A stretch of 64,000 nucleotides of DNA. Origin: Magnetococcales bacterium (GTDB lineage Bacteria; Pseudomonadota; Magnetococcia; Magnetococcales; DC0425bin3). Below are positions 1 to 64,000 of this stretch, piece after piece (the first letter of the stretch is position 1; the number at the start of each line of letters is the position of its first letter). The stretch is from contig JADGBZ010000001.1 in NCBI GenBank assembly GCA_015231175.1, forward strand, positions 18,407 through 82,406. Reading direction: 5' to 3'. The translations under genes and the position numbers were made by a program. The notes under the pieces were generated by a model. That model worked only from the letters and a program-made list of their open reading frames with translations. It did no database searches and was not told the origin of the DNA.

Positions 1-1501
1 TGGGCGTATCGCCTGAACTCTCGGTCAGGGTCGATACGAACGAACGGTCAATCTTGATGGTATTGACAGGGAATTGGCGCAAATAGGAGAGAGAGGAGTA
101 CCCCGTACCGAAGTCATCCACGGCGATGCTCAACCCCATGTTGCTCAACTCGCGCAAGGTGATGATCGACTCCTTGATGTCGGCCATCATCAGGCTTTCG
201 GTGATCTCCAGCTCCAGGTCAGTGGGTGCAAGCCCGGTTGTCTCAAGAACTTTCCTGATGGTGTTGTTCAACTGCCCCACCTGAAACTGCCGGGCGGAGA
301 GGTTGATGGCCACGCGGAGCGGTCCCAACCCGGCATCGATCCAGGCCTTGTTCTGACGGCAGGCTGTCTCCAAAACCCACTGCCCCATGGGCACGATCAG
401 GCCACTCTCCTCGGCAATGGCGATGAAATCACCGGGAGGAACCATGCCCATGCCGGGCTGATTCCAACGGATCAGGGCCTCCATGCCTGTCACGACGCCA
501 CTTCCGACATCGACCTTGGGTTGATAATGGACAACAAACTCCTGGTTTTCCAGCGCTTTTCGTAAACTGTTTTCCAGAATCAACCTTTTGGTGGCTTGCG
601 TCGCCATGGATGAGGTAAAAAACATAAAGTTGTTCTTGCCGGCCTGCTTGGCTCGGGTCAGGGCCAGATTGGCATTGCGAATCAACGTCGTGGCATCCGA
701 GCCATCCATGGGGAAAACCGACAGACCGACGCTGGCGGTCACAGTCAGCTCATGGCCCTTTGCCAGGATGGGGGGAAGCAGCACGGACTGCACTTTTTGG
801 GCGATGGTGATCGCGCTTTGCAATTGTCGGGCGTTGCGAAATATGATGGCGAACTCGTCGCCGCTCAACCGACCCAGAGTATCATCCTTGCGGATGACAC
901 TGCGCATACGTTCGGCCACCTGCTTCAAAACCCGATCCCCGATCTCGTGTCCCAGGCTTTCGTTGACTTTTTTAAAGGAGTCCAGGGAGAAAAAAAGCAG
1001 CACGACCTGCTCACCGGAGCGTTGGGCGTGATTCAGCACCTGCTCCAGACGGTCGGTGAACAGCAGGCGGTTGGGGAGGTCCGTGAGGTGGTCATGGTTG
1101 GCGCGGGTCCGGGATTCCGATCTCTCCCCGCCCATCAGGGAGGTATCCAGGCAAATGGCGACGATGTGCGTTATTTCGTTTCGGGCATCACGCAGGGCGA
1201 CGAGCGTCATGGACTCCTGGTAGGCAGCGCCACTCCGGCGCCGGTTCCAGATGACCCCGTGCCATTGACCCCGCATTTTGACCTCATCCAGGATGGCCAA
1301 AGGCGAGCAATCGAGTTCGTCAGGATTGCGAAACAGACGGGCCGGATGGCCGAGGATGGCGTCACGCGACTCCCCGGTCATGCTCGCATACCCCTCATTG
1401 ACGGCCAACACCGTCCCGCCGGGATCCATGACCAGTATCCCTTCCACGGTATGTGCGAAAAGCTGCTCAACGATGGCAAGAGGGAACAGGGTATGGATCA
1501 T
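1..1501 (-). CDS. PAS-GGDEF-EAL c-di-GMP signalling protein (C-terminus runs off the left edge)
   Basis: Absent from the ORF track because it has no stop in the window. My reverse translation from ATG (complement 1501) reads MIHTLFPLAIVEQLFAHTVEGILVMDPGG (PAS), LTDLPNRLLF...RLSGDEFAIIF (GGDEF), and EALIRW...ELEITES...DDFGTGYSSLSYL...IKIDRSF (EAL). Plus-strand ORFs 74..565, 588..1031 and 752..2308 are its antisense shadows. Confidence 0.9.
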   Translation of the reverse strand, partial: MIHTLFPLAIVEQLFAHTVEGILVMDPGGTVLAVNEGYASMTGESRDAILGHPARLFRNPDELDCSPLAILDEVKMRGQWHGVIWNRRRSGAAYQESMTLVALRDARNEITHIVAICLDTSLMGGERSESRTRANHDHLTDLPNRLLFTDRLEQVLNHAQRSGEQVVLLFFSLDSFKKVNESLGHEIGDRVLKQVAERMRSVIRKDDTLGRLSGDEFAIIFRNARQLQSAITIAQKVQSVLLPPILAKGHELTVTASVGLSVFPMDGSDATTLIRNANLALTRAKQAGKNNFMFFTSSMATQATKRLILENSLRKALENQEFVVHYQPKVDVGSGVVTGMEALIRWNQPGMGMVPPGDFIAIAEESGLIVPMGQWVLETACRQNKAWIDAGLGPLRVAINLSARQFQVGQLNNTIRKVLETTGLAPTDLELEITESLMMADIKESIITLRELSNMGLSIAVDDFGTGYSSLSYLRQFPVNTIKIDRSFVSTLTESSGDTP

Positions 1502-1558
1502 GCCTCGTGCCCAGGGAGTTTAAAAACGTGTCGAGTACGTCCGCGATTCTCGTGGATC

Positions 1559-3367
1559 CTAATCCTTTTTGTCCACAAACTCCATGGCGTCGTCAAATAT
1601 TCTAAAATTATTTTTTCCCCCCCGTTTGACTGCGTACATGGCAGTGTCGGCCTTGCGAATCAAGGTCTCCGGGTTGTCTTCGCGCAGGGCGTTGTAGCTG
1701 ATGCCGATGCTGACGCCGATTTGGCACTCCTTACCGAGCGGATAGAATGGTTTATGCAAAGCCTTGATGATTTTTCTGGCCACCCTGACGGCGCCGTCAG
1801 GCTTGGAAAGAACGGTCAGGATGACGGTGAATTCGTCGCCGCCCAACCGTGCCACGGTGTCGGATTCGCGCAGGCAGGCCTGCAAACGCCCGGTGACTTC
1901 AACCAACAAGGCATCGCCAACCTCATGACCGAGCGAGTCATTGACCTCTTTGAACCTGTCCAAATCGAGAAACATGACGGCCAGGTACGACCCCATGCGC
2001 CGGGCCCGGGTCAGGTCGTGGCCAAGCCGCTCCATGAAGAGTTTACGATTGGGGAGACCGGTCAAGGTGTCGTGGTTGGCGAGGTGGGCCAGACGATCCT
2101 CGACGGTCTTGCGCTCGATGACCCCGGCCAGGGTGTTGGCGATGGCCCAGAGAAAATCGGTCTCTTCGGGATCCCGGATGTGGTTGTGCGCCAGATACAT
2201 GTTGACCACCCCCAAGAGCTTGTCCTGGGAGAGAATGGGCACACAGTAATGACCGTGCGGCTTGATCCCGTCAAAGGTAACATCGTGCCGGTGATCCAGA
2301 TCGCTTGAGTAGACGATCTCCTGCGTCTGGGCCGCCCGACCGCAAAGACAAAATCCCAGGGGCAGGCGGGCGCAAGCGGTCAACAGAGGCTTGGAAAGAT
2401 TGCGCTCGACGGTCATCTCCAAGGTTTTGGTGCTGTCATCGTACAAGAATATGGAACCCTTGGCTTCGATGGTCAACCAGGGGACGGAGAGGATGACATC
2501 CAAGGCCCGTTCCAACTGCTCGTGGAGAGAGATGGGCTCCAGAGCGATTTGCAGGAGTTCGCTGATGGCGACACGGGACTGCTGGACGCGCTCGGCGGAA
2601 GCTTCATGATGTTTGCGCAGCGTGATATCCCGAATGACGGCAACGAAAAATTGCTCCCCTTCGGTGCGCCAACCGGAAAGGGACATCTCGACAGGAATTT
2701 CGTGACCATCTTTATGCAGGGCCAAAAATTCCAGGATTTTGCCGCCGATCAAGGCATTTTGGCTTGATTGGATCTCGTTGAACCGTTGGTGGAACGCCTC
2801 CCGAAACCGTTCCGGCATCAGCATCTCGATGGACTTGTGCAAAACATCCTGCTCCGAATATCCAAAAAGATCGGCGGCGCTCTGGTTCCAAAAGTTGACA
2901 AACCCCTGGTTGTCGCAGGAAACGATGGCGTCCCGGACAAAGAGCGGGAGCGAACGGCTTGCCTTCAACTGGCTGTCCAGACGGACATACGCCGCAGTCA
3001 GATCATCACAAAATTCATTGATTTCATTTAATTTTGCTGATCTTTTCTCCAAAAAAAGGAGCCCGGACAAGAAGGCTACTACGCCGCCGAACACCCCCAA
3101 GATACTGAGAAGATGCGCCGAGGAGGGGTCGATATGGAACTGGGCGGAGATGGAGACAACGACCAACAATGCTGCCACAAACAGGACAACGCCGCTCCAA
3201 AAGGAAATCCTGTGCCTTTCCCTTGACACCAACCGACTCTCTCCCACCATATCGCTCCCCTCGCTGCCAAGTTTGTGCAGAGAAACGGCAACCTTGTTTG
3301 ACCCCGCGTCACGATTCTTGACGCAACATTGACATTGTATCATTTTTGGAATTTTAGAATCCATCAT
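1559..3367 (-). CDS. Membrane-anchored PAS-GAF-GGDEF diguanylate cyclase
   Basis: 602-aa ORF. Two hydrophobic helices (FWSGVVLFVAALLVVVSI; LSILGVFGGVVAFLSGLLFL), a PAS-like segment (FVNFWNQSAADLFGYSEQDVL), a GAF-like middle region, and a C-terminal LTGLPNRKLF...RLGGDEFTVIL. Exact start uncertain. Confidence 0.88.
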   Translation of the reverse strand: MMDSKIPKMIQCQCCVKNRDAGSNKVAVSLHKLGSEGSDMVGESRLVSRERHRISFWSGVVLFVAALLVVVSISAQFHIDPSSAHLLSILGVFGGVVAFLSGLLFLEKRSAKLNEINEFCDDLTAAYVRLDSQLKASRSLPLFVRDAIVSCDNQGFVNFWNQSAADLFGYSEQDVLHKSIEMLMPERFREAFHQRFNEIQSSQNALIGGKILEFLALHKDGHEIPVEMSLSGWRTEGEQFFVAVIRDITLRKHHEASAERVQQSRVAISELLQIALEPISLHEQLERALDVILSVPWLTIEAKGSIFLYDDSTKTLEMTVERNLSKPLLTACARLPLGFCLCGRAAQTQEIVYSSDLDHRHDVTFDGIKPHGHYCVPILSQDKLLGVVNMYLAHNHIRDPEETDFLWAIANTLAGVIERKTVEDRLAHLANHDTLTGLPNRKLFMERLGHDLTRARRMGSYLAVMFLDLDRFKEVNDSLGHEVGDALLVEVTGRLQACLRESDTVARLGGDEFTVILTVLSKPDGAVRVARKIIKALHKPFYPLGKECQIGVSIGISYNALREDNPETLIRKADTAMYAVKRGGKNNFRIFDDAMEFVDKKD

Positions 3368-3555
3368 TATCTTATTATATTTTCATATATAAATATTTTA
3401 TGCGTGTACATCCTGGCGAGACGCACGGTTTTCCACGGCTTACCGGGAAAGGGAGGTGGTGCGGGACGACGTTGTACGTCGGTGTCAATGTTGGTAAGTT
3501 GCTCACATGGTTACCTCGCCTGTCACTTTGAGTTTTGTGATCGCGGAATGCGTAC

Positions 3556-4296
3556 ATGGAAGAAACGGTCGTTGTCATCCTGGATCGCCCCGCCCATCCG
3601 GGCAACATTGGCGCTTGTGCCCGGGCCATGGCCAACATGGGCTTGCACCGGTTGCGTCTTGTCAACCCGCGCGAGTTTCCCCACCCTGACGCCGTGGAGT
3701 TTGCCGTGGGCGCGGCCTGGATTTTGGAAGAGAGTCAGATTTTTTCCACATTGGATGCGGCCCTGGCCGATCGCAACTTTGTGGTGGCAACCACCAACCG
3801 CACCCGAGGTCAGCGCCAGGTGGTGGTGACGCCCCGAGAGTTGGGGGTGCGCCTCCCTGAGATCCTGGCCAGGCCCGAGACACGTGTGGGTCTGCTGTTC
3901 GGGACCGAGCGCACCGGACTGGAGACCAGGGACGTGGAGCGGGCCGACTGGATATGCAATATTCCGACCTCCGGCACGCATGGTTCCCTGAACCTGGCTC
4001 AGGCCGTGTTGATCCTGGGTTACGAGATCATGTTGGGACGTGACCGGGGTCACTCCTTCGCCGCTGACCTGACCAGCCAGACTCCTCGCGCAGGAGCGGA
4101 GGAGATGGAACACATGTTTCATCACCTGGAGCAGGCGTTGCGGGCTGTGGATTTTCTCAAACCCCAACAAAAAGGCCATCTGATGGGCAGCATCAAAGCC
4201 ATTTTTCACCGCGCTGCCATGGATCGTCGCGAAGTGGCCATCATGCGGGGCATCATCAACGAGATTGGACGCCCCCCCAGGGGGCAGGATCCCTGA
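3556..4296 (+). CDS. trmJ: SpoU/TrmH-class RNA 2'-O-methyltransferase (TrmJ-like)
   Basis: VVILDRPAHPGNIGACARAMANMG at the N-terminus and a SPOUT knot motif IPTSGTHGSLNLAQAV. ATG at 3556. Confidence 0.8.
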   Translation: MEETVVVILDRPAHPGNIGACARAMANMGLHRLRLVNPREFPHPDAVEFAVGAAWILEESQIFSTLDAALADRNFVVATTNRTRGQRQVVVTPRELGVRLPEILARPETRVGLLFGTERTGLETRDVERADWICNIPTSGTHGSLNLAQAVLILGYEIMLGRDRGHSFAADLTSQTPRAGAEEMEHMFHHLEQALRAVDFLKPQQKGHLMGSIKAIFHRAAMDRREVAIMRGIINEIGRPPRGQDP

Positions 4297-5048
4297 TGCA
4301 GGCGAGAATGCTGCGTATGGGCCAGGTTCCCAGGCATCTGGAAGAAGGGGTGAGCTTGGCGCCGGGCATGGAAGCGATCTTGTCCCGTTGGGCGCCGCGA
4401 CCGGGCGATATCCTGACCGTAGTCGATCCCGAGGGCACTCTGTATCGTGCGCGTTTTCTGGGACCGGGACAGGGTGTGCGGCCTTTCACCATCGTGCCGA
4501 CCACTCTGGAGCCCCGCCAACGCCGGCGGCTGGCACAGGCCATACCGGATCGTGAACGCATGCTCTGGGTGTTGCAAAAGGCTGTGGAACTGGGGGTCAC
4601 GGATATCCAGCCTGTTGTGTCCGAGCGTTCGTCGGCAACCTCGGGGGGTCCGTCGCATCACCAGGACAAAGCCAACACCTGGGTGCGCGTCGTTCGAAAG
4701 GCTGCCATCCAATGCCGGCGTGCGATTCTGCCCGAGCTGCTTCCCCCCACTCCACTGGCGGGTATGGCCGACACCCTTCTGCCCAACGAAGCTCTGTTGT
4801 GCATGGATGTCGTGGGTAAGCGGCAACCCCTTTTTGCCCTGGCGCCGGCTCTGGTAAACAGGCCCTTGACCCTTCTTGTAGGGCCGGAAGGGGGGTGGAG
4901 CGATCAAGAACGAAAATATATTCAGTCGTTTGGAGGCATCGTTGTCAGCGTGGGGAGCAGAGTGTTGCGCACCGAAACTGCCGGCATGGCGGCCTTGGCC
5001 GTGTTGGCGGCTGCCGATGGAACCTTTACTCCGGGAGAAGATTTGTAG
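4296..5048 (+). CDS. rsmE: 16S rRNA (uracil1498-N3)-methyltransferase RsmE
   Basis: 250-aa ORF with the RsmE C-terminal motifs LLVGPEGGWSDQE and RVLRTETAG. Its ATG overlaps the trmJ TGA by 1 nt. Confidence 0.8.
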   Translation: MQARMLRMGQVPRHLEEGVSLAPGMEAILSRWAPRPGDILTVVDPEGTLYRARFLGPGQGVRPFTIVPTTLEPRQRRRLAQAIPDRERMLWVLQKAVELGVTDIQPVVSERSSATSGGPSHHQDKANTWVRVVRKAAIQCRRAILPELLPPTPLAGMADTLLPNEALLCMDVVGKRQPLFALAPALVNRPLTLLVGPEGGWSDQERKYIQSFGGIVVSVGSRVLRTETAGMAALAVLAAADGTFTPGEDL

Positions 5049-5114
5049 AGTATGGCGGGATTTTGCAAGACAATGCTTTCAGCCAGGTGTCGGCGCAGGG
5101 TGAAGGAGGGAGTC

Positions 5115-6200
5115 ATGAGTTGGAGCAGCAATGGCGGCGGCGGCCCCCAGAGACCGTGGGGACAGGGCCCCAGGCCACCCCAGCCCCCTGATATGGAGAA
5201 AGTCTACCAAATGTTCCGGGAGAAATTTGGTGGCAGCATGGACGGAAAGCGCCTCTGGCCGATGGCCTTTGGGATCATCCTGGTCATTTGGTTGGCAACA
5301 GGAATCTATGTGGTGGGGCCTGATGAGGAGGGCGTTGTAACACGTTTTGGACGCTACATCGAGAGCACCAATCCGGGCCCGCACTACCATCTGCCCTATC
5401 CCATCGAAGATGTCTACAAACCCAAAGTCACCCAGGTGCGACGGATCGAAGTCGGTTACCGAACCCGGGGACGCTCCGCCGTGGATGTGGCCGTGGAGTC
5501 CCTGATGTTGACCGGCGATGAAAACATCATCGACATCGACATGAGCGTGCAGTACCGGATCCACAATGCCGCTGACCTGCTTTTCAATGTACGCAACCCT
5601 CCGCGTGACCCCAGCAATGTGGTGCGCAATGTGGCGGAGACAGCCATTCGGCAAGTGATCGGACGCAACAGCATCGACGAGGCCTTGACCATCGGCAAGG
5701 AACGGATCCAGGCCAACACCCTCTCCACCATGCAAAAAATCCTTGATGACTATAAAAGCGGCATCCTGATCGTGGCCGTGCAGTTGCAACAGGTCTCCCC
5801 GCCCGAAGAGGTCATCCACGCTTTCAAGGATGTCGCCAGCGCCCGGGAAGACCGGGTGCGCGCCATCAATGAGGCCGAGGGGTACGCCAACGATATCCTG
5901 CCCAAAGCGAAGGGCGAAGCCGCCAAACAGATCCAGGAGGCGGAAGCCTATAAAACCGCCAAGGTGGCGCGAGCCAAGGGTGACGCATTGCGTTTTCTCT
6001 CTCTGCTCAAGGAGTATGCTCGCGCTCCGGAGGTGACGACCTCCCGCCTTTACCTGGAAACCATGGAAGAGGTATTGACCAAGACCGACAAGGTGGTGGT
6101 CGACCCGCGGGCCGGGCAAGGTGTGTTGCCTTATCTTCCCCTGGACCGCCAAAAAGAGGGGATCCCCCCGCTGTTGCCCCGGAAGGGAGGTGAAGGATGA
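5115..6200 (+). CDS. hflK: FtsH protease modulator HflK
   Basis: SPFH/band-7 protein with a Gly/Pro-rich N-terminus (MSWSSNGGGGPQRPWGQGP), one TM helix, then VVGPDEEGVVTRFGRY. Start moved to ATG 5115, which follows the strong RBS GAAGGAGGGAG. The track start at 5052 is less likely. Confidence 0.9.
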   Translation: MSWSSNGGGGPQRPWGQGPRPPQPPDMEKVYQMFREKFGGSMDGKRLWPMAFGIILVIWLATGIYVVGPDEEGVVTRFGRYIESTNPGPHYHLPYPIEDVYKPKVTQVRRIEVGYRTRGRSAVDVAVESLMLTGDENIIDIDMSVQYRIHNAADLLFNVRNPPRDPSNVVRNVAETAIRQVIGRNSIDEALTIGKERIQANTLSTMQKILDDYKSGILIVAVQLQQVSPPEEVIHAFKDVASAREDRVRAINEAEGYANDILPKAKGEAAKQIQEAEAYKTAKVARAKGDALRFLSLLKEYARAPEVTTSRLYLETMEEVLTKTDKVVVDPRAGQGVLPYLPLDRQKEGIPPLLPRKGGEG

Positions 6201-7066
6201 ACAGGCGTGCCTCTGTCGGGATTGCCATCATCCTGATCGCGATTCTGGTTCTCATCTCCCAGGCTGTATTCACTGTCCACCAGGTAGAACAGGTGTTGGT
6301 GGTCCAGTTGGGTAAGCCGGTCCGTGCGGTGATCGAGCCGGGCATCCATTTCAAAATTCCTTTCATCCAGGAAACCTTCACTTTTGACAGGCGCTTGCTG
6401 GTTCTGGACCAGGAGTCCCAGGAGGTTCTCTCCTCGGACAAGAAGAATCTCAAGGTGGACAACTACGCCCAGTGGCGCATCGAAGATCCCCTGAAGTTCT
6501 ACCAGACGGTGCGCAACGAGGCTGGCGCGGAGTCCCGCTTGAATGACATCGTCTATTCCAATCTGCGTGAAGTTCTGGGGCAGTTTACCATGATGGAGAT
6601 CGTTTCGGGTGAACGGCTCAACCTGATGAAGCAGATTCGCGAACAGGCCAACATCCAGACCAAACAGTATGGTATCGGTCTGGTGGATGTGCGTATCAAA
6701 CGGACGGATCTCCCTGCGGAAAACTCCAAGGCCGTTTACCGCCGCATGCAGACCGAACGCGAACGGCAGGCCAAGCAGTATCGCGCCGAGGGAGAAGAGG
6801 AGGCTGTCAAGATACGTTCCCAGGCCAACCGGGAACGAGAGGTCATGCTTGCGGAAGCCTATGGAACAGCCCAAAAATTGCGTGGCGAGGGAGACGCCCT
6901 GGCTGCGGCCATCTACGGGGAGGCCTTCCAACAGGATCCGCGTTTTTACGAGTTTGTCCGCTCCCTGGAGACCTATCGCAAGGCTTTTGTGCAGGGGACG
7001 ACGTTGGTGCTGGAACCTGAGGGGCTGTTCCGGTATTTTAAGGGGCCCTCGCTCAACCCGAGGTAA
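6197..7066 (+). CDS. hflC: FtsH protease modulator HflC
   Basis: SPFH protein immediately after hflK with an ATGA start/stop overlap. N-terminal TM helix, then FTVHQVEQVLVVQLGKP. Confidence 0.9.
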   Translation: MNRRASVGIAIILIAILVLISQAVFTVHQVEQVLVVQLGKPVRAVIEPGIHFKIPFIQETFTFDRRLLVLDQESQEVLSSDKKNLKVDNYAQWRIEDPLKFYQTVRNEAGAESRLNDIVYSNLREVLGQFTMMEIVSGERLNLMKQIREQANIQTKQYGIGLVDVRIKRTDLPAENSKAVYRRMQTERERQAKQYRAEGEEEAVKIRSQANREREVMLAEAYGTAQKLRGEGDALAAAIYGEAFQQDPRFYEFVRSLETYRKAFVQGTTLVLEPEGLFRYFKGPSLNPR

Positions 7067-7083
7067 TACTGGACGCGATACCG

Positions 7084-7269
7084 GTGGATGATTTTTTGAC
7101 CGCAGTGGGCCTGATGCTGATTTTTGAGGGGATGCCCTATTTCATCTCGCCCCATACCATGCGCCGTTGGATCGAACAGATCTCTCTTTTGCCGGAAATG
7201 GCGCTACGCCGAACAGGGTTTGCACTCATGCTGATCGGCCTGTCTCTGGTTTACTGGGTGCGGCAATGA
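7084..7269 (+). CDS. DUF2065-family small membrane protein
   Basis: 61 aa, two hydrophobic helices (AVGLMLIFEGMPYF...GFALMLIGLSLVYW). Typical position just after hflKC. GTG start. Confidence 0.65.
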   Translation: MDDFLTAVGLMLIFEGMPYFISPHTMRRWIEQISLLPEMALRRTGFALMLIGLSLVYWVRQ

Positions 7270-7841
7270 CACAGGAAGCAGAGGATCAGGCGACGCGCCA
7301 TCCCGGGATGGACCTGGGGGAGATCGTGCTTGTCCTGGAAAAGATGGGCCGCAGACCGCGCCGGTTGCAAGGACATATCCCGGTGCATGGTCTGTCGTCT
7401 CTGGCGGAGTTGGCCCGGGTCGAATCTCCGGCCTGGGTGGATGTGCAAGCCGTGCGTGAGCAGGATCGTTTGCGTGTAACCGGCCACACGGGGGGTCGGG
7501 TCGGTTTGGATTGTGGCCGGTGTCTCAAGTCGTTTTCGTTGGAGCTGTCCGCAACCCTGGACCGGGAGTATGTCGCAGGTCAGGAGCTCCCGCCCAAAGG
7601 CGGCGAACTCGAAATTTCGGATGAGGTGGTCAATCTTGAAGATGGCGTTTTTTCGCTTCGCCGTATGGTCGAGGAGGAGTTGATCCTGGCGTTGCCTATG
7701 ACACATGTGTGCCGGGATGCGTGTGCCGGGCTCTGTGCCCAATGCGGAGCGGACCTGAACCTTGGGGCGTGTGGATGTCTTCCCCAGGTTGCCGAAACCC
7801 CCTTCGCCTTTTTGAAAAACCTGGGATCGTTCAATCCCTGA
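7266..7841 (+). CDS. yceD: YceD/DUF177 large-subunit rRNA accumulation protein
   Basis: C-terminal Cys cluster CRDACAGLCAQCGADLNLGACGC and the canonical position upstream of rpmF. Start trimmed to ATG 7266, which overlaps the DUF2065 stop (ATGA). The track start at 7167 overlaps the previous gene. Confidence 0.75.
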   Translation: MTQEAEDQATRHPGMDLGEIVLVLEKMGRRPRRLQGHIPVHGLSSLAELARVESPAWVDVQAVREQDRLRVTGHTGGRVGLDCGRCLKSFSLELSATLDREYVAGQELPPKGGELEISDEVVNLEDGVFSLRRMVEEELILALPMTHVCRDACAGLCAQCGADLNLGACGCLPQVAETPFAFLKNLGSFNP

Positions 7842-7885
7842 AATTCCGGATCAAAAATCCGGTCCACTGAAAGGAGTTTTCCGCC

Positions 7886-8065
7886 ATGGCGGTACCCAAG
7901 AAGAGAAAGTCGAAGTCGCGCGGTCGGCAGGGACGGTCACATGACGCCTTGCACTCGCCATCCCTCTCCACCTGCCCGAATTGCCAGGAACCACGCATGC
8001 CACACCGGGTGTGTGGCAAGTGCGGCTGGTACAACGGGCGTGATGTCCTGGAGTTGAAGGAGTAG
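7886..8065 (+). CDS. rpmF: 50S ribosomal protein L32
   Basis: Below the ORF-track size cutoff. My translation: MAVPKKRKSKSRGRQGRSHDALHSPSLSTCPNCQEPRMPHRVCGKCGWYNGRDVLELKE (59 aa). RBS AAAGGAG lies upstream. Confidence 0.92.
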   Translation: MAVPKKRKSKSRGRQGRSHDALHSPSLSTCPNCQEPRMPHRVCGKCGWYNGRDVLELKE

Positions 8066-8124
8066 CTTGGCGTGGGGAAACCTGCTCTGCGCCGCGATGA
8101 ACATCCGGGAAAAGTGATGTCATC

Positions 8125-9141
8125 GTGACCGTCAGGATTGCACTGGACGCCATGGGTGGGGATCATGCCCCGGCCATGGCCATCGACGGGGCCATCCGAT
8201 CGCGATCCGACAACAGCGACACGGAGTATGTTCTGGTGGGGCAAGAGGCGGCGATCCGGGCTGAATTGGCTCGCCACCGGGTCTCCGAGGATCGCATCGC
8301 GGTCCATCCTGCCTCCGAAGTCGTGGGCATGGGGGAAAAGCCTTCTGTTGCCCTACGCACCAAAAAGGACTCCTCCCTGCGGGTCGGGGCCAACCTGGTC
8401 AAGACCGGTGCGGTGGATGCCTTCGTTTCGGCTGGCAATACAGGCGCCTTGATGGCGACAGCCAAGTTTGTTCTCAAAACCCTTCCTGGTATCGACCGCC
8501 CGGCCATCGCCTCGTTGCTTCCCCGGGCCGGGGGAGAGACTCTCATGCTTGACCTGGGAGCCAACGTGGATTGTACGGTTGATCATTTGTGCCAATTCGC
8601 CCTGATGGGGAACGTCTATGCCCGGGAAGTTTTGGGTATCATCTCCCCCAAGGTGGGCCTGCTCAATATTGGCCAGGAGGAGATGAAGGGGAATGGCGTG
8701 GTGCGAGAAGCTGGCGAGAGACTGCGCCAACTCCTTCCCAACTACGTTGGCAATGTGGAAGGGACCGATATTTGTTTCGGTCAGGTCGATGTGATCGTTT
8801 GTGATGGTTTCGTGGGAAACGTCAGCCTCAAGTCGATCGAGGGGGTGGCGCAAATGTTGACTTTTTTTTTGAAAGAGGCCTTTGCACACTCCTGGTTGAC
8901 CAAATTGGGGTATCTGGCGGCGCGCCCGGCGTTGCGGCGCTTTCGCACCCGTGTGGATCATCGCAAATACAACGGCGCCATGCTGCTGGGGCTGAATGGT
9001 GTGGTGGTGAAAAGCCATGGCTCGGCGGATGCCTTTGCCTTTTCCCACGCCATTCAAGTCGCAATCGAGTTGGCGACACGCAAGGTGAATGAAAAAATTC
9101 GTACCGAGGTTGCCAAATTGTATGGGACGAGGGTCGTTTGA
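8125..9141 (+). CDS. plsX: Phosphate acyltransferase PlsX
   Basis: IALDAMGGDHAP near the N-terminus, 338 aa, in the canonical rpmF-plsX-fabH order. GTG start. Confidence 0.92.
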   Translation: MTVRIALDAMGGDHAPAMAIDGAIRSRSDNSDTEYVLVGQEAAIRAELARHRVSEDRIAVHPASEVVGMGEKPSVALRTKKDSSLRVGANLVKTGAVDAFVSAGNTGALMATAKFVLKTLPGIDRPAIASLLPRAGGETLMLDLGANVDCTVDHLCQFALMGNVYAREVLGIISPKVGLLNIGQEEMKGNGVVREAGERLRQLLPNYVGNVEGTDICFGQVDVIVCDGFVGNVSLKSIEGVAQMLTFFLKEAFAHSWLTKLGYLAARPALRRFRTRVDHRKYNGAMLLGLNGVVVKSHGSADAFAFSHAIQVAIELATRKVNEKIRTEVAKLYGTRVV

Positions 9142-10154
9142 TGAAATATCCTTTGGCTCGCATCACGGGAACCGGTTCCTGCCTGCCGGAAAGATGTCTC
9201 ACCAATGCTGAACTGTCCCGCATGGTGGATACCACCGAAGAGTGGATCTTTTCCCGCACCGGGATCAAGGAACGACGTATCGCCGCACCGGGTGAGTTGA
9301 CCTCTGATCTGGCTGTCCAGGCAGCCCGGCAAGCCCTGGCCGCTTCCGGTCTTGCAGCCGAACAATTGGACCTGATCATCGTGGCGACAACCACGGCAGA
9401 TCATGTCTTTCCGGCGACAGCCACCGTGGTGCAACACAAGCTTGGTATCACCAATCGGCATATTCCCGCTTTCGACATGCAAGCCGTGTGCGCGGGATTT
9501 ATCTACGGACTCTCTGTTGCGGAAAAGTATATTCTTTCCGGAAGCTGTCAGCGCGTCCTGCTGATTGGTGCCGAGGTCTTTTCCCGTCTCGTCGATTGGC
9601 GTGACCGTTCCACCTGCATCCTTTTCGGCGACGGAGCCGGGGCTGTGGTGTTGGAGGCCGTCAACGAAGGGGAACGCGGCCTTCTCTCCACCCACATTCA
9701 TGGCGACGGAACCTACCTGGATATGCTCAAAGGCCCACCCGGCATGGCCCAGTTGCCCATGAACCAAGGGGGTTGCGCCCCAGCCGAAGCCGTGCAACGT
9801 GACATTGGCTTCATGGAGATGCGTGGCAATGAAGTTTTCAAACACGCCGTCAAAGCCATGGGACAGGTGGCGGAAGATGCCCTGCAAGCCCATAGCCTGA
9901 CCGCTGATGATCTGACCTGGCTGATTCCCCACCAGGCCAACATACGCATCATACAAAGCATCACCAAACGGGTCGGCATCGACCCGAAACGGGTTGTGGT
10001 GACTTTGGAGCGACATGGCAACACCTCGGCAGCCAGTATTCCCCTGGCCCTGGATGAAGCCGTCCGCGACGGACGCATCAAGCCGGGGGATTTGGTGCTC
10101 CTGGATGGCTTCGGGGGCGGGTATGTCTGGGGAGCGGCCCTGATACGCTGGTGA
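9141..10154 (+). CDS. fabH: 3-oxoacyl-ACP synthase III (FabH)
   Basis: ITGTGSCLPERCLTNAEL...EWIFSRTGIKERRIA, active-site context MQAVCAGFIYGL, HQANIRII, and NTSAASIPLAL. ATG 9141 overlaps the plsX stop. Confidence 0.92.
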   Translation: MKYPLARITGTGSCLPERCLTNAELSRMVDTTEEWIFSRTGIKERRIAAPGELTSDLAVQAARQALAASGLAAEQLDLIIVATTTADHVFPATATVVQHKLGITNRHIPAFDMQAVCAGFIYGLSVAEKYILSGSCQRVLLIGAEVFSRLVDWRDRSTCILFGDGAGAVVLEAVNEGERGLLSTHIHGDGTYLDMLKGPPGMAQLPMNQGGCAPAEAVQRDIGFMEMRGNEVFKHAVKAMGQVAEDALQAHSLTADDLTWLIPHQANIRIIQSITKRVGIDPKRVVVTLERHGNTSAASIPLALDEAVRDGRIKPGDLVLLDGFGGGYVWGAALIRW

Positions 10155-10448
10155 TGTGACCCTGGATGGCAGCCCATTTATGCCTGCCCGGGGTGCAAAA
10201 CTTCTCTATATTGTCCCGATAATGGGGTTGTTGCGGTCAAAGTCAGACGCCTCGGTTATCAACCTGTTCGGGTTCGCGCCATCCCCTCCGCGCCTTAAAT
10301 AAAACCTATAGAATCATAAACCAAGAGAGTGGCTCTCCGGCAAACCCGGATAAGCGCCCATGAGGTTGGGGCGGCACTCTGCCCCATACCTTCGTGACAA
10401 ACCCAACTGTTCCTGATGATAAGAAATGCCATGATCCTACCTTTTTAC

Positions 10449-10666
10449 CAGGGCAATCACATTTGAAATCCGGTCATCAATTCAGACAGATTTTTTTTGC
10501 GCTGTGGGATGTCATGCAGACTTGATATGCCCTGGGAGCGCAGGCGTCTCGCCTGCCATGAGCGGGCGAGACGCCCGCGTTCCCAGACAAACCCGAAGGT
10601 TGCCCATCGGTCCAAAAACAAAAACTGTCATTATAAGGGTATCGGCATTTAAATGCGATTGCCCTG
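10449..10666. mobile_element. 218-bp MITE-like element (family B) with 10-bp target-site duplication
   Basis: Terminal inverted repeats CAGGGCAATCACATTTGAAAT (10449..) and ATTTAAATGCGATTGCCCTG (..10666), matching 19/21 when reverse-complemented. Flanked by identical ACCTTTTTAC at 10439-10448 and 10667-10676. No coding capacity. Confidence 0.7.
10532..10586. repeat. GC-rich 22-bp-stem hairpin inside the family-B element
   Basis: CTGGGAGCGCAGGCGTCTCGCC - 11 nt - GGCGAGACGCCCGCGTTCCCAG, with one G-T wobble and one mismatch. When spuriously translated it yields the ...AGETPALPG... peptide (see track ORF 10512..10733). Confidence 0.75.
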
Positions 10667-10771
10667 ACCTTTTTACTTGCATCATGGTGCAATAATCCGC
10701 ACGATCACACCCTGCGAGGGTGGCATGGGCCATGGTGTCGGCAAACTGACGAAGGTGTGTGGGGAAGAGCT

Positions 10772-13444
10772 ATGACCGAGGAGAGTGGCGGGCAGACGCG
10801 GGAAGAGGAGATGGAGATTCAGGAGTGGCGGGAAGCCCTGGAGTATGTCCTGGAACATGCCGGCTCGGATCGGGTGACCGAGCTGCTGCGAGAACTTCAC
10901 CACCATGCGCATCGGCTCGGCATCAAAATCCCCTTTTCTGCCAACACCCCCTACATGAATACCATTCCCCCCTCCGAACAGCAGCCCTACCCCGGGAGTC
11001 GGGAGATGGAGCGCCGCATCAAAAGCCTGATTCGCTGGAACGCCATGGCCATGGTGGTGCGTGCCAATCAGCAGGATGTGGGCATAGGGGGGCATATTTC
11101 CACCTTCGCCTCGGCGGCCACTTTGTATGAGGTGGGATTCAATCATTTTTTCCGGGGTCCAGAGGCGCCGTGTGGGGGCGATCTGGTCTTTTTCCAGGGA
11201 CATGCCTCGCCTGGCATCTATGCCCGCGCTTTTTTGGAAGGGCGATTGAGCGAACGGGATCTCTCCCATTTCCGCAAGGAGTTGGCAGAGGGAGGCGGGC
11301 TCTCTTCCTATCCGCACCCCTGGTTGATGCCCGATTTTTGGCAAGTCCCCACGGTCTCGATGGGGCTTGGCCCGATCATGGCCATCTATCAGGCCCGATT
11401 CATGCGCTACCTGGAAGACCGGGGATTGCGTCCCCCGACCGATGCCAAGGTCTGGGCCTTCCTCGGCGATGGCGAGACTGACGAGCCCGAGTCCCTGGGG
11501 GCCATCTCCCTGGCCGCCCGGGAGCATCTGGATAATTTGATCTTTGTCATCAATTGCAATCTGCAACGACTGGATGGTCCGGTGCGCGGCAACGGGCAGA
11601 TCATCCAGGAGCTGGAAGCAGATTTTCGGGGCGCCGGCTGGAATGTGATCAAGGTGATCTGGGGAGAGGATTGGGATCCCCTGTTTGCAAAGGATCACGA
11701 GGGTCTGTTGAGCCGGCGATTGGCGGAACTTGTGGATGGGGAGTACCAGAAACTCTCGATCGAAGGGGGCGCCTACGTGCGCCAGCAGGTGTTCGGCAAA
11801 TATCCGCAACTTTTGGAGCTGGTTTCCCACCACTCTGACGAGCAGTTGCACCGCATGCGGCGAGGGGGGCACGATCCGGCAAAGGTCTACGCCGCATTCC
11901 ACGCCGCCACGCGCCACAAGGGGGCCCCCTCGGTTGTCCTGGCCATGACCATCAAGGGGTATGGTTTGGGCGCAGCGGGGGAGGGATTGAACATCACCCA
12001 CCAGCAGAAAAAGATGACCGACGAGGAGTTGCGGGCCTTCCGGTCGCGCTTTGGCATACCGTTGTCGGACGAGGAGGTCTCCCATATGCCCTTCTTCCGC
12101 CCCGCCGAAGGGAGCGAGGAGATGCGGTATCTACAGGGGCAGCGGCGCAAGTTGGGGGGGTATCTCCCCAGCCGCAAGGCCAAGGCCGAGCCCATTCAAC
12201 CCCCGGCGGAGGAGATTTTCCAGGAGTTTGCCGATGGGACGGGCGAGCGGGAACTCTCCACCACCATGGTCTTTGTGCGCCTGCTGACCCGGCTTCTCAA
12301 GGATCCTGCGGTTGGGCGGTTGATTGTCCCCATTGTCCCGGATGAGGCGCGCACTTTTGGCATGGAGGCGCTGTTCCGGCAGTGTGGCATTTACTCCCAT
12401 CCGGGGCAGCTTTATGAGCCGGTCGATTCCAAAAGCCTCCTCTACTACAAGGAGGCCCGGGATGGCCAGATTTTGGAGGAGGGTATCACCGAGGCGGGTG
12501 GTTTGAGCTCTTTTATCGCCGCCGGGACCGCCTATGCCAACCACGGGGTGAATACGATTCCCTTTTTTGTCTACTACTCCATGTTTGGGTTGCAACGGGT
12601 GGGAGATTTGATCTGGGCTGCGGCGGACATGCGGACGCGGGGATTTTTATTTGGTGGCACGGCTGGTCGCACCACGTTGGCCGGGGAAGGGCTCCAACAC
12701 CAGGATGGGCAAAGCCATCTGCTCGCTTTGCCCATACCAACCCTGATGGCCTACGATCCCGCCTACGCCTATGAGGTGACCATCATCGTTCAGGATGGGT
12801 TGCGGCGCATGTATGTGGACCAGGAGGCTTTGTTCTACTACGTCACCATCATGAACGAAAATTATACGCATCCTCCCATGCCCAAAGGGGCGGAGAGCGG
12901 CATTTTGAAGGGGATGTATCTTCTGGAGGGAACGACCGCTCCTGCCCACTGGCCCCGCGTGCAGCTCATGGGGAGTGGCGCCATTCTCAACGAGGTGGTC
13001 AAGGCGCGGGAGATGCTGGCCCGATACGAGGTGGCTGCCGAGGTGTGGAGCGTGACCAGTTACAAGGAGCTGCGCCGGGATGCCCAGGAGGCGGAACGAT
13101 GGAACATGTTCAATCCTGGCAACGAGCCGGTGCAATCTTATCTCGCCCAATGTCTGAAGGATCGTTCCGGACCTTTCATCGCTGCCACCGACTATGTCAA
13201 GGCCTTGCCGGATCTGATCGCCAAGTGGTTGCCTGGCCCCCTGCTTTCGTTGGGGACCGATGGCTTTGGCCGGAGCGAAACCCGTGCGGCGTTGCGGGAC
13301 TTTTTCGAGGTAGATCGGCGACATGTCACTCTGGCCGCACTGAGCCAACTGTATGACATGGAGTTGTTGCCGGTGACCGTGGTGCAACGTGCCATCCAGG
13401 AACTGGAGATCGATCCCGAACGCATCAGTCCGGTGCGTCGCTAA
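10772..13444 (+). CDS. aceE: Pyruvate dehydrogenase E1 component (homodimeric AceE type)
   Basis: About 890 aa. EWREALEYVLEH..., RWNAMAMVVRAN, GGHISTFASAATLYEVGFNHFFRG, thiamine-PP motif GDGETDEPESLGA...NLIFVINCNLQRLDGPVRGN. ATG 10772 preferred over GTG 10757. Confidence 0.92.
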   Translation: MTEESGGQTREEEMEIQEWREALEYVLEHAGSDRVTELLRELHHHAHRLGIKIPFSANTPYMNTIPPSEQQPYPGSREMERRIKSLIRWNAMAMVVRANQQDVGIGGHISTFASAATLYEVGFNHFFRGPEAPCGGDLVFFQGHASPGIYARAFLEGRLSERDLSHFRKELAEGGGLSSYPHPWLMPDFWQVPTVSMGLGPIMAIYQARFMRYLEDRGLRPPTDAKVWAFLGDGETDEPESLGAISLAAREHLDNLIFVINCNLQRLDGPVRGNGQIIQELEADFRGAGWNVIKVIWGEDWDPLFAKDHEGLLSRRLAELVDGEYQKLSIEGGAYVRQQVFGKYPQLLELVSHHSDEQLHRMRRGGHDPAKVYAAFHAATRHKGAPSVVLAMTIKGYGLGAAGEGLNITHQQKKMTDEELRAFRSRFGIPLSDEEVSHMPFFRPAEGSEEMRYLQGQRRKLGGYLPSRKAKAEPIQPPAEEIFQEFADGTGERELSTTMVFVRLLTRLLKDPAVGRLIVPIVPDEARTFGMEALFRQCGIYSHPGQLYEPVDSKSLLYYKEARDGQILEEGITEAGGLSSFIAAGTAYANHGVNTIPFFVYYSMFGLQRVGDLIWAAADMRTRGFLFGGTAGRTTLAGEGLQHQDGQSHLLALPIPTLMAYDPAYAYEVTIIVQDGLRRMYVDQEALFYYVTIMNENYTHPPMPKGAESGILKGMYLLEGTTAPAHWPRVQLMGSGAILNEVVKAREMLARYEVAAEVWSVTSYKELRRDAQEAERWNMFNPGNEPVQSYLAQCLKDRSGPFIAATDYVKALPDLIAKWLPGPLLSLGTDGFGRSETRAALRDFFEVDRRHVTLAALSQLYDMELLPVTVVQRAIQELEIDPERISPVRR

Positions 13445-13480
13445 TGGATCAACCGACATGACTTGAAGCGTTCACTTTTC

Positions 13481-13630
13481 CTGACTATGCCGCACTCTTT
13501 CAAGAAAAGCCCGGGTATAAAAGCCTTTGTCAGGGCTTCGCCCCGAACCCCACCAGGACGCTGTCCTGGACCTGCCAGGGAGCCAGCCCCCTGGACTCCG
13601 ATTCATGCCATCAAATCAGCACGGTTGAGC
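13481..13630 (+). mobile_element. MITE family A, copy 1 (degenerate ends)
   Basis: The core AAAGCCTTTGTCAGGGCTTCGCCCCGAACCCCACCAGGAC...GTCCTGGACCTGCCAGGGAGCCAGCCCCCTGGAC is nearly identical to the other copies. The ends are eroded, so boundaries are approximate. Confidence 0.75.
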
Positions 13631-13638
13631 CACTAGGG

Positions 13639-14883
13639 GTGGGCGGACTCTTGCGTGGGTCAGATCGAAATCTCCCCCCGGGATGGTGGATCGGCAAGTG
13701 GCTGGTGTTTCTGGGTGCAAGCCTGGTGGTGTTTTGTTATGGCTTGCACTTCGACACTTTTGTCATCCTGCTTGGGCTCCTTTGGCTGCTGTTTCGTTTG
13801 GCCAGTCCCGCCAACGCGATCACCTTTTCTGTCGTACTGGCCTTGATGACCTTATGCCTGTGGGGCGGCATCGAGCTGCTTGGTTTGAACAAACCTTTTT
13901 ACCGCTTGCATGAAAAGCTGGCCTATTTTGACAGGGAGATGGGCTTTTCGACCTATCAAAAAAATGTTTCCGCCAGCATGGAGATGCCCTTTGGCGATCT
14001 GCGTGCCATGTCATCGCACATGCCGCCTCTGGAGGCTCCACGGACCATCTCCTGCCAGACCGACAGCCTGGGATTTCGCAATACCCAGGATTATCATGGC
14101 CAACCCTTCCTTGTGGTGGGGGATTCGTTTGTGGTGGGTGTCGGCAATACGCAAAGTCAGACGCTCGACCGTCAATTGGCGGATCGTTATGGCATGCAAG
14201 CCTATAATCTCGGCCACCCCGGTGATGCATCCGATTATTTGCAGCGGATACAATATTTCCGTGCCCACTTCAGCGAGCGGCCCAAATTTTTGGTTTTTCT
14301 TTTTGAGGGGAACGATTTTCCCGCAAAGGATCGTCCCATCGCTCCACAAAGCTGGTTGCGCACCCTCAAGGAGAACTACGCCCTGTTGTCCAAAAACAGA
14401 TTTTCCAATTTCATCACGATGAAGCGCAACCAGATCAAGGTTCGCCGCAAGAACCAGGATCCTGGTCAGGATCCGGCAGGGTCGTTCATGGTTGGTGACC
14501 GGGAGATGGCCTATTACAAGCTCTATCGGGAAAACACCGAACGCACCCATTATGTGTTCCCCCCCGGTTATGTCGCCGATTTGCGCCTGCTCCTGCAACT
14601 GAGTCACAAGGTTTTTTTTATTCCCACCAAATACCGGGTGTATGGACCGGAGAGCACCCTTCCACCCCAGGCCTATTGGGAGCGACTCAACCAGGTTTGC
14701 CAGGAGGCAGGGACTCCCTGCATCAACCTCACCGCGCCAATGCAGATCCAGGCCCGCCACCATCTGGAACAAGGCCAGACGCTTTGGTGGCGTGATGACA
14801 CACACTGGAATCCACTGGGGATTGCGGTGGCGGCGGAGGTGGTGTGGCAAACTGCTGGCCGGTCCATCCACAAAACACCTTGA
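13639..14883 (+). CDS. Membrane-anchored SGNH/GDSL-type hydrolase or O-acetyltransferase (AlgX/AlgJ-like)
   Basis: Three N-terminal hydrophobic helices, an SGNH block I (VVGDSFVVG), and a C-terminal WWRDDTHWNPLG (the D-x-x-H catalytic pair, as in AlgJ/AlgX-type acetyltransferases). GTG start directly abuts MITE copy 1. Confidence 0.65.
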   Translation: MGGLLRGSDRNLPPGWWIGKWLVFLGASLVVFCYGLHFDTFVILLGLLWLLFRLASPANAITFSVVLALMTLCLWGGIELLGLNKPFYRLHEKLAYFDREMGFSTYQKNVSASMEMPFGDLRAMSSHMPPLEAPRTISCQTDSLGFRNTQDYHGQPFLVVGDSFVVGVGNTQSQTLDRQLADRYGMQAYNLGHPGDASDYLQRIQYFRAHFSERPKFLVFLFEGNDFPAKDRPIAPQSWLRTLKENYALLSKNRFSNFITMKRNQIKVRRKNQDPGQDPAGSFMVGDREMAYYKLYRENTERTHYVFPPGYVADLRLLLQLSHKVFFIPTKYRVYGPESTLPPQAYWERLNQVCQEAGTPCINLTAPMQIQARHHLEQGQTLWWRDDTHWNPLGIAVAAEVVWQTAGRSIHKTP

Positions 14884-14885
14884 AA

Positions 14886-14971
14886 GGACAATCTGTCCCA
14901 ATTGGGATACAAATCTGTCCCATTATGGACAAAATGTCCTGCGTCCGACGGCATACGGGACAAAATCGCCC
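14886..14971. repeat. Array of four short imperfect palindromes (GGACA-N3-TGTCC type)
   Basis: GGACAATCTGTCCC (14886-14899), GGGATACAAATCTGTCCC (14904-14921), GGACAAAATGTCC (14927-14939) and GGGACAAAATCGCCC (14957-14971), in the gap between two convergent genes. Confidence 0.6.
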
Positions 14972-15049
14972 GTGGTTTGACGGTTTTTCGTCAATATCCC
15001 AGCGCCCAAACGTATATTTAAAAAAATAACAATGTGAAAGCAACAGGTT

Positions 15050-15337
15050 TCAATCCTGCCGCAAGGAGACCGATACGTCGGTACGCCTGCGTTCCGGAGC
15101 ATTTTCACGCTCCTCCAGGAGGGCGACCAGCTTGTGGATAAACTCGGTTGACACACAATGATCCACCCAGGATTGCAAGGCAGCCACTGCAGTTATCGAT
15201 GGAATTTCAGGAATTTCCCGAAACTGATCCAGCACCCAGTTCTCGGCATGCAGGCGAAAAGTTTCGATCAGGTCACGAACCAAGCCATACAGGGCAGGGA
15301 AATTTTCATCCGTAACCGTGACGCTTTGTCGTTTCAT
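15050..15337 (-). CDS. Hypothetical 95-aa protein
   Basis: ORF only. No motif recognised, weak RBS. The composition looks protein-like (acidic, helical). Confidence 0.4.
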   Translation of the reverse strand: MKRQSVTVTDENFPALYGLVRDLIETFRLHAENWVLDQFREIPEIPSITAVAALQSWVDHCVSTEFIHKLVALLEERENAPERRRTDVSVSLRQD

Positions 15338-15593
15338 GGCAAAAAGTCCTAGAAATTGTTTTTAAAAACATTAGCTTACGTCATTAGCACCACATCCGGG
15401 CACCCGGTACGCCAACACCCGGCACGACCAAACCTCAAGTATGGCCTGTTGTTTGCATGATATATTCCTAAATATAATTTCCGAGCCGTCTGCTACCCCA
15501 GTTTTTCAGGAATCAAGGAGGCAGACAGCGAAGGCCCTTCGTTGCAAACCGTAGCGGTTGATCGTCAACCGGACTCTTGACAGGAGCGAGACC

Positions 15594-15737
15594 ATGAGCA
15601 CACTGAGCAATGACAAACCGAGCATCGTCGAACGTGTTGTGGAGAACGTTGGACTGATTACCATCATGGGGTTGGTCTTCGCGGCTGCACCGCTTCTGGC
15701 AGCGTGGTCCGTCAAAGGGCTGATTCAGATCTTTTAA
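15594..15737 (+). CDS. Possible 47-aa single-pass membrane peptide
   Basis: My translation: MSTLSNDKPSIVERVVENVGLITIMGLVFAAAPLLAAWSVKGLIQIF. Preceded by CAGGAGCGAGACC-ATG (AGGAG 8 nt upstream). Below the track cutoff. It competes with antisense ORF 15506..15715, which looks non-coding. Confidence 0.3.
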   Translation: MSTLSNDKPSIVERVVENVGLITIMGLVFAAAPLLAAWSVKGLIQIF

Positions 15738-15981
15738 GCCGGTTCCGCGTTTCGGGCGCACCCGGACTCCATGCCCGGCGGGATCCCGGTAATGGGCGCA
15801 CACCCGCCACCTTCCGATCGTGGATCCCCCCGTGGAGTTCGTGCGTTGCCAATCGTCGGGCTTGGCCGCAGGGAGAGGAAGGGCCAGCCCCCCTGGCTGT
15901 CCCTGTCTCCTGCGTCATTCCCAAGCTTGGCCACCAGCTGTGGCCTTCGATCCTGTCAGGGTGCGGTCCGTCGCCTGCTTA

Positions 15982-16995
15982 TCAGTAACAGGTTCCGCCC
16001 GCCTCCTGAAGGAGCATTTCCACTTCGTCGTGGTGCTTTTCCAGAGCCATCAAACGGGCGGTGACGCCTTTGTTGTCCCGCTCGTTCACGCGTATCCCTT
16101 TGCCCAGAAGATATTTCACAATCTCCGCATGGCCGTTTGCCGAGGCGAACATCAGCGCGTTAAGGCCATCCTCGTTCTTCACATGAATATCGGAACCAAA
16201 TTCCACCAACATTTTAACGATCTCGGTATGGCCCTTGTCCGCCGCAATGAGGAGGGCCGTGCAGCCGCACTGGTGATTCCGCTCGGCGCTGGCCTTTTTC
16301 TCGATCAACATGCGGGCGGCCTGAACGTCGCCATACTGGGCAGCCAACATGAGGGGCGTACTCCCCTCCTTGTCCTGGGCATTGATGTCGGCCCCGGCCT
16401 TGATCAGGGCCGGCAACAGGTGCGCGTTGCCATACTGGATGGCCAGATGCAAGGCTGTACGCTTTTTCTGGTTGACAGCCTTGACGTCAGCGCCCTTGGC
16501 GAGCAGCATTTCCAGAATTTTTTGCCGTGTTGCCTGCTCGGCAGGCTCCTTCAACCGCACGGCGACCAATTTCAGGAGCGGCGTCCAGGATCCTTTGGTT
16601 TGAAAGTTGACATCCCCCCCATGCTGGATCAAGGCTTCGACCAACTCTGGATGCAGCCACTCCGCAGCCAAAAACAGGGCCGTGCATCCAGCTCTCTGGT
16701 GGGGGGCGTTCACCTCGGCGCCCTTGCTTAAAAGGAGTTTGACGACCTCGGCGCTCCCCTCCTGCGAGGCCAGCATGAGCAGAGACATACCGACCTGATT
16801 GTACTGATTAGGGTTGGCTCCCCGATTCAGGGCGTCCCGGACAGCGACCCAGTTCCCTTTGTTCGCATCATCCCAAATTCCGGCTTCTGGAGCTGCGGCT
16901 CCCTGGTGTGCCCCTCCCTGGGCCAAGGCCACCGAGTTAATCCCTATGCCACCGGCCAACAGCAGCATACAAAGCACGGCTGCGATCTTGTTCAT
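15982..16995 (-). CDS. Secreted ankyrin-repeat protein (about 8 ANK repeats)
   Basis: Start trimmed to MNKIAAVLCMLLLAGGIGINSVALAQG (Sec-type signal peptide). The ATG overlaps the upstream gene's TGA (ATGA). Repeats of type G-TALH/LM-AA--GH-E-VK-LL--GAD-N recur throughout. Confidence 0.85.
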   Translation of the reverse strand: MNKIAAVLCMLLLAGGIGINSVALAQGGAHQGAAAPEAGIWDDANKGNWVAVRDALNRGANPNQYNQVGMSLLMLASQEGSAEVVKLLLSKGAEVNAPHQRAGCTALFLAAEWLHPELVEALIQHGGDVNFQTKGSWTPLLKLVAVRLKEPAEQATRQKILEMLLAKGADVKAVNQKKRTALHLAIQYGNAHLLPALIKAGADINAQDKEGSTPLMLAAQYGDVQAARMLIEKKASAERNHQCGCTALLIAADKGHTEIVKMLVEFGSDIHVKNEDGLNALMFASANGHAEIVKYLLGKGIRVNERDNKGVTARLMALEKHHDEVEMLLQEAGGTCY

Positions 16996-17573
16996 GATAG
17001 ACCACCCTCGGTTCGTGACCCCTTTGTCAGGCGAAAACTGCCAAAAATCTCCCGACGTGTCAAATCCTGCTGCCATCGACAGGTCATGGAGCGTTCCCTG
17101 CGAACATTCTCGCGGAACTGGACAACATCCGTCCAGGCAGAAAATACCTGATCGGCAGTTTGGTACCGGGACAAACCGACCACCAGGGGCTGGAGGTAAA
17201 AAGAGCCAAGCTGGGGGTCATACTGGACATGGGCATCCTGATCCTGTCCCAGCATGGTCAGGCTGACCCTGGGCCCCAACGTCGGCAGAGAGACCTGTTC
17301 CCAGGCCTGCGCGACCGTATCATGCGGCGGTTTCCCGGGAACCAGAACCCGGCAAAGCATCCAGGGGGTAAGCTGTAGAAAGACACTCCACCCCTCCACA
17401 TGGCGGCATGCCCTGACTTCATGGCCCAAAAGAGGATTGATCACCTCCATTTCCAGACCAGGCACACTCTGCTCCGCACCCAAGCGGCGGGTGGCAGCCG
17501 CGAAGAGTTCCTGAAACGCCTGCAAAAAAAACACCCATTCCGGGTCACAAGGGCTTGGCTGGGTGTCGTGCAT
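16992..17573 (-). CDS. HybE-family ([NiFe]-hydrogenase-type Tat proofreading) chaperone-like protein
   Basis: Trimmed from track ORF 16992..18044 to MHDTQPSPCDPEWVFFLQAF... The segment EGWSVFLQLTPWMLCRVLVPG resembles the HybE signature (E. coli HybE: EGQWTGCVITPWMLSAVIFPG). The first 157 aa of the track ORF are a Pro/Arg/Trp-rich shadow overlapping the TorD-like frame. Confidence 0.55.
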   Translation of the reverse strand: MHDTQPSPCDPEWVFFLQAFQELFAAATRRLGAEQSVPGLEMEVINPLLGHEVRACRHVEGWSVFLQLTPWMLCRVLVPGKPPHDTVAQAWEQVSLPTLGPRVSLTMLGQDQDAHVQYDPQLGSFYLQPLVVGLSRYQTADQVFSAWTDVVQFRENVRRERSMTCRWQQDLTRREIFGSFRLTKGSRTEGGLS

Positions 17574-18090
17574 GATCGCCTCCAAACAGATCCAAAAGCC
17601 GCGACCCAAGAAAGCCGTAGAGCGCCAAACCAGCCGACTCCTTGAGCCTGGTCGCAAACCTCGGCACCCAGATGGCCAAGTGTTCCTCCCACAACTCCCA
17701 CCGCAAGTCGGCCTGGGCCACGCGCTGCGCCGCAAGGTGGGCGGCCAGATCCAGCATGGAGCCCAGAAAATCCGGAGAGATATCCGGGTCCGCTGCAACA
17801 CCCGCACGCTGGTAGAGTCCGGCGATGGCCTGCACACAATCCCCCCCCAGAACGCCATGCCGCCAGAAGCTCTCAAAGGGGGGACAAGGTGTCGTGGGAA
17901 AGCCGTTGACAAAGAGCCGGGTATGTTCAGCCTGCCACGACTCCAGGGAAATTCCCCGGAGTTCGGGACAGACCGCCTGCAACCCGGGAAGCTCAATGGC
18001 CATCTCCTCGACGGCGGCCAGGGATCCTGGCTCGGGCTGCCCAAGCAGCCCGGCCAGCAGGGTCAACTCATGTTCCAAGGTGATGGTCAT
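17545..18090 (-). CDS. TorD/DmsD-family redox-enzyme maturation chaperone
   Basis: ESWQAEHTRLFVNG (the E-x-x-RLF family signature) and ...PDFLGSMLDLAAHL (the DH-type helix). The start at ATG 18090 is chosen to avoid overlapping the NrfD gene. An alternative start lies at 18123. Confidence 0.7.
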   Translation of the reverse strand: MTITLEHELTLLAGLLGQPEPGSLAAVEEMAIELPGLQAVCPELRGISLESWQAEHTRLFVNGFPTTPCPPFESFWRHGVLGGDCVQAIAGLYQRAGVAADPDISPDFLGSMLDLAAHLAAQRVAQADLRWELWEEHLAIWVPRFATRLKESAGLALYGFLGSRLLDLFGGDHARHPAKPL

Positions 18091-18100
18091 GAGATCATGG

Positions 18101-19057
18101 TTACCACGGATAGGCGTAAACACCAGCCGACATGAAATAGTGCCGCAGGAGATACCCTCCAGTGAGCACCAAAACCGATGCCGTCACGATGGGAACCTTG
18201 CCGGACCAGGAACCGAAAACGCATTTCAGCTCCATGGCCAGGGGGATCATCAACCCACACACGACGAAGCCCATCACCCAACCCGAATCGTTCCACAACA
18301 GCTCAGCCGACCGGTAGCCAGCCTCCGATCCAGAGAGCGTATAGTTGAAGAAAGAGTAGATGACAACCAACTCCGCCGTGATCAACCCGATATCCACCCG
18401 TTCATAGAGTGCCCGGATGGTGTGATCCACCCGGTGGTAGATAAACATGTACATGACGATGAGAAGCCAGGCCATGGAGGTGGAAAAGGCAGAAACCGTG
18501 AAGAGAATGGGCACGCCCGGGTTGTGCCACAGGGCCACCGCCGGGAAACTCTGCAAGAGCAACCCGGTATAGACAGCAGTCCCCAGGCCGGTCACGACGG
18601 CAATCCATCCCAGAACAGTCTGGTATTTTTGCGCGGTCACCGCCACATCGCGGGTGATTTTCATCCGCAGAAAATCACCCATGACAGGCCAGCCCAGGAG
18701 GCGCTTTTTTTCCACCATGAAAGGCAGGGCAAACAGGACAGCCGCGATCTGGAGCCAGAGGATGAACTGCGAACCCCAGGCGATCCAGGAATCGGGTTTA
18801 TGAAAGATGCCCCATGGGGTCAGGATGTACACCGCCGCCCATTTGTGCAACAGGTGGAGGAAGAGCATGCCGGACCCCAGAGTCAACATGGCCGTGCCGG
18901 AGAGAGCCCCCCACATCACCAACTCTTTCTCCTCCCGCAGATACATGTGGGTAAGAAAGCTGACCACGATCACAGCGGCTCCCATGCCGCCAAGAAAGAG
19001 ATACAACGCAAACCACCACGTCCACAAATTCTGAGTGCTGTAGGTCATGATTTCCAT
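18101..19057 (-). CDS. NrfD/PsrC-family integral membrane quinol-interacting subunit
   Basis: 318 aa with about 8 TM helices. N-terminus WTWWFALYLFLGGMGAAV is typical of the NrfD/PsrC family. Positioned after the Mo and FeS subunits. Confidence 0.85.
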   Translation of the reverse strand: MEIMTYSTQNLWTWWFALYLFLGGMGAAVIVVSFLTHMYLREEKELVMWGALSGTAMLTLGSGMLFLHLLHKWAAVYILTPWGIFHKPDSWIAWGSQFILWLQIAAVLFALPFMVEKKRLLGWPVMGDFLRMKITRDVAVTAQKYQTVLGWIAVVTGLGTAVYTGLLLQSFPAVALWHNPGVPILFTVSAFSTSMAWLLIVMYMFIYHRVDHTIRALYERVDIGLITAELVVIYSFFNYTLSGSEAGYRSAELLWNDSGWVMGFVVCGLMIPLAMELKCVFGSWSGKVPIVTASVLVLTGGYLLRHYFMSAGVYAYPW

Positions 19058-19066
19058 GCGGATCTC

Positions 19067-19666
19067 CTACCGTTGGGGAATGTAGTAAACGTTGGGACGA
19101 GTCCCCAGATGGGCCAGGAGCGGCTTGGCCGTGCCATTGCGCACCAACTCCGTGGCCGGGTAGGCGGGACTATCCAGATCGCCCAGCATTCTCGCCTCGC
19201 CCGGGCAGGTTCGCACGCAAGCCGGCAATTCACCCACCTTGAGCCGGTGATGGCAGAAGGAACATTTGTCCATGCTGGGGGCCTTGCGTTTCAGTACGCC
19301 GTAATACTCCTTCCCGGTTTTGATATCCGCATGGGTAAAGGGGTAGCGGGCATTGTAAGGACAGGCCAGGGCACAGGCTTGACACCCCATGCACAAAGTC
19401 TCGTCCACCATCACCACCCCATCGGAGGTCCGATAGGTCGCTCCGGTCGGACAGACACTCATGCAGGGGGGATTGGTGCAGTGGTTACACAGGCGGGGGA
19501 TGAAATGCCGCCGGACCGTGGTGCCGGATCCACTCTCCCGGTCGTGGACGTAGGTCCGCCAATGATCGGACCAGACCGGTGTTTGATTTTCCAGCGAACA
19601 GGCAGCCATGCAGGCATTGCAGCCCACACAGGTGTTCATATCAATAACCATGACGTAACGGGTCAC
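19067..19666 (-). CDS. 4Fe-4S ferredoxin-type electron-transfer subunit (PsrB/DmsB-like)
   Basis: Four Cys clusters: CVGCNACMAAC, CNHCTNPPCMSVCP, CMGCQACALACP, CSFCHHRLKVGELPACVRTCP. Confidence 0.9.
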   Translation of the reverse strand: MTRYVMVIDMNTCVGCNACMAACSLENQTPVWSDHWRTYVHDRESGSGTTVRRHFIPRLCNHCTNPPCMSVCPTGATYRTSDGVVMVDETLCMGCQACALACPYNARYPFTHADIKTGKEYYGVLKRKAPSMDKCSFCHHRLKVGELPACVRTCPGEARMLGDLDSPAYPATELVRNGTAKPLLAHLGTRPNVYYIPQR

Positions 19667-19680
19667 GATGCCACTCCTTT

Positions 19681-22446
19681 TCAGATTTTTTCGATCCGCA
19701 CGGTAAATTCCTGAGAACGGAATCCCGCGACAACGGGCTCAACCATATAGGGGATCAGCTTGTTGGTGGCCGTGCCAATTCCCACACTCAGACGCAACGC
19801 CTTGTTCTCGACGCCGAACGACGAGTGCAGGAAAATGGAGTCCGGATGCAGTTGGTTGGTCACATAGGCTGTTCCCTCCGCCTGCTGGCCGGAGAGCTTG
19901 TTGGTCACCATGATGCGATCGCCGGAGACGATTTCCAAAGTCGCAGCCCGGTCAGGGTGGATCCAGATACCGGTGTAGATATCCTTCTTGAATCGGTTGA
20001 TGGCCGCCAGCACCGGGTTATTGCTGTTGGTGGAACCATAGGAGATGGTCGGGGTCTTGCCGTAGGTAAAATAGAATTCATCCTTTTCCAGGGGTTGATC
20101 CATGGTCTTGCCATCACGGCAGGTGGCGGGAATGGCGGCAGCCAGAACGTTGAAGGATGGACCTTTCCCCCCCATGCCATCGCGCAGCCACACGAAGAGG
20201 GAACCAAAAAACTCCAGACGTCCACTCGTGGTCGGCAGGGCCATTTGCCGGGGCATGGCATGGTGGGCCAAAATCTCTTCCGCCGGCATTTCAAGATGCA
20301 CGCCATGACGTTTGAGGCTTTCGCGCAACTCTTTGGGTGAGGTATGAATCCGGGCAGCGGTCATGTCGAAGGCAACGTCACGGCATGCCTTGGAGTAGGG
20401 ACTTTTCTCCCCTGCCGCAAGGTATCTTTCATACGCAGCCATGGTGGCCTTGCCCGGAATGCCGCTCAGGGCCTCCAACATCTTGACGAACGGCTCCGTG
20501 GTTCCTGATATGACCCGGCTGAGCCCCAACAGGATATCTGGAGTTTCCAGGGTGTCGTACAGGGGCTTGATCGCACCAAAACGGGTCGTCAGAGCCAGGT
20601 CATGATTGACCCCGTTGCCATAGATGGTCGGCTCGTCCCGTTCCAGGTAGGTCGGGTTGGGCAGAATGACATCGGCATAGGGAACGGTGTCCGACGGCAA
20701 CACATCCACAACCACAACCAGCTCCATGTTGGCATGGGTCAGGATGGTCTTCCATTGGGTATCCGGATAGTAATGCCGAACCGGATTGGCAGCGTTGATC
20801 ACGATGGCCCGTGTCAGGTAAGGCTGGCCATTGTAGACCAGTTTGCCGGTCACGGACTCCATCAAGCCTGTATCCGCCAGGGCCGGCACGGCGACCGCCT
20901 CGCGACCGGCTGCCCGTTCCTGCGCGGAAAAAGCGAAGGCCCAGGCCGGATGACCATGCGGGAAGGTCTTGGGGTTGGAGATGGCCTTGATCAACTCGCC
21001 CACGAAAGGAACGCCCGCCACGGAGGTCATGAGGGGACCGGGGGAACGCTTTTCCCGATTGGCTTCATGCCAATTGGCCACCTTGTGGTGGTACTCGCCG
21101 CTCATGATCCAGCCACCCTTGCGGTCGATTCCCCCCACCAGGGCCTGCAACATGGCCTGCACCCGCCGGAGCATGTTGATATTGGTATACCGGGCGCCAT
21201 GCCAACCCGGATCCACGATGGGCCGCCCAGCCGCAGCAAAGTCTCGGGCTGTCCTGAAGATGACCTGGGCGGGAACCCCTGTCGTTTTGGCTGCCCACAA
21301 AGGCGTATTGGCCGAGATTTCCGCAATCTGGGCCTGGAGGACGGTCATCACGGGGCGGCCTTCCAAAACCAGGCCATCCGGGGCATACAGGGCCGGGTAC
21401 ACTGGCCCTCCCTTGATATCCACCACGTTCTGGTGGCTGAAAGGGGGTATGGAAACCACCTCTCCGGTGCGTTCCTGGACAACCCGTGGGTTGCCATCTG
21501 CATCCGTGGCGATGGCCCAAGCGCCGTTTGCATCCCGCGCCAGAAGGAACGGCATGTTGGTGTGCTTCTTCAAAAACTCCCCATCATAGAGTTTCTCGGT
21601 CAGGACCACATGCATCATGGCCACCATGAAATCGAGATCCGTACCCGGACGGATCCGAATCCACTCGTCGGCCTTGGCGGCAGTTTCCGAGAGCCGGGTA
21701 TCCAGCGCCACAACCCGGGCGCCCTTTTTGCGCGCCTCGGCGAACCGCACCATGCGGGAGGTGGAGATGGCACCGATGGAAGCATTGTTGGCCACGAAGA
21801 GAATATAGTTTGCGTTGTCGTAGTCGGGAAGAACTTCATCGTGAATGTTGAAGTTGCCGGTCACCGAGTCGGTTCCGAGATGTCCCGAGGCCACGCAGTG
21901 CTGCATGGGCGAAGCGACAATGTTGGGCACCCCGTTGGACAAAGCGAAGGGGACGGCCCAATACATGTAGAAAACACACGAGGTCCAACCGCCTACCATG
22001 GTCCACTCCCAGGGCTGGATCTTCTTGGTCCTGGTCTTCTCCTCGATGTAGGCCCAAGCCTCTTCCCAGGTGACGGAGCGGAACTCCGCCTCCCCCCGCT
22101 TGCTCCCTTCCACCCGGATCATGGGCCCCTTGATGCGATCCACATCGTAGACTTGGCGCATGCCGGCTTGGCCCCGGGCACACATTTTTCCCCGGTTCAG
22201 GGTGGAGTGAGGGTTGCCATCCAGTTTGACGATGCGCTTGACCCCATTCTCCGTCTCGGTGGTCACCTGGACATTACACAGCGAGGAACAAAAATTGCAG
22301 ATGCTGTAGACCTGCTCCCTGGTGACATCGTCGCCGCGTGCGACCTCGCCACCAACAAGCTGCGGGGCCAACAGAGAGAGCCCCGCGACCCCTCCGCTGG
22401 ATTGAAGAAATCTACGTCTGGTCAACCTTGGGAATCGCCAGGACAT
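19681..22446 (-). CDS. Tat-exported molybdopterin (bis-MGD) oxidoreductase catalytic subunit, Psr/Phs/Arr-like; substrate unknown
   Basis: Twin-arginine leader MSWRFPRLTRRRFLQSSGGVAGLSLLAP, an N-terminal FeS motif CNFCSSLCNV...MCARG, and about 920 aa. Start trimmed to ATG 22446, which follows GGAGAGGAG. Confidence 0.9.
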   Translation of the reverse strand: MSWRFPRLTRRRFLQSSGGVAGLSLLAPQLVGGEVARGDDVTREQVYSICNFCSSLCNVQVTTETENGVKRIVKLDGNPHSTLNRGKMCARGQAGMRQVYDVDRIKGPMIRVEGSKRGEAEFRSVTWEEAWAYIEEKTRTKKIQPWEWTMVGGWTSCVFYMYWAVPFALSNGVPNIVASPMQHCVASGHLGTDSVTGNFNIHDEVLPDYDNANYILFVANNASIGAISTSRMVRFAEARKKGARVVALDTRLSETAAKADEWIRIRPGTDLDFMVAMMHVVLTEKLYDGEFLKKHTNMPFLLARDANGAWAIATDADGNPRVVQERTGEVVSIPPFSHQNVVDIKGGPVYPALYAPDGLVLEGRPVMTVLQAQIAEISANTPLWAAKTTGVPAQVIFRTARDFAAAGRPIVDPGWHGARYTNINMLRRVQAMLQALVGGIDRKGGWIMSGEYHHKVANWHEANREKRSPGPLMTSVAGVPFVGELIKAISNPKTFPHGHPAWAFAFSAQERAAGREAVAVPALADTGLMESVTGKLVYNGQPYLTRAIVINAANPVRHYYPDTQWKTILTHANMELVVVVDVLPSDTVPYADVILPNPTYLERDEPTIYGNGVNHDLALTTRFGAIKPLYDTLETPDILLGLSRVISGTTEPFVKMLEALSGIPGKATMAAYERYLAAGEKSPYSKACRDVAFDMTAARIHTSPKELRESLKRHGVHLEMPAEEILAHHAMPRQMALPTTSGRLEFFGSLFVWLRDGMGGKGPSFNVLAAAIPATCRDGKTMDQPLEKDEFYFTYGKTPTISYGSTNSNNPVLAAINRFKKDIYTGIWIHPDRAATLEIVSGDRIMVTNKLSGQQAEGTAYVTNQLHPDSIFLHSSFGVENKALRLSVGIGTATNKLIPYMVEPVVAGFRSQEFTVRIEKI

Positions 22447-22550
22447 GTGTACTCCTCTCCGTTGCACAATAGGACGAACAGTAGCGCAAGCCCGCTCTCT
22501 GCATGATGAAAACCCCCCATCGCGGCGAGCCGGCCCCTCGTGTCATAAGG

Positions 22551-22565
22551 GCAACATTCGTGCCT
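22551..22565 (-). promoter_or_regulatory. Candidate sigma54 (-24/-12) promoter of the oxidoreductase operon
   Basis: The minus strand reads AGGCACGAATGTTGC, i.e. GG-N10-GC with GGCACG and TTGC, close to the consensus TGGCACG-N4-TTGC. It lies about 105 nt upstream of ATG 22446, and a sigma54 activator gene is divergent. Confidence 0.6.
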
Positions 22566-22676
22566 CTCTAGGGGAAATTTTGCCAAAAATTTACAACAGA
22601 TTGTAATTTTTCATGAAAAATTTTACATTCGTGCAGCGTTCCTGTTACATTTGCGGCCAACCGGGGTGAATTCCCT

Positions 22677-22719
22677 GCCATCCATGACAAACTTGACAAT
22701 TCGGTTTGTCATGGATGGC
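22677..22719. promoter_or_regulatory. Perfect 16-bp inverted repeat, candidate enhancer (UAS) or operator
   Basis: GCCATCCATGACAAAC - 11 nt - GTTTGTCATGGATGGC. It lies about 115-155 bp upstream of the putative -24 element, separated from it by an AT-rich tract (22575-22625). Confidence 0.5.
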
Positions 22720-22789
22720 AGAATATCTTCGACAATTTTGCCAACCCCATGGGTTTCGCACACATCCTCCGCCCGAAAGGTTCCACTGC

Positions 22790-24220
22790 ATGACGGTCTC
22801 CCTGGCGCACACCATTCCGACCATCGATGCTGCGGCATTTTTAAGCATTCATCCCGTGCCGACCATTCTGGTCGACCTGGAGTATCGTGTTCTGGCCTGC
22901 AACAAGCTTTACGAGGAGACTTATGGTCCCATCGTGGCTCTGGGGGAGGTGCGGTGCTATGAGATATCCCACGCCTATGCGCGCCCCTGCGATCAGGAGG
23001 GGGAGTCCTGTCCTCTGCATGCTTGTTTGGAGACTGGACTGAGTCAACGTCTGCTCCACGTGCATCAGACCTCCGAGGGGAAAGAGTATGTTGATGTGGA
23101 GATCCGACCCATTCATGACCAGGCAGGCCGAATCACCCATTATTTGGAGATTTTGACCCCGGTCCGCATCGCTTCTGCCGACCCGGCCCCCGTGGGGTTG
23201 GTCGGTTCCTCGCCAGCTTTTCAGCACATGCTGCGGATGATCCAGCGGGTTGCCAACAGCAAGGCTTCCGTCCTCTTGCTGGGCGAGTCGGGCACCGGCA
23301 AGGAGGTGGTTGCCCGGGCCATTCATCAGGCCAGTCCGCGGGCGAACATGCCTTTTGTCCCTGTTGAATGCTCCGGTTTGACCGAGAGTCTGTTCGAGAG
23401 TGAGCTGTTTGGATATGAGCGCGGCGCCTTTACCGGCGCTCACTTGCGGAAAACCGGCCTGGCTGAGGTTGCACACCAGGGGACGCTTTTTCTGGATGAG
23501 ATTGGCGACATCCCCCTCTCTCTGCAAGTCAAGTTGCTGCGTCTGTTGGAAACCAAGAGTTTTCGCCGGGTCGGTGGCGTCAACACCCACTATGCCAACT
23601 TTCGGTTGATCTGCGCGACCAACCGGGATCTCTCCGCCATGGTGGCGCGTGGCGAGTTTCGTCTGGATCTCTTCTACCGTATCGGGGTATTCCCCATCCA
23701 CATGCCCCCCCTGCGTGAACGCCGTGAAGACCTCCCCCTGCTCGTCCAATCGCTTCTGGACCGCATGGAGGGCGGCCAGATGATCCATTTGGCACCGGAG
23801 ACAATGGCCTGGCTCATGACCTATCCCTTTCCTGGCAACATACGGGAGTTGATGAACATCCTGGACCGGGCCATCCTGATGATGGACGGCAGCACCATGC
23901 TGCCCGAACATTTGCCACACCAGGCGCAAGGCATACCTACCCCTCCTCCCCTGCGCCATCCCGGTCCGCAAGCCGCTTTTGATCTCCTTTTTCCTCCCGG
24001 TCCGCATCTGCCCACGGAGGGTGCGCCAGTCACCTTTCACCTGCGAAAAGTCCTGCCTTTGGAACACATCGAAAGACTCTATCTGGACGAGGTATTGCGG
24101 CAATTCGGTGATGACAAGACGCAACTGGCCAAGGAGTTGGGTATCAGCCTGCGCACCCTGTATCGCAAGATTGAAATCATGGAGGGGGGGCCAAGCGACC
24201 CCGAGGATGGGAAAACTTGA
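22790..24220 (+). CDS. Sigma54-dependent Fis-family transcriptional activator with Cys-rich PAS sensor
   Basis: AAA+ core [23 protein letters not shown] loop (ERGAFTGA), and C-terminal HTH ([12 protein letters not shown]). The N-terminal PAS-like domain carries [25 protein letters not shown]. Start trimmed to ATG 22790, so that the inverted repeat is intergenic. Confidence 0.88.
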
Positions 24221-24330
24221 GAAGGAGGTCACAATCCGCCCCTCCTCCATTGACGAAGTGTTTTTTTTCGGGGAATCTCCCCGGGTTGTGAATGGCCAAC
24301 CGACTTAAAGGCGCAGGTTTGGAGGTTACC

Positions 24331-25338
24331 ATGTTTTGTCCAAAATGCGGTTCGGAGTTGCCGGCGGCTGCCGCGTATTGTCCCCGATGCGGTGAACAAA
24401 GCGGGAATCCCTCTTCCCGGGAAAAACCACTTCCCGATACATTCATTCAACCCTCAACGACAGCAACCATCACCTACGCCGGTTTTTGGGTTCGATTGGC
24501 AGCCGTTTTTTACGATAGTCTGATATTGAACATACCCACCATGATCTTTGGCTTTATTTTTGGGCTAATTTACTACTCCAACAACCCCAACGCCGCAGCA
24601 AAAGAGAATGATTCTCTCTTCAACCTCATCGGTATTCTTGTGGCCTGGATTTACATGGCGCTCATGGAGAGTTCCTCGAAGCAGGCCACTCTGGGCAAAA
24701 TGCTGCTCAGGATCAAGGTGACCGATCTCTCCGGCAACCGTTTGTCGTTTGGCAGGGCTTCCGGGCGATACTTTGGCAAGACCATCTCGTTCATGATCCT
24801 GTGCATCGGCTTCCTCATGGCCGGGTTCACCAGTAAAAAACAGGCCCTGCACGACAAGATGGCAGGATGTCTGGTCATCAACAACCAGGAGACCAAGGGG
24901 CGCAAGGTCTGGATGATCATCGCTCTGGCCATCATGTTTTTGCTTCCCACGGGAATCATCTCCTCCCTGGTTCTGCCCTCTTACCTGAAACAGGCTGCAC
25001 ACGCCCAGGTATCCGAAGTGGTGTCGCTGCTCGAAAGTGGTGAAAAATCGTTGACGGAGTGGTATGCAACACACGGCTACTGGCCGGAACCAGGCAGGAA
25101 TGTTCCCCTTATCGGGCCGGGAAAGTACGTAGAGAGCGTTGACCTGAGCCAATCCGGTCCAGGCGCAACGACCCCCGCTTTGATCGTAACTGCCACGTTG
25201 GGATCCAGCACCGTCGCCAAGGAGATCGTGGGCAAGAGCGTGCAAATAGCCACCAACGATGGAGGGGCTACCTGGAGCTGTGGTGCCGGCCTCTTCGACG
25301 GCGTGGACAACAAGTATCTGCCAACAAAATGTCGTTGA
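24331..25338 (+). CDS. Zinc-ribbon / RDD-domain membrane protein fused to a type IVa pilin globular domain
   Basis: N-terminus MFCPKCGSELPAAAAYCPRCG (zinc ribbon). RDD-family core (FWVRLAAVFYDSLI...GKMLLRIKV...ALHDKMAGCLV). The C-terminus LPSYLKQAAHAQVSEVVSLLESGEKSLTEWYATHGYWPE...GKYVESV...VTATL...KEIVGKSV...ATWSCGAG...KYLPTKCR aligns by eye with Neisseria PilE ([39 protein letters not shown]...GKYV...VTAT...WFCG...KHLPSTCR). RBS GGAGG precedes ATG 24331. Confidence 0.8.
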   Translation: MFCPKCGSELPAAAAYCPRCGEQSGNPSSREKPLPDTFIQPSTTATITYAGFWVRLAAVFYDSLILNIPTMIFGFIFGLIYYSNNPNAAAKENDSLFNLIGILVAWIYMALMESSSKQATLGKMLLRIKVTDLSGNRLSFGRASGRYFGKTISFMILCIGFLMAGFTSKKQALHDKMAGCLVINNQETKGRKVWMIIALAIMFLLPTGIISSLVLPSYLKQAAHAQVSEVVSLLESGEKSLTEWYATHGYWPEPGRNVPLIGPGKYVESVDLSQSGPGATTPALIVTATLGSSTVAKEIVGKSVQIATNDGGATWSCGAGLFDGVDNKYLPTKCR

Positions 25339-26957
25339 AGAAACACTCCGAAGCTCTGCCTAATGCGATGATCCAACCCAGGTGGGTTGCGGTTCTTCTT
25401 TGGCTGGTTCTTTTTCTCTTTTCCTTCCACAACGAACGACTGGGCATTGATTTTGGTGAAAATTGGGACGAGTGGCAAACCTTGAAATCCGTTGATCGTG
25501 TTTTCAAGGACGGCATCGTTCTCCCGCACTGGTACCGGTACCCATCGGTATTGTTTGACATGTCCTTGTTGGCGGCCATCTCGGACACCCGAGCCATCAG
25601 GGACGCCATCCAGGGAATTCCTGCCACACCTGACGACCCGTTTGCCGCCATGGCCAGTGGCATGCGGAGATCCATTGCCGAAAAGTCCTATCTCCTCCGC
25701 GCCAGGTCATGGGTCTCTTTTCTGACATTGTTGACAAGTTTGTGGATTTTTTTATTCATCCTGAAGATGAGGAACTCTCCCCAGGAAGCGCTCCTGGGGA
25801 GTGCTCTGTTCCTGACCGCATGGGAAGTCAATTATCAGGCCCGCTGGCTGGCAACGGAGAACCTGACGACCCTCTTTTCCTTTATGACGCAATATCTTTT
25901 GCTGCTCTCCATTCGATCATCCAGGTTGGGCGGACCCCTGATTTTACTGTCCGCGCTATCGGCTGGCCTGGCCACGGGGAGTTACTACCCCTCCGGCATC
26001 TTTTTGCTGCTGGTTCTCCTGACGGCTGTAGGCCTGCACAGCTGGGGGAGCCAACCAGGAGGGCCTTTCGCTACACTGCGCACGATCGGCATGGCCTGTA
26101 TCGTTTTTTTCCTGACCTTCATTCTGACCACACCCGGGATGATCATTGAGCCGGCTCAATTCATTCGCGACGTTCTGTCTGAATCAATCTATTACCATGG
26201 AGGCCATGAGTTTTACCGGACAACACCAGGGTTGTATCATTTTTTTAAGATATTTCAGTATATATCTGTTGTGTCTTTTTCAAAATATACAATTATTTCT
26301 ATCATGCTCTCTATATTTTTCTGCGTTGGATTTTACAATTTTGTCGTGGATGAAAAAATATCGACTTCCATATGGTTTTTCCTCGCGCCTGTCTTTCATA
26401 TGATTTACCTGTCCCAGCAAGATGTCATGATTGTCCAACGTCATCTTGTTCTGTTTCCCTACTTGTGCGTCCTGACAGCGCGTGGTGCGGTGGTGACCGC
26501 TGCTGCCTTGCAACCTTTTCGGCGCCTCCGCCACATGGTGATCGGAGCCGTTATTTTATCCCTGTGTTTCAACATGGTTTGGCAGAACGACTCGGCTCGG
26601 GCCATAGCCGTCCGGAACGACGCGAACCAACCTCAGGAGGTGCGCACGTATATGGAGAAACATGGCAACAATAAATTTTTGTTGACCCCATCCGTCATCA
26701 AACTGCTGAACCTCTCAGCCGACTCTCTCCCCCCCCATGTGACTCAAGACGGCGGCAAGGCCGATCAGGTTCTTTTTCAATCGAAGGAGATTGAAAGCCT
26801 GGGCAGCAACTGGATTGCCCAGAAACCGGGCACCTACACAATCGTTTCGCCACAACTCTTCGAGGTCAACTGGGATTATTATCCTGGTTGGCGGGGCGAC
26901 AATCGTGTTATTGCGGTGGAGAGGCAGACAGCCCGGCACATTGGACTGATACCGTGA
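25329..26957 (+). CDS. Polytopic membrane protein, GT-C-fold (ArnT/PMT-like) glycosyltransferase candidate
   Basis: 542 aa with more than 10 predicted TM helices, an acidic D-E in the first extracytoplasmic loop (GENWDEWQTL), and a soluble C-terminal domain. It overlaps the pilin-fusion gene by 10 nt. The family call is by architecture only. Confidence 0.5.
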   Translation: MSLKKHSEALPNAMIQPRWVAVLLWLVLFLFSFHNERLGIDFGENWDEWQTLKSVDRVFKDGIVLPHWYRYPSVLFDMSLLAAISDTRAIRDAIQGIPATPDDPFAAMASGMRRSIAEKSYLLRARSWVSFLTLLTSLWIFLFILKMRNSPQEALLGSALFLTAWEVNYQARWLATENLTTLFSFMTQYLLLLSIRSSRLGGPLILLSALSAGLATGSYYPSGIFLLLVLLTAVGLHSWGSQPGGPFATLRTIGMACIVFFLTFILTTPGMIIEPAQFIRDVLSESIYYHGGHEFYRTTPGLYHFFKIFQYISVVSFSKYTIISIMLSIFFCVGFYNFVVDEKISTSIWFFLAPVFHMIYLSQQDVMIVQRHLVLFPYLCVLTARGAVVTAAALQPFRRLRHMVIGAVILSLCFNMVWQNDSARAIAVRNDANQPQEVRTYMEKHGNNKFLLTPSVIKLLNLSADSLPPHVTQDGGKADQVLFQSKEIESLGSNWIAQKPGTYTIVSPQLFEVNWDYYPGWRGDNRVIAVERQTARHIGLIP

Positions 26958-26991
26958 TTTAAACATGGCCATTCGGCGCCTTTCCGATGAA

Positions 26992-27033
26992 GCAACGATT
27001 CAACACCCTTTCGAGAAAAGCTTTGGCATGTGC
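26992..27033 (+). repeat. Solo left-end fragment of MITE family A
   Basis: GCAACGATTCAACACCCTTTCGAGAAAAGCTTTGGCATG resembles the left ~40 nt of full copies (GCAACCATTCAGCACCCTTTCAAGAAAAGC...). It lies 23 nt upstream of the ispH start. Confidence 0.55.
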
Positions 27034-27055
27034 GAACCATGCAAGGGAGAAGTGA

Positions 27056-28036
27056 ATGCGGGTGCTGCTTGCAGAACCACGTGGATTTTGCGCTGGCGTT
27101 GATCGCGCCATTGCGATCGTACAACGGGCGTTGGAAAAATTTGGTCCCCCCATCCACGTTCGCCACGAAATCGTCCACAATCGTTGGGTGGTCGAGAGCC
27201 TGCGCCGCAAAGGTGCGATTTTTGTCCAGGAGTTGGATGAAATTCCCGATGGAAGCACCGTTATTTATTCGGCGCATGGAGTCGCCAAAAAAGTGCAGGA
27301 AGAAGGGGCGCGACGCCGTCTACAGGTGCTCGACGCCACCTGCCCGCTGGTGGCCAAGGTCCATCGGGAGGCGGAACGGTTGGAACAGAATGGGCACATG
27401 GTGGTCCTGATTGGCCATCCGGGACACCCGGAGGTGGAAGGGACCATGGGGCAGTTGCCCCCGGGCAAAATGCATCTGGTGTCCCGCACCGTGGATGTCG
27501 CCAACCTGCCGGATGCCCAGGAATCGGCTGTGGGATATATCACCCAGACAACCCTTTCCGTTGATGAAACCCGGGACATGGTGGCCCGTTTGAAGGAACG
27601 CTTTCCGGACATCCACGAGCCGGCCCGGGAGGATATTTGTTATGCCACCCAGAATCGCCAGAATGCCGTCAAGGCCCTGGCTGAGCAGTGTGATCGGATA
27701 TTGGTTCTGGGCGCCCCCAACAGCAGCAACTCCAACCGTCTGCGCGAGGTGGCCGAACGGGCTGGTGTACAGGCCCATCTCATCGAATCGGCCCGGGATA
27801 TCCAGGATGCATGGCTGTATGGGGTCAAAGTTCTGGGCATTACGGCAGGCGCCTCCGCCCCGGAGGTTTTGGTTGATGAAGTGCTGAACACGCTGGACAA
27901 GCGGATCGAGAGTGTGGAGGTGATCTCTGTCGAAAAGGAGAATCTCTCCTTTGCTTTGCCCAGAATCCTTCAGGACGGGCAGTCCGCCCACGACGTGCAA
28001 ACATCGGATTTTACGGTTCACACAACCAATGGATAG
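27056..28036 (+). CDS. ispH: 4-hydroxy-3-methylbut-2-enyl diphosphate reductase (IspH/LytB)
   Basis: MRVLLAEPRGFCAGVDRAIAIV..., HEIVHN, DATCPLV..VH, GHPGHPEVEGT, and the SSNSNRL motifs. Confidence 0.93.
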   Translation: MRVLLAEPRGFCAGVDRAIAIVQRALEKFGPPIHVRHEIVHNRWVVESLRRKGAIFVQELDEIPDGSTVIYSAHGVAKKVQEEGARRRLQVLDATCPLVAKVHREAERLEQNGHMVVLIGHPGHPEVEGTMGQLPPGKMHLVSRTVDVANLPDAQESAVGYITQTTLSVDETRDMVARLKERFPDIHEPAREDICYATQNRQNAVKALAEQCDRILVLGAPNSSNSNRLREVAERAGVQAHLIESARDIQDAWLYGVKVLGITAGASAPEVLVDEVLNTLDKRIESVEVISVEKENLSFALPRILQDGQSAHDVQTSDFTVHTTNG

Positions 28037-28039
28037 ACC

Positions 28040-28909
28040 ATGGACACATTGACGCAACAGCCTTCCCATCAAGACCTCCCGCGCACAGTGTTGGCGACGG
28101 GATGTTCCTCGGGCATTGGCAGGGCCGTCGCGCTTGGATTGAAACAACGGGGACACCGGGTGTTTGCCACGGTGCGCAATCCCCAGGATGTGGACGCACT
28201 CGAAGCCGAACACATCGAGGCCCACCCCCTTGATCTGCGCAATCCCGACTCCATGCAGACCACCCTGGAGTGGCTTTTGACGCGCACAGGGGGAACCCTG
28301 GACGCCCTCTTCAACAATGGCGCTTATGCTCAAATCGGCGCCGTAGAAGATCTGACCCTGGAGGCGATGCGGGAACAATTCGAGACCAACCTGTTCGGCA
28401 CCCATGAATTGACGCGGCGGGTCATTCCCATCATGCGTCGGCAGGGGTTCGGTCGCATCATCCAAAACAGCTCGATATTGGGGCTGGTGGCCTTGCCGTA
28501 TCGCGGCGCCTACGTGGCAAGTAAATTTGCCCTGGAAGGGTTGACGCATACTCTGCGCCTGGAGTTGCAGGGTACGGGAATCCACGTCGCCCTGATCCAA
28601 CCCGGGCCCATCCTCAGCCGGATCCGGCAAAATTCGTTGCCCCATTTTGCACGCCACATCGATGTGGCTTCCTCGCCGCATCGCGAGGTCTACGAGGGCA
28701 TCGCCGAACGCCTGCGTGTTGAAGGGGCTGTCTCCTTCTTTACCCAATCTCCAGCAGCCGTATTGAAACATGTGGCGCATGCCCTGGAGAGTCCCCGTCC
28801 CAAGGCCTGCTACCCAGTCACCCTGCCCACCCGTCTCTTCGGTTTTTTGCTCCGGATTCTCCCCCGCCAGACTTTGGATCGGATTTTGCTCAAGGCCAAT
28901 CGTCACTGA
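28040..28909 (+). CDS. Short-chain dehydrogenase/reductase (SDR) family oxidoreductase
   Basis: ATGCSSGIGRAVA (TGxxxGIG), NNGAY, and catalytic YVASKFALEG. Confidence 0.85.
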   Translation: MDTLTQQPSHQDLPRTVLATGCSSGIGRAVALGLKQRGHRVFATVRNPQDVDALEAEHIEAHPLDLRNPDSMQTTLEWLLTRTGGTLDALFNNGAYAQIGAVEDLTLEAMREQFETNLFGTHELTRRVIPIMRRQGFGRIIQNSSILGLVALPYRGAYVASKFALEGLTHTLRLELQGTGIHVALIQPGPILSRIRQNSLPHFARHIDVASSPHREVYEGIAERLRVEGAVSFFTQSPAAVLKHVAHALESPRPKACYPVTLPTRLFGFLLRILPRQTLDRILLKANRH

Positions 28910-28974
28910 CCCAGGACACTCTGCCCGGTCCGGTTGCCGGGGCGGCGAGGTGTCCGCAGCGGAGCCAAGCCACC

Positions 28975-29403
28975 ATGACGCAGAACAACGATCTTCTCGA
29001 CAGTGAACACGATGATCTGCTTGACAATGACATGGAGCGTCTCCGACTGCTCCTGCGTCAATTTGCCCGGGAGCGGGAGTGGGATCCATTTCATACGCCC
29101 AAAAATCTCGCCATGTCTCTGGGCATTGAGAGTGCAGAGGTGATGGAGTTGTTTCAATGGCTGACCCCCGAAGAGAGCCAATCCCTTTCTGCCGTCAAAC
29201 AAGCCGCCTTGGCCGATGAAATCGGTGATGTCCTGATTTATCTGGTCATGCTGGCCGATAAATTTCATTTGGATCCACTGGCTGCGGCCCTGGCCAAAGT
29301 CGAAAAAAACCATGCCAAATATCCCGCCGCCAAAGTCAGGGGCCAGGCCCGCAAATACAGCGAATACGGCAATGGTCACGACAATGACGGCAACCGCGCC
29401 TGA
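28975..29403 (+). CDS. MazG-like nucleoside triphosphate pyrophosphohydrolase domain protein
   Basis: FAREREWDPFHTPKNLAMSLGIESAEVMELFQW...ADEIGDVLIYLVMLADKFHLD...KNHAKYP, a typical all-alpha NTP-PPase (dCTPase/MazG) pattern. Confidence 0.75.
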   Translation: MTQNNDLLDSEHDDLLDNDMERLRLLLRQFAREREWDPFHTPKNLAMSLGIESAEVMELFQWLTPEESQSLSAVKQAALADEIGDVLIYLVMLADKFHLDPLAAALAKVEKNHAKYPAAKVRGQARKYSEYGNGHDNDGNRA

Positions 29404-30210
29404 CGAAGAACGTGCACGGGCCAGATTGGAGCGTGAGATCCAGGAGTCCCAACGTCTCTCCCAGGAAGCCCGGCGTCTCTCCCAGGAGGCGGAGGCCCGC
29501 CTGGAGCGTGATCTCCAAGATACCTGGCGAATCCTGCGCGAGAACAGTGCCGAAACGGACCGAAGATTTCAGGAAACCGATAGAAAATTCGTAACTATTC
29601 ATCACCCGCCAACGAATCGGGGTCCAGGGGGCTGGCTCCCTGGCAGGTCCAGGACGGAGTCCTGGTGGGGTTCGGGGCGAAGCCCTGACAAAGGCTTTCA
29701 TGTCCAGGCTGTTTTTGAAAGGGTACTGAATAGTTACGAAAATTCCAGGAAACCAATCTGAAAATCAAAGAAGTTTCCACACAGATCGGCAGGTTGGGTG
29801 GTCGCTGGGGGGAGTTTGTCGAGAGTTTGGTTGCCCCTGCCTGCGAGACCCTGTTTGCGGAACGGGGCATTCCCATCCACAAGGTCAGCCCCCGGATCAA
29901 GGCCCGACTCCCCCCCAACAGGCAAATGGAAATTGATCTCCTGGTGGTGAATACCGACACGGTGGCCGTGGTGGAAGTCAAAAGCAAACTGTCGGTGGAG
30001 GATGTACGGGAACACCTCTCCCGCCTGGCCGAATTCAAGGAATTTTTCCCTGAATACCCCGAGCGACGTGTGCTGGGGGCGGTCGCCGGAACCGTCATCG
30101 AAGAGAATATATGCCGGTATGCCATAAGCGCCGGTCTGTTCGTTATCGTCCACGCCGGTGACACGGTACGTCTGGCCAACGATACAGCGTTTGTGCCCCG
30201 GGTTTGGTGA
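29372..30210 (+). pseudogene. Coiled-coil + PD-(D/E)xK-like protein gene split by a MITE (paralog of 52213..53094)
   Basis: The track shows two pieces (29312..29761 and 29794..30210). Piece 1 ends ...ETDRKF, then reads into the MITE. Piece 2 (GGRWGEFVESLVAPACETLFAERGIPIH...) closely resembles the C-terminal half of the 293-aa paralog. Removing 29591-29745 rejoins ...TDRKF|QETNLKIKEVSTQIGRLGGRWGEF in frame, paralleling ...RKFQETDRQFKETDQKIKEVSTLVGRLGGRWGEF in the paralog. Confidence 0.85.
29591..29737 (-). mobile_element. MITE family A, copy 2 (147 bp, intact)
   Basis: Perfect 11-bp TIR GTAACTATTCA...TGAATAGTTAC. The 8-bp direct repeat GAAAATTC occurs on both sides (29583-29590 and 29738-29745). 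Confidence 0.92.
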
Positions 30211-30336
30211 GAGCGGAGCCGGGTACCGAGTGGCCGCAAAATTTTTTCACGTACCTTCTGGACAAAGGACCAACCAAACACTATCATTCCCGGAGTTGGT
30301 GTGCCGATGCCCGGTGTGGGGTTTCGCGGTGTGCCT

Positions 30337-30423
30337 GCCCAGATGGCGGAATTGGTAGACGCGCTAGATTCAGGGTCTAGTGATCGCAAGGTCGTGGAAG
30401 TTCGAGTCTTCTTCTGGGCACCA
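30337..30423 (+). tRNA. tRNA-Leu (anticodon CAG)
   Basis: GCCCAGATGGCGGAATTGGTAGACGCGCTAGATTCAGGGTCTAGTGATCGCAAGGTCGTGGAAGTTCGAGTCTTCTTCTGGGCACCA. 7-bp acceptor stem, anticodon arm CTAGA-TTCAGGG-TCTAG, long variable arm, GTTCGAGTC T-loop, encoded CCA. Confidence 0.93.
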
Positions 30424-30438
30424 AATTGAGAGTCAAAA

Positions 30439-30468
30439 GGCCGAACCATCTGGTTTGGCCTTTTTTTT
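30439..30468 (+). terminator. Rho-independent terminator after tRNA-Leu
   Basis: GGCCGAACCA-tc-TGGTTTGGCC (10-bp stem, one G-T pair) followed by T8. Confidence 0.8.
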
Positions 30469-30477
30469 GTCTCTCCT

Positions 30478-30557
30478 TTGCGCTTGGATATCACCCGGCG
30501 GGGACATTTTTCAGCCATTGCGCTTGGATATCACCCGGCGGGGGCATTTCCCAGCCA
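30478..30557. repeat. 2 x 40-bp tandem direct repeat spanning the cobS 3' end
   Basis: TTGCGCTTGGATATCACCCGGCGGGGACATTTTTCAGCCA (30478-30517) and TTGCGCTTGGATATCACCCGGCGGGGGCATTTCCCAGCCA (30518-30557). The second copy contains the cobS stop codon and last codons. Confidence 0.9.
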
Positions 30558-31301
30558 TGCCAGAAGCACCAGCAAAGCGGTCTCGGTGATTTCACACATG
30601 GCCCCAGCCATGTCGCCTGTGAACCCCTGGACGCGCCGCACATAGATCCCGCGAAGAAGCAGGAATATGAAACCGGCTGTCCCCAGGATCAGCCACCCCA
30701 CGGGAAAAGGGTGGAGCAAACCGATGGAGACCGCAATCAGGCCCAGAATCAGGATCGCCACTTTGCGTGGAAGATTTTGCACCGCCTCTGCGGCCATGCC
30801 CTGTGGGTTGGCGTAGGGTGTCGTCAAAAAGAGAACCACGAGCACACCTCGCCCAACAACGGGAATGGTTGCCAGACTCCACCAAGCCTGCCCGAGAGGC
30901 AGCAGATCCATCAAGGCGGCAAACTTCAAAAGGAGAAGCAGCGCGACAGCCGTCACAGCCGCTGGGCCACTGCGGGGGTCTTTCATGATTTCCAAAGTGC
31001 GTTGCCGGTCACCCAGACCACCGATGGCGGCATCGGTCCAATCCGCAAGACCATCCAGGTGCAAGGCACCGGTCCATGCGACCCAGCTCATGAGTACCAG
31101 TGCGGCGTGCAGTGCATCGCCGGCTGATTGGGTCAACCAGGCCACGCCAGCAACCCCCAACCCTACCAGCAACCCTACCAAGGGATAGAACAGAACCGAA
31201 CGCCCAAAATCCACACCGGACACCGGCTGCGGCACAGCACGAACCGGCAGACGGGTCAGCAGCCCCAACGCCAAACGCCAGGCACGTCCAACAGGTGTCA
31301 C
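30531..31301 (-). CDS. cobS: Adenosylcobinamide-GDP ribazoletransferase (cobalamin synthase CobS)
   Basis: Polytopic 256-aa protein with N-terminus AWRLALGLLTRLPV and ...GLGDRQRTLEIMKDPRSG... and FTGDMAGA motifs. Lies in a cobU-T-C-S cluster. Confidence 0.88.
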   Translation of the reverse strand: MTPVGRAWRLALGLLTRLPVRAVPQPVSGVDFGRSVLFYPLVGLLVGLGVAGVAWLTQSAGDALHAALVLMSWVAWTGALHLDGLADWTDAAIGGLGDRQRTLEIMKDPRSGPAAVTAVALLLLLKFAALMDLLPLGQAWWSLATIPVVGRGVLVVLFLTTPYANPQGMAAEAVQNLPRKVAILILGLIAVSIGLLHPFPVGWLILGTAGFIFLLLRGIYVRRVQGFTGDMAGAMCEITETALLVLLAWLGNAPAG

Positions 31302-31319
31302 GACAGCACAACCGTTTGC

Positions 31320-31940
31320 TCAGAACGTGGCGCTGTGAGAGACAAGTCGTGGCAAAGGCTGCCCTGCCACACGGTCAGCCACGATGCGCGTGATACAAGC
31401 ATAGGGCACCACCAAACGGGACACATGTTCCATGGGCATCACCAGGACCACCCCCAGTATGACACGGATCACCCCGCCATGTGCCACAACAAGGACGTGC
31501 CGGTGTCCAGTCACTCCGACCAGGTCATTCCACGCATCTTCGACCCGAAAACGAAACTGAGAGAGATGCTCTCCCTCCGGAGGCGGGTAGTTGAGGGGAT
31601 CCCGCCAAAAGTTGGCTAGGTGTTCGGCCTCTGTGGCCATGATCTGCGCGGAAGTCCGTCCTTCCCAGAGTCCAAAAGACATCTCCCGAAACCGCTCTTC
31701 AACCTGGACATCAATCCCCAAATCAAGGGCAATTTCGTAAGCGAACTCCCGGCAACGGCGCAGCGGTGAGGTCACGATGCGCGTCCAGGGTGGATGCCCG
31801 ATGATGGCCTGCCGCATCTGTTGCCACCCGGTCTCGCTCAAAGGGTCATCCAGGGAGCCTCGATAACGTTCGCCCCCCGCCGGCTCACCGTGCCGCAACA
31901 GATCGATGCGGGTGGCCGCAGGATCCCCCGGACTATTCAT
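31320..31940 (-). CDS. cobC: Alpha-ribazole phosphatase (histidine phosphatase family, CobC)
   Basis: RIDLLRHGEP (RHG catalytic motif) and ...VVAHGGVIR. Start trimmed to ATG 31940 (MNSPGD...), overlapping the cobT stop by 8 nt. Confidence 0.8.
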   Translation of the reverse strand: MNSPGDPAATRIDLLRHGEPAGGERYRGSLDDPLSETGWQQMRQAIIGHPPWTRIVTSPLRRCREFAYEIALDLGIDVQVEERFREMSFGLWEGRTSAQIMATEAEHLANFWRDPLNYPPPEGEHLSQFRFRVEDAWNDLVGVTGHRHVLVVAHGGVIRVILGVVLVMPMEHVSRLVVPYACITRIVADRVAGQPLPRLVSHSATF

Positions 31941-32997
31941 GCGAAGCCGACTCCCGGCTGACGGCGGCTTCTGCAAAGGTGGCCATATCCTGTTGCAGAG
32001 CGCAAGCCAAGCGGAGAATTGCAAAAGCCGTGGCAGCCCCGGATCCCTCGCCGAGACGCATCTGCAAATCAAGCACAGGATGTTTGGCAATGGCACGCAG
32101 GATGGGAAGTTGTCCGGGTTCGGAAGAGCGGTGGGTGAAGATCATCCAATCCTTCATGGCCGGGTGCAGTGTAATGACCACCAAGGCGGCAGCCGTACAG
32201 ATGACGCCATCGACAAGGATGGGCAGACCCTTTTGGGCGCAATGAATGTAGGCCCCACACAAGGCAGCGATTTCAAAACCGCCCAGGCAGCGCAAAATTT
32301 CCAGAGGAGAGGTCAAATACATCTCATTTTGTGTCCAGGCCTCCTGGATGATGGCCGCCTTGCGAGCCATGCCAGCCTCGTCAACACCCGTTCCTGGGCC
32401 AGCGACTGACTCGGGAGGCATACCCAACAAGGCAACCGTGATGGCGGCGGAAGCTGTCGTGTTGCCGATGCCCATCTCTCCGCCGATGAACAGTCGGCTC
32501 CCGGCTTCCAAGGCGCGTTTGACGGCAGCACGTCCCGCATCCAGGGCGCCGTACAATTGGTTGGGAGTCATGGCAGGTTCATAACGGAAGTCGGCGGTAC
32601 CCTCACCGACCCGATGGCTGATCACCCAGGGAAGAGGCCCTGGATCCGTAACCGCCCCCACATCCACCACTTCGAAAGGAATGCCCTGCTGCCGGGCAAG
32701 TACGGTGATGGCCGCGCCCCCACGGGAAAAGTTGCGGATCATCTCCACCGTGACAGCCTGCGGATAGGCTGACACCCCTGCCCTGGCCACGCCGTGATCC
32801 GCAGCAAAGACCGTGATCCAACCCGGGTCGACCACAGGAATGGGGGTGCCCTGCATGGCAGCCAGGTGAGCCACCAACTCCTCCATCACTCCCAGTGAGC
32901 CTTTGGGCTTGGTAAGCTGATTCAGCCTCTGAACGGCCTGCTGACGCGCAGATTCCACAAGGGGTTGGGCAGGAGACAGCCACCAGGATTGGGTCAC
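31933..32997 (-). CDS. cobT: Nicotinate-nucleotide--dimethylbenzimidazole phosphoribosyltransferase CobT
   Basis: LTKPKGSLGVMEEL, FAADHGV, GEMGIGNTTASAAI, and LGEGSGAA motifs. GTG 32997 overlaps the cobU TGA (GTGA). The track start at 33057 would overlap cobU by 64 nt. Confidence 0.9.
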   Translation of the reverse strand: MTQSWWLSPAQPLVESARQQAVQRLNQLTKPKGSLGVMEELVAHLAAMQGTPIPVVDPGWITVFAADHGVARAGVSAYPQAVTVEMIRNFSRGGAAITVLARQQGIPFEVVDVGAVTDPGPLPWVISHRVGEGTADFRYEPAMTPNQLYGALDAGRAAVKRALEAGSRLFIGGEMGIGNTTASAAITVALLGMPPESVAGPGTGVDEAGMARKAAIIQEAWTQNEMYLTSPLEILRCLGGFEIAALCGAYIHCAQKGLPILVDGVICTAAALVVITLHPAMKDWMIFTHRSSEPGQLPILRAIAKHPVLDLQMRLGEGSGAATAFAILRLACALQQDMATFAEAAVSRESASHE

Positions 32998-33515
32998 GGC
33001 TCGGTACCTTTCAAAAATATGGGAAGACCCGCCACGAGGAAGGTGACCCGGTGACACAGACGTGCCAGTTCCTGGTGCAACAACCCCGCTTCATCGGCAA
33101 ACCTTCGCGTCAACCGTCCCATGGGCACGATACCCAGGCCGGTTTCGTTACTGACCATGACAATCCTGCCGGGAAGTTTTGGCACGATTGTCAACAACGC
33201 CTCCCGCTCCCGATTCCAGGGAAGCGGATTGTCGTCCTCCAGAACATGGCTCAACCACAAGGTCAGACAATCCACCAACAAAAACCGATCTGGTGCGGCA
33301 AGACGGGCCAAGTGGGTAGCGAGATCGCGGGGCGCTTCGGCCAAACCCCACTCGACTGGCCGCCGCAGTTGGTGTTGGGCGATGCGATCAGCCATCTCGG
33401 CATCACCGGCCACCGCCGTGGCCACATAAGTGACGGCCAAGCCACTCCCCATAGCCAAGCTTTCGGCATGGCGGCTCTTTCCGGAACGCGATCCACCCAG
33501 GACAAGTTCGATCAT
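32994..33515 (-). CDS. cobU: Adenosylcobinamide kinase / adenosylcobinamide-phosphate guanylyltransferase CobU
   Basis: P-loop LVLGGSRSGKSRHAE and ...YVATA...DAEMADRIAQHQ.RR. ATG 33515 follows GGGGA. An alternative GTG lies at 33530. Confidence 0.88.
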   Translation of the reverse strand: MIELVLGGSRSGKSRHAESLAMGSGLAVTYVATAVAGDAEMADRIAQHQLRRPVEWGLAEAPRDLATHLARLAAPDRFLLVDCLTLWLSHVLEDDNPLPWNREREALLTIVPKLPGRIVMVSNETGLGIVPMGRLTRRFADEAGLLHQELARLCHRVTFLVAGLPIFLKGTEP

Positions 33516-33702
33516 GGAATTGATCCCCACGCAAGCAAAACCAAGAACATACTTGTCAAATCAATACGCTCCGCCGCAGACACCCACCCAAGATTCTCCC
33601 TGACCACAAACACACCCCATGCCAGGAACGGCGAGGCGCTGATGTTAACCTGTCAAACTGGCAAAATCCACCCCTGGGAGAGTTGGCCCCAAAAGATATG
33701 CC

Positions 33703-33984
33703 CTATTCATAAGTACACAAATATGCAGTATCCGTCATGACCTGAAGTTGAAATTTTTGTTGGGCGTCAACAACGAAAGATTGTCCCTGGTCAAAACGTG
33801 TCCAGGTGGTACTCCCTGGAAGTTTAACCACCAAAGTGCCACTGATCACCGTCATGGTCTCCTTTTGGCTGGTACCGAACTCGTACTCTCCCGGCGCCAT
33901 GACCCCTACGGTGGCCGGCAAGGTGCTGGTTTGGAAAGCAATGGATTTGACTTTGCCGGAAAAATACTCATTGACCTTGAACAT
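33703..33984 (-). CDS. ppnP: Pyrimidine/purine nucleoside phosphorylase PpnP (DUF1255/YaiE)
   Basis: 93 aa: [17 protein letters not shown]...[23 protein letters not shown], the characteristic cupin-like YaiE sequence. Confidence 0.85.
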
Positions 33985-34012
33985 GGATCACACCTCTTCC
34001 CAATAAAGATTA

Positions 34013-34798
34013 TCAAGTCAAATTATGAGAGGATTTGGCCACTCCGAATACACCACTTTGCCGACACGCTTTGCGCAGGGCGCCGAAGGTATCGAAAATG
34101 ATGTCAGGACGGAATTTTCTTTGATCGACAACGACACCGTGGTGCCTCTTTTGCAGGGCAAACATACCCATGTTCCTGGCTCCACCGATATCCTTGGCGG
34201 CATCGTCGCCAATCATCCAAACAAGCTCAGGCCCTACATTCAGCTTTTCCATGGCCAACCTGAATGGTTGCTCATGGGGTTTATCTGCACCGGCCTCCTC
34301 GGAGGTTACCACAAAATCGAACTGATCATCCAATCTGAAATAAATCAACTTGCGAAACTGGATTTGCGCTGTCAGGTCCGTCACGACCGCCGTGGCAATC
34401 CCGCTGTCGCGCAGGTCAAAGATAAACTCTCTGACTTCGGAAAAGAGTTTGCTGTTGGTAAGAAAAGTACGCCAATAGGTTTGATAGAGGTCCAGGGTGC
34501 TTTGTATTTGGGTTCTGACTCCCAAAATTTCGATCAGGCGTTGAAAATAGAGCAGACGACTATGGGAACTGGCGGTTCCACTGAGTTGGAACTTAACTTT
34601 GTCCCGGGCCAAGGCATAGCTGCGCAGAAACTCCTCGGAACTGATGCCCAACAGTTGAATGGCCTTGTCACATGTGGCTTTCAGGGCCTGCCGGTGGGCC
34701 GGCTCATAATCGTAGAGTGTATTATCGGTGTCAAAGATCACGGCGGTCGGCTTTTGTTTTAAGATATCCGGACTGACAATTTCGATCTCAGGCATCAT
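34013..34798 (-). CDS. HAD-superfamily hydrolase/phosphatase
   Basis: AVIFDTDNTLYDY (DxDxT motif I), VVTDLT (motif II region), and IGDDAAKDIGGARNMG (motif IV). ATG 34798 overlaps the upstream stop (ATGA). Confidence 0.85.
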   Translation of the reverse strand: MMPEIEIVSPDILKQKPTAVIFDTDNTLYDYEPAHRQALKATCDKAIQLLGISSEEFLRSYALARDKVKFQLSGTASSHSRLLYFQRLIEILGVRTQIQSTLDLYQTYWRTFLTNSKLFSEVREFIFDLRDSGIATAVVTDLTAQIQFRKLIYFRLDDQFDFVVTSEEAGADKPHEQPFRLAMEKLNVGPELVWMIGDDAAKDIGGARNMGMFALQKRHHGVVVDQRKFRPDIIFDTFGALRKACRQSGVFGVAKSSHNLT

Positions 34799-36906
34799 TT
34801 CTTCCTGTATATTGAACTGACCAGATGGATAATAACGATCAACTGCATAACACCCAGCATGCCACCTTGCCATTTCGGATAAATGGCCAACATTTCATCC
34901 GACTGGGATACCAGCATTTTACAAGCCATGGAGATATCCTCGGCACCCACTTCCCCTTCAATGGACAGTTTAACAACCTCATGTTCAAAATCGAGATTTA
35001 CATCAATCCGCAAACCGCAGATGCCTATCAGGATGCGCACAAGCTCCTCACAATAGATTGCATTACGCACCTGCACATCCAGTTTGAGTTTCATCGCGGA
35101 TTCATTCTGGTGTTTCGCGTCGAGAAGATCCAGCTCCTCCGAGTTGACAGGCCGAAGTGAAAACACAATGTCGGCATGACCACGCTGGGGTTTGATGAAA
35201 CGTTCCGCATCCGCAACCCTCCTGGCGAGAAATTCCAGTACCTTCTCCCTGGATTGACCTCGTTTGGCAACGTCACGCCTGATTTTGAAATAGCGCCGCA
35301 AATCATCGTCCATATCCAAGAAAACACGGACATCACTCATTTCGTTGAGCGTCGGTGTGTATAGTGCGTGCAAGCCACTGACCAGGATGACATCGTTGTC
35401 ATTCACCACCACGCCCCGCATGAAGCGTCCACTATCGTGGTCATATTTGCGGCAGTGGATGCGGCGCCCCCGAAAAATGGACTGAATGTCATTGACGAAC
35501 GCAAGGAGGTTGTTGGCCCTGGGGTTGAGATGGGTGATCACCTTCCACATGGGCGAGAACCGATCCCAGAGGTGATAATCGTCACCCGAAACACTGACCA
35601 CCGAAGCATCCCCAAACAAACCGGCCAGGTGCAGAACCAGGGTATCCTTGCCACTGCCGGAATCTCCCGCCACAGTGATCATCAGAGGGCGACGAAAGAC
35701 TCGAAAATAGCCATTTTTTATGACACCATCCCTGAAAAGAATCCAAAGCAGAAACAAGCAAACCGTAACCAGCCCGGTTTGCCATAACATATACACCCGC
35801 TCTGGCAAATGGACAGGGGTGGGATGGGTGAGGTCCAACGCCAGCCAAGTTATTTCGGACCCACTGCTGTTGAAGGGAGCGACGCCCAGGAAAAAAATGG
35901 TCAGAGGGGCCAAAAGCCAAGCCATCAAAGGAGATCCACTCTGCAAAATATGGATGACCAAAAATGGCAAAGACCAGTAATACCACCCGACCGAAGCTGG
36001 AGTCAGAACCAGAAGAATCATAAAGCCAATACAGATACAAGAAACCAAAATCTCGTTATTCATTCGGCGTAATTGAAAAATGAAAAAAAACAATAGACTG
36101 TAAACCATGGGCACCACAAAAATGGAGATCCCTCCTGAAATATTGAACTTGAGAAAATAGAGTTTATCCATCTCCCGATTGTTCAACACCATAGCCTGCA
36201 CGGCTTCGCTTAAAAAGAGGGGTATTTGCAGGAGCGCGAGGGGAAGCAGAAAAGCCAGAAAATGCCGCCAGCGCACCCAATGCAACCGTTTGTTTTGGTT
36301 TAAATAAAGAAAAAAGAAGGGCGCAACGATCAACATGCTGAGTTTGGTCGCTACGGCCAAGCCCAGAAAAGCTCCCGAGAGTTTGAAACGAAAGCGGCGC
36401 AGAGTGGCCAAGGAACACAGGAGAAAGAAGACAGGAACGATATCGGTCTGGCCGTACCAGTACCCCACATAAAGAACTATGGGAGAGAGCCAATAGAGCT
36501 GTAACACCCGTTTTTCCTCTGCGGGGAAAAGACTCCGCAACAGCATCAGGGTGAAAAAGTCAAACAGGAGCGTCGTCAGGCCAAAGCCGATCAGGACCAG
36601 GCCGTGTGAAGACAACAAGGTGTCGAATAAGGCGCCGATCAAAACTCCGGGCAAATAAGAGAGATACATGACGGGACCATAGGGGAAGGCCAAAAGGTCG
36701 CCGTGCTGGGACAAAAACGTGGACCACGGGTTCTGCGGAATATGCAGGACCGTGTCACGGATGAAGGGGACGAACCAATGCGCCTGCGCCCACGAGGTGG
36801 CCACGAGGATAAGTACGCCCCGCGCCAAAAGACCTGCCAGGAAAAACTTGCAGCGCCACAAAGTTGCCAAGGAGGTTATATCCATCGCTGGGGAAACTTG
36901 GTGCAA
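34795..36906 (-). CDS. Fusion protein: N-terminal polytopic membrane domain (GT-C/DUF2029-like) + C-terminal phosphoribulokinase/uridine-kinase-family P-loop domain
   Basis: About 390 aa with more than 10 TM helices, then ITVAGDSGSGKDTL (P-loop), ...GDDYHLWDR..., CRKYDHDSGRF, ILVSGLHAL, VFLDMDDDLRRYFKIRRDVAKRGQS (PRK/Udk family pattern). An alternative start lies at 36885. Confidence 0.7.
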   Translation of the reverse strand: MHQVSPAMDITSLATLWRCKFFLAGLLARGVLILVATSWAQAHWFVPFIRDTVLHIPQNPWSTFLSQHGDLLAFPYGPVMYLSYLPGVLIGALFDTLLSSHGLVLIGFGLTTLLFDFFTLMLLRSLFPAEEKRVLQLYWLSPIVLYVGYWYGQTDIVPVFFLLCSLATLRRFRFKLSGAFLGLAVATKLSMLIVAPFFFLYLNQNKRLHWVRWRHFLAFLLPLALLQIPLFLSEAVQAMVLNNREMDKLYFLKFNISGGISIFVVPMVYSLLFFFIFQLRRMNNEILVSCICIGFMILLVLTPASVGWYYWSLPFLVIHILQSGSPLMAWLLAPLTIFFLGVAPFNSSGSEITWLALDLTHPTPVHLPERVYMLWQTGLVTVCLFLLWILFRDGVIKNGYFRVFRRPLMITVAGDSGSGKDTLVLHLAGLFGDASVVSVSGDDYHLWDRFSPMWKVITHLNPRANNLLAFVNDIQSIFRGRRIHCRKYDHDSGRFMRGVVVNDNDVILVSGLHALYTPTLNEMSDVRVFLDMDDDLRRYFKIRRDVAKRGQSREKVLEFLARRVADAERFIKPQRGHADIVFSLRPVNSEELDLLDAKHQNESAMKLKLDVQVRNAIYCEELVRILIGICGLRIDVNLDFEHEVVKLSIEGEVGAEDISMACKMLVSQSDEMLAIYPKWQGGMLGVMQLIVIIHLVSSIYRKK

Positions 36907-37469
36907 ACGGCAGCAGGACTCAGATGCATGGATTGCAAAGTTGCGCGCAAAGATCGAATCTCTTCCGGATCAAAACGCCCTTGCAGCTCTGGCGAAACCA
37001 GGCACAGTTTGAACCGAGCCTCTCCCAACTGCCGCACATCGTGTTCGGTCAACGGAAATCGGGTAAAACAGTCCACCCAGACCCAATCCACCATTCCCCC
37101 CAAAGCAAGAGCCGTCGCCACGGTTTCAAACTCAGAGACCCTGACGGCACATCTCGTTTCGCCACTTCTAGCGGTCTTCAGCAAGAACGGGAAAGATTGA
37201 TCCAAAAAGAAAAAATCGTGGATGCCCCTTTGCGCCATGATCTCCAGAAGAGCCTGCTCCAGCCCCTCTTCCTTGACATTCAAAATGAGCAACCGATGGT
37301 TATAATCGTCCAGCCAGGTCTCGAACCGTTCCCCTGAGACAAAAGGGTCGTGGTGAAGAATCAGTTCCGAACCCCGGGAACGAAGATCCACCTCCACGCC
37401 AAATTCCTGCGGCGCATCGAGTAGTTGCTTTCGGGTATTGATGCGATGGCTGACAAGGATCACGGTCAT
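36876..37469 (-). CDS. Glycerophosphodiester-phosphodiesterase-like (GDPD/PI-PLC fold) protein
   Basis: 197 aa. N-terminus ILVSHRINT...FGVEVDLR...LILHHD resembles the H-R...E-x-D...H catalytic pattern of GDPD-fold enzymes. The assignment is tentative. Confidence 0.5.
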   Translation of the reverse strand: MTVILVSHRINTRKQLLDAPQEFGVEVDLRSRGSELILHHDPFVSGERFETWLDDYNHRLLILNVKEEGLEQALLEIMAQRGIHDFFFLDQSFPFLLKTARSGETRCAVRVSEFETVATALALGGMVDWVWVDCFTRFPLTEHDVRQLGEARFKLCLVSPELQGRFDPEEIRSLRATLQSMHLSPAAVCTKFPQRWI

Positions 37470-38191
37470 CCTTTCAGACGACGTCGCAGGGAGAGACTGA
37501 AATCCACGGTACGTTTGATAAATTTATATTTTGCCCGCCAGTTGATGTTCCAGTGGGAAACACCATGCGCACGTTTGCCGAACAAAACCGGAAAACGTTC
37601 CACCCGCAAACCCTGATGTTTGGCATGATAATAGGCATACAGATCCAGGGAGAAATCGTGGGGCGGATTCTGCCACTTTTCAAAGAAACACTTTGGAAGC
37701 ATGGTTGGTTGGGCGTTGATATCCCACAAGGGCACCCGCAGAAGCATGCTCTCGAAGACGCCCATGCCGACGGTGAAAAGAAGATCTGCCAGAGGACGGC
37801 CATGGCGTCTACCTTTGACAAACAACCTTTCCGGTTCAGGGAGAGAGCGATAGAGTCGCAACCCTTTCAGAAGATCGAGGGGATCCGTTTGCATGTCGGC
37901 ATGGGTCCAGGCCAGAATGGGGTGCTCTGCGACCCGCAGACCAGAGAGAATACCGAAGCCATAGCCTTGATTGAGCTCAACCCGCACGCTGCGGATGCGC
38001 GTCTCCCCAGTCAGAAGGCGCTGCAAAATGGCCGGGGTATCATCCCGGGAACCGTTATCCACCAGGATCACCTCCACCCCTTCATGAGCCACGACCCTTC
38101 GACAACGCTCCACCAGAAGGGAAAGATTGGCCCCTTCGTTGTAGCAGGGAATGACGAGAGAGATCCCAACCATGTCAGGAAAATTTTTCAT
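37466..38191 (-). CDS. Family-2 glycosyltransferase, polyprenyl-phosphate sugar synthase type (GtrB/ArnC/Dpm1-like)
   Basis: ISLVIPCYNEGANL...VILVDNGSRDDT...HADMQTDP, the GT-A DxD-type pattern. 4-nt overlaps with neighbours. Confidence 0.8.
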   Translation of the reverse strand: MKNFPDMVGISLVIPCYNEGANLSLLVERCRRVVAHEGVEVILVDNGSRDDTPAILQRLLTGETRIRSVRVELNQGYGFGILSGLRVAEHPILAWTHADMQTDPLDLLKGLRLYRSLPEPERLFVKGRRHGRPLADLLFTVGMGVFESMLLRVPLWDINAQPTMLPKCFFEKWQNPPHDFSLDLYAYYHAKHQGLRVERFPVLFGKRAHGVSHWNINWRAKYKFIKRTVDFSLSLRRRLKG

Positions 38192-38616
38192 CAGACGGAG
38201 GGCACCCTCCCCCGTGGGGAAGCAACGCCGGGGTTGAAGACAAAATGTTTCATTCCCAAGAAATTAAACGTGGCAGAGAGTGCCGTAGCGACTAAAAAGG
38301 CAAAACGCAGACCCCATTCACCAACGCCAAACTGCCAGAGGAGAAGAGAGTTAGCCCCAACGTTCACCCCCAGGCCCGCAAGATAGACGATCCCAAACCG
38401 GACCACAAGCCCCATCCCCGTAGCCTGAGATTGAAAGGTCCAGCCACGGTTGGCAAGAAAAGCAAAGACTGAACCAACGACAAAACCGACCGCCTTCGCC
38501 GCAGGGAGGGACACATTCAACCAGATCAGCAAGCGGTAGGTGAGAAAATCGATCAACACTGTGGTCGATCCCACCACCAGAAAACGCAATAACTCCTGGG
38601 AAAACAATTTCCTCAT
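38191..38616 (-). CDS. GtrA-family small membrane protein
   Basis: Trimmed to MRKLFSQELLRFLVVGSTTVLIDFLTYRLL... (GtrA N-terminal signature), 4 TM helices, 141 aa. ATG 38616 overlaps the upstream TGA (ATGA). Confidence 0.8.
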   Translation of the reverse strand: MRKLFSQELLRFLVVGSTTVLIDFLTYRLLIWLNVSLPAAKAVGFVVGSVFAFLANRGWTFQSQATGMGLVVRFGIVYLAGLGVNVGANSLLLWQFGVGEWGLRFAFLVATALSATFNFLGMKHFVFNPGVASPRGRVPSV

Positions 38617-40271
38617 GTGCGAACACCGAGCAAGCGAGGCAGAGTTGGACGATAACGTTCCGCCAGAAGGGATACGGCCTCGGCAGGAACCCGTGGATCC
38701 TTTTCCAGGCGGTAGGGGTGCGCATTCCACTTGTGAAAACAGGATTGCCAATATTCAAAGGTGCGCAGCTCGTCAGGAGTACCCCAACAGAGATAGTGAT
38801 CCACTGCAAAAATCTGGCAGGAGAGGCCCAGGGCCAAGGCATCGTTGATGCAGGTGTCCACGTAGAATTCGCCGTTGATCCGCGCACCCCGATGGATCAT
38901 GCGTTGTGTTGCCGCCACAAAATCCCCCGCCCGCTTGAAGGTGAACGTCCCGAGGATAACAGGATCCCGCGCAGGGTCGCCCAGAGGAGTTTTGACCGAA
39001 ACCCCCGTCACCCAGCTCCCCTCGGTCATGACCCAACCGTACATCTCGGGATGTCGCGCAGCTCCAGCGTGACCTCGCACCACCCACACGATAAGATCGG
39101 TTTCTGGATCTTCCAGGAGGCGCACCAGCCCGGCAGGATCGTAAAGGGCACCATTGTCACTGGCTCCGATGGTGACGGGCTGGTCCAACGCCACCCCTTC
39201 CATGCCCAGCAAACAGGTGCGCGCCTGGCCATCGGTCAACTCATCGAGGGACACCACTTCCACAGAACGAAAAGCCTGCTCCAAAGCCTGGCGCGTCTCG
39301 GTGGCCATGAGCATATCCCGACGCACTACAAAACGGTAGCGTTCGGCCTTGGGCAGATCGTGCGTGGCCTGTACCACCATCGGTTGCCCCGAGACCGGAA
39401 TCAGCGGCTTCGATACGGTAAAGCCCTCCCGGGAAAAACGGCTTCCCAGTCCCGCCATTGGCACCAGAACGGTCCCTTCGTGGCGCGGTGCTGGGGAGGG
39501 TAAGGGTTGGGCCAACCGATTGAATACAGAGGACCAATGCTGGTACTCCTCCAGCATTTCCGGGGTACCCCACTGCATAAAATGCTGCAACTCGTAGACT
39601 GCCACGGCCCGGCATTCGGCCAACATCGGTTTATAAGCCAAGCTGACATAATACTCACCACCAACTGTCTGCCCCTCATCCATAGCGCGTTGAAAGCAGT
39701 GCCGCATGATCTCTCCAGAGGCAAAATAGTAGGTGCCGCTGGAGGCATACTCTTGCATAGGATTGTTTGTAAACGGCTGTTTCTCCTGAATATCAAGCAA
39801 CCACCCCCCCTGCTCCCGCAAATAGGCATAGAAGGTTGACCCCAAAGAGTGGGGATGGAAGCCCCGATAAGCGGGGATGGCACCGTCACATGAACATTCA
39901 TCAACAAATTCTTTAAAATGATTGTAATCCCAATAGCATGTAAAGTCACAATAGTTGACAATGGTTGGTCGACGAAGGTCAACCTGGTCCATCACCTGGG
40001 CAACGGCATAAACCGGCCCCAACTTGTGTGGCTCGATGGCCAGAATGCGCCCAGATGGACAAAACTCCCGGAGAAGTTCTGCCATATGGTATGTCGGATC
40101 TTCCAAATGTTGGCGGTTGCAGACAAAGGTTACATCCTCTTCTCCGGGAAAAAGATCCAACACGTGGGCAATAATGGGTTTCCCGTCGACTGGAATCAAT
40201 GGTTTGGGAACGGTATAACCAGCTTTTTGAAAGCGGGCACCGAACCCGGACATGGGAATGATGATCTGCAC
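38613..40271 (-). CDS. Tandem (double) sugar-phosphate nucleotidyltransferase
   Basis: Two NTP-transferase N-terminal signatures in one 552-aa chain: IIPMSGFGARFQKAGYTVPKPLIPVDGKPII and VLVPMAGLGSRFSREGFTVSKPLIPVSGQPMV. Confidence 0.8.
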   Translation of the reverse strand: MQIIIPMSGFGARFQKAGYTVPKPLIPVDGKPIIAHVLDLFPGEEDVTFVCNRQHLEDPTYHMAELLREFCPSGRILAIEPHKLGPVYAVAQVMDQVDLRRPTIVNYCDFTCYWDYNHFKEFVDECSCDGAIPAYRGFHPHSLGSTFYAYLREQGGWLLDIQEKQPFTNNPMQEYASSGTYYFASGEIMRHCFQRAMDEGQTVGGEYYVSLAYKPMLAECRAVAVYELQHFMQWGTPEMLEEYQHWSSVFNRLAQPLPSPAPRHEGTVLVPMAGLGSRFSREGFTVSKPLIPVSGQPMVVQATHDLPKAERYRFVVRRDMLMATETRQALEQAFRSVEVVSLDELTDGQARTCLLGMEGVALDQPVTIGASDNGALYDPAGLVRLLEDPETDLIVWVVRGHAGAARHPEMYGWVMTEGSWVTGVSVKTPLGDPARDPVILGTFTFKRAGDFVAATQRMIHRGARINGEFYVDTCINDALALGLSCQIFAVDHYLCWGTPDELRTFEYWQSCFHKWNAHPYRLEKDPRVPAEAVSLLAERYRPTLPRLLGVRT

Positions 40272-40403
40272 CTTAACCTCCCTCGATCATGACAACTCTG
40301 CACCCCTCCAGAAACGGCCCGGCACGAAGGGTTCGTCTGGATTTCACCCCAAACCCGACCGGGATTCACTCCAGGATCCGTTCGGTCGCCTGTCTTCTGG
40401 TTC

Positions 40404-40560
40404 GCAACCATTCAGCACCCTTTCAAGAAAAGCTGGAAAAGCTGAGACATGAAAGCCTTTATCAGGGCTTCGCCTCGAACCCCCACCAGAACTCTGTCCT
40501 GGACCTGCCAGGAAGCCGACTCCCTGGACTCCAACTCGTTGCCGGGTGGCGAACAGCCAC
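40404..40560 (+). mobile_element. MITE family A, copy 3
   Basis: GCAACCATTCAGCACCCTTTCAAGAAAAGC...ATGAAAGCCTTTATCAGGGCTTCGCC...CTGCCAGGAAGCCGACTCCCTGGAC...GGGTGGCGAACAGCCAC. It sits in the only long intergenic gap of the 41711->34013 operon. No clear TSD. Confidence 0.8.
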
Positions 40561-40607
40561 ACATGGCCAAGCTCAGCATGACCACCCTCGATCCGTCTCG
40601 TGAAGGA

Positions 40608-41711
40608 TTATGGAAGGTCAGATGGGACGGAATGATCCATGGCTTGACGATATTTCTCCGCATCCCAGTTGGTCAATTCATCCTCCTCTTCGGGAGTGAG
40701 ACAACGGACCCCGAGGGTTGAGGCCAATCGGCGCGTGACCAAGGAGTGGCAGTGCAGCATGGCCTCGGCACCCGGCGAAAGAGCAGGACCGAACAGAACA
40801 CCCTCATTTTCCACCACGCAAAAAGCAGCATTCGCCCATCGCCCCACTCCCTGATCCAGAGGCGTGTCGGCAGGCAAAAGACAGGAGTCCCGCCCCAGGT
40901 AAACCACATGGTCAGGATACAAGGCTGGCCGCAACAGCAGTGCCCTGGCCACGGGGTCAAAGGCCATGGCATGAAGATCCAGGTGATCGGGTACGCGCCA
41001 AAGGGGCAGGGTGGATATCCTCGCATGGAGCCGCTCCCACACCGGAGCAGGTGTTGCACGCAGGGGAAGGGCGAGTCGCCGCTCCACATCCCAAAGCAAG
41101 GACTCGGCGGCTGCACAATTTTCTCCTCCCACCACAAGTCCGTGGTTGCCAAGGAAAAGCACATCCGGTAACCGCTCTTGCCCCGCCAACTGTACAACAA
41201 TTTCCCGGGTCAGAGGCAAACCTGGACGACGGTAAGGAATCCAGGCCCATGCCATGCCCCCCAAAAGATGGGCCAATCGTTGGGGAGCATCGGCCAAAAC
41301 GGCCCAGGCGATGGCATTGACTGAGTGGACATGCAACACCACCGTGTGCGGCAGCAGTGCGTGCATGGAGGTTTCGATGGAAGGTCGCAAGGAAGAGGAC
41401 TCTGCCATCTGGCCCCCAAACGTGTCGAGTCTGTTCTCGGCGATAACTTGTCGCACCTCATCCAAAAAAAGAGGAACAAATACCTGTGCATCCTCAGCCC
41501 GAGAAAGCCAGGTTCCGGACCCTTTAACCCACAAGATCCCCTCCTGCTTGAAGGAGGTGTTTCCGCCTCCCCCCTGAATCAAGTTGATGTCCTGCCCTAT
41601 CCTGCCGGAGAGGTGATAGAAGGTCTTTGGGGGGCAGGAGATCGACATGGCCAAGGAGATCCTGTCAAGTATGGGCGGTGCCATCCTGGATTGGTCAGTC
41701 CACTGCGGCAT
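40608..41711 (-). CDS. Class II aldolase/adducin-domain protein (long form, like the N-domain of bifunctional aldolase/SDR enzymes)
   Basis: QGGGGNTSFKQEGILWVKGSGTWL and SIETSMHALLPHTVVLHVHSVNAIAW, followed by LGNHGLVVGG. Confidence 0.7.
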   Translation of the reverse strand: MPQWTDQSRMAPPILDRISLAMSISCPPKTFYHLSGRIGQDINLIQGGGGNTSFKQEGILWVKGSGTWLSRAEDAQVFVPLFLDEVRQVIAENRLDTFGGQMAESSSLRPSIETSMHALLPHTVVLHVHSVNAIAWAVLADAPQRLAHLLGGMAWAWIPYRRPGLPLTREIVVQLAGQERLPDVLFLGNHGLVVGGENCAAAESLLWDVERRLALPLRATPAPVWERLHARISTLPLWRVPDHLDLHAMAFDPVARALLLRPALYPDHVVYLGRDSCLLPADTPLDQGVGRWANAAFCVVENEGVLFGPALSPGAEAMLHCHSLVTRRLASTLGVRCLTPEEEDELTNWDAEKYRQAMDHSVPSDLP

Positions 41712-41889
41712 TCAAGCACCAAACAACCCTCCCGTCAAAGCAGAAACAAACCTGCTGGCCCCTACTATCATCGAGGATGGCCACCCAACTCGACCATCGT
41801 CGAGCCAAATCGGTTGCTCCTGCGCCACCCCATACCCTGCCGGTTACGCGCCCAGAACGTTGCCCTCAGCCCCTTGAAGCTGTAGATTC

Positions 41890-43588
41890 GTAGTCGTTCA
41901 GAGACCCCTGGACCTGAAAGCCCAATGATGATTTGATGGGGGCGATGTCGCAACAGATTGCAAGGTTCACTCCATGAAGCTTACTGACCACGATTTGCTC
42001 CAGTTTGATGAGAGATATCTGGCTTCCCTTGAGCCGGGTTCTCTGTTGGCAGTGAGCAAAAAGCTTTTGTCCGATCTCAAGGAATCTCGTGAGCGTTTAA
42101 ACCAGACGCCCGACAACAGTTCCCGCCCCCCCAGTAGCCGTTCCCCTTACCTTGGGATTCCAGAGGAAGGGGGGGTAGACTCTTCGAATGAGCATAACGA
42201 AGATGTCACGAACTCTTCGGTTGAGAAGGGAAAATCGGAAAAAGAAGACGACGATCACAGAGATGGTAATGGTTCTGGTGGTTCCGACAGCACAGGGAAA
42301 TCACGCTTTAAAAAGCAGAAGCGCAAAGCGGGAAAACAGGTCGGCGCTCCTGGCTATGGACGGCAGCAGAAGATTCCGGCTCAGCGGGAGGAGATTCATA
42401 AAGCGGACAAGTGCGTAGCCTGTGACGCCGTCATTCCTCTGGATATTCCATTTGCGGCCCAGATCGGGTTTTTTGTTTTGGAGTTGATCAGTGGAACTTT
42501 GGAGCATCCTGGTTTGAGACTGGAATGCACCAAGCACCTTTTTGGTGATTCCATTTGTGGATGTGGACATGTCACCCGTACTGGTCCTGGAATTGGGGAG
42601 CGACACGTAGTGGAGGGTCGAAAAGATGCCACCTGTCTGAGTGAATGGCGACTGATTGGCCCCATGCTGGCGGCATTCATCGTGGCCCTTAACCTGCGCA
42701 TGAGACTGTCGCGGCCCCGGATCCGGGAATTTTTGATGGATTGGTTCAGCCTGGAACTGAGCGCCGGGACCATCGACAAGTGTATCCGCAAAGCCGGTTT
42801 GGCGGTGAATCCGATTTATCAAGATGAACTGATTGACGAGGCTCGCCAATCTGGCTTGATCAACGTGGACGAGACCCCATGGAAGGAAAAGGGGGTTGCC
42901 CGATGGTTGTGGGTATTCGTGACAGCCAACACGGTCTTGTTTTTTGTGGGTCGTCGCACCCAGCAGGTTGTCTTGGACATTCTGACCGAGGCCTATGCGG
43001 GCTGGCTGATGAGTGACGGACTCATGAACTATCGGATCTTTTCGAGACGGCTCCGCTGCTTGGCCCACTTGATCCGAAAGGCGCGAGGGTTGGCTGAGAG
43101 TCTTGATGCAGAGACCAAGCTGTTCGGCGACAGGACATTGGAAGTCCTGGAGTTCGTCGTTGGTCAAGTCCGAGACGGACCTGATCGGACCATCTTTCAG
43201 CCGATACTGTCAGATTTCAAATGGCTCTGCGAATGGCATAGGGCGGAAACGCCAGAGGGAAAGCTGCGCAGCCTTGCCGTTGAGTTTCTCAACGACTGGG
43301 ATGTGATTTGGATGACTCTGGAACATCCAGATTTGCCGTTGACCAACAACGAGGCGGAACGCGCCCTGCGCCACTGGGTCATTGCCCGCTTGATCAGCCA
43401 TGGGACTCGCACTGCTGAAGGGAGTCGGGTCTTTACCGTATTGGCCAGTGTGATCGAAACCTGCCGGAGGCGGAAAGTATCTCCTTGGACCTATCTGGCG
43501 ACGGTTATTGCAGAACGTAAAAAGGGCAACCCCTCACCAGCTTTGCCCGTTCCGATGGTGGTTTAAGGTGGGGTCTCTGAACGGTTAC
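41890..43588 (+). mobile_element. IS66-family insertion sequence, single-ORF type (1699 bp)
   Basis: IRs GTAGTCGTTCAGAGACCCC / GGGGTCTCTGAACGGTTAC (17/19). The 8-bp flanks GTAGATTC and GTAGACTC match 7/8. Confidence 0.88.
41974..43566 (+). CDS. IS66-family DDE transposase
   Basis: 530 aa: LNQTPDNSSRPPSS, CVACDAV / CGCGH zinc-finger-like pairs, NVDETPW, LMSDGLMNY, CLAHLIRKA, LTNNEAERALRHWV. Confidence 0.9.
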   Translation: MKLTDHDLLQFDERYLASLEPGSLLAVSKKLLSDLKESRERLNQTPDNSSRPPSSRSPYLGIPEEGGVDSSNEHNEDVTNSSVEKGKSEKEDDDHRDGNGSGGSDSTGKSRFKKQKRKAGKQVGAPGYGRQQKIPAQREEIHKADKCVACDAVIPLDIPFAAQIGFFVLELISGTLEHPGLRLECTKHLFGDSICGCGHVTRTGPGIGERHVVEGRKDATCLSEWRLIGPMLAAFIVALNLRMRLSRPRIREFLMDWFSLELSAGTIDKCIRKAGLAVNPIYQDELIDEARQSGLINVDETPWKEKGVARWLWVFVTANTVLFFVGRRTQQVVLDILTEAYAGWLMSDGLMNYRIFSRRLRCLAHLIRKARGLAESLDAETKLFGDRTLEVLEFVVGQVRDGPDRTIFQPILSDFKWLCEWHRAETPEGKLRSLAVEFLNDWDVIWMTLEHPDLPLTNNEAERALRHWVIARLISHGTRTAEGSRVFTVLASVIETCRRRKVSPWTYLATVIAERKKGNPSPALPVPMVV

Positions 43589-43679
43589 GTAGACTCGGCC
43601 TGTTGGTTGATATGCGCCAGATGCGTTGGCAAGGGTTCACCATCATCAACTTCTGCGCAAGAGTCGGGCGGCTAAAAAA

Positions 43680-45389
43680 ATGACGATGAATATTCTTGTT
43701 AATTTGGTATTTATTGCTGCAATATGTTTCACTTCTGTTGCTGTTGGCGCCTTTATACTATTGCGCACATTTCAAATTTCATCCAACTCAGCATTTTTGT
43801 TGGGAGGCGGTTATTTTGTCGGCATGAGTGTTTTTATGTCTGCGCTGCGCATCATAACATCCTTCACCCACAATCTTAAATCAGGGGCAATTTTCTCACT
43901 CTGCCTTCTGTTTGTATTAACACTACCAAACTTCAAACATGTAAAATACCTGTTCATGCGTGCTGTTGATTTTAAACTCCGTGCAATTCTTGCAACCATA
44001 TGTTTCTTGATTTTCTTGTATGTTTTTTTGATAGGTCTTTGGTTCGACCAGACTGGCTTCCACTGGAGCGGATCCCTGCATGCAGACCGATATGCTGCCA
44101 TATCCGATCTGTTTGCTTTACTCAACGACATCCCTGTCATCAACCAAAACTCGGGACAAGCCATTCTTTCTGCGATCCCCTCCGTATTCGGATATGCACT
44201 CCCCAATTTTTCCCTGAACATGTACTTGTTCGTCTCCGTGGTTGCCATAGCTGTTTTATTTTTCGGTTTATTGAGGGTTTATGGCGCCTCGCGTAAACTG
44301 GCCGTCATGGGCTCATCGATTGTCATGCTCGGCAATTGCACTCTCTCTTTGAGCCATGTTTTGATACTTGATTCGGGAAGTCCCTGGCTTTTTGTCGGTT
44401 ATTTTGATTCCTTGGAAGCCATAGCGACTGCCCTCATTTTCATTGTCGCCGCATCAGACCCTCGTTCGGCTCTGAATGGTCGGCCGTTGCGATGGAATAC
44501 AGACGTATGGCCCCTTCTACTGCCGTTTTGTTTTGGCATCTCCTCCCATCAGGTTGGCCCGCAAAATCTCTTGATTCTACTGCCTATTCTTGGCCTGTGG
44601 TTCATTTTGTCGTTCTGGAAGAGGTTTCCTCTGCGTCTCTCTTTGGGACGTGTCGTTCTCCCATTGATCGTTGGTAGCTCTATCGGATTTTTTCATGGAG
44701 GCATGACAACACCAAGAACATTTCACACCGACCTGTCGAAATATAAAAACGAAGGAACACAAAAATTAATGAGCATGAAAAGTCACAGCAGTTCGATCTT
44801 ATTGTATCCAGTCATGCCTTACCGATTTTTTGATGGCGCAGGCTGGAGGGCGGGCAAGGCAAAATACCTCTTGAATAAGTTTGATGTAGATTATTTTATC
44901 AAAACATCCAAAAACCCTCGTTCTGCACAAGTAATTCTATGGAGCCTTGAAGAGGAGATTTGGACCGCAGCACGCATCATGTTTTTTCCTCTCCTGGGAA
45001 TCACTTTGTTTTGGGTGCATCTCAGAAGGAGATACTTTGATCAATCTGCCAAAAAATTAAATAGCCCTGAAACTTTCACTGACAGAACGTTCCTGTTGCA
45101 TCTATTTTTTGCTGGCATAGCCTCCATTTCTCTGTGTCTTGGATTTCTTGTTTCGTTCAGCGTCGCGATCTTTGGCTACAAATGGGAACTGTCCCGCTTT
45201 TCCATGCTTGGCAACACAATGGGTATGCTTATTCTTATTTTAGCTGTTGATGCGCATCTATCTCACTTGACAGATGCGTCAAAAAACAGAATTTTTGCCT
45301 TCCTTTGTTTTTTAACCATGTTTGGTCCGCTGCTGAACAACACACTCCTTTCCTTAGGCAATTTATCTCTCCTGCTCGCACGATTTTAA
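43680..45389 (+). CDS. Polytopic integral membrane protein of unknown function (AT-richer than its surroundings)
   Basis: About 570 aa with about 14 hydrophobic helices and no motif recognised. Start trimmed to ATG 43680 (MTMNILVNLVF...). The region is visibly more AT-rich than its neighbours; I did not compute this. Confidence 0.6.
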   Translation: MTMNILVNLVFIAAICFTSVAVGAFILLRTFQISSNSAFLLGGGYFVGMSVFMSALRIITSFTHNLKSGAIFSLCLLFVLTLPNFKHVKYLFMRAVDFKLRAILATICFLIFLYVFLIGLWFDQTGFHWSGSLHADRYAAISDLFALLNDIPVINQNSGQAILSAIPSVFGYALPNFSLNMYLFVSVVAIAVLFFGLLRVYGASRKLAVMGSSIVMLGNCTLSLSHVLILDSGSPWLFVGYFDSLEAIATALIFIVAASDPRSALNGRPLRWNTDVWPLLLPFCFGISSHQVGPQNLLILLPILGLWFILSFWKRFPLRLSLGRVVLPLIVGSSIGFFHGGMTTPRTFHTDLSKYKNEGTQKLMSMKSHSSSILLYPVMPYRFFDGAGWRAGKAKYLLNKFDVDYFIKTSKNPRSAQVILWSLEEEIWTAARIMFFPLLGITLFWVHLRRRYFDQSAKKLNSPETFTDRTFLLHLFFAGIASISLCLGFLVSFSVAIFGYKWELSRFSMLGNTMGMLILILAVDAHLSHLTDASKNRIFAFLCFLTMFGPLLNNTLLSLGNLSLLLARF

Positions 45390-45504
45390 AGCACGGCCTT
45401 GATCAAGGCGATGATCATCGCAAGACCTACTGCCATCGCTGGCGTGCAGGCCGGCCACCTTTCCAGTCCATGGATATGCCAAATCCGAACTGGCCGGCAA
45501 AAGC

Positions 45505-45665
45505 GTAACCATTCGGCACCCTCTGCAAGAAAGGCTTGGATATGAAGGCCTCTGTCAGGGCTTCGTCCCGAACCCCACCAGGGCGTTGCCCTGGACCTGC
45601 CAGGGAGCCAGCCTCCTGGACCCCGATGCAAAAGGCGATCACGGCATCGGGTGTACCCATTGCCA
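45505..45665 (+). mobile_element. MITE family A, copy 4 (right end eroded, boundary uncertain)
   Basis: GTAACCATTCGGCACCCTCTGCAAGAAAGGCTTGGATATGAAGGCCTCTGTCAGGGCTTCGTCCCGAACCCCACCAGGGC...CTGCCAGGGAGCCAGCCTCCTGGACCCCGAT. Similarity decays after 45627. Confidence 0.7.
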
Positions 45666-45787
45666 ATGCAATGTCCCGTTGACGCGGGGCGCATCTTGAA
45701 CCAGATCGGGAAACGCTCTACACTGCGACGCAGGGGGAGGTTCGTGTCCGAGCGTTTGTGGCTCGGCATGCATGAGCCACCCCGGTT

Positions 45788-46185
<398 letters not shown>

Positions 46186-46339
46186 CTCCCCTCATGGCAT
46201 GGAAAGTTTGAGCAGTTGCCGATTGCCCTGAAATCGTTGCGGAAGAGGTTGAAAATTTGGGGCGGTTCAATATACCCTTTCGCTTTTATCTTCTGATCGG
46301 GTTGGGTGCGGAGCCATGGCAAGGGAGTAGAGCAAGGAG

Positions 46340-48298
46340 ATGAAAAAAAAGGGTCAACCTGCCCGTTTGTTCTCACCTCCCGAATTGAACCGGGCGTGGA
46401 CCATTGCGGACTCCCTTGAGCTGTACAACGTACCCGGTTGGGGCATCGGTTTTTTTGGCGCCAATGAGCAGGGGCACCTGACCGTATCTCCTCTCCTGGA
46501 CCAGGGGCCTGCGCTTGATCTTCTTAAATTGACAGAAAATATCCAAAATCGCGGCACATCACTGCCGGTTTTGATCCGATTTTCGGACATTCTGCGCGTG
46601 CGCATCCAGACCCTGCAAGCCTGTTTCCAGAAAGCCAGGGAGGAGTACGCCTATCGAGGCCGCTATATCGGCGCCTACCCGATCAAGGTCAATCAGCAAC
46701 GGCAGGTGGTCGAAGAGCTTGTTGCGTTTGGTCATGATATCGATATGGGACTGGAGGCAGGCTCCCGACCGGAACTCCAGATCGTCCTGGCCCTTCTCGA
46801 CAACCCGGATGCCCCGATCATCTGCAACGGGTACAAGGATGATGAGTTCATCCACCTGGCCCTGATGGGACAACAGATGGGGCGCAACATCCATGTGGTG
46901 ATCGAGAAGCCCCAGGAGTTGAACAAGCTTTTGCTTATTGCCAAAGAGTTGAATATTCGCCCCAACATTGGTTTGCGCATCAAACTGGAGGCCAGCAGCA
47001 TCGGCAAGTGGTGGGAAACTTCCGGTGGACTCTCCTCAAAATTTGGCTTGACCGCCATGGAAATCCTGGATGCCGTCGAAATCATCCAGGCCCAGGACAT
47101 GCTGGATTGTGTGCGCCTGCTCCATTTCCATATCGGTACCCAGATTTCAAATATTCGCAAATTCAAAAACGCCCTGCGCGAGACAACCCATTTTTATGCC
47201 GAACTGCGCCGTCTCGGGTGCCAGGTCCAATATGTGGATATCGGTGGCGGTCTTGGGGTCGATTATGACGGGTCGCAAACCACCAAGGATTCGTCGGTCA
47301 ACTACTCCATCCAGGAGTATGCCAACGACGTAGTGGCCTATCTGCAAGAGGTGTGCGAAATCAAGAATCTGCCCCATCCGGACATCATCTCGGAAAGTGG
47401 CCGCGCCCTGACGGCCCACCATGCCATGCTCGTTTTCAATGTCCTGGAGGTTGCCAGTTCGGTTCCATTCGATCGGCCCGTCACCCACTCCCTGAACGAC
47501 GCACCGGAGATCCTTGAGCTGGCCAAGATGCTCGAAGATCTCAACGAAAAAAATGCCCTTGAGGTGTGGCACGACACCCTGCAACTCAAGGAAGATTTTC
47601 AGAAAATGTTTACCCTGGGCGCCCTGGATCTCGTGCAACGTTCCAAGGGGGAACGATTGGTGCGCCAGATCGCTTTCCGCATCGATGAACTGGCCCGCAA
47701 GATGGCCAAGCCATCCTCCGACCTCTCAACCACCACGGAATATCTGCTCGACAAATACTATTGCAACTTTTCGCTTTTTCAGTCACTCCCCGACCATTGG
47801 GCCATCGACCAGCTTTTTCCGGTTGTGCCCTTGCAGCGCCTCGATGAACGACCCTCCCGGCTGGGCACCCTGCAGGACATCACTTGCGACTCCGACGGCA
47901 GCATGGACCATTTTATCCATCGAGAGGGTGGGGCCAAGCGGTTTCTCGAACTGCATCCCCTGAAAAAGGGGGAACCCTATTTGTTGGGGGTCTTTTTGAC
48001 CGGGGCTTATCAGGAGATCCTGGGCGACATGCACAATCTCTTCGGCGATACGGATGTGGTCCACGTCTCTGTGGCAACCACCGAACAGGGTTGGGAGTTC
48101 CGTCAGGTACTGGCCGGCGAACTGGTGCGGGATGTCCTGAAACATGTCTCCTACGATCCGGAAGAGCTTGTCCGCCGAGTGGGACATCTGACCCGCAAGG
48201 CCGTCAGCGAAAGAAAAGCGAACCCGGAACAGGCCCGTGCCTTCGTGCGCGCCTATGCGGCATCCCTGAATGACTATACCTACCTGGAAACGAGTTGA
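46340..48298 (+). CDS. speA: Biosynthetic arginine decarboxylase
   Basis: 652 aa: WTIADSLELYNVPGWGIGFF..N..G, YPIKVNQQ, HFHIGTQI, GGGLGVDYDG, and C-terminal FLTGAYQEILGDMHNLFGD. Confidence 0.92.
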   Translation: MKKKGQPARLFSPPELNRAWTIADSLELYNVPGWGIGFFGANEQGHLTVSPLLDQGPALDLLKLTENIQNRGTSLPVLIRFSDILRVRIQTLQACFQKAREEYAYRGRYIGAYPIKVNQQRQVVEELVAFGHDIDMGLEAGSRPELQIVLALLDNPDAPIICNGYKDDEFIHLALMGQQMGRNIHVVIEKPQELNKLLLIAKELNIRPNIGLRIKLEASSIGKWWETSGGLSSKFGLTAMEILDAVEIIQAQDMLDCVRLLHFHIGTQISNIRKFKNALRETTHFYAELRRLGCQVQYVDIGGGLGVDYDGSQTTKDSSVNYSIQEYANDVVAYLQEVCEIKNLPHPDIISESGRALTAHHAMLVFNVLEVASSVPFDRPVTHSLNDAPEILELAKMLEDLNEKNALEVWHDTLQLKEDFQKMFTLGALDLVQRSKGERLVRQIAFRIDELARKMAKPSSDLSTTTEYLLDKYYCNFSLFQSLPDHWAIDQLFPVVPLQRLDERPSRLGTLQDITCDSDGSMDHFIHREGGAKRFLELHPLKKGEPYLLGVFLTGAYQEILGDMHNLFGDTDVVHVSVATTEQGWEFRQVLAGELVRDVLKHVSYDPEELVRRVGHLTRKAVSERKANPEQARAFVRAYAASLNDYTYLETS

Positions 48299-48331
48299 GC
48301 GCGTTGCCAGAGCAAGACCGGTTTGACATAG

Positions 48332-48480
48332 GTAACTGTTCAACACCCTCTCAAAGAAAGCCTTGACATGAAAACTTTTGTCATAGCTTCACCCCGAACC
48401 CCACCAGGACACCGTCTTAGGCCCTGCCAGGGAGCCAGCCACCTGGACCCCAATGCGTTACCAGGCGCCGAACAGTCGGC
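48332..48480 (+). mobile_element. MITE family A, copy 5
   Basis: GTAACTGTTCAACACCCTCTCAAAGAAAGCCTTGACATGAAAACTTTTGTCATAGCTTCACCCCGAACCCCACCAGGAC...CTGCCAGGGAGCCAGCCACCTGGACCCC...GCCGAACAGTCGGC. It abuts the stop codon of the convergent AMMECR1 gene. Confidence 0.8.
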
Positions 48481-49068
48481 TCACTCCTTGAACTTTTCAG
48501 CCATATAGACAAAAATTTCCGGATGTTGTTGACAGCAGTTCCCCGGCAGGCCAGCCTTTTGGCAGAGGTGGCGCAGGAATTGTTCCGGATCGGGAAGTTG
48601 CTCCCACACCTGAGGCAGGAAAGTGGCGCGGCGTCCTTGCAGGGATAGGGTCACGCCGTGAATGCCGGGTTGCAGCCGGACCATCAGATCGGCAACATCC
48701 CGATAGGGAAATGGCTGGGGTGGAGTCAGAAGAGAGACTTCGATGCGTATCTCCGGGAGAACCTCGACCTTCAGAGGTGGAAAACGGGGATCCCGGGTGG
48801 CTGAAGCCACGGCATTCTCCAGCAGATCGTTCACCAGTGGGCGGTGCGCCTCCAGAGAACCGATACACCCCTGGAGTTGGCCCGCACGGGTCAGGGTGAT
48901 GAAGCAAGCGCCGGGCTGTTGCAATTCGGGTTGCGCCGCGACAACGGCTGCCGGCATCAATCCCGGTTTCCCGGCCAAAACCTGCTGCAAATGGGTCCGC
49001 ACCAACGTTGTCAAAGATTGGCCTTGCATGGGTTCCACTCCCTGATTTTTGGATTGCATCCTGCCCAA
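48481..49068 (-). CDS. AMMECR1-domain protein
   Basis: ACFITLTRAGQLQGCIGSLEAHRPLVNDLLENAVASATRDPRFPPL, the AMMECR1 core signature. Several in-frame starts are possible. Confidence 0.85.
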   Translation of the reverse strand: MGRMQSKNQGVEPMQGQSLTTLVRTHLQQVLAGKPGLMPAAVVAAQPELQQPGACFITLTRAGQLQGCIGSLEAHRPLVNDLLENAVASATRDPRFPPLKVEVLPEIRIEVSLLTPPQPFPYRDVADLMVRLQPGIHGVTLSLQGRRATFLPQVWEQLPDPEQFLRHLCQKAGLPGNCCQQHPEIFVYMAEKFKE

Positions 49069-49170
49069 GCCCGCACTCTAGCAAAAATATCGACGCATGG
49101 TCATGCCTTTTCATCTGTGCCGACCACGCCAACCATCGCTGAGTTTGCCCGGCAGTTGGTATTATTCCCG

Positions 49171-49318
49171 GTATTTGTTCAGCACCCGACAACGCATTGG
49201 AGTCCAGGGGGCTGGCTCCCTGGCAGGGCCTTGGACGGTGTCCTGGCAGGGTTCGGGGCGAAGCCCTGACAAAGTCTTTCATATCCAGGCTTTTCTTGAA
49301 GGGGTGGTGAATAGTGAT
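49171..49318 (-). mobile_element. MITE family A, copy 6
   Basis: GTATTTGTTCAGCACCCGACAACGCATTGGAGTCCAGGGGGCTGGCTCCCTGGCAGG...GGGTTCGGGGCGAAGCCCTGACAAAGTCTTTCATATCCAGGCTTTTCTTGAAGGGGTGGTGAATAGTGAT. Its right end overlaps the annotated start of the SBP gene. Confidence 0.8.
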
Positions 49319-51170
49319 GCATTTTCAGGGTTCCACTTGTTGTCTGGGAGGTGCGCAGGTGTCCATATCGAATCGCATACTCTTGTTCATGACCGTATAC
49401 CTTGTATGGGTGACACCCCTCTTCGCCGCCCATGGCCTCAGCCTGGATGGCCAGTTGAAATACCCTCCCGGTTTCGAGCGCTTTGCGTACACATCTCCGA
49501 AGGGCGTAGTCGGAGGTGAACTGGCTCTGCATGGGATCGGGGGGTTTGACAAGATGAACCCTTATACCCTGAAGGGCGACGCCCCCGATCTGTTGGGAAC
49601 GTTGGTTTTTGAAACCCTGACCATCCGCTCTCTGGACGAACCCTTCTCTCAATATGGTCTGCTGGCCAAGGATATGGAAGTGGCTCCAGATGGCCTGTCT
49701 GTCGTGTACACTCTGGATCCGGCGGCACGTTTTGCCAATGGCACTCCAGTCACGGCCAACGACGTGCTCTTCTCCTTTAATGCCCTCATGTCGGAGAAGG
49801 CACATCCCCTTTATCGGAGTTACTGGCAGGATATCGAACGAGTCGAGATCGCTTCCGAGCAGGTGGTCCGTTTTCATTTTCGCCGCAAAAATCGGGAACT
49901 GCCCCTGATTGCCGGTGAAATACCGGTTTTAAGCCAAGCTGCTTTTGCCGGACGCAATTTCGACCAGGCCGATTTGACACCCCCCCTGGGATCCGGGCCT
50001 TATCGGGTAAAATCCTTTGAGACCGGCAAAAACATCACTTACGAACGGCGTGCCGACTATTGGGGATGGCATCTTCCCGTCCGCCGCAGCCAGTTCAATT
50101 TTCAACTGGTGGCGATCAAATATTTTCGGGATCCCCAGGTGGCGTTGGAGGGATTCAAGGCCGGCGTGTTCGACTTTATGGCGGAGAACAATTCCAAACA
50201 GTGGGCACGCGACCATCAGGGAGAGAAATTTGATCAGGGACGCATCGTCAAGGAGACCCTGCCACACAAAAACAGCGCCGGCATGCAAGGGTTTGTCATG
50301 AATCTGCGGCGCCCCTTTTTCAAAGATATCCGGGTGCGCAAGGCCTTCAATTTGGCCTTTGACTTCGAGTGGTCCAACCTCAATCTGTTCTACGGACAGT
50401 ATACCCGGTCGGAGAGTTATTTCACCAACTCCGACATGGCGGCCAAAGACTCTCCGTCGCCAGAAGAGTTGGTCCTGCTGGAACCGCTCCGGGCACAATT
50501 GGATCCGGCGGTTTTTCAGGACGCACCGTCACCTCCGTCCACCACCCCTCCCCACTCCTTGCGCGACAATCTGCGCCAAGCCGCCACCCTGCTGCGCGAA
50601 GCGGGCTGGCGCATGGGACCGGATGGCACCCTGGTCAACGCTGAAGGCAAGCCCTTTGTGGTAGATGCCCTGCTCGGCATGCAGGCCTTTGAACGGGTGA
50701 TGGCGCCTTATGCGGAAAATCTGCGTAAGCTGGGCATACGGATCAATTATCGCACCGTTGATCTCTCCTTGTATCAACACCGCCTGGAAAGTTTTGACTT
50801 CGACATGATTGTCGGTACCTTCGGCCAGTCCCTTTCGCCAGGGAATGAACAACGGGACTATTGGCACTCTTCCCAGGCCCAGGTGCCGGGGAGCCGCAAC
50901 CTGATCGGCATCGAAGACCCCGCCGTGGATGCCCTGATCGATCATATCATCTACGTCAAGAATCGTCCGGCCCTGATCACAGCCTGCCGCGCCCTGGATC
51001 GGGTGTTGCGCAGCGGTTGGTACCTCGTGCCCCACTTCCATATTCCTTTGCATCGCATCAGCTACTGGAACCAATTTGACAAACCCGCCACCTTGCCGCT
51101 GTATTACACGCCGCATGACTGGCTTTTTACCTGGTGGAGAAAAGATGCCTCCGAGGGAAACAAACCGTGA
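49314..51170 (+). CDS. ABC transporter periplasmic substrate-binding protein, family 5 (YejA-like)
   Basis: About 615 aa. Signal peptide ILLFMTVYLVWVTPLFAAHG and peptide/opine-type SBP features (YTSPKGVVGGEL...). Followed by a YejB-like permease. The true start is uncertain because the 5' end lies in a MITE. Confidence 0.8.
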   Translation: MMHFQGSTCCLGGAQVSISNRILLFMTVYLVWVTPLFAAHGLSLDGQLKYPPGFERFAYTSPKGVVGGELALHGIGGFDKMNPYTLKGDAPDLLGTLVFETLTIRSLDEPFSQYGLLAKDMEVAPDGLSVVYTLDPAARFANGTPVTANDVLFSFNALMSEKAHPLYRSYWQDIERVEIASEQVVRFHFRRKNRELPLIAGEIPVLSQAAFAGRNFDQADLTPPLGSGPYRVKSFETGKNITYERRADYWGWHLPVRRSQFNFQLVAIKYFRDPQVALEGFKAGVFDFMAENNSKQWARDHQGEKFDQGRIVKETLPHKNSAGMQGFVMNLRRPFFKDIRVRKAFNLAFDFEWSNLNLFYGQYTRSESYFTNSDMAAKDSPSPEELVLLEPLRAQLDPAVFQDAPSPPSTTPPHSLRDNLRQAATLLREAGWRMGPDGTLVNAEGKPFVVDALLGMQAFERVMAPYAENLRKLGIRINYRTVDLSLYQHRLESFDFDMIVGTFGQSLSPGNEQRDYWHSSQAQVPGSRNLIGIEDPAVDALIDHIIYVKNRPALITACRALDRVLRSGWYLVPHFHIPLHRISYWNQFDKPATLPLYYTPHDWLFTWWRKDASEGNKP

Positions 51171-52216
51171 CCGCCTATATCTTGCGGCGGTTGTTGCTCA
51201 TGTTTCCAACCCTGTTGGGCATCATGGTTCTGACTTTTGCCGTGATCCAGTTTGTACCGGGCGGGCCCGTGGAAAAAATGGTCTCCCAGCTGCAAAACCA
51301 CCCCCAGGGAGAGGTGTCCGGCAGTGGGCAGCGGGGCACATACCGAGGCGGAGAGGGGTTGGATCCGGAACAGATTCGTGCCCTGAAAAAACTCTATGGC
51401 TTTGACCGGCCCGCTCCGGAACGCTTCCTCCACATGATGTGGAACTATCTCCGCTTCGAGTTTGGCGACTCCTATTATCACCACCGCCGCGTGGTGGATC
51501 TGGTGATCGACAAGTTGCCGGTATCGATTTCTCTCGGCATGTGGACCTTTTTCCTGACCTATCTGATCAGCATTCCCCTGGGCATCCGCAAGGCTGTGCG
51601 CCACGGCAGCCGCTTTGATGTGGCAACATCCACGGTGATCATGGTGGGCTACTCCATTCCAGGCTTTGTGCTGGGCATTTTGTTGATCGTCTTGTTCGGT
51701 GGCGGAAGCTTTTGGGATGTTTTCCCACTGCGCGGCCTTGTTTCGGACAACTGGGCCACCCTCCCCTGGCCGGAGCGAATCACGGATTATCTGTGGCACA
51801 TGGTTTTGCCCATCGTGGCAGCCTCGGTGGGTTCCTTTGCTGTCATGACCATGCTGACGAAAAACAGTTTTCTGGAGGAAATTTCCAAACAATACGTGAT
51901 GACGGCACGGGCCAAGGGGTTATCGGAACGAAGCGTTCTCTATCGCCATGTTTTTCGCAATGCCATGATTCCTCTGGTGACGGGTTTCCCGAGCTCTTTC
52001 GTAGCTGCCTTTTTCAGCGGCAGTCTGCTCATCGAGACCATCTTCAGTCTGGACGGTCTGGGATTGCTGGGTTATGAATCGGTCATCAATCGGGACTATC
52101 CCGTTGTCATGGCGACCCTGTACTTCTATACTATTCTCGGGTTGCTGACCAAGCTCGTGACCGATCTGACCTACGTTCTCGTGGATCCCCGCATCACCTT
52201 CGATCGGGCCCGATGA
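51167..52216 (+). CDS. ABC transporter permease (YejB/DppB-like)
   Basis: ILRRLLLMFPTLLGIMVLTFAVIQFVPGGPVE (typical N-terminus) and the EAA-loop region YVMTARAKGLSERSVLYRHVFRNAMIPLVT. GTG 51167 overlaps the SBP stop (GTGA). Confidence 0.88.
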   Translation: MTAYILRRLLLMFPTLLGIMVLTFAVIQFVPGGPVEKMVSQLQNHPQGEVSGSGQRGTYRGGEGLDPEQIRALKKLYGFDRPAPERFLHMMWNYLRFEFGDSYYHHRRVVDLVIDKLPVSISLGMWTFFLTYLISIPLGIRKAVRHGSRFDVATSTVIMVGYSIPGFVLGILLIVLFGGGSFWDVFPLRGLVSDNWATLPWPERITDYLWHMVLPIVAASVGSFAVMTMLTKNSFLEEISKQYVMTARAKGLSERSVLYRHVFRNAMIPLVTGFPSSFVAAFFSGSLLIETIFSLDGLGLLGYESVINRDYPVVMATLYFYTILGLLTKLVTDLTYVLVDPRITFDRAR

Positions 52217-53094
52217 CGAAAGGACTCAACATGTCTCAGGCTTTGACGATCGACGACATCTGGAATTTGTTTCAGGAAACCAATCATGTGCTTCAGGAGT
52301 CGATTCAGGAGTCACGGGCCTCGTCCCGAGAGTTAAGGATCTCCATTCAGGAGACGAATTCCTCACTTCAGGCATCCAAAGAGGCATGGGATCGGCAATT
52401 CCAGGCATCCAAAGAGGCATGGGATCGGCAATTCCAGGCATCCAAGGAGATATGGGATCAACGCTTCCTGGAGAGCAGGCTGGAGAGTGCCCGATGGGCA
52501 CAGGAAGCCGAAGCCAGGCTGGAACGTGACCTTCAGGAAACCAGGCGGGTCATGCAGGAGAGCAGAGCCGAGACAGAACGGATATCCCGGGATACAGACC
52601 GGAAATTCCAGGAAACGGACCGACAATTCAAGGAAACAGACCAAAAAATCAAGGAGGTTTCAACCCTGGTCGGCAGACTGGGTGGTCGCTGGGGAGAGTT
52701 TGTGGAAGGTATGGTGGCGCCAGCCTGTGAAACCCTCTTCGCCGAGAGGGGCTTTCCCATCCACCGGGTCAGTCCCAGAATCAAGGCCAAACTGCCCAAC
52801 AATCGCCACATGGAGATCGACCTGTTGGTCGTGAACACAGACATGGTGGCCCTGGTGGAGGTCAAGAGCAAGCCGACCCACGAGGACGTACAGGGGCATT
52901 TGTCGCGTTTGGCTGAATTCAAGGAATTTTTTCCCGAGTATGCACATCGGCGCGTACTGGGGGCCGTTGCCGGCATCGTGATCGAAGAAAACGTCAGCCG
53001 CTACGCCATGAACGCTGGACTGTTCGTCCTCGTCCAGTCAGGTGACACCATGCTGTTGGCCAACACGGCCACTTTCACTCCCCTGGTTTGGTAA
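52213..53094 (+). CDS. Coiled-coil + PD-(D/E)xK-like (restriction-endonuclease fold) protein, DUF3782-like; intact paralog of the pseudogene at 29372..30210
   Basis: The N-terminal half is heptad-rich with three QASKE(A/I)WD(R/Q)(Q/R)F repeats. The C-terminal half carries ...HMEIDLLVVN...VALVEVKSK... (D...E-x-K spacing typical of PD-(D/E)xK nucleases). The ATG overlaps the permease stop (ATGA). The family name is from memory and has not been searched. Confidence 0.6.
   Translation: MTKGLNMSQALTIDDIWNLFQETNHVLQESIQESRASSRELRISIQETNSSLQASKEAWDRQFQASKEAWDRQFQASKEIWDQRFLESRLESARWAQEAEARLERDLQETRRVMQESRAETERISRDTDRKFQETDRQFKETDQKIKEVSTLVGRLGGRWGEFVEGMVAPACETLFAERGFPIHRVSPRIKAKLPNNRHMEIDLLVVNTDMVALVEVKSKPTHEDVQGHLSRLAEFKEFFPEYAHRRVLGAVAGIVIEENVSRYAMNAGLFVLVQSGDTMLLANTATFTPLVW
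52369..52467 (+). repeat. 3 x 33-bp in-frame tandem repeat
   Basis: CAGGCATCCAAAGAGGCATGGGATCGGCAATTC occurs twice perfectly (52369-52401 and 52402-52434), plus a diverged third copy (52435-52467). Confidence 0.9.
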
Positions 53095-53101
53095 AATCCG
53101 C

Positions 53102-53135
53102 ACAACGATTCAGCACCCTCGCACGAAAGATCAGG
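53102..53135 (+). repeat. Solo left-end fragment of MITE family A
   Basis: ACAACGATTCAGCACCCTCGCACGAAAGATCAGG compared with the consensus GTAACCATTCAGCACCCTTTCAAGAAAAGCCTGG. No similarity beyond this. It is followed by a hairpin, GATCAGGCAGCC-TTCG-GCTGATC. Confidence 0.5.
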
Positions 53136-53215
53136 CAGCCTTCGGCTGATCCGCCTGCAACGCGAACCGGGATCCGGGGGCGGTTTCCTTCCAGCATCTT
53201 CCGGTCGGCCCTCTT

Positions 53216-53932
53216 TCAGCCCAGGCCCATGCGCCGGGCGATCTCCTGGTAGGCCTCTTCCACGCCACCCAGATCCCGGCGAAAGCGATCCTTGTCCAGC
53301 TTCTTGCCGGTCGCTGTGTCCCAGAGGCGGCAGGTGTCCGGAGAGATTTCATCGGCCAGAATCAAAGGATGATGACCCGAAGTGGGGCGACCAAATTCGA
53401 GCTTGTAATCGACAAGCGTGATGTTGATCGAAGCAAAATAGGCCAGCAAGGCGTCATTGATGCGGTGACTCATCTCCACGATGGCTTCCATCTCTTCCTC
53501 TGTGGCCCAGTCGAAAATCTCGATGTGGTCCAGAGTGATCAATGGATCGCCCAGGGCATCGGACTTCAGGTAGAACTCGACAACGGGCCTGGAAAGTCGT
53601 TCACCCTCCTCCCGCCCCAAACGTTTGGCCATGGAACCGGCGGCCCGGTTGCGCACCACCACCTCGACGGGGACGATCTCCACCCGTTGTACCAGTTGCT
53701 CCCGGGGAGTCAGTTGCCGCACGAGATGGGTGGGAATGCCCACAGCGCCAAGAATGGTGAACAGACGGGAAGAGACCATGTTGTTGACCACACCCTTGTC
53801 AACGATGGTCCCGCGTTTTTCGCCATTGAAGGCCGTGGCATCGTCCTTGAAATATTGGATGACCAGATCAGGATCGTCCGTGGCAAACAACACCTTGGCC
53901 TTGCCTTCATACAGCTTGTCGCGTTTTTCCAT
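53216..53932 (-). CDS. purC: Phosphoribosylaminoimidazole-succinocarboxamide synthase (SAICAR synthetase)
   Basis: Trimmed to [39 protein letters not shown]... (the classic PurC N-terminus), 238 aa. RBS GGAGGAGAG precedes ATG 53932. Confidence 0.92.
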
Positions 53933-53948
53933 GGCTTTCTCTCCTCCG

Positions 53949-54791
53949 TCAATGCCCGGATTCAGGTTGGGTTTCCGCGAGGCCGGGGCCTCGACGCACC
54001 GGTTGGATGGCACGGCAGCGGCCTGTGGCGGCATGCACCCGCACCAAAGCGCCACACAACGTACCTGCCCCGTCGGCAGGCTGCAATTTGCCTGGCAAAT
54101 GGGTGGTAAATTTGGGCATGACGCTATCGACACGCATGCCGATGACCGAATCGTAGCTTCCCGTCATGCCCAGGTCACACTGAAACCCGGTCCCACGCGG
54201 AAAAATGCGTTGATCGGCTGTCGGCACATGGGTGTGGGTTCCCAACACCGCTGAAACGCGGCCATCGAGATGCCAGGCCATGGCAACCTTTTCCGATGAC
54301 GCCTCGGCATGGAAATCGACCACGATGACATCGACATCACGCCCCAGGCGGACGGATGCGAGGAGTTTGTCGGCACTTTGAAACGGGCAATCCACGGCAT
54401 CCATGAATACCCGCCCCAAAAGATTCAAGACGCCGACCCGCACGCCGCCTGGCGTGGCCAATTGCACATACCCCTGGCCAGGCACGCCGGGAGGGTAATT
54501 GACAGGACGCAGCAACCGATGATGCGTGCCCAGATAATCGTGTATCTCCGCGTATCGCCAGATGTGATTGCCCGACGTGATGACATCCACCCCCGCCTTG
54601 AAAAGCTCATCGGCAATAGCCGGAGTGATGCCAATGCCCGCTGCGGCGTTCTCCCCATTGGCGACAACAAGGTCAACCCCCAGGGCCAGACGCAGATGTC
54701 CCAAATGCTGTTGCAGGACACGCCGACCCGGCTTGCCCACCACATCGCCGATCAGGAGGAGCGACAATTCTTCCGGTTTGGTTGCGGTCAT
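53949..54791 (-). CDS. YmdB-family (TIGR00282-type) metallophosphoesterase
   Basis: [48 protein letters not shown], and [10 protein letters not shown] motifs. ATGA overlap with the murE stop. Confidence 0.85.
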
Positions 54792-56356
54792 GTTCTCCGC
54801 CAGAAATTCAGTTGGTTTTTGGACACTTCGACATCGCTGAAAGGCAATACCCGTCCTGCCACGCTTTGCCCGGTTTCATGGCCCTTGCCTGCCAATAAAA
54901 CAGTATCGCCCGCCGATGCCAGGGTGAAGGCATGTGCGATGGCCATGGCTCGATCACCCATCTCCAGGCAGGTGTGTTTTCCCCCGATTTCAGCGATGCC
55001 TGTCAAAATAGCCTGTCGAATGACGGCAGGATCTTCGTTGCGGGGGTTGTCATCGGTTACAATGGTCATATCGGCCAGACAGGCAGCGACACGGCCCATC
55101 ATCGGGCGTTTCAGCTTGTCTCGATCGCCACCGCAACCAAACAGGAGGAGCAAACGCCCCGGGGTGATGCGCCGGGCGGTCCGCAACAGGCGTTCCAGGG
55201 CATCCGGTGTATGGGCAAAGTCGACCACAACAGCAAAAGGTTGACCACCATCAATCCTTTGCATGCGACCTGGGGGAGGGGTAAACCGGGCCAGACCTGT
55301 CTGGATCAGAGCGGGAGAGATGGATAGTTGCCAGGCAATCGCAGCCGCAGCCAAGGCATTGGTGACATTGAAATCACCCGGCACGGGCAGATCGACAGTG
55401 ACTTCACCCGCAGGCGTGACCATCCGGAAGCGGGAACCTTGCCAGGTCATGGCCACGTCACGGGCCTGAAAATCTCCAGTTTCACCCATCTCCCCGGCAA
55501 ATGTGGCCACCGGTATGTCACCCCTCCGGCATTGTTCCAACAAGACGGGTGCGCGTGGGTCATGCATGTTGATCACGCTGCGCGCACACTGGCCAGCCTG
55601 GAACAGGCGCGATTTGGCCGTAAAATAGGCTTCCTCGGTTCCATGGTAGTCCAGATGGTCGCGGGTGAGATTTAAAAAAGCCCCCACATCAAAAAAGATA
55701 CTGGCCGTGCGGGATTGATCCAAGGCATGCGAAGAGACCTCCATGACCATGGCCGTGCAACCGGAGCCCTGCATCTCTCCCAGCAAAGATTGCAGGGTAA
55801 TGGGATCGGGTGTGGTCATGGAGGTGGCCTGTTGCACTCCTGGCCAACGATTTCCTGTGGTTCCCATGACGCCAACCCGCTTGCCGCTCACGGACAGAAT
55901 GGATTCCACCATGGCCGCCACGGTCGTCTTGCCGTTGGTTCCCGTGATCCCGACGGTTTGCATCGTGCGGGCAGGGTGACCGTAAAAGGCTGCGGCCAGC
56001 CACGACAACCCCCGACGCGGCTCGGGGTGAATGAACCGGCAGACCCGATTGGCGACAGCCGGATCAGGGGCCCAGCTCCCATCATCCAGAATGGCTGCGG
56101 CTCCCCGTTCCAGGGCCTGGTCGATGAAGAGATGCCCATCAGCATGTCTACCCGAGAGGGCAGCAAAGAGAAAACCAGGCGCGACCTGCCGGGAATCGGC
56201 TGTCAATCCCGACAAGGGAACATTCGGCCCCGTGCAGACCAGATCGACACAATCTTGCGCCAGAAGATAAGAACCACACCCGTGCAAACCGGCAGATTGG
56301 TGTATGGCACAAGCCTCGTTCCCGGCAGATTGGCGTATGGCACAAGCCTCGTTCAT
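54788..56356 (-). CDS. murE: UDP-N-acetylmuramoyl-L-alanyl-D-glutamate--2,6-diaminopimelate ligase
   Basis: SRQVAPGFLFAALSG, GITGTNGKTT, HLDYHGT, and the DNPR motif (TDDNPRNEDP). Start trimmed to ATG 56356, overlapping the ftsI stop (ATGA). The N-terminus carries a duplicated 11-aa unit. Confidence 0.9.
   Translation of the reverse strand: MNEACAIRQSAGNEACAIHQSAGLHGCGSYLLAQDCVDLVCTGPNVPLSGLTADSRQVAPGFLFAALSGRHADGHLFIDQALERGAAAILDDGSWAPDPAVANRVCRFIHPEPRRGLSWLAAAFYGHPARTMQTVGITGTNGKTTVAAMVESILSVSGKRVGVMGTTGNRWPGVQQATSMTTPDPITLQSLLGEMQGSGCTAMVMEVSSHALDQSRTASIFFDVGAFLNLTRDHLDYHGTEEAYFTAKSRLFQAGQCARSVINMHDPRAPVLLEQCRRGDIPVATFAGEMGETGDFQARDVAMTWQGSRFRMVTPAGEVTVDLPVPGDFNVTNALAAAAIAWQLSISPALIQTGLARFTPPPGRMQRIDGGQPFAVVVDFAHTPDALERLLRTARRITPGRLLLLFGCGGDRDKLKRPMMGRVAACLADMTIVTDDNPRNEDPAVIRQAILTGIAEIGGKHTCLEMGDRAMAIAHAFTLASAGDTVLLAGKGHETGQSVAGRVLPFSDVEVSKNQLNFWRRT
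56289..56354. repeat. 2 x 33-bp tandem duplication at the ftsI/murE junction
   Basis: CCGGCAGATTGGTGTATGGCACAAGCCTCGTTC (56289-56321) and CCGGCAGATTGGCGTATGGCACAAGCCTCGTTC (56322-56354), with one mismatch. It encodes NEACAI(R/H)QSAG twice in MurE. Confidence 0.9.
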
Positions 56357-58440
56357 TGCAGCTCCAACCGCATGCCCCCATCGGGCAGGGCGATTTCCCG
56401 AACGACTCGACCGGAACCCTGAACCTGTGGAATGACGCCCCTCTCGATCAAAACCTCCAGAGACTGCCACAAGCTCATGTCGACCAGGGAGTTCGTTGCC
56501 GGTTGATCCTTGGGCTGCTCCGGGTTGAACACATGTCCGGCAATGGGTGGCATGGGGGCATTTTTGGGAATTTCCGGCAACACGGCCAACAAGGGGAGGA
56601 CTTCCTGGGAGATCTCCTTGAAAACAGGCGCAGCGACGACACCGCCATAATACTGCCCGACAGGCTCGTCCAACCCCACATAGATCAGCAGGCGCGGATG
56701 ATCCGCCGGGATAAACCCGACGAAAGAGGAGAAATACAACCCGGCTGCGTATCCACCCATGGGGGAGGCCTTTTGTGCCGTGCCGGTCTTCCCGGCAGAG
56801 ACATACCCCTCCACGGCAGCCTGGGGCGCGGTTCCCTCCGGACCCACCACGTCCGTGAGAATCTTGCGCATCATCTGGGATGTCGCCTCAGAGATGACTT
56901 GCGTCGGCGGATTGCGCTTCTGCGGAACCAGCCTGCCATTGACGACACGGCCAGCCGCCAGATGGGGTTGGTAAAGTTGCCCCCCATTGACGATGGCCGC
57001 TGCCCCGCTGGCCAACTGTATGGGGGTGACGCTGATACCTTGTCCAAAGGAGCGGTTGGCAAGTCCGACCCGCACATAATGCTTGATATCCGGAAAACGT
57101 CCGCTGGCTTCATAATCGAGTTCGATTCCGGTAGGTCGGGCAAAACCGAAACGATGGAGATAGGGCTCCTGTCGTTCGTTCCCGAGCATCAGGCCAATCT
57201 TGGCGGCCCCGACGTTGGAGCTTTTCTGCAAAACCTGACTGACAGTCATCATCTGATGTTTCCGGTGGGTGTCCCGAATGCGGCGACCACCCACGACGAT
57301 GCTGCCACCCTCGATGTCAAGAAGGGTATCCGGCTTGACCACCCCCTGGTCCAGGGCGGCGGAGACGGTAAAAATCTTGAACGTGGACCCTGGTTCAAAG
57401 GCATCCATGACCACCCGGTTGCGCCGGTCCTTGGGCTCGCTTTCGGCCAGGTTGTTGGGATTAAAACTGGGTTGGTTCACCATGGCCAGGATATCGCCAT
57501 TGTCAGGATCGAGGACGACAACCACGCCGGATTGCGCCTTGGTGCGGGTCATGGCCTTGAGCAAAGCGCGGTAGGCTACATACTGGATTGTTGTGTCGAT
57601 GGTCAAAACCAGGTCGGTCCCCGGGTGGGCGGGTTGCAAAACCTGGGCTTGCGGCATGGGGCGACCCAGACGATCCCGGACGACGAGACGGCTTCCGTCC
57701 TTGCCGCGCAGGACTGTTTCAAAGGAACGTTCCAGCCCCTCGACACCGCGCCCGTCAAAATCGACGAAACCGATGATATGGGAGGTCAACTCCCCCAGGG
57801 GATAGAAGCGCTGCACTTCCGGAGCAAAAAACAGCGCCGGACCTTCTGCTTCTTCCCCGGTCCGTTGCTCCTTTTCGCGGATCAGCTTCTCCTCCATGGT
57901 CTGGATTTTGTCGACAACGTCTGGGGAAAGCCGACGTTTCAAAACCGGAAAGCTCCCCGGACGCGCCTTGCTCAGGCGTTTTTCCAGAGTGGCAACATCC
58001 GTATCCAGGAGAGGGGCGAGCCATCTGGCCATCTCACCCGGATCACCCATCCGGTCACGATCCAACGACAGGGTTTTGACCGGCAGGCTCGTGGCCATGG
58101 TTCGACCATGGCGATCCAGGATACGGCCACGCACGCCGGGTATGGGCACTTTCTTTTTGTACTGATTGTCGGCCTTTTCGCGTAGACTCTCCCCCTGAAG
58201 GATGGTGAGATCCAGGGCGCGGATGCCCAGCAGGGCAAAACACAGAAGAAACATTCCCACGACAAAACGGAGCCGGCTCTGAAAGTGGGCTTCGCTGTCA
58301 CGAGGCACAAGGGGATTGGGAAGACGCGCCAGGATACCCTGCCGCCCGCCAACCGATGGCGAACGCACGATCCTTTTGGGCCGCACGGGCGCAGGTGGAG
58401 GTCGTGCAGCCGATTTATCCTTGGGTCTGCTGAATTTCAT
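56353..58440 (-). CDS. ftsI: Peptidoglycan D,D-transpeptidase FtsI (PBP3-type class B PBP)
   Basis: N-terminal TM anchor, dimerisation domain, and transpeptidase motifs PGSTFK, SSN and KTGTA, within rsmH-ftsL-ftsI-murE order. Confidence 0.92.
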   Translation of the reverse strand: MKFSRPKDKSAARPPPAPVRPKRIVRSPSVGGRQGILARLPNPLVPRDSEAHFQSRLRFVVGMFLLCFALLGIRALDLTILQGESLREKADNQYKKKVPIPGVRGRILDRHGRTMATSLPVKTLSLDRDRMGDPGEMARWLAPLLDTDVATLEKRLSKARPGSFPVLKRRLSPDVVDKIQTMEEKLIREKEQRTGEEAEGPALFFAPEVQRFYPLGELTSHIIGFVDFDGRGVEGLERSFETVLRGKDGSRLVVRDRLGRPMPQAQVLQPAHPGTDLVLTIDTTIQYVAYRALLKAMTRTKAQSGVVVVLDPDNGDILAMVNQPSFNPNNLAESEPKDRRNRVVMDAFEPGSTFKIFTVSAALDQGVVKPDTLLDIEGGSIVVGGRRIRDTHRKHQMMTVSQVLQKSSNVGAAKIGLMLGNERQEPYLHRFGFARPTGIELDYEASGRFPDIKHYVRVGLANRSFGQGISVTPIQLASGAAAIVNGGQLYQPHLAAGRVVNGRLVPQKRNPPTQVISEATSQMMRKILTDVVGPEGTAPQAAVEGYVSAGKTGTAQKASPMGGYAAGLYFSSFVGFIPADHPRLLIYVGLDEPVGQYYGGVVAAPVFKEISQEVLPLLAVLPEIPKNAPMPPIAGHVFNPEQPKDQPATNSLVDMSLWQSLEVLIERGVIPQVQGSGRVVREIALPDGGMRLELQ

Positions 58441-58715
58441 GGATCATCCTGGCGCCAGACCCGCCATTGGTCAGAGCGTGGGGGTTCCATGCCCAACTCT
58501 TTGCGCGCCCGCCGCTCTATGGTGTTCAAGCCGGTCCGATACACCCATTCTACCTGCAGAGCCTGTTCCTCATCCAGGAGTTGCAGCCTCTCCTTTTGGG
58601 CGGCTTCCAGGGCGCGATGGGCCGTCAACATCCAGCTGCGCGAAGCGACGGTGGCCGCCGCAGTGACCACGAGCAGAGCGATCAGAACCAAGGATAGCAA
58701 CCAATAGGGTCTCAT
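58437..58715 (-). CDS. ftsL: Cell division protein FtsL
   Basis: 92 aa, a single TM helix (WLLSLVLIALLVVTAAA) followed by a coiled coil. Positioned between rsmH and ftsI with 4-nt overlaps on both sides. Confidence 0.85.
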   Translation of the reverse strand: MRPYWLLSLVLIALLVVTAAATVASRSWMLTAHRALEAAQKERLQLLDEEQALQVEWVYRTGLNTIERRARKELGMEPPRSDQWRVWRQDDP

Positions 58716-59779
58716 GGAGTGTCCATCCTTTCCGGCAAACGCTCCGCCACACGCACCCGGGCGCTTCGGGCGCGAGGATTTTTTTGTATCTCACTGGGGG
58801 AGGGCGTCCAGGGTTTGCGGGTGATCAGACGCAAAACCGGCGATGGGGCGGCTGAAAGGAGAGGGGGCGGCAACCTGGGATGACCGACCAAATCCGGTCG
58901 GGCGCCCTGACGAAAAGTCTCTTTGACCAAACGATCTTCCAGGGAGTGAAAACTGATGACCACGATGCGCCCGCCTGGTTTGAGGCAGGATATGCCCGCA
59001 GCCAAACCAGACTGGAGTTCCGTCAATTCGTCGTTGACCGCAATACGCAAGGCTTGAAAGGTCCGTGTTGCAGGATGAATCCCTCCGCGTTTATAGGGGA
59101 GAGCCCGTTCCAGGAGTTTCGCTAACTGGCGCGTGGTGGTCAATGGCGCTTGAAGGCGCGCTTGTACAATGACGCGGGCAACCCGACGGGCGTACCGCTC
59201 ATCACCGTGATGAAAGATCAGGTCGGCCAACGCCTGTTGTCCCAGGCGGTTGACCAGATCGGCTGCGGAAGGACCGCTTGCCGGATCCATGCGCATGTCC
59301 AAAGGGCCATCCGCCTGGAAGGAAAACCCCCGGTTGGGAACATCCAATTGGTGCGAAGAGACCCCCAGATCGAAAATGATTCCATCCACCAACCCCATGC
59401 CAAGACGTTGCAGATGTTCCGTCAATTGGCCAAACCTGCCATGCAGCAAGGTCAGGCGTCCCTGCCAGGCTTGCACGGCCAAGGCGCCATGGGCCACCGC
59501 TTCGGGATCCCGGTCCATGGCGATGACGCGACCGTCCGGCGCCATGGCCTCCAGCAAACGAGCACTATGCCCCCCCCCGCCGAAGGTGGCATCGACCAAA
59601 ATCTGCCCGCTCATCGGCGCCAGGGCGGCAAGCACCTCCTCGGCCATGACCGGGGTGTGATAACACCCGGAGGCCGGATCCAGAGTCAGCCCAGGGCACA
59701 AGACAGAAGAGTTGTCGGGGGCATGTAGAATGTCGGTTCTTTCCTGCAATGGTTTTCTCTCCACATTATTCAGGTGCAA
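58712..59779 (-). CDS. rsmH: 16S rRNA (cytosine1402-N4)-methyltransferase RsmH/MraW
   Basis: HTPVMAEEVL, VDATFGGGGHS, GIIFDLGVSSHQLD, and SFHSLEDR motifs. The true start may lie downstream of 59779. Confidence 0.9.
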   Translation of the reverse strand: MHLNNVERKPLQERTDILHAPDNSSVLCPGLTLDPASGCYHTPVMAEEVLAALAPMSGQILVDATFGGGGHSARLLEAMAPDGRVIAMDRDPEAVAHGALAVQAWQGRLTLLHGRFGQLTEHLQRLGMGLVDGIIFDLGVSSHQLDVPNRGFSFQADGPLDMRMDPASGPSAADLVNRLGQQALADLIFHHGDERYARRVARVIVQARLQAPLTTTRQLAKLLERALPYKRGGIHPATRTFQALRIAVNDELTELQSGLAAGISCLKPGGRIVVISFHSLEDRLVKETFRQGARPDLVGHPRLPPPLLSAAPSPVLRLITRKPWTPSPSEIQKNPRARSARVRVAERLPERMDTP

Positions 59780-59945
59780 ACACGCGCACCTTTTGCACGT
59801 CCTATGTTACCCATACCTGTCATCTTGAATAACGAATATTATTATTGCAAAATAATTCATATCGACACAATGCAAATCATTTCAATTAAACACCTGTCAT
59901 TGTTATTTGCCGTGCCGCACCCATACTTGTCGAATCTCTCTGGAG

Positions 59946-59970
59946 GTAATCGTTCAGAGACCCCCGGACT
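59946..59970 (+). repeat. Orphan IS66-type terminal repeat (25 nt)
   Basis: GTAATCGTTCAGAGACCCCCGGACT versus the left end of the IS at 41890, GTAGTCGTTCAGAGACCCCTGGACC (22/25). It is directly followed by the short MITE. Confidence 0.7.
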
Positions 59971-60054
59971 GTAACCGTTCAGCGCCCCTTCCAGAAAAAT
60001 CTGGACATGAAAGCCTTTGTCAGGGCTTTTCTGGAAGGGGCGCTGAACGGTTAC
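59971..60054. mobile_element. MITE family A, short 84-bp derivative with perfect 28-bp TIRs
   Basis: GTAACCGTTCAGCGCCCCTTCCAGAAAA - ATCTGGACATGAAAGCCTTTGTCAGGGC - TTTTCTGGAAGGGGCGCTGAACGGTTAC. Confidence 0.85.
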
Positions 60055-60069
60055 AAAACGAGGATGAAA

Positions 60070-63000
60070 TCACCTGGAATCCGGGAGCAAAAAGTGGAGA
60101 TCCGGATCCCTGAAAATCCGGCACGCATGGTCAGGATCCAGGGGTCTGTGGATATAAAACCCCTGCAACTCATCGCAACCGGCGCGTGAGAGTATATTGA
60201 ACTGCTCCAGATTTTCAACCCCTTCCGCGACAATCTGGAGCCCATGGTTGCGGCCCAGGGCGATGATGGCCGCAACGATGCCCTCGCTCTTGCTGCTGAG
60301 ATGGATATCCTGGACGAACGAGCGGTCGATCTTCAATGTCTGAATCGGCAACCGGTGCAGACGACTCAGGGAGGAGAAGCCGGTGCCAAAATCATCCAGG
60401 GCCACGGTGATGCCCAGGGATTGAAACGCTCCCAGCAGTTCAACGGCCTGGTGGGAACTCTGCATCACCACGCTTTCAGTGATTTCAAACTCCAACATGT
60501 GGGGAGGAATGCCCGACGCATCCAAGGCGGCATGCATCATTTTGGGGAAATTCGGATCCAACAACTGGCGGGGCGAGAGGTTGATGGCCATGGTAAACCC
60601 TTGCATGCCCGCATCCAGCCAGGCGCGAGCCTGATGGCAGGCCGTCTGGATGATCCACTCCCCCAGCGGCAGAATCAGGCCCGACTCCTCGGCCAGAGGA
60701 ATGAACTCCATGGGAGAGACGGTCACGTTGCCATCCAGATGCATGCGCACCAGGGCTTCGAATCCGGTAAATCTGTGCGCTTGTGGATTCCATTTGGGCT
60801 GATAACAAAGAGTGAACTCCCCTTTGTGAATGGCTCGCCGCAACTGTTCGATTTTGTGCAGGCGCGCCTCCATTTCCAGGCGCGTCCCCGACTCATAGAA
60901 CTCCCAATGGCCATATCCCAACTCTCTGGCCTTTCTTAAAGCAGTCACGGCGTTTTTGATCAGCAGGTCGGGTTTTTCGCCATCCTGCGGAAAGATGGCC
61001 ACGCCCATGTTGACCCGGACCGTCGACTCCTTCCCGAAAATCAAAAAGGGTTGATTCAGGGATTCCCGGAGGCGCTCCACCATCAAGGCCACCTGGTCAT
61101 TATTGGTCAATCCATTGAATATAAAAGCAAATTCGCGATCGCTCCAGCGCGCCAGGGTATCAACCTTGCGTTTGATCTGCCGCAACCGCCGGGCCATCTT
61201 TCCCAGAAGCCGCTCTTCGGAGTCCATTGCCAGGTTGTCAAAACTGGTCATGGCCCCATCTTCTGGAGCCAGCAGAACCATGGCGATGATCTCCTGCGTG
61301 CCACGGACCTGCCGCATGGCCTGTTTCAGACGATCCTTGAGAAGACGCCGATTGGGCAGACCGGTTAAATGATCCTTGAAGTGGCACTCCCTGAGTTTTT
61401 GCATCAGCTGATCTTTTTCCACTTCCACTCCCGCAGTCTCCATCTCCTCTGGCGCCACCTCCACAGGTTGACTGGTGACGGGTTTGACCAGGGAAACGGG
61501 CTGCCGTCGATTGACGAACAAGGAGTTGCCGGGAATTTTTTTGGCCTGTTTTTTGGCCTCCGCCGCAAAACGGGAAATTTCCATGAAGCTGGCGATGCGA
61601 CCCGGTTCGACGACAACCACACCCAGGGAGAGGGATGTCAGGGGATGAAACACCCGTTTGCCTTGGCGATCCTCCGATTCATAACCAGAATTTTTTACAT
61701 GTTCCAGGTCGAAGAAGGCGACCACGACCTTGGCAAACTCCGCCAGTATTCGTTGGCAACGCGCCTCCCAGTCCGTACTGCGAAAGAGGATGATGAAATC
61801 ATCGCCGCCGATATGCCCCAGAAAGTCCAGATCATGCTCTACGCAGTCGGAAAGAACCGATGCCGTGGCCTGAATGATGCTGTCTCCTTTTTTAAACCCG
61901 TAGACATCGTTGTAGGGTTTGAAATGATCCAGATCACAATAACAGGCGATGAATGGGATTTGACCTTCGATCCACAGGTTGGCGGTGTCGTTGATGGGAA
62001 CATTGCCCGGCAGCAGGGTCAGCGGATTGGCATGCCGCGCCCCCTGGATCTGCATCTCGGTCAACACCCGCAACAACTCATGGACCGTTCCAACACCCAC
62101 ATAGTTGTCCTGGTCGTAGACGATATAGCCACTGGCCAAAGCGCGATGGGTGTCGTTCAACATTTTTTTGCTGAGCTCCTGGATGGAGATATCCACCCCC
62201 ACCACATGGGGCTCCTTTTCCATCAGGAGAGAACAGGGTTTGCGCCCGAATAAATCATGGTGAAAGGGGCGGGCCAGGCGCTCCATGAAGGCATGCCGGT
62301 TCAACAAACCCACCACCTCGCCATTTTGCATGACCGGCAGCAGATCCAGATGGGGATAATCCTGGAAAAGACCCAACACGTCGATGTTATGGGTCTCCGG
62401 GGAAACGACCGGAGCCGACCTGACCAGATCCTTGTTGCCGATGGTGTCGCGCTGCGTCACGGAACGATCCTGGAAGCCTGACTCCCCCAGGAGCAGGTCT
62501 TTGACCCCCACAGGGACCAGGGCCAGAGGATCGGGGCGTGGCCGGCCAAGCAAAAAACCCATGCCGTGCGTCACACCCAGACTTTTCGCCACACGCAACT
62601 CCTCACGGGTTTCGATACCCTGGGCGATAAGCCGCGCACCAGCTTGTTGCGCCAGAGTTCCCAACGCTGCCAGATGCCGCTGTTTGACCAGGTCGATATC
62701 AATGTTCTGGATGAAATAACGATCCACAGTGATATTCTGGATCTGTTGTTCCAAGAGTTGCTCCGGGACCATCCCCGTCACATCCAGATGATGCACGGCC
62801 ACCGGAAAACGCTTTTGAATCACCTCCTGATCCGCTTCTTGTGCAACCTGCATGATCAAAGGCACGGGAATATCCAGGAGATGATCCAAAAATGGACTCA
62901 GGTCGACACGAGGTGATTCGCTGGCGGCCTTGCCGAGGGCCAGTTTCAAAAACAACCAACCTGTCAGATGAATGGCATGAAACCGCTGCAACAGAATGAC

Positions 63001-63300
63001 CCGGCTGATGTGATCCAAAATTTCCACCATGCCACAGCGTTCCGCCACCTGAAACAGTTTGTCCGGTGCGTGCAGCCTGCTGTGGGATGGTCCCCGGATG
63101 CGGCCCTGAAAACCGAATATGCGGCCATCACAGAAATCCACCACCGGCTGATAGATGGGCGTCAAATGCTGTTGATGCACAATATTGAGCAGCTCCTTTT
63201 TCTGCTCGATGGGCAGATCCACGTCATGGGGCAAGGCCTCTTCCAGGGTCTTCTGGAAAATGTTTTTCAGTTTGTCGGATGGTGTGACATATGTCTCCAT
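60070..63300 (-). CDS. Five-domain c-di-GMP protein: degenerate EAL - CBS pair - GGDEF(GGDDF) - degenerate GGDEF - canonical EAL
   Basis: 1076 aa. The N-terminal EAL-like domain lacks the EAL triad (YQPVVDF..GRIFGFQGRIRG...IAQGIETREE...GFLLGRP). This is followed by a CBS-like pair, DLDHFKPYNDVYGFKKGD...HIGGDDFIILF, LTGLPNRRLL...RWSDREFAFIF, and finally YQPKWN...FEALVRMH...EFEITES...DDFGTGFSSLSRL...KIDRSFV...AEGVEN. Confidence 0.88.
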   Translation of the reverse strand: METYVTPSDKLKNIFQKTLEEALPHDVDLPIEQKKELLNIVHQQHLTPIYQPVVDFCDGRIFGFQGRIRGPSHSRLHAPDKLFQVAERCGMVEILDHISRVILLQRFHAIHLTGWLFLKLALGKAASESPRVDLSPFLDHLLDIPVPLIMQVAQEADQEVIQKRFPVAVHHLDVTGMVPEQLLEQQIQNITVDRYFIQNIDIDLVKQRHLAALGTLAQQAGARLIAQGIETREELRVAKSLGVTHGMGFLLGRPRPDPLALVPVGVKDLLLGESGFQDRSVTQRDTIGNKDLVRSAPVVSPETHNIDVLGLFQDYPHLDLLPVMQNGEVVGLLNRHAFMERLARPFHHDLFGRKPCSLLMEKEPHVVGVDISIQELSKKMLNDTHRALASGYIVYDQDNYVGVGTVHELLRVLTEMQIQGARHANPLTLLPGNVPINDTANLWIEGQIPFIACYCDLDHFKPYNDVYGFKKGDSIIQATASVLSDCVEHDLDFLGHIGGDDFIILFRSTDWEARCQRILAEFAKVVVAFFDLEHVKNSGYESEDRQGKRVFHPLTSLSLGVVVVEPGRIASFMEISRFAAEAKKQAKKIPGNSLFVNRRQPVSLVKPVTSQPVEVAPEEMETAGVEVEKDQLMQKLRECHFKDHLTGLPNRRLLKDRLKQAMRQVRGTQEIIAMVLLAPEDGAMTSFDNLAMDSEERLLGKMARRLRQIKRKVDTLARWSDREFAFIFNGLTNNDQVALMVERLRESLNQPFLIFGKESTVRVNMGVAIFPQDGEKPDLLIKNAVTALRKARELGYGHWEFYESGTRLEMEARLHKIEQLRRAIHKGEFTLCYQPKWNPQAHRFTGFEALVRMHLDGNVTVSPMEFIPLAEESGLILPLGEWIIQTACHQARAWLDAGMQGFTMAINLSPRQLLDPNFPKMMHAALDASGIPPHMLEFEITESVVMQSSHQAVELLGAFQSLGITVALDDFGTGFSSLSRLHRLPIQTLKIDRSFVQDIHLSSKSEGIVAAIIALGRNHGLQIVAEGVENLEQFNILSRAGCDELQGFYIHRPLDPDHACRIFRDPDLHFLLPDSR

Positions 63301-63459
63301 ATGCTTCTCCTCCTGCGGACCTGTTTGACAACATAAATTTGCAAAGAACCGATTTTATATTATTATTATAATCATTTACAGAAACAGCGACCCTCTGCCC
63401 CCCGCCAAGCCCCTCCGGCTAGAAATCAACGCCCTGGATCAGGCCACCATTCCAAAAAG

Positions 63460-63607
63460 GTGACTCTTCACCACCATTGCAAAAAAAGCGTGGACATGAA
63501 GACCTTTGTCGGGGCTTCGCCCCGAACCCCACCAGGACTCTGTCCAAGACCCTGCCAGGGAGCCACCCCCCGAGACCTCAACTCGTGGTCGGGTGGTGAA
63601 CAGTTAC
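63460..63607 (+). mobile_element. MITE family A, copy 8 (148 bp)
   Basis: GTGACTCTTCACCACC...GGACATGAAGACCTTTGTCGGGGCTTCGCCCCGAACCCCACCAGGAC...GGGTGGTGAACAGTTAC. The flanks CCAAAAAG (63452-63459) and CCGAAAAG (63608-63615) form a 7/8 8-bp TSD. Confidence 0.85.
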
Positions 63608-63690
63608 CCGAAAAGATCATAACGACTCAGACACTTTTTCCGTAACCACGCACGGGATCCAGGGAACTGGCCCGCCAGCTGGGGCGGAGA

Positions 63691-64000
63691 TCACCCCTCT
63701 TTCCCGGACCGACCTCCAGAGGACTCTGTTTTTTCGACATCCTCCTCTGTGACCTCGGCATCAGCGTCGGATGGAGCTGCCGGGGGAACGTGATATCGAT
63801 AATGGGCATCTGTTCTGGGCCTGACGCCATCCAGCTTGTGCCCGGTCTCCACGTAGTGAATGGCTTCGGCGACGTTGGTGATGTGGTCGCCGATCCGTTC
63901 GAGATTTTTGGCCACGAACAGCAGATGGGTTCCGGGTGTGATGTGCTGGGGGGATTGAATCATCACCATCATGAGGTTATGGAACATGCCGTCGAAGAGG
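63691..64000 (-). CDS. phoU: Phosphate signalling complex protein PhoU (N-terminus beyond the right edge)
   Basis: ...LLFVAKNLERIGDHITNVAEAIHYVETG, the PhoU repeat motif. The frame stays open to position 64000. The acidic/Pro-rich C-terminal tail is unusual. Confidence 0.8.
   Translation of the reverse strand, partial: LFDGMFHNLMMVMIQSPQHITPGTHLLFVAKNLERIGDHITNVAEAIHYVETGHKLDGVRPRTDAHYRYHVPPAAPSDADAEVTEEDVEKTESSGGRSGKEG

Follow-up and report, generated by a model that had tools for sequence, protein, structure and literature searches.

The short repeats scattered through this stretch of Magnetococcales DNA very probably form a non-autonomous MITE family of the IS66 family, of the single-ORF ISBst12 type. 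The window, meaning the whole 64,000-nt stretch that was analysed (Magnetococcales bacterium GCA_015231175.1, contig JADGBZ010000001.1, positions 18,407–82,406, forward strand), holds eight full or near-full copies of a ~147-bp unit, one 84-bp variant, one intact IS, a solo IS end and two fragments of the left end. A preliminary description of this DNA had proposed an IS66-type MITE family, and the proposal is borne out by units that are short (84–157 bp), non-coding (the ORFs overlapping them have no Pfam match), intergenic and present in multiple copies, with 17-bp TIRs and with 8-bp TSDs in four of the nine copies. The assignment to IS66 is supported because the length of these TSDs equals that made by the resident IS lineage and by published IS66-family elements (PMC3281130, PMC12898284). 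The features, by position in the window, are as follows.

10316–10416, minus strand: possible ancient relic of the MITE family, borderline (nhmmer E=0.02) and not counted as a copy.
13481–13630, plus strand: MITE copy c1, near-consensus core (2/75 mismatches), left TIR 12/17, right end replaced or decayed (5/17); between an aceE-like E1 gene (stop 13444) and a GDSL-lipase-like ORF.
26992–27030, plus strand: solo left-end fragment, consensus positions 1–39 (nhmmer E=4e-4), 26 nt upstream of the ispH/lytB start codon.
29591–29737, minus strand: MITE copy c2, the best preserved, 147 bp, TIRs GTAACTATTCAGTACCC / GTAACTATTCATCACCC, perfect 8-bp TSD GAAAATTC at 29583–29590 and 29738–29745; between a MazG-like gene and a tRNA.
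40289–40585, plus strand: composite of the outer, divergent MITE copy c9 (40289–40403 plus 40561–40585; 63% identity to the consensus; nhmmer E=1.6e-6) and the nested copy c3; c9 is flanked by a perfect direct repeat, CCTCGATC, at 40281–40288 and 40586–40593.
40404–40560, plus strand: MITE copy c3, 157 bp with a 9–10-nt internal insertion, nested in c9, its own TSD absent (3/8).
41890–43588, plus strand: autonomous IS, 1699 bp, with a single ORF at 41974–43566 (530 aa, DDE_Tnp_IS66).
45505–45627, plus strand: MITE copy c4, ending at consensus position 122 with the right TIR missing, flanks GCAAAAGC / GCAAAAGG (7/8); a 587-aa ORF lies on one side and the RNase P RNA gene on the other.
48332–48479, plus strand: MITE copy c5, no TSD; between convergent speA and AMMECR1, its right end adjoining the AMMECR1 stop codon (48481–48483).
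49171–49318, minus strand: MITE copy c6, no TSD; between divergently oriented AMMECR1 and SBP_bac_5 genes.
53102–53128, plus strand: weak solo left-end fragment, TIR 14/17 and then ~10 nt; between a 293-aa ORF and purC.
59946–59970, plus strand: solo IS-type left end, GTAATCGTTCAGAGACCCCCGGACT, which matches the IS TIR at 18/19 positions and lies immediately next to c8.
59971–60054, no strand assigned: 84-bp variant c8, in which the MITE left arm, matching the consensus at 53/58 positions, is joined to its first 28 nt in inverted form; perfect 28-bp TIR, 16/18 to the IS TIR; no TSD (0/8).
63460–63607, plus strand: MITE copy c7, TIR 16/22, TSD CCAAAAAG / CCGAAAAG (7/8); upstream of a GGDEF/EAL gene.

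The repeats set out in the preliminary description are real. BLASTN of c1 against the window returned the seven ~150-bp loci where they had been placed (E 1e-23 to 1e-43), each ~150-bp copy matched the nhmmer profile with an E of 1e-38 to 1e-47, and a 35-nt core pattern matched five times in the window against zero expected. The 84-bp element is genuine, with its 28-bp palindromic TIR perfect (22/22), as is the left-end fragment at 26992–27030 (31/37 against consensus positions 3–39). The fragment at 53102 is a more qualified case, in that 14 of the 17 TIR positions plus ~10 bases are present up to ~53128, but the nhmmer match alone is not significant. The right border of c4 lies at 45627 and not at ~45665 as had been described, since the copy is cut at consensus position 122. 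Two features had been overlooked, namely the divergent ninth copy into which c3 is inserted and the solo IS left end that adjoins the 84-bp variant. The latter pair was also considered as a single 109-bp element, which was rejected for want of a TSD (3/8).

One copy had been described as genic, yet none is: the ORFs that overlap copies lack Pfam support, whereas the flanking genes have it. Similarly, a GTG at 49314 inside c6 had been taken as a start codon and is probably not a real start, because the N-terminus of the ortholog aligns ~15 codons further downstream.

The ends of the units are sharply defined. The consensus TIR is 17 bp long, GTAACT(A/G)TTC(A/G)GCACCC, with 15 of 17 positions shared between the two ends, and all occurrences of the terminus motif in the 64 kb (15/15) sit at MITE or IS ends. 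The match between the two TIRs of a single copy varies from 22/22 in c8 to 16/22 in c2 and c7, and decayed TIRs are seen in c1, c4 and c5. Flanking 8-bp repeats occur at c2 and c9 (8/8 each) and at c7 and c4 (7/8 each), and the two TSDs quoted in the preliminary description, at 29591–29737 and 63460–63607, were correct. Under a null that allows ±2 nt of slack, these matches have p values of 0.001 each for c2 and c9 and 0.011 each for c7 and c4; four of nine copies with such repeats corresponds to a p of ~2e-6, as a binomial estimate from the same null. No TSD was found at the flanks of c1, c3, c5, c6 and c8 (5/9 copies). It should be noted that c8 is one of these five, despite a perfect 28-bp TIR of the kind expected in a young element. 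The units also favour a particular kind of target, with an A4/T4 run in five of eight left flanks against a background of 5% (p ~1e-5), a bias that was noticed post hoc.

These same properties bear on whether the repeats are instead REP/REPIN-like, or some other non-transposing palindromic sequence spread by a RAYT (Y1) protein or by recombination, with a likeness to IS ends that is coincidental. The units resemble REPs and REPINs in being abundant, short, hairpin-rich and confined to intergenic DNA, TSDs are missing from more than half of the copies, and a Y1 transposase gene is present in the related MC-1 genome. REPINs, however, have neither TSDs nor IS-like TIRs and depend on a Y1 transposase, whereas here four of nine copies carry 8-bp flanking repeats (null p<=0.011 each), the terminal motif is of IS66 type, lies exactly at the tips and agrees with the IS lineage, and the unit is 147 bp long with 17-bp TIRs as opposed to the 20–40 bp of a REP. 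A tblastn search with the MC-1 Y1 transposase gave zero matches in the window. With TSDs present and no RAYT in the window, a REPIN/RAYT identity was rejected, and this origin is highly improbable.

The ends and coordinates of the IS at 41890–43588 were correct in the preliminary description, and its ORF is a match to Pfam DDE_Tnp_IS66 (PF03050, 6.3e-30). The ends read GTAGTCGTTCAGAGACCCC and GTAACCGTTCAGAGACCCC, with tips of GTAGTC on the left and GTAACC on the right, and the flanks, GTAGATTC / GTAGACTC, match at 7/8 positions. The ORF is preceded by 84 nt and followed by 22 nt, leaving no tnpA or tnpB accessory genes. Elements of the ISBst12 group range in size from ~1.4 to ~1.9 kb. By its sequence, the resident IS is assigned to this group, which is defined as the single-ORF elements of the IS66 family (PMC12898284); with ISBst12 and ISDge4 it shares the single ORF, and its 1699-bp length, GTAA/GTAG tips and 8-bp duplications are alike those of the group. 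Canonical IS66 elements differ in having three ORFs (tnpA, tnpB and tnpC) and a length of 2.4–2.8 kb (PMC3281130). The transposase is intact, being full length in comparison with 2772 homologs and retaining D299, D348 and E462, which are conserved across the IS clade. The reference lineage of this IS in Magnetococcus marinus MC-1 has a 19-bp perfect TIR, GTAACCGTTCAGAGACCCC; both of its tips read GTAACC, and four of five copies are flanked by perfect 8-bp TSDs. An 8-bp DR has also been described for IS66-family elements of Paracoccus (PMC3281130).

The preliminary description had the MITE sharing its termini with the resident IS, and this is accurate only in part. A subterminal block, CCTGGAC(C/A)TGAAAGCC, agrees at 15 of 16 positions between MITE and IS, and the TIR of c8 agrees with that of the IS at 16 of 18, scores that were each reached in none of 2000 shuffles (p<0.0005 for each). 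The consensus itself is less alike (10/12 at the tip and 12/17 over the TIR), and in a free local alignment the tip and TIR of the 147-bp consensus do not match the IS significantly (p ~0.15). When anchored tip to tip, the match is unlikely by chance. The link between the MITE and the resident IS thus seems real but partial, and the true partner may be a sibling IS outside the window.

Within the IS clade, the TIR stays unchanged while transposase identity falls from 100% to 64%, with five further IS lineages or copies lying at 64–72%, and its first 12 nt are retained even at 51%, which implies that the positions are constrained. Since the TIR is otherwise invariant, the five differences of the MITE over 17 positions are meaningful, and therefore the MITE may be mobilised by the transposase of another ISBst12-type IS. 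It is quite possible, if short of probable, that this partner lies elsewhere in the genome and has a TIR of GTAACT(A/G)TTCAGCACCC, which would leave the resident IS as a cousin through common ancestry. The low match to the resident TIR is consistent with such an arrangement, as is the MITE tip, which resembles the distant ISDge4 no less than the resident IS: ISDge4, an experimentally active element of the ISBst12 group, has the TIR GTAACTGCTCAGCA and an 8-bp DR (PMC12898284), and the MITE tip variant GTAACTGTTCAGCA matches it at 13 of 14 positions. Yet the subterminal block is specific to the resident IS, with a 71%-identical relative (L021) reaching only 11/16, and c8 bridges both types of TIR. 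Moreover, the differences at positions 6–7 are CG to TG/CA/TA transitions relative to the IS TIR and are compatible with decay from the IS sequence, and the 64-kb window has no second IS66-family transposase. An IS with a MITE-type TIR was sought among five relatives (P0002, P0004, P0005, P0007 and P0032) and none was found, as all carry the IS-type TIR.

The family, its ends, the TSD length, the target bias, the relationship to the IS and the restriction to one lineage are direct observations, and we infer trans-mobilisation, the identity of the transposase-supplying IS and any present activity. In the proposed scheme, the 17-bp TIRs of the non-coding, ~147-bp MITE would serve as transposase substrates, and the DDE transposase of a full-length IS of the same lineage would act in trans to bind and cut both MITE ends. 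The unit would then integrate at a staggered 8-bp target, favouring targets that contain an A/T run, and repair would duplicate the target. Common ancestry with the resident 1699-bp IS is reflected in the same tip, in the 16-nt subterminal block and in the 84-bp variant as an intermediate form. Amplification probably took place inside one Magnetococcales lineage and in more than one wave, as suggested by young copies, old copies and one nested insertion, with the surviving copies being only intergenic.

Identity between copies ranges from 74 to 97% in the core, with the young copies (c1, c2 and L006a, the last from a second contig described below) 92–97% alike and the old copies 74–88%. Continuing or recent mobility, as put forward in the preliminary description, is unsupported by most copies, since their ends are damaged and only c2, with a perfect TSD and 97% core identity to another copy, looks young. 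Mismatches are more frequent in the termini than in the core (23% vs 8.4%; Fisher p=2e-9), the reverse of the pattern in an actively transposing population; without the three copies that lack the entire right end, the difference is 15% vs 8.4% (p=0.02). Most of the copies in the window, with one end lost or damaged, are probably immobile relics.

The persistence of cores with damaged ends could also be read as domestication, in which the hairpin core (consensus ~46–120) has been selected as an RNA or DNA structure, for instance an sRNA, an mRNA stabiliser or terminator, or a protein-binding site, and cores outlast termini because selection holds the core. The RNA fold of the consensus is a good one (−55.6 kcal/mol, z=−3.5), the core is better conserved than the ends, c4 and L006b carry paired changes in the central hairpin, the core of c1 is almost perfect while its ends are wrecked, and three copies (c1, c4 and L006b) keep the core with the right end missing. 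A core-like 46-nt motif also occurs without MITE ends in another Magnetococcales MAG (L031). Against these observations, covariation in the hairpin is within the shuffled controls on all five measures and not significant, and selection on RNA structure was rejected on that basis. The contrast between ends and core comes mostly from the three copies without a right end, and gene conversion among dispersed copies would likewise homogenise centres over edges. The suggestion in the preliminary description that the units may supply terminators, promoters or RNA structures is unsupported: terminator-like or promoter-like sites were not found inside c3–c6, the four copies scanned, and at the gathering score of Rfam the MITE is unmatched, with the only matches in the window being RNase P and a tRNA elsewhere. 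A permissive Rfam scan gave one sub-threshold match, to an implausible vertebrate lncRNA. Copies lie in both orientations relative to their neighbours and in convergent, divergent and tandem intergenic spaces, which also counts against domestication, a decidedly unlikely reading. A more ambitious version, that this is the first characterised MITE family of the ISBst12 branch, with 8-bp targets at A/T runs and a hairpin core that the host has retained after end loss, hence an exapted structural or regulatory module in magnetotactic cocci, is likewise unlikely. The family is an ordinary kind of bacterial MITE, with no sign of host use.

As such, it can be placed beside the MITEPsy1/2 elements of Pseudomonas syringae and the IS982-related MITE of Cardinium (PMC3189936, PMC9769881). 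Like these and the Correia elements of Neisseria, the present units are short and non-coding, have TIRs like those of a co-resident IS and TSDs of parental length, and occur as dispersed intergenic copies with secondary structure; unlike these, the parent family here is apparently IS66/ISBst12. Its likeness to the ISBst12 group extends to the tip, through ISDge4, and to an equal TSD length, but the MITE has no transposase and only its ~17-nt tips and 16-nt subterminal block are IS-related. The searchable literature, taken without ISfinder, describes no MITE derived from IS66/ISBst12, and no literature on MITEs in Magnetococcales was found. The functional effects of Correia elements include promoters and RNase III sites, and effects of this type are not evident in the Magnetococcales MITE.

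Among the genomes and loci searched, the family appears limited to one Magnetococcales organism. Two more copies, L006a and L006b, are present on a 4.3-kb contig (L006) of Magnetococcales WMHbin3, which is probably the same organism as the source of the window. That contig was the one real locus among nine returned when genome contigs were scanned with a 21-nt core pattern; the other eight matched the 21-mer alone and were rejected. A two-block pattern run against metagenomes gave a sole match (L010), attributed to chance. The closest retrievable relatives have 82% aa identity in SpeA and rearranged synteny, and no copy was present in five ~22-kb loci, representing three distinct regions, of these organisms. 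An empty-site comparison through speA orthologs yielded neither an empty site nor a presence/absence polymorphism, the relatives having no copies and a synteny too rearranged to compare site by site.

The general view of how MITEs work is unchanged by the present findings. For the poorly understood transposition of ISBst12/IS66 elements, the copies offer a natural substrate set with intact, one-ended, nested and palindromic forms and an apparent preference for A/T runs. At approximately one copy per 6 kb, the family may rank among the major repeats in the genome of this uncultured magnetotactic coccus, and its copies, if polymorphic between populations, could help to tell Magnetococcales strains apart in metagenomes. 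In practical terms, the family matters for annotation and assembly. The MITE yields spurious ORFs and false starts, for example at 40289–40603 and at the 49314 GTG, and it breaks the contigs of a fragmentary assembly, as with L006, which begins inside a copy.

The ~150-bp repeats proposed in the preliminary description as an IS66-type MITE family are real, and that core interpretation is supported. All seven loci were recovered when the window was searched with copy 1 by BLASTN (E 1e-23 to 1e-43), a 35-nt core pattern matched five times in the window against zero expected, and a profile derived from an alignment of the copies returned each copy at E 1e-38 to 1e-47. Alignment with generous flanks revealed a sharp onset and end of similarity, defining a 147-bp consensus unit from GTAACTATTCAGCACCC to GGGTGCCGAACAGTTAC; because the unit is bounded by these sequences, its TIRs are 17 bp long, with 15/17 positions matching. 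Every one of the 15 occurrences of the terminus motif (≤3 mismatches) in 64 kb lies at a MITE or IS end (~0.05 expected), and G+C is 50–60% throughout the window. The family has the structure and the inferred mechanism of a standard bacterial MITE.

Elements discussed here, with TSD matches and null p (boundary slack of ±2 nt; null of 5000 random site pairs)
c1, 13481-13630: MITE copy
c2, 29591-29737: MITE copy; TSD 8/8, p 0.001
c3, 40404-40560: MITE copy
c4, 45505-45627: truncated MITE copy; TSD 7/8, p 0.011
c5, 48332-48479: MITE copy
c6, 49171-49318: MITE copy
c7, 63460-63607: MITE copy; TSD 7/8, p 0.011
c8, 59971-60054: 84-bp variant
c9, 40289-40403 and 40561-40585: outer copy around c3; TSD 8/8, p 0.001
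Resident IS, 41890-43588: IS66-family element; TSD 7/8, p 0.011
Solo IS left end, 59946-59970: 25 nt, 18/19 to the IS TIR, directly adjoining c8
Borderline profile match, 10316-10416, minus strand: E=0.02, intergenic, upstream of an aceE-like gene

The scan found no significant TSD within ±2 nt of c1, c3, c5, c6 or c8, and four matches so rare among nine elements have p ~2e-6 by a binomial estimate from the scan null, which argues that the short elements arrived by transposition. Eight base pairs is the TSD length made by the resident IS lineage and also, in general, by IS66-family elements, such as ISPpa5a and ISPpa7 (PMC3281130) and ISDge4 (PMC12898284). Five of eight left flanks carry an A4 or T4 run (CACTTTTC, GAATTTTC, GCAAAAGC, GAAAATGC and CCAAAAAG), compared with ~5% of 8-mers taken from either the window or local intergenic DNA (p ~1e-5), a post hoc pattern spotted after the data had been seen.

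Individual copies required some revision. Copy 4 is real and ends sooner than first described, at consensus position 122, without its last 25 nt and hence the right TIR; where the copy breaks off, GCAAAAGG matches the left flank GCAAAAGC at 7/8 positions (window 45505-45635), as though the element had lost its right end exactly as far as the TSD. One of the two reported left-end fragments is solid (26992-27030, 31/37) and the other weak (53102-53128). The composition of c8 was confirmed as the MITE left arm (53/58) followed by its own first 28 nt in inverted orientation, giving a perfect 28-bp TIR yet no TSD; a TSD was sought both around c8 with the adjoining solo IS end (59946-60054) and around c8 alone, and neither has one. 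Short CGGAC / TGGAC repeats bracket the initial ~31 nt of c8, a hint at the way in which the MITE left arm originated from the IS end.

The original count omitted both this solo IS end and a divergent ninth copy. The profile search detected a degenerate copy at 40290-40400 directly adjoining c3, and in silico excision of c3 restored a 140-bp unit (c9), 63% identical to the consensus, with a perfect CCTCGATC repeat on either side (40281-88 and 40586-93; 8 bp, or 9 bp if read CCCTCGATC). Nested in c9 and without a TSD of its own, c3 thus sits within an older or divergent MITE copy, an arrangement that indicates more than one wave of insertion. The spread of core identities (74–97%, with a young group of c1, c2 and L006a, a copy from another assembly, alongside older copies) also points in this direction. 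Since a perfect TSD surrounds so divergent a copy, c9 suggests a separate subfamily and not simple decay in place. The match at 10316-10416 is a possible ancient relic of the c9 subfamily, because its left end (GATCATGGCA) resembles that of c9 (GATCATGACA).

Within the IS66 family, the resident IS is a standard element of the ISBst12 type. It spans 1699 bp with a single 530-aa ORF (PF03050 at 6e-30), leaving no room for tnpA or tnpB and therefore placing it in the single-ORF ISBst12 type (defined in PMC12898284). The ORF is full length compared with 2772 homologs and keeps the residues invariant across 51–100% identity, including D299, D348 and E462. Its left tip is GTAGTC and its flanks match at 7/8. 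The transposase is 100% identical to MBF0175277/MBF0321433, as is the window arginine decarboxylase to MBF0175279/MBF0321436, each pair from two assemblies of a Magnetococcales bacterium MAG and encoded on a 127,019-bp contig; the source of the window is an uncultured magnetotactic coccus. Magnetococcus marinus MC-1 provided an independent reference, an IS of 64% identity present there in five identical copies: the ends form a perfect 19-bp TIR, GTAACCGTTCAGAGACCCC, which the window IS shares exactly at its right end, and four of the five copies have perfect 8-bp TSDs. The same TIR occurs in relatives at 71–72% transposase identity (L021, L032), the tip reads GTAGCC in P0005 (69%), and the first 12 nt are kept even at 51% (L031). 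The MC-1 element (L011-L015, CP000471.1) is 1969 bp long and has, upstream of its transposase, an additional ORF of 80-86 aa that is absent from the 1699-bp window IS and the L021 IS; one of the MC-1 copies, L012, lacks a TSD and overlaps a Y1_Tnp (IS200/IS605-type) gene at its right end.

The sharing of termini between the MITE and this IS, as originally claimed, is real but partial. The IS left end (positions 18-33) and the MITE (positions 30-45) have the block CCTGGAC(C/A)TGAAAGCC in common (15/16), a score reached by 0/2000 shuffles, and is specific to the resident IS, with only 11/16 in the 71%-identical relative in L021. The c8 TIR likewise matches the IS TIR at 16/18, tip-anchored (0/2000 shuffles). 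The claim holds less well for the 147-bp consensus, with only 10/12 at the tip and 12/17 over the whole TIR; the tip match is not significant as a free local alignment (p ~0.15), while with tip-to-tip anchoring chance is an unlikely explanation (~3.5e-5 by simple binomial). Differences at tip positions 6-7 are transitions of CG to TG, CA or TA. The tip variant GTAACTGTTCAGCA matches the TIR of the distant ISDge4, which is experimentally active (PMC12898284), at 13/14, as closely as it does the resident IS. Given how strongly the IS-clade TIR is conserved, the five MITE differences may affect transposase binding, and for this reason the real MITE partner is allowed, as a less likely possibility, to be a sibling ISBst12-type IS at another place in the genome; the window itself holds no second IS66-family transposase.

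The MITE family is specific to one lineage and dense, with ~11 copies in 68 kb; a genome total in the hundreds, extrapolated from this density, is only a guess. A scan of one genome per GTDB species located real copies on a single contig, the 4.3-kb L006 of Magnetococcales WMHbin3, and a scan of JGI metagenome contigs returned only a chance match. Neither a copy nor the terminus motif occurs in five ~22-kb loci around speA (three distinct regions) from the closest retrievable relatives (81–82% SpeA identity). The housekeeping HPPK of L006 is 100% identical to MBF0178304, ~3000 accession numbers after the window's MBF0175277; judging from this proximity, the window's MAG and WMHbin3 most probably represent one organism, to which L006 adds two further paralogous copies. 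Because L006 begins inside one of these (L006 1-111, at consensus position 37), the repeat appears to break assemblies of this organism, which may explain why only two copies turned up in the genome collection. In the literature that could be searched, no paper on MITEs in Magnetococcales or on MITEs derived from IS66-family elements was found, and an earlier description may exist. A 46-nt stretch, GGGCTTCGCCCCTGGACCCCACCAGGGGGATAATCCCCCTGGACC, in an AT-rich intergenic region of another Magnetococcales MAG (L031 5482-5530, GCA_015229045.1) resembles the MITE core, hairpins included, without MITE termini; it may represent either an older hairpin repeat that was the source of the captured core or another element related to the MITE. 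Separately, GCA_015232755.1 carries two different speA genes, 82% (L016) and 81% (L020) identical to that of the window, on two contigs with different neighbours; L020 shares its gene order with L019 from another assembly, which suggests a mixture of two Magnetococcales genomes in this bin.

No evidence of host use was found from RNA folding, covariation, Rfam, signal scans or orientation, leaving the suggestion that the copies supply terminators, promoters or RNA structures unsupported. The consensus RNA folds well (-55.6 kcal/mol, z=-3.5), as expected because of the TIRs and three internal hairpins. Covariation across nine copies fell within shuffled controls on all five measures, and paired changes were seen in the central hairpin only (3 cells). 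At the gathering score, Rfam found only RNase P RNA and tRNA elsewhere in the window and nothing in the MITE; a permissive scan added one implausible sub-threshold match. No terminator-like or promoter-like sites lie inside c3-c6, the four copies scanned. Copies occur in both orientations and in tandem, convergent and divergent intergenic spaces. One copy had been described as genic and none was found: ORFs overlapping the copies have no Pfam match, and the real genes flank them (aceE-like E1, MazG-like, ispH, NTP-transferase, class II aldolase, speA, AMMECR1, SBP_bac_5 protein, purC, rsmH and GGDEF/EAL protein). A 104-aa ORF at 40289-40603 is made wholly of MITE sequence. The GTG at 49314, longest-ORF start of the SBP_bac_5 gene, falls inside c6 and is probably not the real start codon, because the L016 ortholog N-terminus aligns ~15 codons downstream (VSISNRILL...; window 49314-49360); with the start there, c6 would therefore create a false N-terminal extension.

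Mismatches are more frequent in the termini than in the core (23% vs 8.4%, p=2e-9), a contrast that comes largely from three copies without a right end (c1, c4 and L006b, the second copy on L006); with these excluded, the values are 15% vs 8.4% (p=0.02). Core selection, centre-favouring gene conversion and transposase-associated end damage are possible causes. A bacterial class A RNase P RNA gene (45788-46187, plus strand, 309.9 bits) has c4 ~160 nt upstream, and a tRNA gene (30337-30420, plus strand) has c2 ~600 nt upstream.

Follow-up and report, generated by a model that had tools for sequence, protein, structure and literature searches.

Genes A to E of the operon described here form a widespread, uncharacterised periplasmic molybdoenzyme module that carries both a TorD-type and a HybE-type chaperone. 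To our knowledge, there is no characterised member either of the clade of its catalytic subunit, A, or of the long branch that surrounds it. The five genes are one copy of a conserved unit that was moved between lineages, and their product is probably a periplasmic, quinone-linked oxidoreductase of sulfur compounds, induced by sulfide or polysulfide, with the reduction of polysulfide or stored S0 as its most likely reaction.

Operon layout and distribution of the module

The operon occupies positions 15982-22446, on the minus strand, of the window, i.e. the whole stretch of 64,000 nucleotides of Magnetococcales DNA that was analysed. The six genes of the original prediction (A to F) were all found in place, tightly packed and with the identities claimed for them. 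As read from the sequence, the intergenic spacing is 14 nt between A and B, 9 nt between B and C and 10 nt between C and D, D and E overlap by 29 nt, and E and F overlap through an ATGA at 16995-16992.

The module was present in 80 species or loci, which belong to the Magnetococcales and to sulfur and iron oxidisers of the Alpha-, Beta- and Gammaproteobacteria, and A was 58-86% identical across them. Of the 60 loci that extend far enough downstream to be informative, 55 have D next to C and 51 have E next door, leaving nine without an adjacent E. The position of E after D is kept across four classes, with reading frames that overlap or abut, and both genes also accompany a sister that is 49% identical. 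Since the order A-B-C-D-E was found again in dozens of unrelated genomes, the grouping of these genes is far beyond chance. The pair of chaperone genes had been regarded as an atypical maturation set; with these frequencies, and with its presence in the sister, it is what a large clade regularly carries and nothing peculiar to this locus. The expectation that the HybE-like gene would be syntenic in relatives was thus borne out.

Catalytic subunit and its partners

Gene A (19681-22446, minus strand) encodes a Tat-exported Mo-bisPGD catalytic subunit of 921 aa, with the Pfam domains Molybdop_Fe4S4 (PF04879), Molybdopterin (PF00384) and Molydop_binding (PF01568) and the N-terminus MSWRFPRLTRRRFLQ. 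The elements that define the catalytic part of a Psr-type complex iron-sulfur molybdoenzyme (CISM), an FS0 motif (CNFCSSLC...C) and a Tat signal (TRRRFLQ), were found in A, and the corresponding partner subunits, a four-cluster ferredoxin and a haem-free NrfD protein, are encoded alongside. The former, B (19067-19666, minus strand, 199 aa), matches Fer4_11 and related Pfam families and has four Cys groups. It has no signal peptide and would be carried along in the export of A. Its best NCBIfam matches, DsrO and TtrB, are both under cut-off; it resembles TtrB and ArrB and shares 32% identity with HybA of E. coli. C (18101-19057, minus strand), an NrfD/PsrC-type membrane quinone/quinol subunit, matches PF03916 (NrfD) with an E value of 2.5e-24 over the full length of the profile.

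The three subunits would thus make up a periplasm-facing, membrane-anchored and quinone-coupled molybdoenzyme with the architecture of PsrABC. A would fold in the cytoplasm, receive Mo-bisPGD and its FeS cluster there and bind the signal-less B, and the A/B pair would then be exported through Tat and dock on C. With polysulfide reductase PsrABC, as known from Thermus thermophilus (PDB 2VPW-2VPZ) and Wolinella succinogenes, and with thiosulfate reductase PhsABC, it shares a Tat-exported Mo-bisPGD subunit with FS0 and a Cys ligand to Mo, an FeS subunit with four clusters and an NrfD anchor without haem. However, A is around 160 residues longer, with insertions at profile positions ~299-376, 451-540 and 636-790, it is just ~31-36% identical to enzymes of the size of PhsA or PsrA, and the module, unlike those systems, includes the TorD-type and HybE-type genes. 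Among solved enzymes the nearest, and the best PDB match, is PsrA of T. thermophilus (E 2.4e-82 by profile), whose Mo ligand Cys173 aligns with the invariant Cys184 of A. His145 and Arg332 of that enzyme, substrate-site residues according to the PsrA structure paper, do not appear to be conserved: in a profile alignment that is uncertain there, these positions read G/W and W415, and the invariant H416 and R419 are close by.

Among the NCBIfam models, the best for A was PhsA (NF012032), with 312.6 bits in four stretches against a cut-off of 694. Assignment as a PhsA equivalog was therefore rejected, as were those as ArrA (95.3 bits, cut-off 1600) and TtrA (37 bits, cut-off 1750). In a neighbour-joining tree the clade of A was separate from the PhsA-named Arcobacter cluster. 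The closest named organisms outside the clade were Hippea, a sulfur reducer, and Hydrogenobaculum. As far as sequence allows it to be placed, A belongs to a long branch of Psr/Phs-like enzymes that has no characterised member, in agreement with the earlier proposal that it falls outside the characterised clades.

These scores and the tree also argue against a reductase of thiosulfate or tetrathionate, or of As, Se or Te oxyanions, in place of an enzyme for polysulfide or S0. We consider such an activity unlikely, given in addition that the adjacent regulator R carries the sulfane-sulfur Cys triad of FisR and that no regulator of another sensor class was found beside the operon in the window. 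In its favour are the rank of PhsA as best model, the likeness of B to TtrB and ArrB, the apparent lack of conservation of the PsrA substrate-site residues, and the arsenite response of a Soe-like Mo enzyme of Thioalkalivibrio (PMC6620896).

The module might also encode the sulfite:quinone oxidoreductase SoeABC or a close paralogue, but this seems to us very improbable. With SoeABC of Allochromatium vinosum it has in common the host range (Dsr/Sox sulfur oxidisers), the three-subunit plan and the long catalytic subunit, and the literature presents the bSreA/SoeA lineage as a large radiation (PMC10100899). Both SoeA and Soe-like cluster 2, however, are reported to be without Tat signal and to face the cytoplasm (PMC6620896; PMC10100899), whereas a twin arginine was present in all 76 orthologue N-termini of A examined, together with a hydrophobic h-region, and a Tat motif was found, among the N-termini read, in every full-length relative with an identity of at least 37%. 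The module also has its dedicated TorD-type chaperone. With this conserved signal, A does not fit SoeA as described in the literature.

Divergent FisR-type activator and probable reaction

According to the original prediction, the sequence gave no basis for choosing between substrates. This was too pessimistic, since a FisR-type activator with its Cys triad, divergent from the operon, and a sigma-54 promoter had been overlooked, and these narrow the choice. The activator, R (22790-24220, plus strand, with the Met at 22790 checked as its start codon), contains the Pfam domains PAS_4, Sigma54_activat, AAA_lid_14 and HTH_8, i.e. a PAS-like sensor, an AAA+ module and a Fis-type HTH. Along its entire length it shares 47% identity (E 2e-134) with a regulator of C. 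metallidurans CH34 that is divergent from pdo-sqr (persulfide dioxygenase and SQR) and is, by these neighbours, a FisR orthologue. The cysteine motif of R aligns with Cys53, Cys64 and Cys71 of FisR, and the triad was observed in 15 of 15 operon-adjacent homologues; R therefore has both the domain order and the triad that characterise FisR-type regulators. A tetrasulfide between Cys53 and Cys64 has been reported in FisR (PMC9495516).

The -24/-12 promoter, AGGCACGAATGTTGCC (22550-22565, minus strand), is located 103 nt upstream of the start codon of A and has two mismatches to TGGCAC-N5-TTGCW, with GG and GC unchanged. A sigma-54 site with up to two mismatches was identified in 9 of the 13 other loci in which R adjoins the operon, or in ten when a locus whose contig stops within R (L013) is included. 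In the relatives these sites are 58-126 nt upstream, with one exception at 224 nt, and shuffled upstream regions matched equally well in 2.8% of cases. The intergenic region between R and A also contains a perfect inverted repeat of 18 bp with an 11-nt spacer (22675-22721), around 110 nt upstream of the promoter. The repeat is not conserved among the relatives, and judging from its position it is a possible binding site for the activator.

The arrangement is that of Cupriavidus pinatubonensis FisR, the activator of pdo-sqr, with which R shares the domain order, the three cysteines, the divergent orientation and a sigma-54 promoter as target. It differs in its target, which encodes a Psr-like molybdoenzyme and not persulfide dioxygenase and SQR, and in that most homologues have a further, fourth Cys (C-x4) following the triad. 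Sensing of sulfane sulfur by R is a prediction from sequence. Because R has the triad that sulfane sulfur cross-links in Cupriavidus, sulfide or polysulfide is predicted as the inducing signal, which would turn on transcription of the operon in the genome of the window and in some 15 relatives through the sigma-54 promoter and the divergent activator.

The substrate would be an inorganic sulfane-sulfur species, and the most likely reaction a quinol-driven reduction of polysulfide or stored S0 under anoxic, sulfidic conditions. In Ca. Thiosymbion oneisti, expression of psrABC/phsABC genes rises in an anoxic and sulfidic setting, which the authors interpreted as respiratory reduction (PMC8269255). 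A Thiosymbion locus (L081) falls within the A clade, and these genes are putative orthologues of the module. The opposite direction, a periplasmic oxidation of sulfide or polysulfide that reduces quinone and feeds the electrons of sulfane sulfur into the quinone pool, appears clearly less probable than reduction, although it deserves more weight than a thiosulfate or oxyanion reductase. Such a role has been proposed for the polysulfide-reductase-like complexes of green sulfur bacteria, all hosts of the module are sulfur or iron oxidisers, and Cupriavidus FisR governs sulfide-oxidising genes; the authors' interpretation of the Thiosymbion response, and the fact that Hippea, the closest cultured outgroup, reduces sulfur, argue against it.

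Sulfide- or polysulfide-induced reduction, which remains our preferred reading, is weakened by the apparent lack of conservation of His145 and Arg332 in the alignment, by the nine loci without E next to D, and by the distribution of the regulator, which adjoins the operon in only ~16 of ~83 loci. In Sedimenticola, a dCache kinase and a sigma-54 response regulator are encoded upstream in place of R.

Chaperones and ankyrin-repeat protein

D (17545-18090, minus strand) scored 65.8 bits with PF02613 (cut-off 22.2), contains EHTRLF and was detected by a family HMM in 71 loci. It was under the cut-offs of the equivalog models for DmsD, TorD and type-II chaperones, by far for the first two, so on sequence criteria it is a member of the NarJ/TorD/DmsD family with no named subtype. 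The HybE assignment of E (16992-17573, minus strand) was confirmed by profile search, with 37.2 bits for PF11939 against a gathering cut-off of 25 and matches in 46 of the 47 E family members of the clade (best E 4.9e-24). E contains LTPWML (TPWML) and a C-terminal T-R-R-E-I-F. When the E family profile was compared with the PDB, E. coli HybE (2KC5) was the sole match, with 21.4 bits; an E-family HMM built by script gave 17.8 bits with HybE. For E, AlphaFold gave a model too poor to be of use (pLDDT 49).

D and E could act as two cytoplasmic chaperones dedicated to the assembly and export of A/B, D holding the Tat leader and helping cofactor insertion and E serving, by analogy, as a second proofreader. 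HybE proofreads the Tat-exported hydrogenase-2, whose partners are the FeS protein HybA and the NrfD protein HybB. The client of HybE and the enzyme of the module are thus both exported through Tat and combined with an FeS subunit of the HybA/PsrB type and an anchor of the HybB/NrfD type. E has in common with E. coli HybE the Pfam family, the TPWML motif and the C-terminal Arg-Arg motif, and differs from it in its molybdoenzyme context and in a highly divergent sequence. A hydrogenase-2-type HybE (TIGR03993) was rejected as an identity for E, which reached 17.6 bits against a cut-off of 78.5 and has no hydrogenase neighbourhood. In the NCBI annotation, E is labelled '[NiFe]-hydrogenase assembly chaperone HybE'.

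That E, F or both are passengers, E serving a hydrogenase encoded elsewhere and F being an unrelated secreted protein located downstream by chance, is in our opinion doubtful. For E, the name given by NCBI and the nine loci where it is not next door would agree with such a role; its place after D in the other 51, in four classes and with overlapping or abutting frames, its failure with the hydrogenase HybE model and the gene content of the surroundings argue against it. No homologues of HybC, HybO, HybD, HybF or HybG and no hydrogenase genes were found within the 64-kb window, and hydrogenase genes are close by in only 1 of ~90 loci (L046, hybOABC). For F, the passenger role is favoured by its absence from two Magnetococcales loci, one of them (L004) an 86%-identical relative and the other L007, and from every non-Magnetococcales locus. 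Against it, F lies directly 3' of E in 7 of 7 occurrences, through the ATGA in the window and through an overlap of likewise 4 nt in L008.

The survey of relatives places the ankyrin gene (F, 15982-16995, minus strand) outside the conserved module, as an extra of the magnetotactic cocci that was present, besides the window, in six of the eight informative relatives, all of them Magnetococcales. F may be a later periplasmic accessory restricted to this group and translationally coupled to E. In Pseudomonas aeruginosa, the ankyrin-like protein AnkB is co-transcribed with katB. Like AnkB, F is an exported ankyrin-repeat protein encoded directly downstream of a redox enzyme and, to judge from the spacing, apparently co-transcribed with it. 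F differs in its enzyme partner, its number of repeats, its conserved Cys residues, its GGxCx C-terminus (conserved as GG[RT]C[YFSM]) and its restriction to the Magnetococcales. The signal peptide and the repeats that had been described for F were both found, although their number, given as about eight, has to be corrected to nine, since the AlphaFold model (pLDDT 91.6) contains nine helix pairs. The signal peptide is of the Sec type, ends in ALA/QG and is followed by the repeats, and signal peptides were found in all seven F orthologues.

The operon and its catalytic subunit

The six minus-strand genes at 15982-22446 (A to F) are present exactly as the original prediction described them, with their coordinates and domains borne out. 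Gene A (19681-22446) encodes a catalytic subunit of 921 aa, with the N-terminus MSWRFPRLTRRRFLQ, the FS0 motif CNFCSSLC...C and the Molybdop_Fe4S4, Molybdopterin and Molydop_binding domains. It is followed by B (19067-19666), an iron-sulfur protein with four Cys clusters and no signal peptide; C (18101-19057), an NrfD protein; D (17545-18090), a TorD-type protein (PF02613, 65.8 bits); E (16992-17573), a HybE-like protein (PF11939); and F (15982-16995), with a Sec signal peptide and ankyrin repeats. Spacing is tight: the gaps are of 14 nt (A-B), 9 nt (B-C) and 10 nt (C-D), the D and E reading frames overlap by 29 nt, and those of E and F by ATGA. A-E are best read as a module for a periplasmic quinone-linked sulfur-compound oxidoreductase of Psr architecture, whose substrate and direction we infer.

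The closest solved structure to A is Thermus thermophilus PsrA (E 6e-63 with the single sequence, 2.4e-82 with a profile), in an alignment of four blocks and three insertions. The Mo ligand of PsrA, Cys173, aligns with the invariant Cys184 of A; His145 and Arg332, substrate-site residues described in the PsrA structure paper, do not appear to be conserved in the A alignment, which is uncertain at these positions. Against NCBIfam cut-offs, A reached 312.6 of 694 bits for PhsA, 95 of 1600 for ArrA and 37 of 1750 for TtrA. When A was scored against 1.84 billion representatives, among which the whole clade of A orthologues collapses to one, the ranking continued with a 49%-identical metagenomic sister, then with Tat-bearing proteins of 915-1159 aa at 37-44% identity and, further down, with PhsA/PsrA-sized proteins (690-865 aa) at around 30-36%. 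Names in neighbouring clusters were generic, except for Hippea, Hydrogenobaculum and one PhsA-named Arcobacter cluster.

Part of the placement among curated families proposed as a check of the original prediction was provided by a neighbour-joining tree, from which several reference families (SoeA, Aquifex SreA, SrrA and ArxA) were left out. The core clade and the core plus sister were each recovered in 40/40 bootstraps. Both sit inside the long group, together with Hippea, Hydrogenobaculum and a protein from Nitrososphaeria, and away from the cluster named PhsA by PGAP. Published descriptions of SoeA, which would be an obvious candidate for these hosts, give it no Tat signal (PMC6620896; PMC10100899); compared with these descriptions, A orthologues carry RR in 76 of 76 N-termini. 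The best-supported conclusion is that A comes from an uncharacterised long branch with Psr architecture.

The HybE-like protein and export

The predicted HybE assignment of E held in the PF11939 profile check, with 37.2 bits vs a gathering score of 25 and matches in 46 of 47 clade members. Searched against the whole PDB, the E family profile gave one match, E. coli HybE (2KC5, E 1.3e-3), and the family HMM aligns to the N-terminal 60 residues of HybE, TPWML included. The family was gathered from 80 loci by tblastn and HMMs; a word-indexed homology search with E gave 4 matches, and the AlphaFold model of E, built from 4 sequences, has a pLDDT of 49.

HybE-family proteins are not known to be tied to enzymes other than hydrogenases, and the NCBI name for E is '[NiFe]-hydrogenase assembly chaperone HybE'. 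In the molybdoenzyme context this name is probably misleading. E falls below the hydrogenase-specific TIGR03993 (17.6 bits vs 78.5), no hydrogenase large or small subunit or maturation genes were found in the 64-kb window, and hydrogenase genes lie near only one relative locus, L046. In that gammaproteobacterial locus, a hydrogenase-2-type hybO-hybA-hybB-hybC cluster is found at around 19284-22761, some 4 kb downstream of the Psr-like operon. B is 32% identical to E. coli HybA, the four-cluster FeS protein that hydrogenase-2 uses alongside HybB, a membrane subunit of the NrfD family; the established client of HybE therefore shares an electron-transfer module with the A-C enzyme.

Maturation of the enzyme by the TorD-type and HybE-family chaperones is the reading best supported by these data, the A-C enzyme being their presumed client. 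The n-region of the A signal peptide, M-[AGT]-W-x-[FYIL]-P-x-[LMF]-[STN]-R-R, is conserved clade-wide (76 orthologues; in the window at 22417-22446, the first 10 codons) and absent from the 37-41% relatives without a HybE-like gene. For its part, the E family ends in a nearly invariant, twin-arginine-like S/T-R-R-E-F/I-F, which could act as a pseudo-signal, and E. coli HybE carries GRRALLF near its C-terminus. Both motifs are no more than suggestive; the co-occurrence of n-region and E stems from one evolutionary event and is weak evidence for that reason. If a HybE-family protein is indeed dedicated to a molybdoenzyme, Tat proofreading chaperones serve more kinds of client than was known, and a systematic error in annotation would be put right. 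A literature search turned up no paper in which HybE or ankyrin proteins are connected to operons for molybdoenzymes.

Distribution of the module and the ankyrin protein

A protein of a Magnetococcales MAG matches A at 100% identity. Homologues of A with 58-86% identity were found in Magnetococcales, Magnetospira, Rhodospirillaceae and Rhodomicrobiaceae; in Sulfuricella, Sideroxydans, Gallionella, Hydrogenophilales and Rhodocyclaceae; in the Chromatiaceae Allochromatium palmeri, A. humboldtianum, Thiorhodococcus, Imhoffiella and Thioalkalicoccus; and in Sedimenticola, Thiomargarita/Thioploca, Ca. Thiodiazotropha, Ca. Thiosymbion and Ca. Kentron. The molybdoenzyme is well conserved but carries no assigned function. 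It occurs in 80 or more species, which comprise environmentally important oxidisers of sulfur and iron, symbionts and magnetotactic bacteria, and databases give it generic annotations and label its chaperone as a hydrogenase factor. Cultured carriers include Sedimenticola hydrogenitrophicus, Thioalkalicoccus limnaeus, A. palmeri, A. humboldtianum, Thiorhodococcus fuscus and Imhoffiella purpurea.

Synteny was evaluated by tblastn and family HMMs in 80 fetched loci, 60 of which extend at least 1.5 kb after C and serve as denominator. D was found in the same gene order in 55/60 and E in 51/60, so that a lack of synteny of the HybE-like gene in relatives, contemplated in the original prediction as a possible refutation, was not what we observed. 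In Sedimenticola and Thioalkalicoccus, gene calling recovers all five genes as well, PF02613 and PF11939 among their domains, and D and E also accompany the metagenomic sister. Further out, at 37-41% identity, Hippea alviniae, Hydrogenobaculum and two contigs from metagenomes carry the Tat signal, ABC and usually a TorD-type gene, and the HybE-like gene is absent from them. Molybdenum-cofactor genes adjoin the module in two loci: moeA, moaC and moaA in L092 (1-1548), and moeA with a MobA-like gene in L086 (7232-9111).

F was indeed a secreted ankyrin protein, although its repeats, previously estimated at about eight, amount to nine helix pairs in the AlphaFold model (pLDDT 91.6), followed by a six-residue tail. 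Across the loci, tblastn with F gave matches in Magnetococcales only. With gene-context look-ups added, F comes after E in the window, L005, L006, L008, L092 and L093, and a further orthologue lies on a 2.7-kb contig (P0298). Among these loci, conservation of the ankyrin gene extends to several Magnetococcales, but not to L004, where A is 86% identical, nor to L007, nor outside this order. All seven orthologues have a signal peptide and an invariant penultimate Cys in a C-terminal GG[RT]C[YFSM], and 6/7 have two Cys-bearing repeats, H[PQ]RAGCTAL and NHxCGCTAL. This C-terminal Cys may resemble the cysteine arms that SoxY and DsrC carry at their C-termini; the F tail has only about six residues. 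F is best read as a Magnetococcales-specific secreted accessory in this operon, with a role that we infer.

A Pyr_redox_2 flavoprotein of 376-377 aa is encoded directly after F in L008 (6579-7712, +) and L092 (10064-11194, -). As an SQR it is at most a weak candidate: its best NCBIfam model is type III SQR, with 66-71 bits vs a cut-off of 525.

Regulation, possible function and flanking genes

While the operon as such was correctly recognized in the original prediction, a divergent regulator gene, R (22790-24220, +), had been overlooked. When all flanking ORFs of the 80 loci were clustered, this regulator (13 loci) was the sole conserved neighbour. The Sulfuricella loci are among those with the regulator next to the operon. 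R has PAS, sigma-54 AAA+ and Fis-HTH domains, and a tblastn search with its sensor domain finds a gene of C. metallidurans CH34 (47% full-length identity, E 2e-134) that is divergent from persulfide-dioxygenase-like (Blh model, 390 bits) and SQR-like genes, the layout of the pdo-sqr genes under FisR control. In the CH34 protein, counting from its start, Cys residues stand at 53, 64 and 71, and in FisR a Cys53-Cys64 tetrasulfide is formed with sulfane sulfur (PMC9495516; PMC7315123). The triad of R, Cys56, Cys67 and Cys74 when numbered from Met 22790, is in register with these residues and is kept in 15/15 operon-adjacent homologues. On a Pseudoalteromonas xiamenensis plasmid (L091, 5956-7269), a FisR-like regulator with 44% identity over the sensor region is encoded divergently to an operon for cytochrome bd oxidase (cydP, cydB, cydX, ybgE).

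Pattern scanning of the upstream region identified a sigma-54 promoter, AGGCACGAATGTTGCC, 103 nt upstream of A, which a strict window-wide search (up to 1 mismatch) missed. Sites with up to 2 mismatches are present in the window; of 13 further loci scored with R next door, 9 have one, or 10 with L013, where the end of the contig truncates R. Such sites also occur in five further loci, and shuffled upstream regions reach this level in 2.8%. A perfect 18-bp inverted repeat, CTGCCATCCATGACAAAC-N11-GTTTGTCATGGATGGCAG (22675-22721), lies between R and the operon, in the intergenic region 22447-22789, upstream of the promoter; as a conserved activator site it was discarded, being absent from the same intergenic region in 14 relatives, L004 included. 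Control of the operon here by a FisR-type, sulfane-sulfur-responsive sigma-54 activator is the best-supported reading and leads to a testable prediction, induction by sulfide or polysulfide.

The operon of the original prediction, PsrABC-like and extended by two chaperones and a secreted ankyrin protein, is confirmed; its interpretation there, as a respiratory or detoxifying reductase with an atypical maturation set and a possible ankyrin partner, is partly supported. Comparable operons appear in the literature as 'polysulfide reductase-like', with function or direction unassigned (PMC4853749; PMC11267869), and psrABC/phsABC of Ca. Thiosymbion oneisti is up-regulated under anoxic-sulfidic conditions (PMC8269255). 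One Thiosymbion locus, possibly orthologous to those genes, falls within the A clade. A broader reading, which we regard as unlikely, would make the module the missing periplasmic enzyme to respire or mobilise stored S0 and polysulfide, once oxygen and nitrate are exhausted, in sulfur-storing lithotrophs (Beggiatoaceae, Chromatiaceae, Sedimenticola-type symbionts and magnetotactic cocci), switched on by the FisR-type sulfane-sulfur sensor. Export would follow a previously unrecognised two-chaperone route, in which the HybE-family protein would read W-x-[FYIL]-P-x-[LMF] before the twin arginines, and the nine-repeat F, with its penultimate Cys (GGxCx-COOH), might be a sulfur-carrying or substrate-presenting partner. 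If stored sulfur is indeed reduced by the enzyme, a physiology that large sulfur bacteria have long been seen to display would gain a gene.

Several other features surround the operon. A 95-aa ORF (15050-15337, -; ...ENWVLDQFREIPE...) without Pfam match and with its own AT-rich upstream region has homologues downstream of the operon in L004 (from around 17089), L006 (16108-16497) and L007 (15566-15946). A predicted membrane peptide of 47 aa, MSTLSNDKPSIVERVVENVGLITIMGLVFAAAPLLAAWSVKGLIQIF, is encoded at 15594-15737 (+), and L004 encodes a homologous C-terminus. In L093, genes of 90 aa (11780-12052) and 47 aa (11384-11527) without Pfam match occupy the respective positions, and are matched by position only. 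An EAL-domain protein is found after the operon in L004 (15555-16769), L007 (16221-17426) and L093 (10001-11224, EAL plus CZB), following it directly where F is missing. At 24292-25338 (+) there is an unusual fusion of zinc ribbon, RDD membrane and C-terminal pilin domains, and L093 has the same RDD-plus-pilin gene on the far side of the regulator. Housekeeping genes make up the remainder of the window (plsX, fabH, aceE, ispH, cobalamin genes, mur ligase, PBP, arginine decarboxylase), with an IS66-family transposase (41974-43566, +) in a lower-GC stretch at 42-46 kb.

Follow-up and report, generated by a model that had tools for sequence, protein, structure and literature searches.

The divergent intergenic region of about 261 bp between a glycan-type operon and a membrane gene in a Magnetococcales bacterium is split by a 1699-bp unit, which occupies positions 41890-43588 of the 64-kb window (the whole stretch of DNA that was analyzed). 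A sequence-only reading of this DNA had taken the unit for an IS66-family element, intact and resembling the single-ORF subgroup, that is wedged between two accessory envelope loci. It had also proposed that the element was the likely transposase source for a MITE family and that it could have separated or rewired the promoters of its neighbors. The locus thus raises the questions of what kind of element this is, whether it is complete and mobile, how it is related to the MITEs and what it has done to the adjacent genes.

Boundaries and anatomy of the insertion sequence

Each structural feature claimed for the unit was found in place: a length of 1699 bp, terminal inverted repeats identical at 17 of 19 positions, and 8-bp flanks identical at seven of eight (Table 1). 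The left and right terminal inverted repeats (IRL and IRR) differ from each other at positions 4-5; IRR starts with GTAAC and IRL with GTAGT. Terminal inverted repeats opening with 5'-GTAA are a hallmark of the IS66 family. When the window was searched for the repeat pattern at three or fewer mismatches, five occurrences were obtained compared to 0.04 expected. The agreement between the flanking octamers has a chance probability of P = 3.8e-4 for one fixed octamer pair.

The left end of the element lies 84 bp from the transposase ATG, and AAGG is found within the 7 nt upstream of this codon (41967-41973). At the other end, the stop codon of the transposase gene lies 3 bp before IRR. The GC content of the insertion sequence is 0.537, as compared to 0.564 for the window. 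An Rfam search gave no match inside the insertion sequence.

Table 1. Coordinates of the insertion sequence, its flanks and related features in the window.
Feature	Position	Strand	Description
Left 8-bp target-site duplication	41882-41889		GTAGATTC; 7/8 identical to 43589-43596
Left terminal inverted repeat (IRL)	41890-41908	+	GTAGTCGTTCAGAGACCCC
Leader from IRL to start codon	41909-41973	+	65 bp; conserved in relatives L001 and L002
Subterminal motif of the leader	41909-41922	+	TGGACCTGAAAGCC; common to MITE ends
Transposase gene	41974-43566	+	530 aa, IS66-type DDE enzyme (TnpC-like)
Right terminal inverted repeat (IRR)	43570-43588	-	GTAACCGTTCAGAGACCCC on the - strand (reverse-complemented)
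Right 8-bp target-site duplication	43589-43596		GTAGACTC; single transition relative to the left copy
Reconstructed empty site at the insertion	flanks of 41882-43596		...CTTGAAGCTGTAGAYTC / GGCCTGTTGG...
Best-preserved MITE (m29)	29591-29737		ends GTAACTATTCA..., perfect 8-bp duplication GAAAATTC; non-autonomous, not part of the insertion sequence
Solo IRL-like remnant of a second copy	59946-59970	+	GTAATCGTTCAGAGACCCCCGGACT; 0 mismatches to the repeat pattern; 22/25 identical to 41890-41914
84-bp palindromic short MITE	59971-60054		ends GTAACCGTTCAGCGCCCCT, 16/19 identical to the repeat of the insertion sequence; carries TGGACATGAAAGCC

The transposase gene is intact

All of the IS66-type motifs that had been quoted from the 530-aa ORF were located (NSSRPPSS, NVDETPW, SDGLMNY, CLAHLIRKA, and TNNEAERALR). 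The Pfam profile PF03050 (DDE_Tnp_IS66) matched residues 228-484 with an E-value of 6.3e-30 and a score of 105 bits against a cut-off of 23.1, and weak matches were obtained besides for the IS66 C-terminal and N-terminal DUF6444 families. The NCBIfam profile NF033517 (transpos_IS66) matched over model positions 3-385 of 387 with 188.7 bits, a score that barely exceeds its cut-off of 180. In a search of 5.8 billion proteins we found 2833 homologues at E <= 1e-5. Nearly all of the best 120 of these are 502-571 aa in length (one has 472 aa), and query coverage among the listed homologues is 78-100%, mostly 98-100%.

The protein begins with an N-terminal helical region and a disordered acidic linker (residues 48-129), followed by a zinc-finger-like CxxC...CxC module (C147, C150, C195, and C197) and an RNase-H-like core. 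In an alignment of 16 sequences reaching out to Chloroflexota and Methanosarcinaceae, the query showed no gaps or truncations. Since it keeps every column that is invariant in this alignment, including D299, D348, E462 and the four cysteines, and starts with the same Met as its relatives, we judge the ORF to be intact, neither truncated nor frameshifted. Truncation or a frameshift relative to family members had been named as an observation that would speak against the original proposal, and the full-length ORF with its invariant columns disposes of it.

The putative catalytic triad consists of D299 in VDETPW, D348 in MSDG, and E462 in NNEAER. In the AlphaFold model (mean pLDDT 69.8, with 80-90 in the core and residues 48-129 disordered), D299 is in the first core strand, D348 is just past a later strand, and E462 is in a helix beyond an all-helical insertion. 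A PDB search with the sequence of the transposase gave nothing below E = 0.5 and no IS66 structure. With the model, the best fold matches in the PDB (Foldseek) were the ISCth4 transposase (E = 1e-7) and Hermes. The ISCth4 enzyme (PDB 6xg8, 6xgx) resembles the predicted structure in having a DDE RNase-H-like core with flanking helical domains; however, it belongs to a different family, IS256, and the likeness amounts to 11-14% identity and TM-scores of 0.27-0.43 for a model of moderate confidence.

The element belongs to the single-ORF group of the IS66 family

These data lead us to assign 41890-43588, with high confidence, to the ISBst12-type (single-ORF) group of IS66-family insertion sequences. 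Membership in the family follows from profile matches above their cut-offs, the D/D/E triad, the GTAA-type repeat ends, and the 8-bp target-site duplication. Thus the curated profiles, the full-length alignment, the anatomy of the element and its relatives all bear out the family, subgroup and duplication originally proposed.

In canonical IS66 elements, tnpC is preceded by tnpA and tnpB (Han et al. 2001, as cited in PMC12898284). In the IS66 group proper (IS66, IS679), both genes lie within the repeats. Like these three-ORF elements, the present one has GTAA-type ends, an 8-bp duplication and a TnpC-type DDE transposase passing PF03050 and NF033517; unlike them, it has no tnpA and no tnpB. 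The small ORFs upstream of or inside the element matched no Pfam family. The 84 bp ahead of the transposase ORF are too short to accommodate these two genes, and therefore the element is placed with the ISBst12 type. In a further difference from IS66 and IS679, zf-IS66 (PF13005) and LZ_Tnp_IS66 (PF13007) were absent among the Pfam matches at E <= 0.01, yet the CxxC...CxC module is conserved. The layout is that of the ISBst12 group, with one ORF in 1699 bp, and it recurs in L001 (1699 bp) and L002 (1698 bp). Elements of this group are roughly 1.35-1.9 kb in length.

The single-ORF ISBst12 group has been described as having 8-bp direct repeats and GTAAC... ends, and one example, ISDge4, is experimentally active (PMC12898284). 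Its named members (ISBst12 of Geobacillus stearothermophilus and ISDge4 of Deinococcus geothermalis) share with the present element a single transposase ORF without tnpA or tnpB, the DDE_Tnp_IS66 catalytic domain, the 8-bp direct repeat and a tolerance of slightly imperfect repeats. GTAAC...TCAG tips occur in both ISDge4 (GTAACTGCTCAGCA / GTGACTACTCAGCA) and the present element (GTAACCGTTCAGAG / GTAGTCGTTCAGAG) (PMC12898284). In contrast, the transposase of ISDge4, which is described here from the literature only, has 449 aa rather than 530, and the disordered acidic linker (48-129) and weak N-terminal DUF6444 match set the present transposase apart from ISBst12 and ISDge4. By identity the insertion sequence appears to be new, its placement against the ISBst12 group being by literature description only; the nearest relative found, which is also the best match among GTDB representatives, has a 72% identical transposase.

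Close relatives with the same ends are mobile

Two relatives, L001 (from a Magnetococcales MAG) and L002, have transposases 71-72% identical in amino acid sequence to that of the window (71% for L001). DNA similarity in their alignments starts and stops exactly at the repeat tips. The inverted repeats of L002 are identical to the IRR of the window, as are those of L001, which are perfect and flanked by a perfect duplication, ATCGATCC. A third relative, L007 (70% amino acid identity), starts with GTAGCC at either tip and is flanked by a perfect 8-bp duplication, CCCAAAAG. GTAATC tips are found in L008 and in the remnant at 59946 of the window. With GTAG at the two L007 ends and GTAAT in L008, positions 4-5 of the tip vary naturally as R-Y within the clade. 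We had considered whether the IRL tip of the window (GTAGTC) was a mutation signaling inactivation, and rejected this as the same variants occur on relatives.

Magnetococcus marinus MC-1, whose genome (CP000471) is finished, has multiple copies: five identical 1969-bp elements encoding a 532-aa transposase. This element resembles that of the window in its transposase (64% identical), in its 19-bp inverted repeat, identical to GTAACCGTTCAGAGACCCC in all five copies, in its 8-bp duplication (perfect in four of the five copies), and in a stop codon a few bp before IRR. It differs in its length and its 347-bp leader, compared to 1699 bp and 84 bp here, and in having at least five identical copies where one is seen here. 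An 80-aa ORF in the MC-1 leader was examined as a possible accessory gene and dismissed, as no protein-level similarity to it was found in the other fetched loci or the window. Neither space for tnpA and tnpB nor homologues of them were seen in any of these relatives.

A metagenome scan gave 17 relatives, none of which exceeds 72% identity; an identical copy was not among them. Several of the relatives' metagenome contigs were without matching duplications, which we tentatively attribute to assembly across multi-copy repeats. A plasmid collection yielded a single match, 218 bp long at 73%, which falls within a Ca. Thiodictyon gene for an IS66 transposase.

If it works as other DDE transposases do, the enzyme would bind both 19-bp terminal inverted repeats and join the 3' ends of the repeats to a target whose strands are cut 8 bp apart. 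Repair of this staggered cut would then give rise to the 8-bp flanking repeat. The element inserted into the divergent intergenic region, and its transposase is transcribed towards the membrane gene. A copy-and-paste mechanism has been proposed for ISDge4 (PMC12898284).

Copy number in the window and in the genome

The window contains one full copy of the insertion sequence and no second one. A lack of other copies in the genome had been named as a point against the original proposal; within the window there is the 25-bp remnant at 59946-59970, after which no sequence of the insertion sequence follows. Being 22/25 identical to the insertion sequence, the remnant is the trace of at least one other copy of this lineage. 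A single instance of the exact protein is found in each of two NCBI MAG deposits, and both times it and the same right-hand neighbor have consecutive accessions. The MAGs in question carry MBF0175277.1 and MBF0321433.1. The element lies inside a 127,019-bp contig, the longest recorded for the identical protein. This position, together with the single exact protein per MAG deposit, speaks against the genome having many identical copies.

Relation to the MITE family

The window has a family of MITEs of about 150 bp, represented by eight copies, of which several are partial, by two solo ends, and by the 84-bp palindromic short form, for which no flanking duplication was found. One MITE end reads GTAACyrTTCAgCACCC...TGGACATGAAAGCC, and the left end of the insertion sequence reads GTAGTCGTTCAGAGACCCC-TGGACCTGAAAGCC. 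A 12-nt tip consensus, GTAACYRTTCAG, is common to the insertion sequence and the MITEs. So is the subterminal motif TGGAC-N-TGAAAGCC, in which all 13 specified positions of 14 are shared and one is free. This motif occurs three times in the window compared to 0.11 expected, and the two occurrences outside the insertion sequence are inside MITEs; at this motif L001 and L002 are less MITE-like than the element of the window. The 8-bp duplications of two MITEs match at eight of eight (m29) and seven of eight (m63) positions.

The resemblance of ends and duplications supports a common ancestry and a compatible transposition geometry of the insertion sequence and the MITEs. It does not single out this copy. 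The full 19-bp repeat matches typical MITE ends at only about 12 of 19 positions (12 of 19 for the B end of m29) and those of the 84-bp form at 16 of 19; the MITE copies are old, as they are only 80-89% identical to each other; and the tip is common to relatives down to about 42% transposase identity, with a similar tip reported for ISDge4 (PMC12898284). For these reasons we regard this copy as a candidate source of the MITEs, short of a demonstrated one. The proposal that the element is their likely transposase source thus fits the tips, the subterminal motif and the 8-bp duplications, which are not specific to this copy. In the literature, we found no MITE assigned to IS66 or ISBst12.

Genes and promoters on either side of the insertion

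The window represents core chromosome, with mraW-ftsI-murE, purC, ispH, cob genes, a peptide ABC transporter and a molybdopterin oxidoreductase as well as RNA genes for tRNA-Leu and RNase P RNA. To the left of the element, an operon on the - strand encodes a class II aldolase, a nucleotidyltransferase, GtrA, GT2, an unknown protein, a PRK-type kinase, and a HAD hydrolase. The left end of the element is 178 bp from the ATG at 41711 and 241 bp from the start implied by the 346-aa product of NCBI. A MITE is located between the first two genes of this glycan-type operon.

To the right, 91 bp separate the element from the ATG at 43680, or 83 bp if the flanking repeat is not included. The gene encodes an orphan 569-aa protein with about 12 hydrophobic segments (~12 TM) and no family match. 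It had been singled out as AT-richer, and its GC content of 0.435 confirms this against both the window (0.564) and the insertion sequence (0.537). Downstream of its 3' end are a MITE (45505-45627), rnpB encoding the RNase P RNA (45788-46187), and speA. Of the two accessory envelope loci that had been suggested, the left one therefore holds as a glycan-type operon, while the right one is a single orphan gene. An empty site could not be found via the neighbors: the right gene gave itself and one other homologue (24% identity) among 5.8 billion proteins, and the nearest non-self relative of the left aldolase is 49% identical.

A promoter scan of 41500-43900 gave one promoter-like site compared to 1.3 expected, and none at the ends of the insertion sequence. 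A relaxed scan returned TTGCCC-17-TAGATT, with its -10 in the left duplication; we discarded this candidate as too weak, with only 8 of 12 positions matching. Consensus promoter scans thus gave no backing to the idea that the insertion separated or rewired the promoters of its neighbors, and such rewiring is possible but unsupported. A terminator scan found no + strand terminator-like site between the transposase stop codon and 43680.

Alternative explanations

It could be argued that the element is a canonical three-gene IS66 element that deleted tnpA and tnpB, and hence a defective derivative rather than a member of the single-ORF group. The argument draws on the canonical gene order, in which both genes precede tnpC. 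However, IRL begins only 84 bp upstream of the ATG, the same short-leader layout is found in L001 and L002, and the leaders of L007, L010 and the MC-1 element are only about 90-350 bp with no conserved ORF, the 80-aa ORF of MC-1 having neither a Pfam family nor a protein-level counterpart in the other fetched loci or the window. As the small ORFs nearby are likewise without a Pfam match, we find a deletion origin hardly credible and retain the assignment to the ISBst12 type. The mobility of this ISBst12-type element is a more serious matter. It may be structurally complete but have lost its mobility, as an old fixed insertion in which the ORF is still open by chance, and we take this seriously without favoring it. 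Because the inverted repeats differ at two of 19 positions and the duplication at one of eight, the insertion is probably not recent; the same differences would fit a loss of mobility, as would the single full copy in the window, the one exact protein per assembly, and the divergence among the related MITEs, which points to old activity. On the other hand, the invariant columns of the 16-sequence alignment are intact with no frameshift, and GTAG and GTAAT variants of the IRL tip are carried by relatives, including L007 at both ends next to its perfect duplication. In addition, ISDge4 transposes with imperfect repeats, GTGAC compared to GTAAC (PMC12898284).

Another possibility is that the insertion sequence and the MITE at 45505-45627 bracket the AT-rich membrane gene and brought it in beside rnpB as a compound-transposon-like unit or island. 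The arrangement lends itself to this explanation, with the insertion sequence on the left, a MITE with related tips on the right, and the RNase P RNA gene beyond; so do the low GC content of the membrane gene and the single distant homologue of its product. Nevertheless, the insertion sequence has its own 7/8 duplication directly around it, as expected for a simple insertion, whereas no duplication brackets 41890-45627 and the MITE m45 is without its A end. Moreover, glycan loci commonly contain divergent AT-rich membrane genes with no transposon involved. We therefore consider a compound unit improbable, and a simple insertion of the element into the intergenic region is the reading that we prefer.

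Significance

The element is an ordinary, complete insertion sequence of a known group with nothing unusual about it. Beyond annotation its weight is limited: an unnamed insertion sequence of the ISBst12 type now has exactly defined boundaries, along with its repeats and target duplication; NCBI labels the identical protein only 'IS66 family transposase [Magnetococcales bacterium]'. The comparison with relatives shows one 19-bp repeat conserved across Magnetococcales transposases that are only 64-72% identical.

It could be speculated that this lineage is the autonomous partner of the abundant ISBst12-type MITEs (about 10 copies in 64 kb, counting full, partial and solo-end ones, all intergenic and in core chromosome) and, at the same time, that read-out from the transposase drives the promoter-poor, horizontally acquired membrane gene at 43680. 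We hold this combined proposal to be rather unlikely. If true, an autonomous/non-autonomous IS66-MITE pair in Magnetococcales would be a modest addition. The MITE family, which is dense in this genome, could plausibly descend from the lineage of this insertion sequence. The element may be of use for tracking genome plasticity in magnetotactic Magnetococcales, and as a test case for the mobilization of MITEs by single-ORF IS66 elements, the mechanism of which is poorly characterized.

MITE-like repeats and a solo IS end

MITE-like repeats of about 150 bp form a dense family in the window, where they lie among core chromosomal genes and every copy is intergenic (see table). The copies share 80-89 % pairwise identity, end in GTAACyrTTCA and have a GC-rich, hairpin-forming interior; 8-bp duplications are retained at two of them.

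Positions in the window of the MITE-like repeats and of the RNase P RNA gene
Feature	Position	Strand	Score
MITE-like copy	13484-13604		
Solo MITE end	26994-27030		
MITE-like copy (m29)	29591-29737		
MITE-like copy	40406-40556		
MITE-like copy	45505-45627		
Bacterial class A RNase P RNA	45788-46187	+	310 bits
MITE-like copy	48332-48476		
MITE-like copy	49171-49318		
Solo MITE end	53103-53128		
MITE-like copy (84-bp palindromic mini-MITE)	59971-60054		
MITE-like copy	63460-63607		

The mini-MITE directly adjoins, in identical orientation, a solo left end of 25 bp that belongs to the IS lineage (59946-60054 for the pair). The pair lies a short distance upstream of mraW, with which the dcw cluster begins. 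Neither the solo end nor the mini-MITE has a flanking duplication, and the pair could have arisen by nested insertion followed by deletion.

Other short repeats occur both in tandem and dispersed at 52369-52650 and 29552-29766. The former region holds tandem 33-nt units (52369-52467, two of them identical) and 21-nt units of the GAAAC(G/A)GACCG... type (52570-52650), related copies of which lie beside the MITE copy m29 at 29552 and 29728. The 300 nt at 29737-30036 are 75 % identical to 52621-52920. Adjacent tandem duplications were also observed just downstream of tRNA-Leu (30337-30423), where a 40-nt unit occurs twice (30475-30554), and at the ftsI/murE boundary, where a 33-nt unit does so (56289-56354).

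A related element in Magnetococcus marinus

In M. marinus MC-1 (CP000471), an element related to the IS66-family element of the window is present in five or more identical copies of 1969 bp (L022-L026), and its 19-bp repeat is identical to that of the window element. An ORF of 80 aa is annotated in the 347-bp leader of the MC-1 element; at the protein level, it matched nothing in the other loci compared. One copy (L023) is without a duplication and adjoins a Y1 (IS200-type) transposase gene.

The orphan membrane gene and the left edge of the IS

The gene at 43680-45389, bracketed by the IS on one side and a MITE on the other, is AT-rich (GC 0.435 versus 0.564 for the window). Its product has about 12 hydrophobic segments, gave no matches in Pfam or NCBIfam, and had a single homologue, at 24 % identity, in a search of 5.8 billion proteins. 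Speculatively, the protein may act with the neighbouring GtrA/GT2 operon as a very divergent partner of glycan polymerase or GT-C type. A 225-aa ORF nearby (45386-46063, minus strand) is spurious, as it overlaps the RNase P RNA gene.

At the left edge of the IS, a weak promoter-like match directed into the element (TTGCCC-17-TAGATT, 41860-41888) has its -10 within the left target duplication; at 8 of 12 positions, it falls below the 9-of-12 threshold of the promoter scan tool. If this match is the former promoter of the membrane gene, the transposase gene would now be transcribed from that site.
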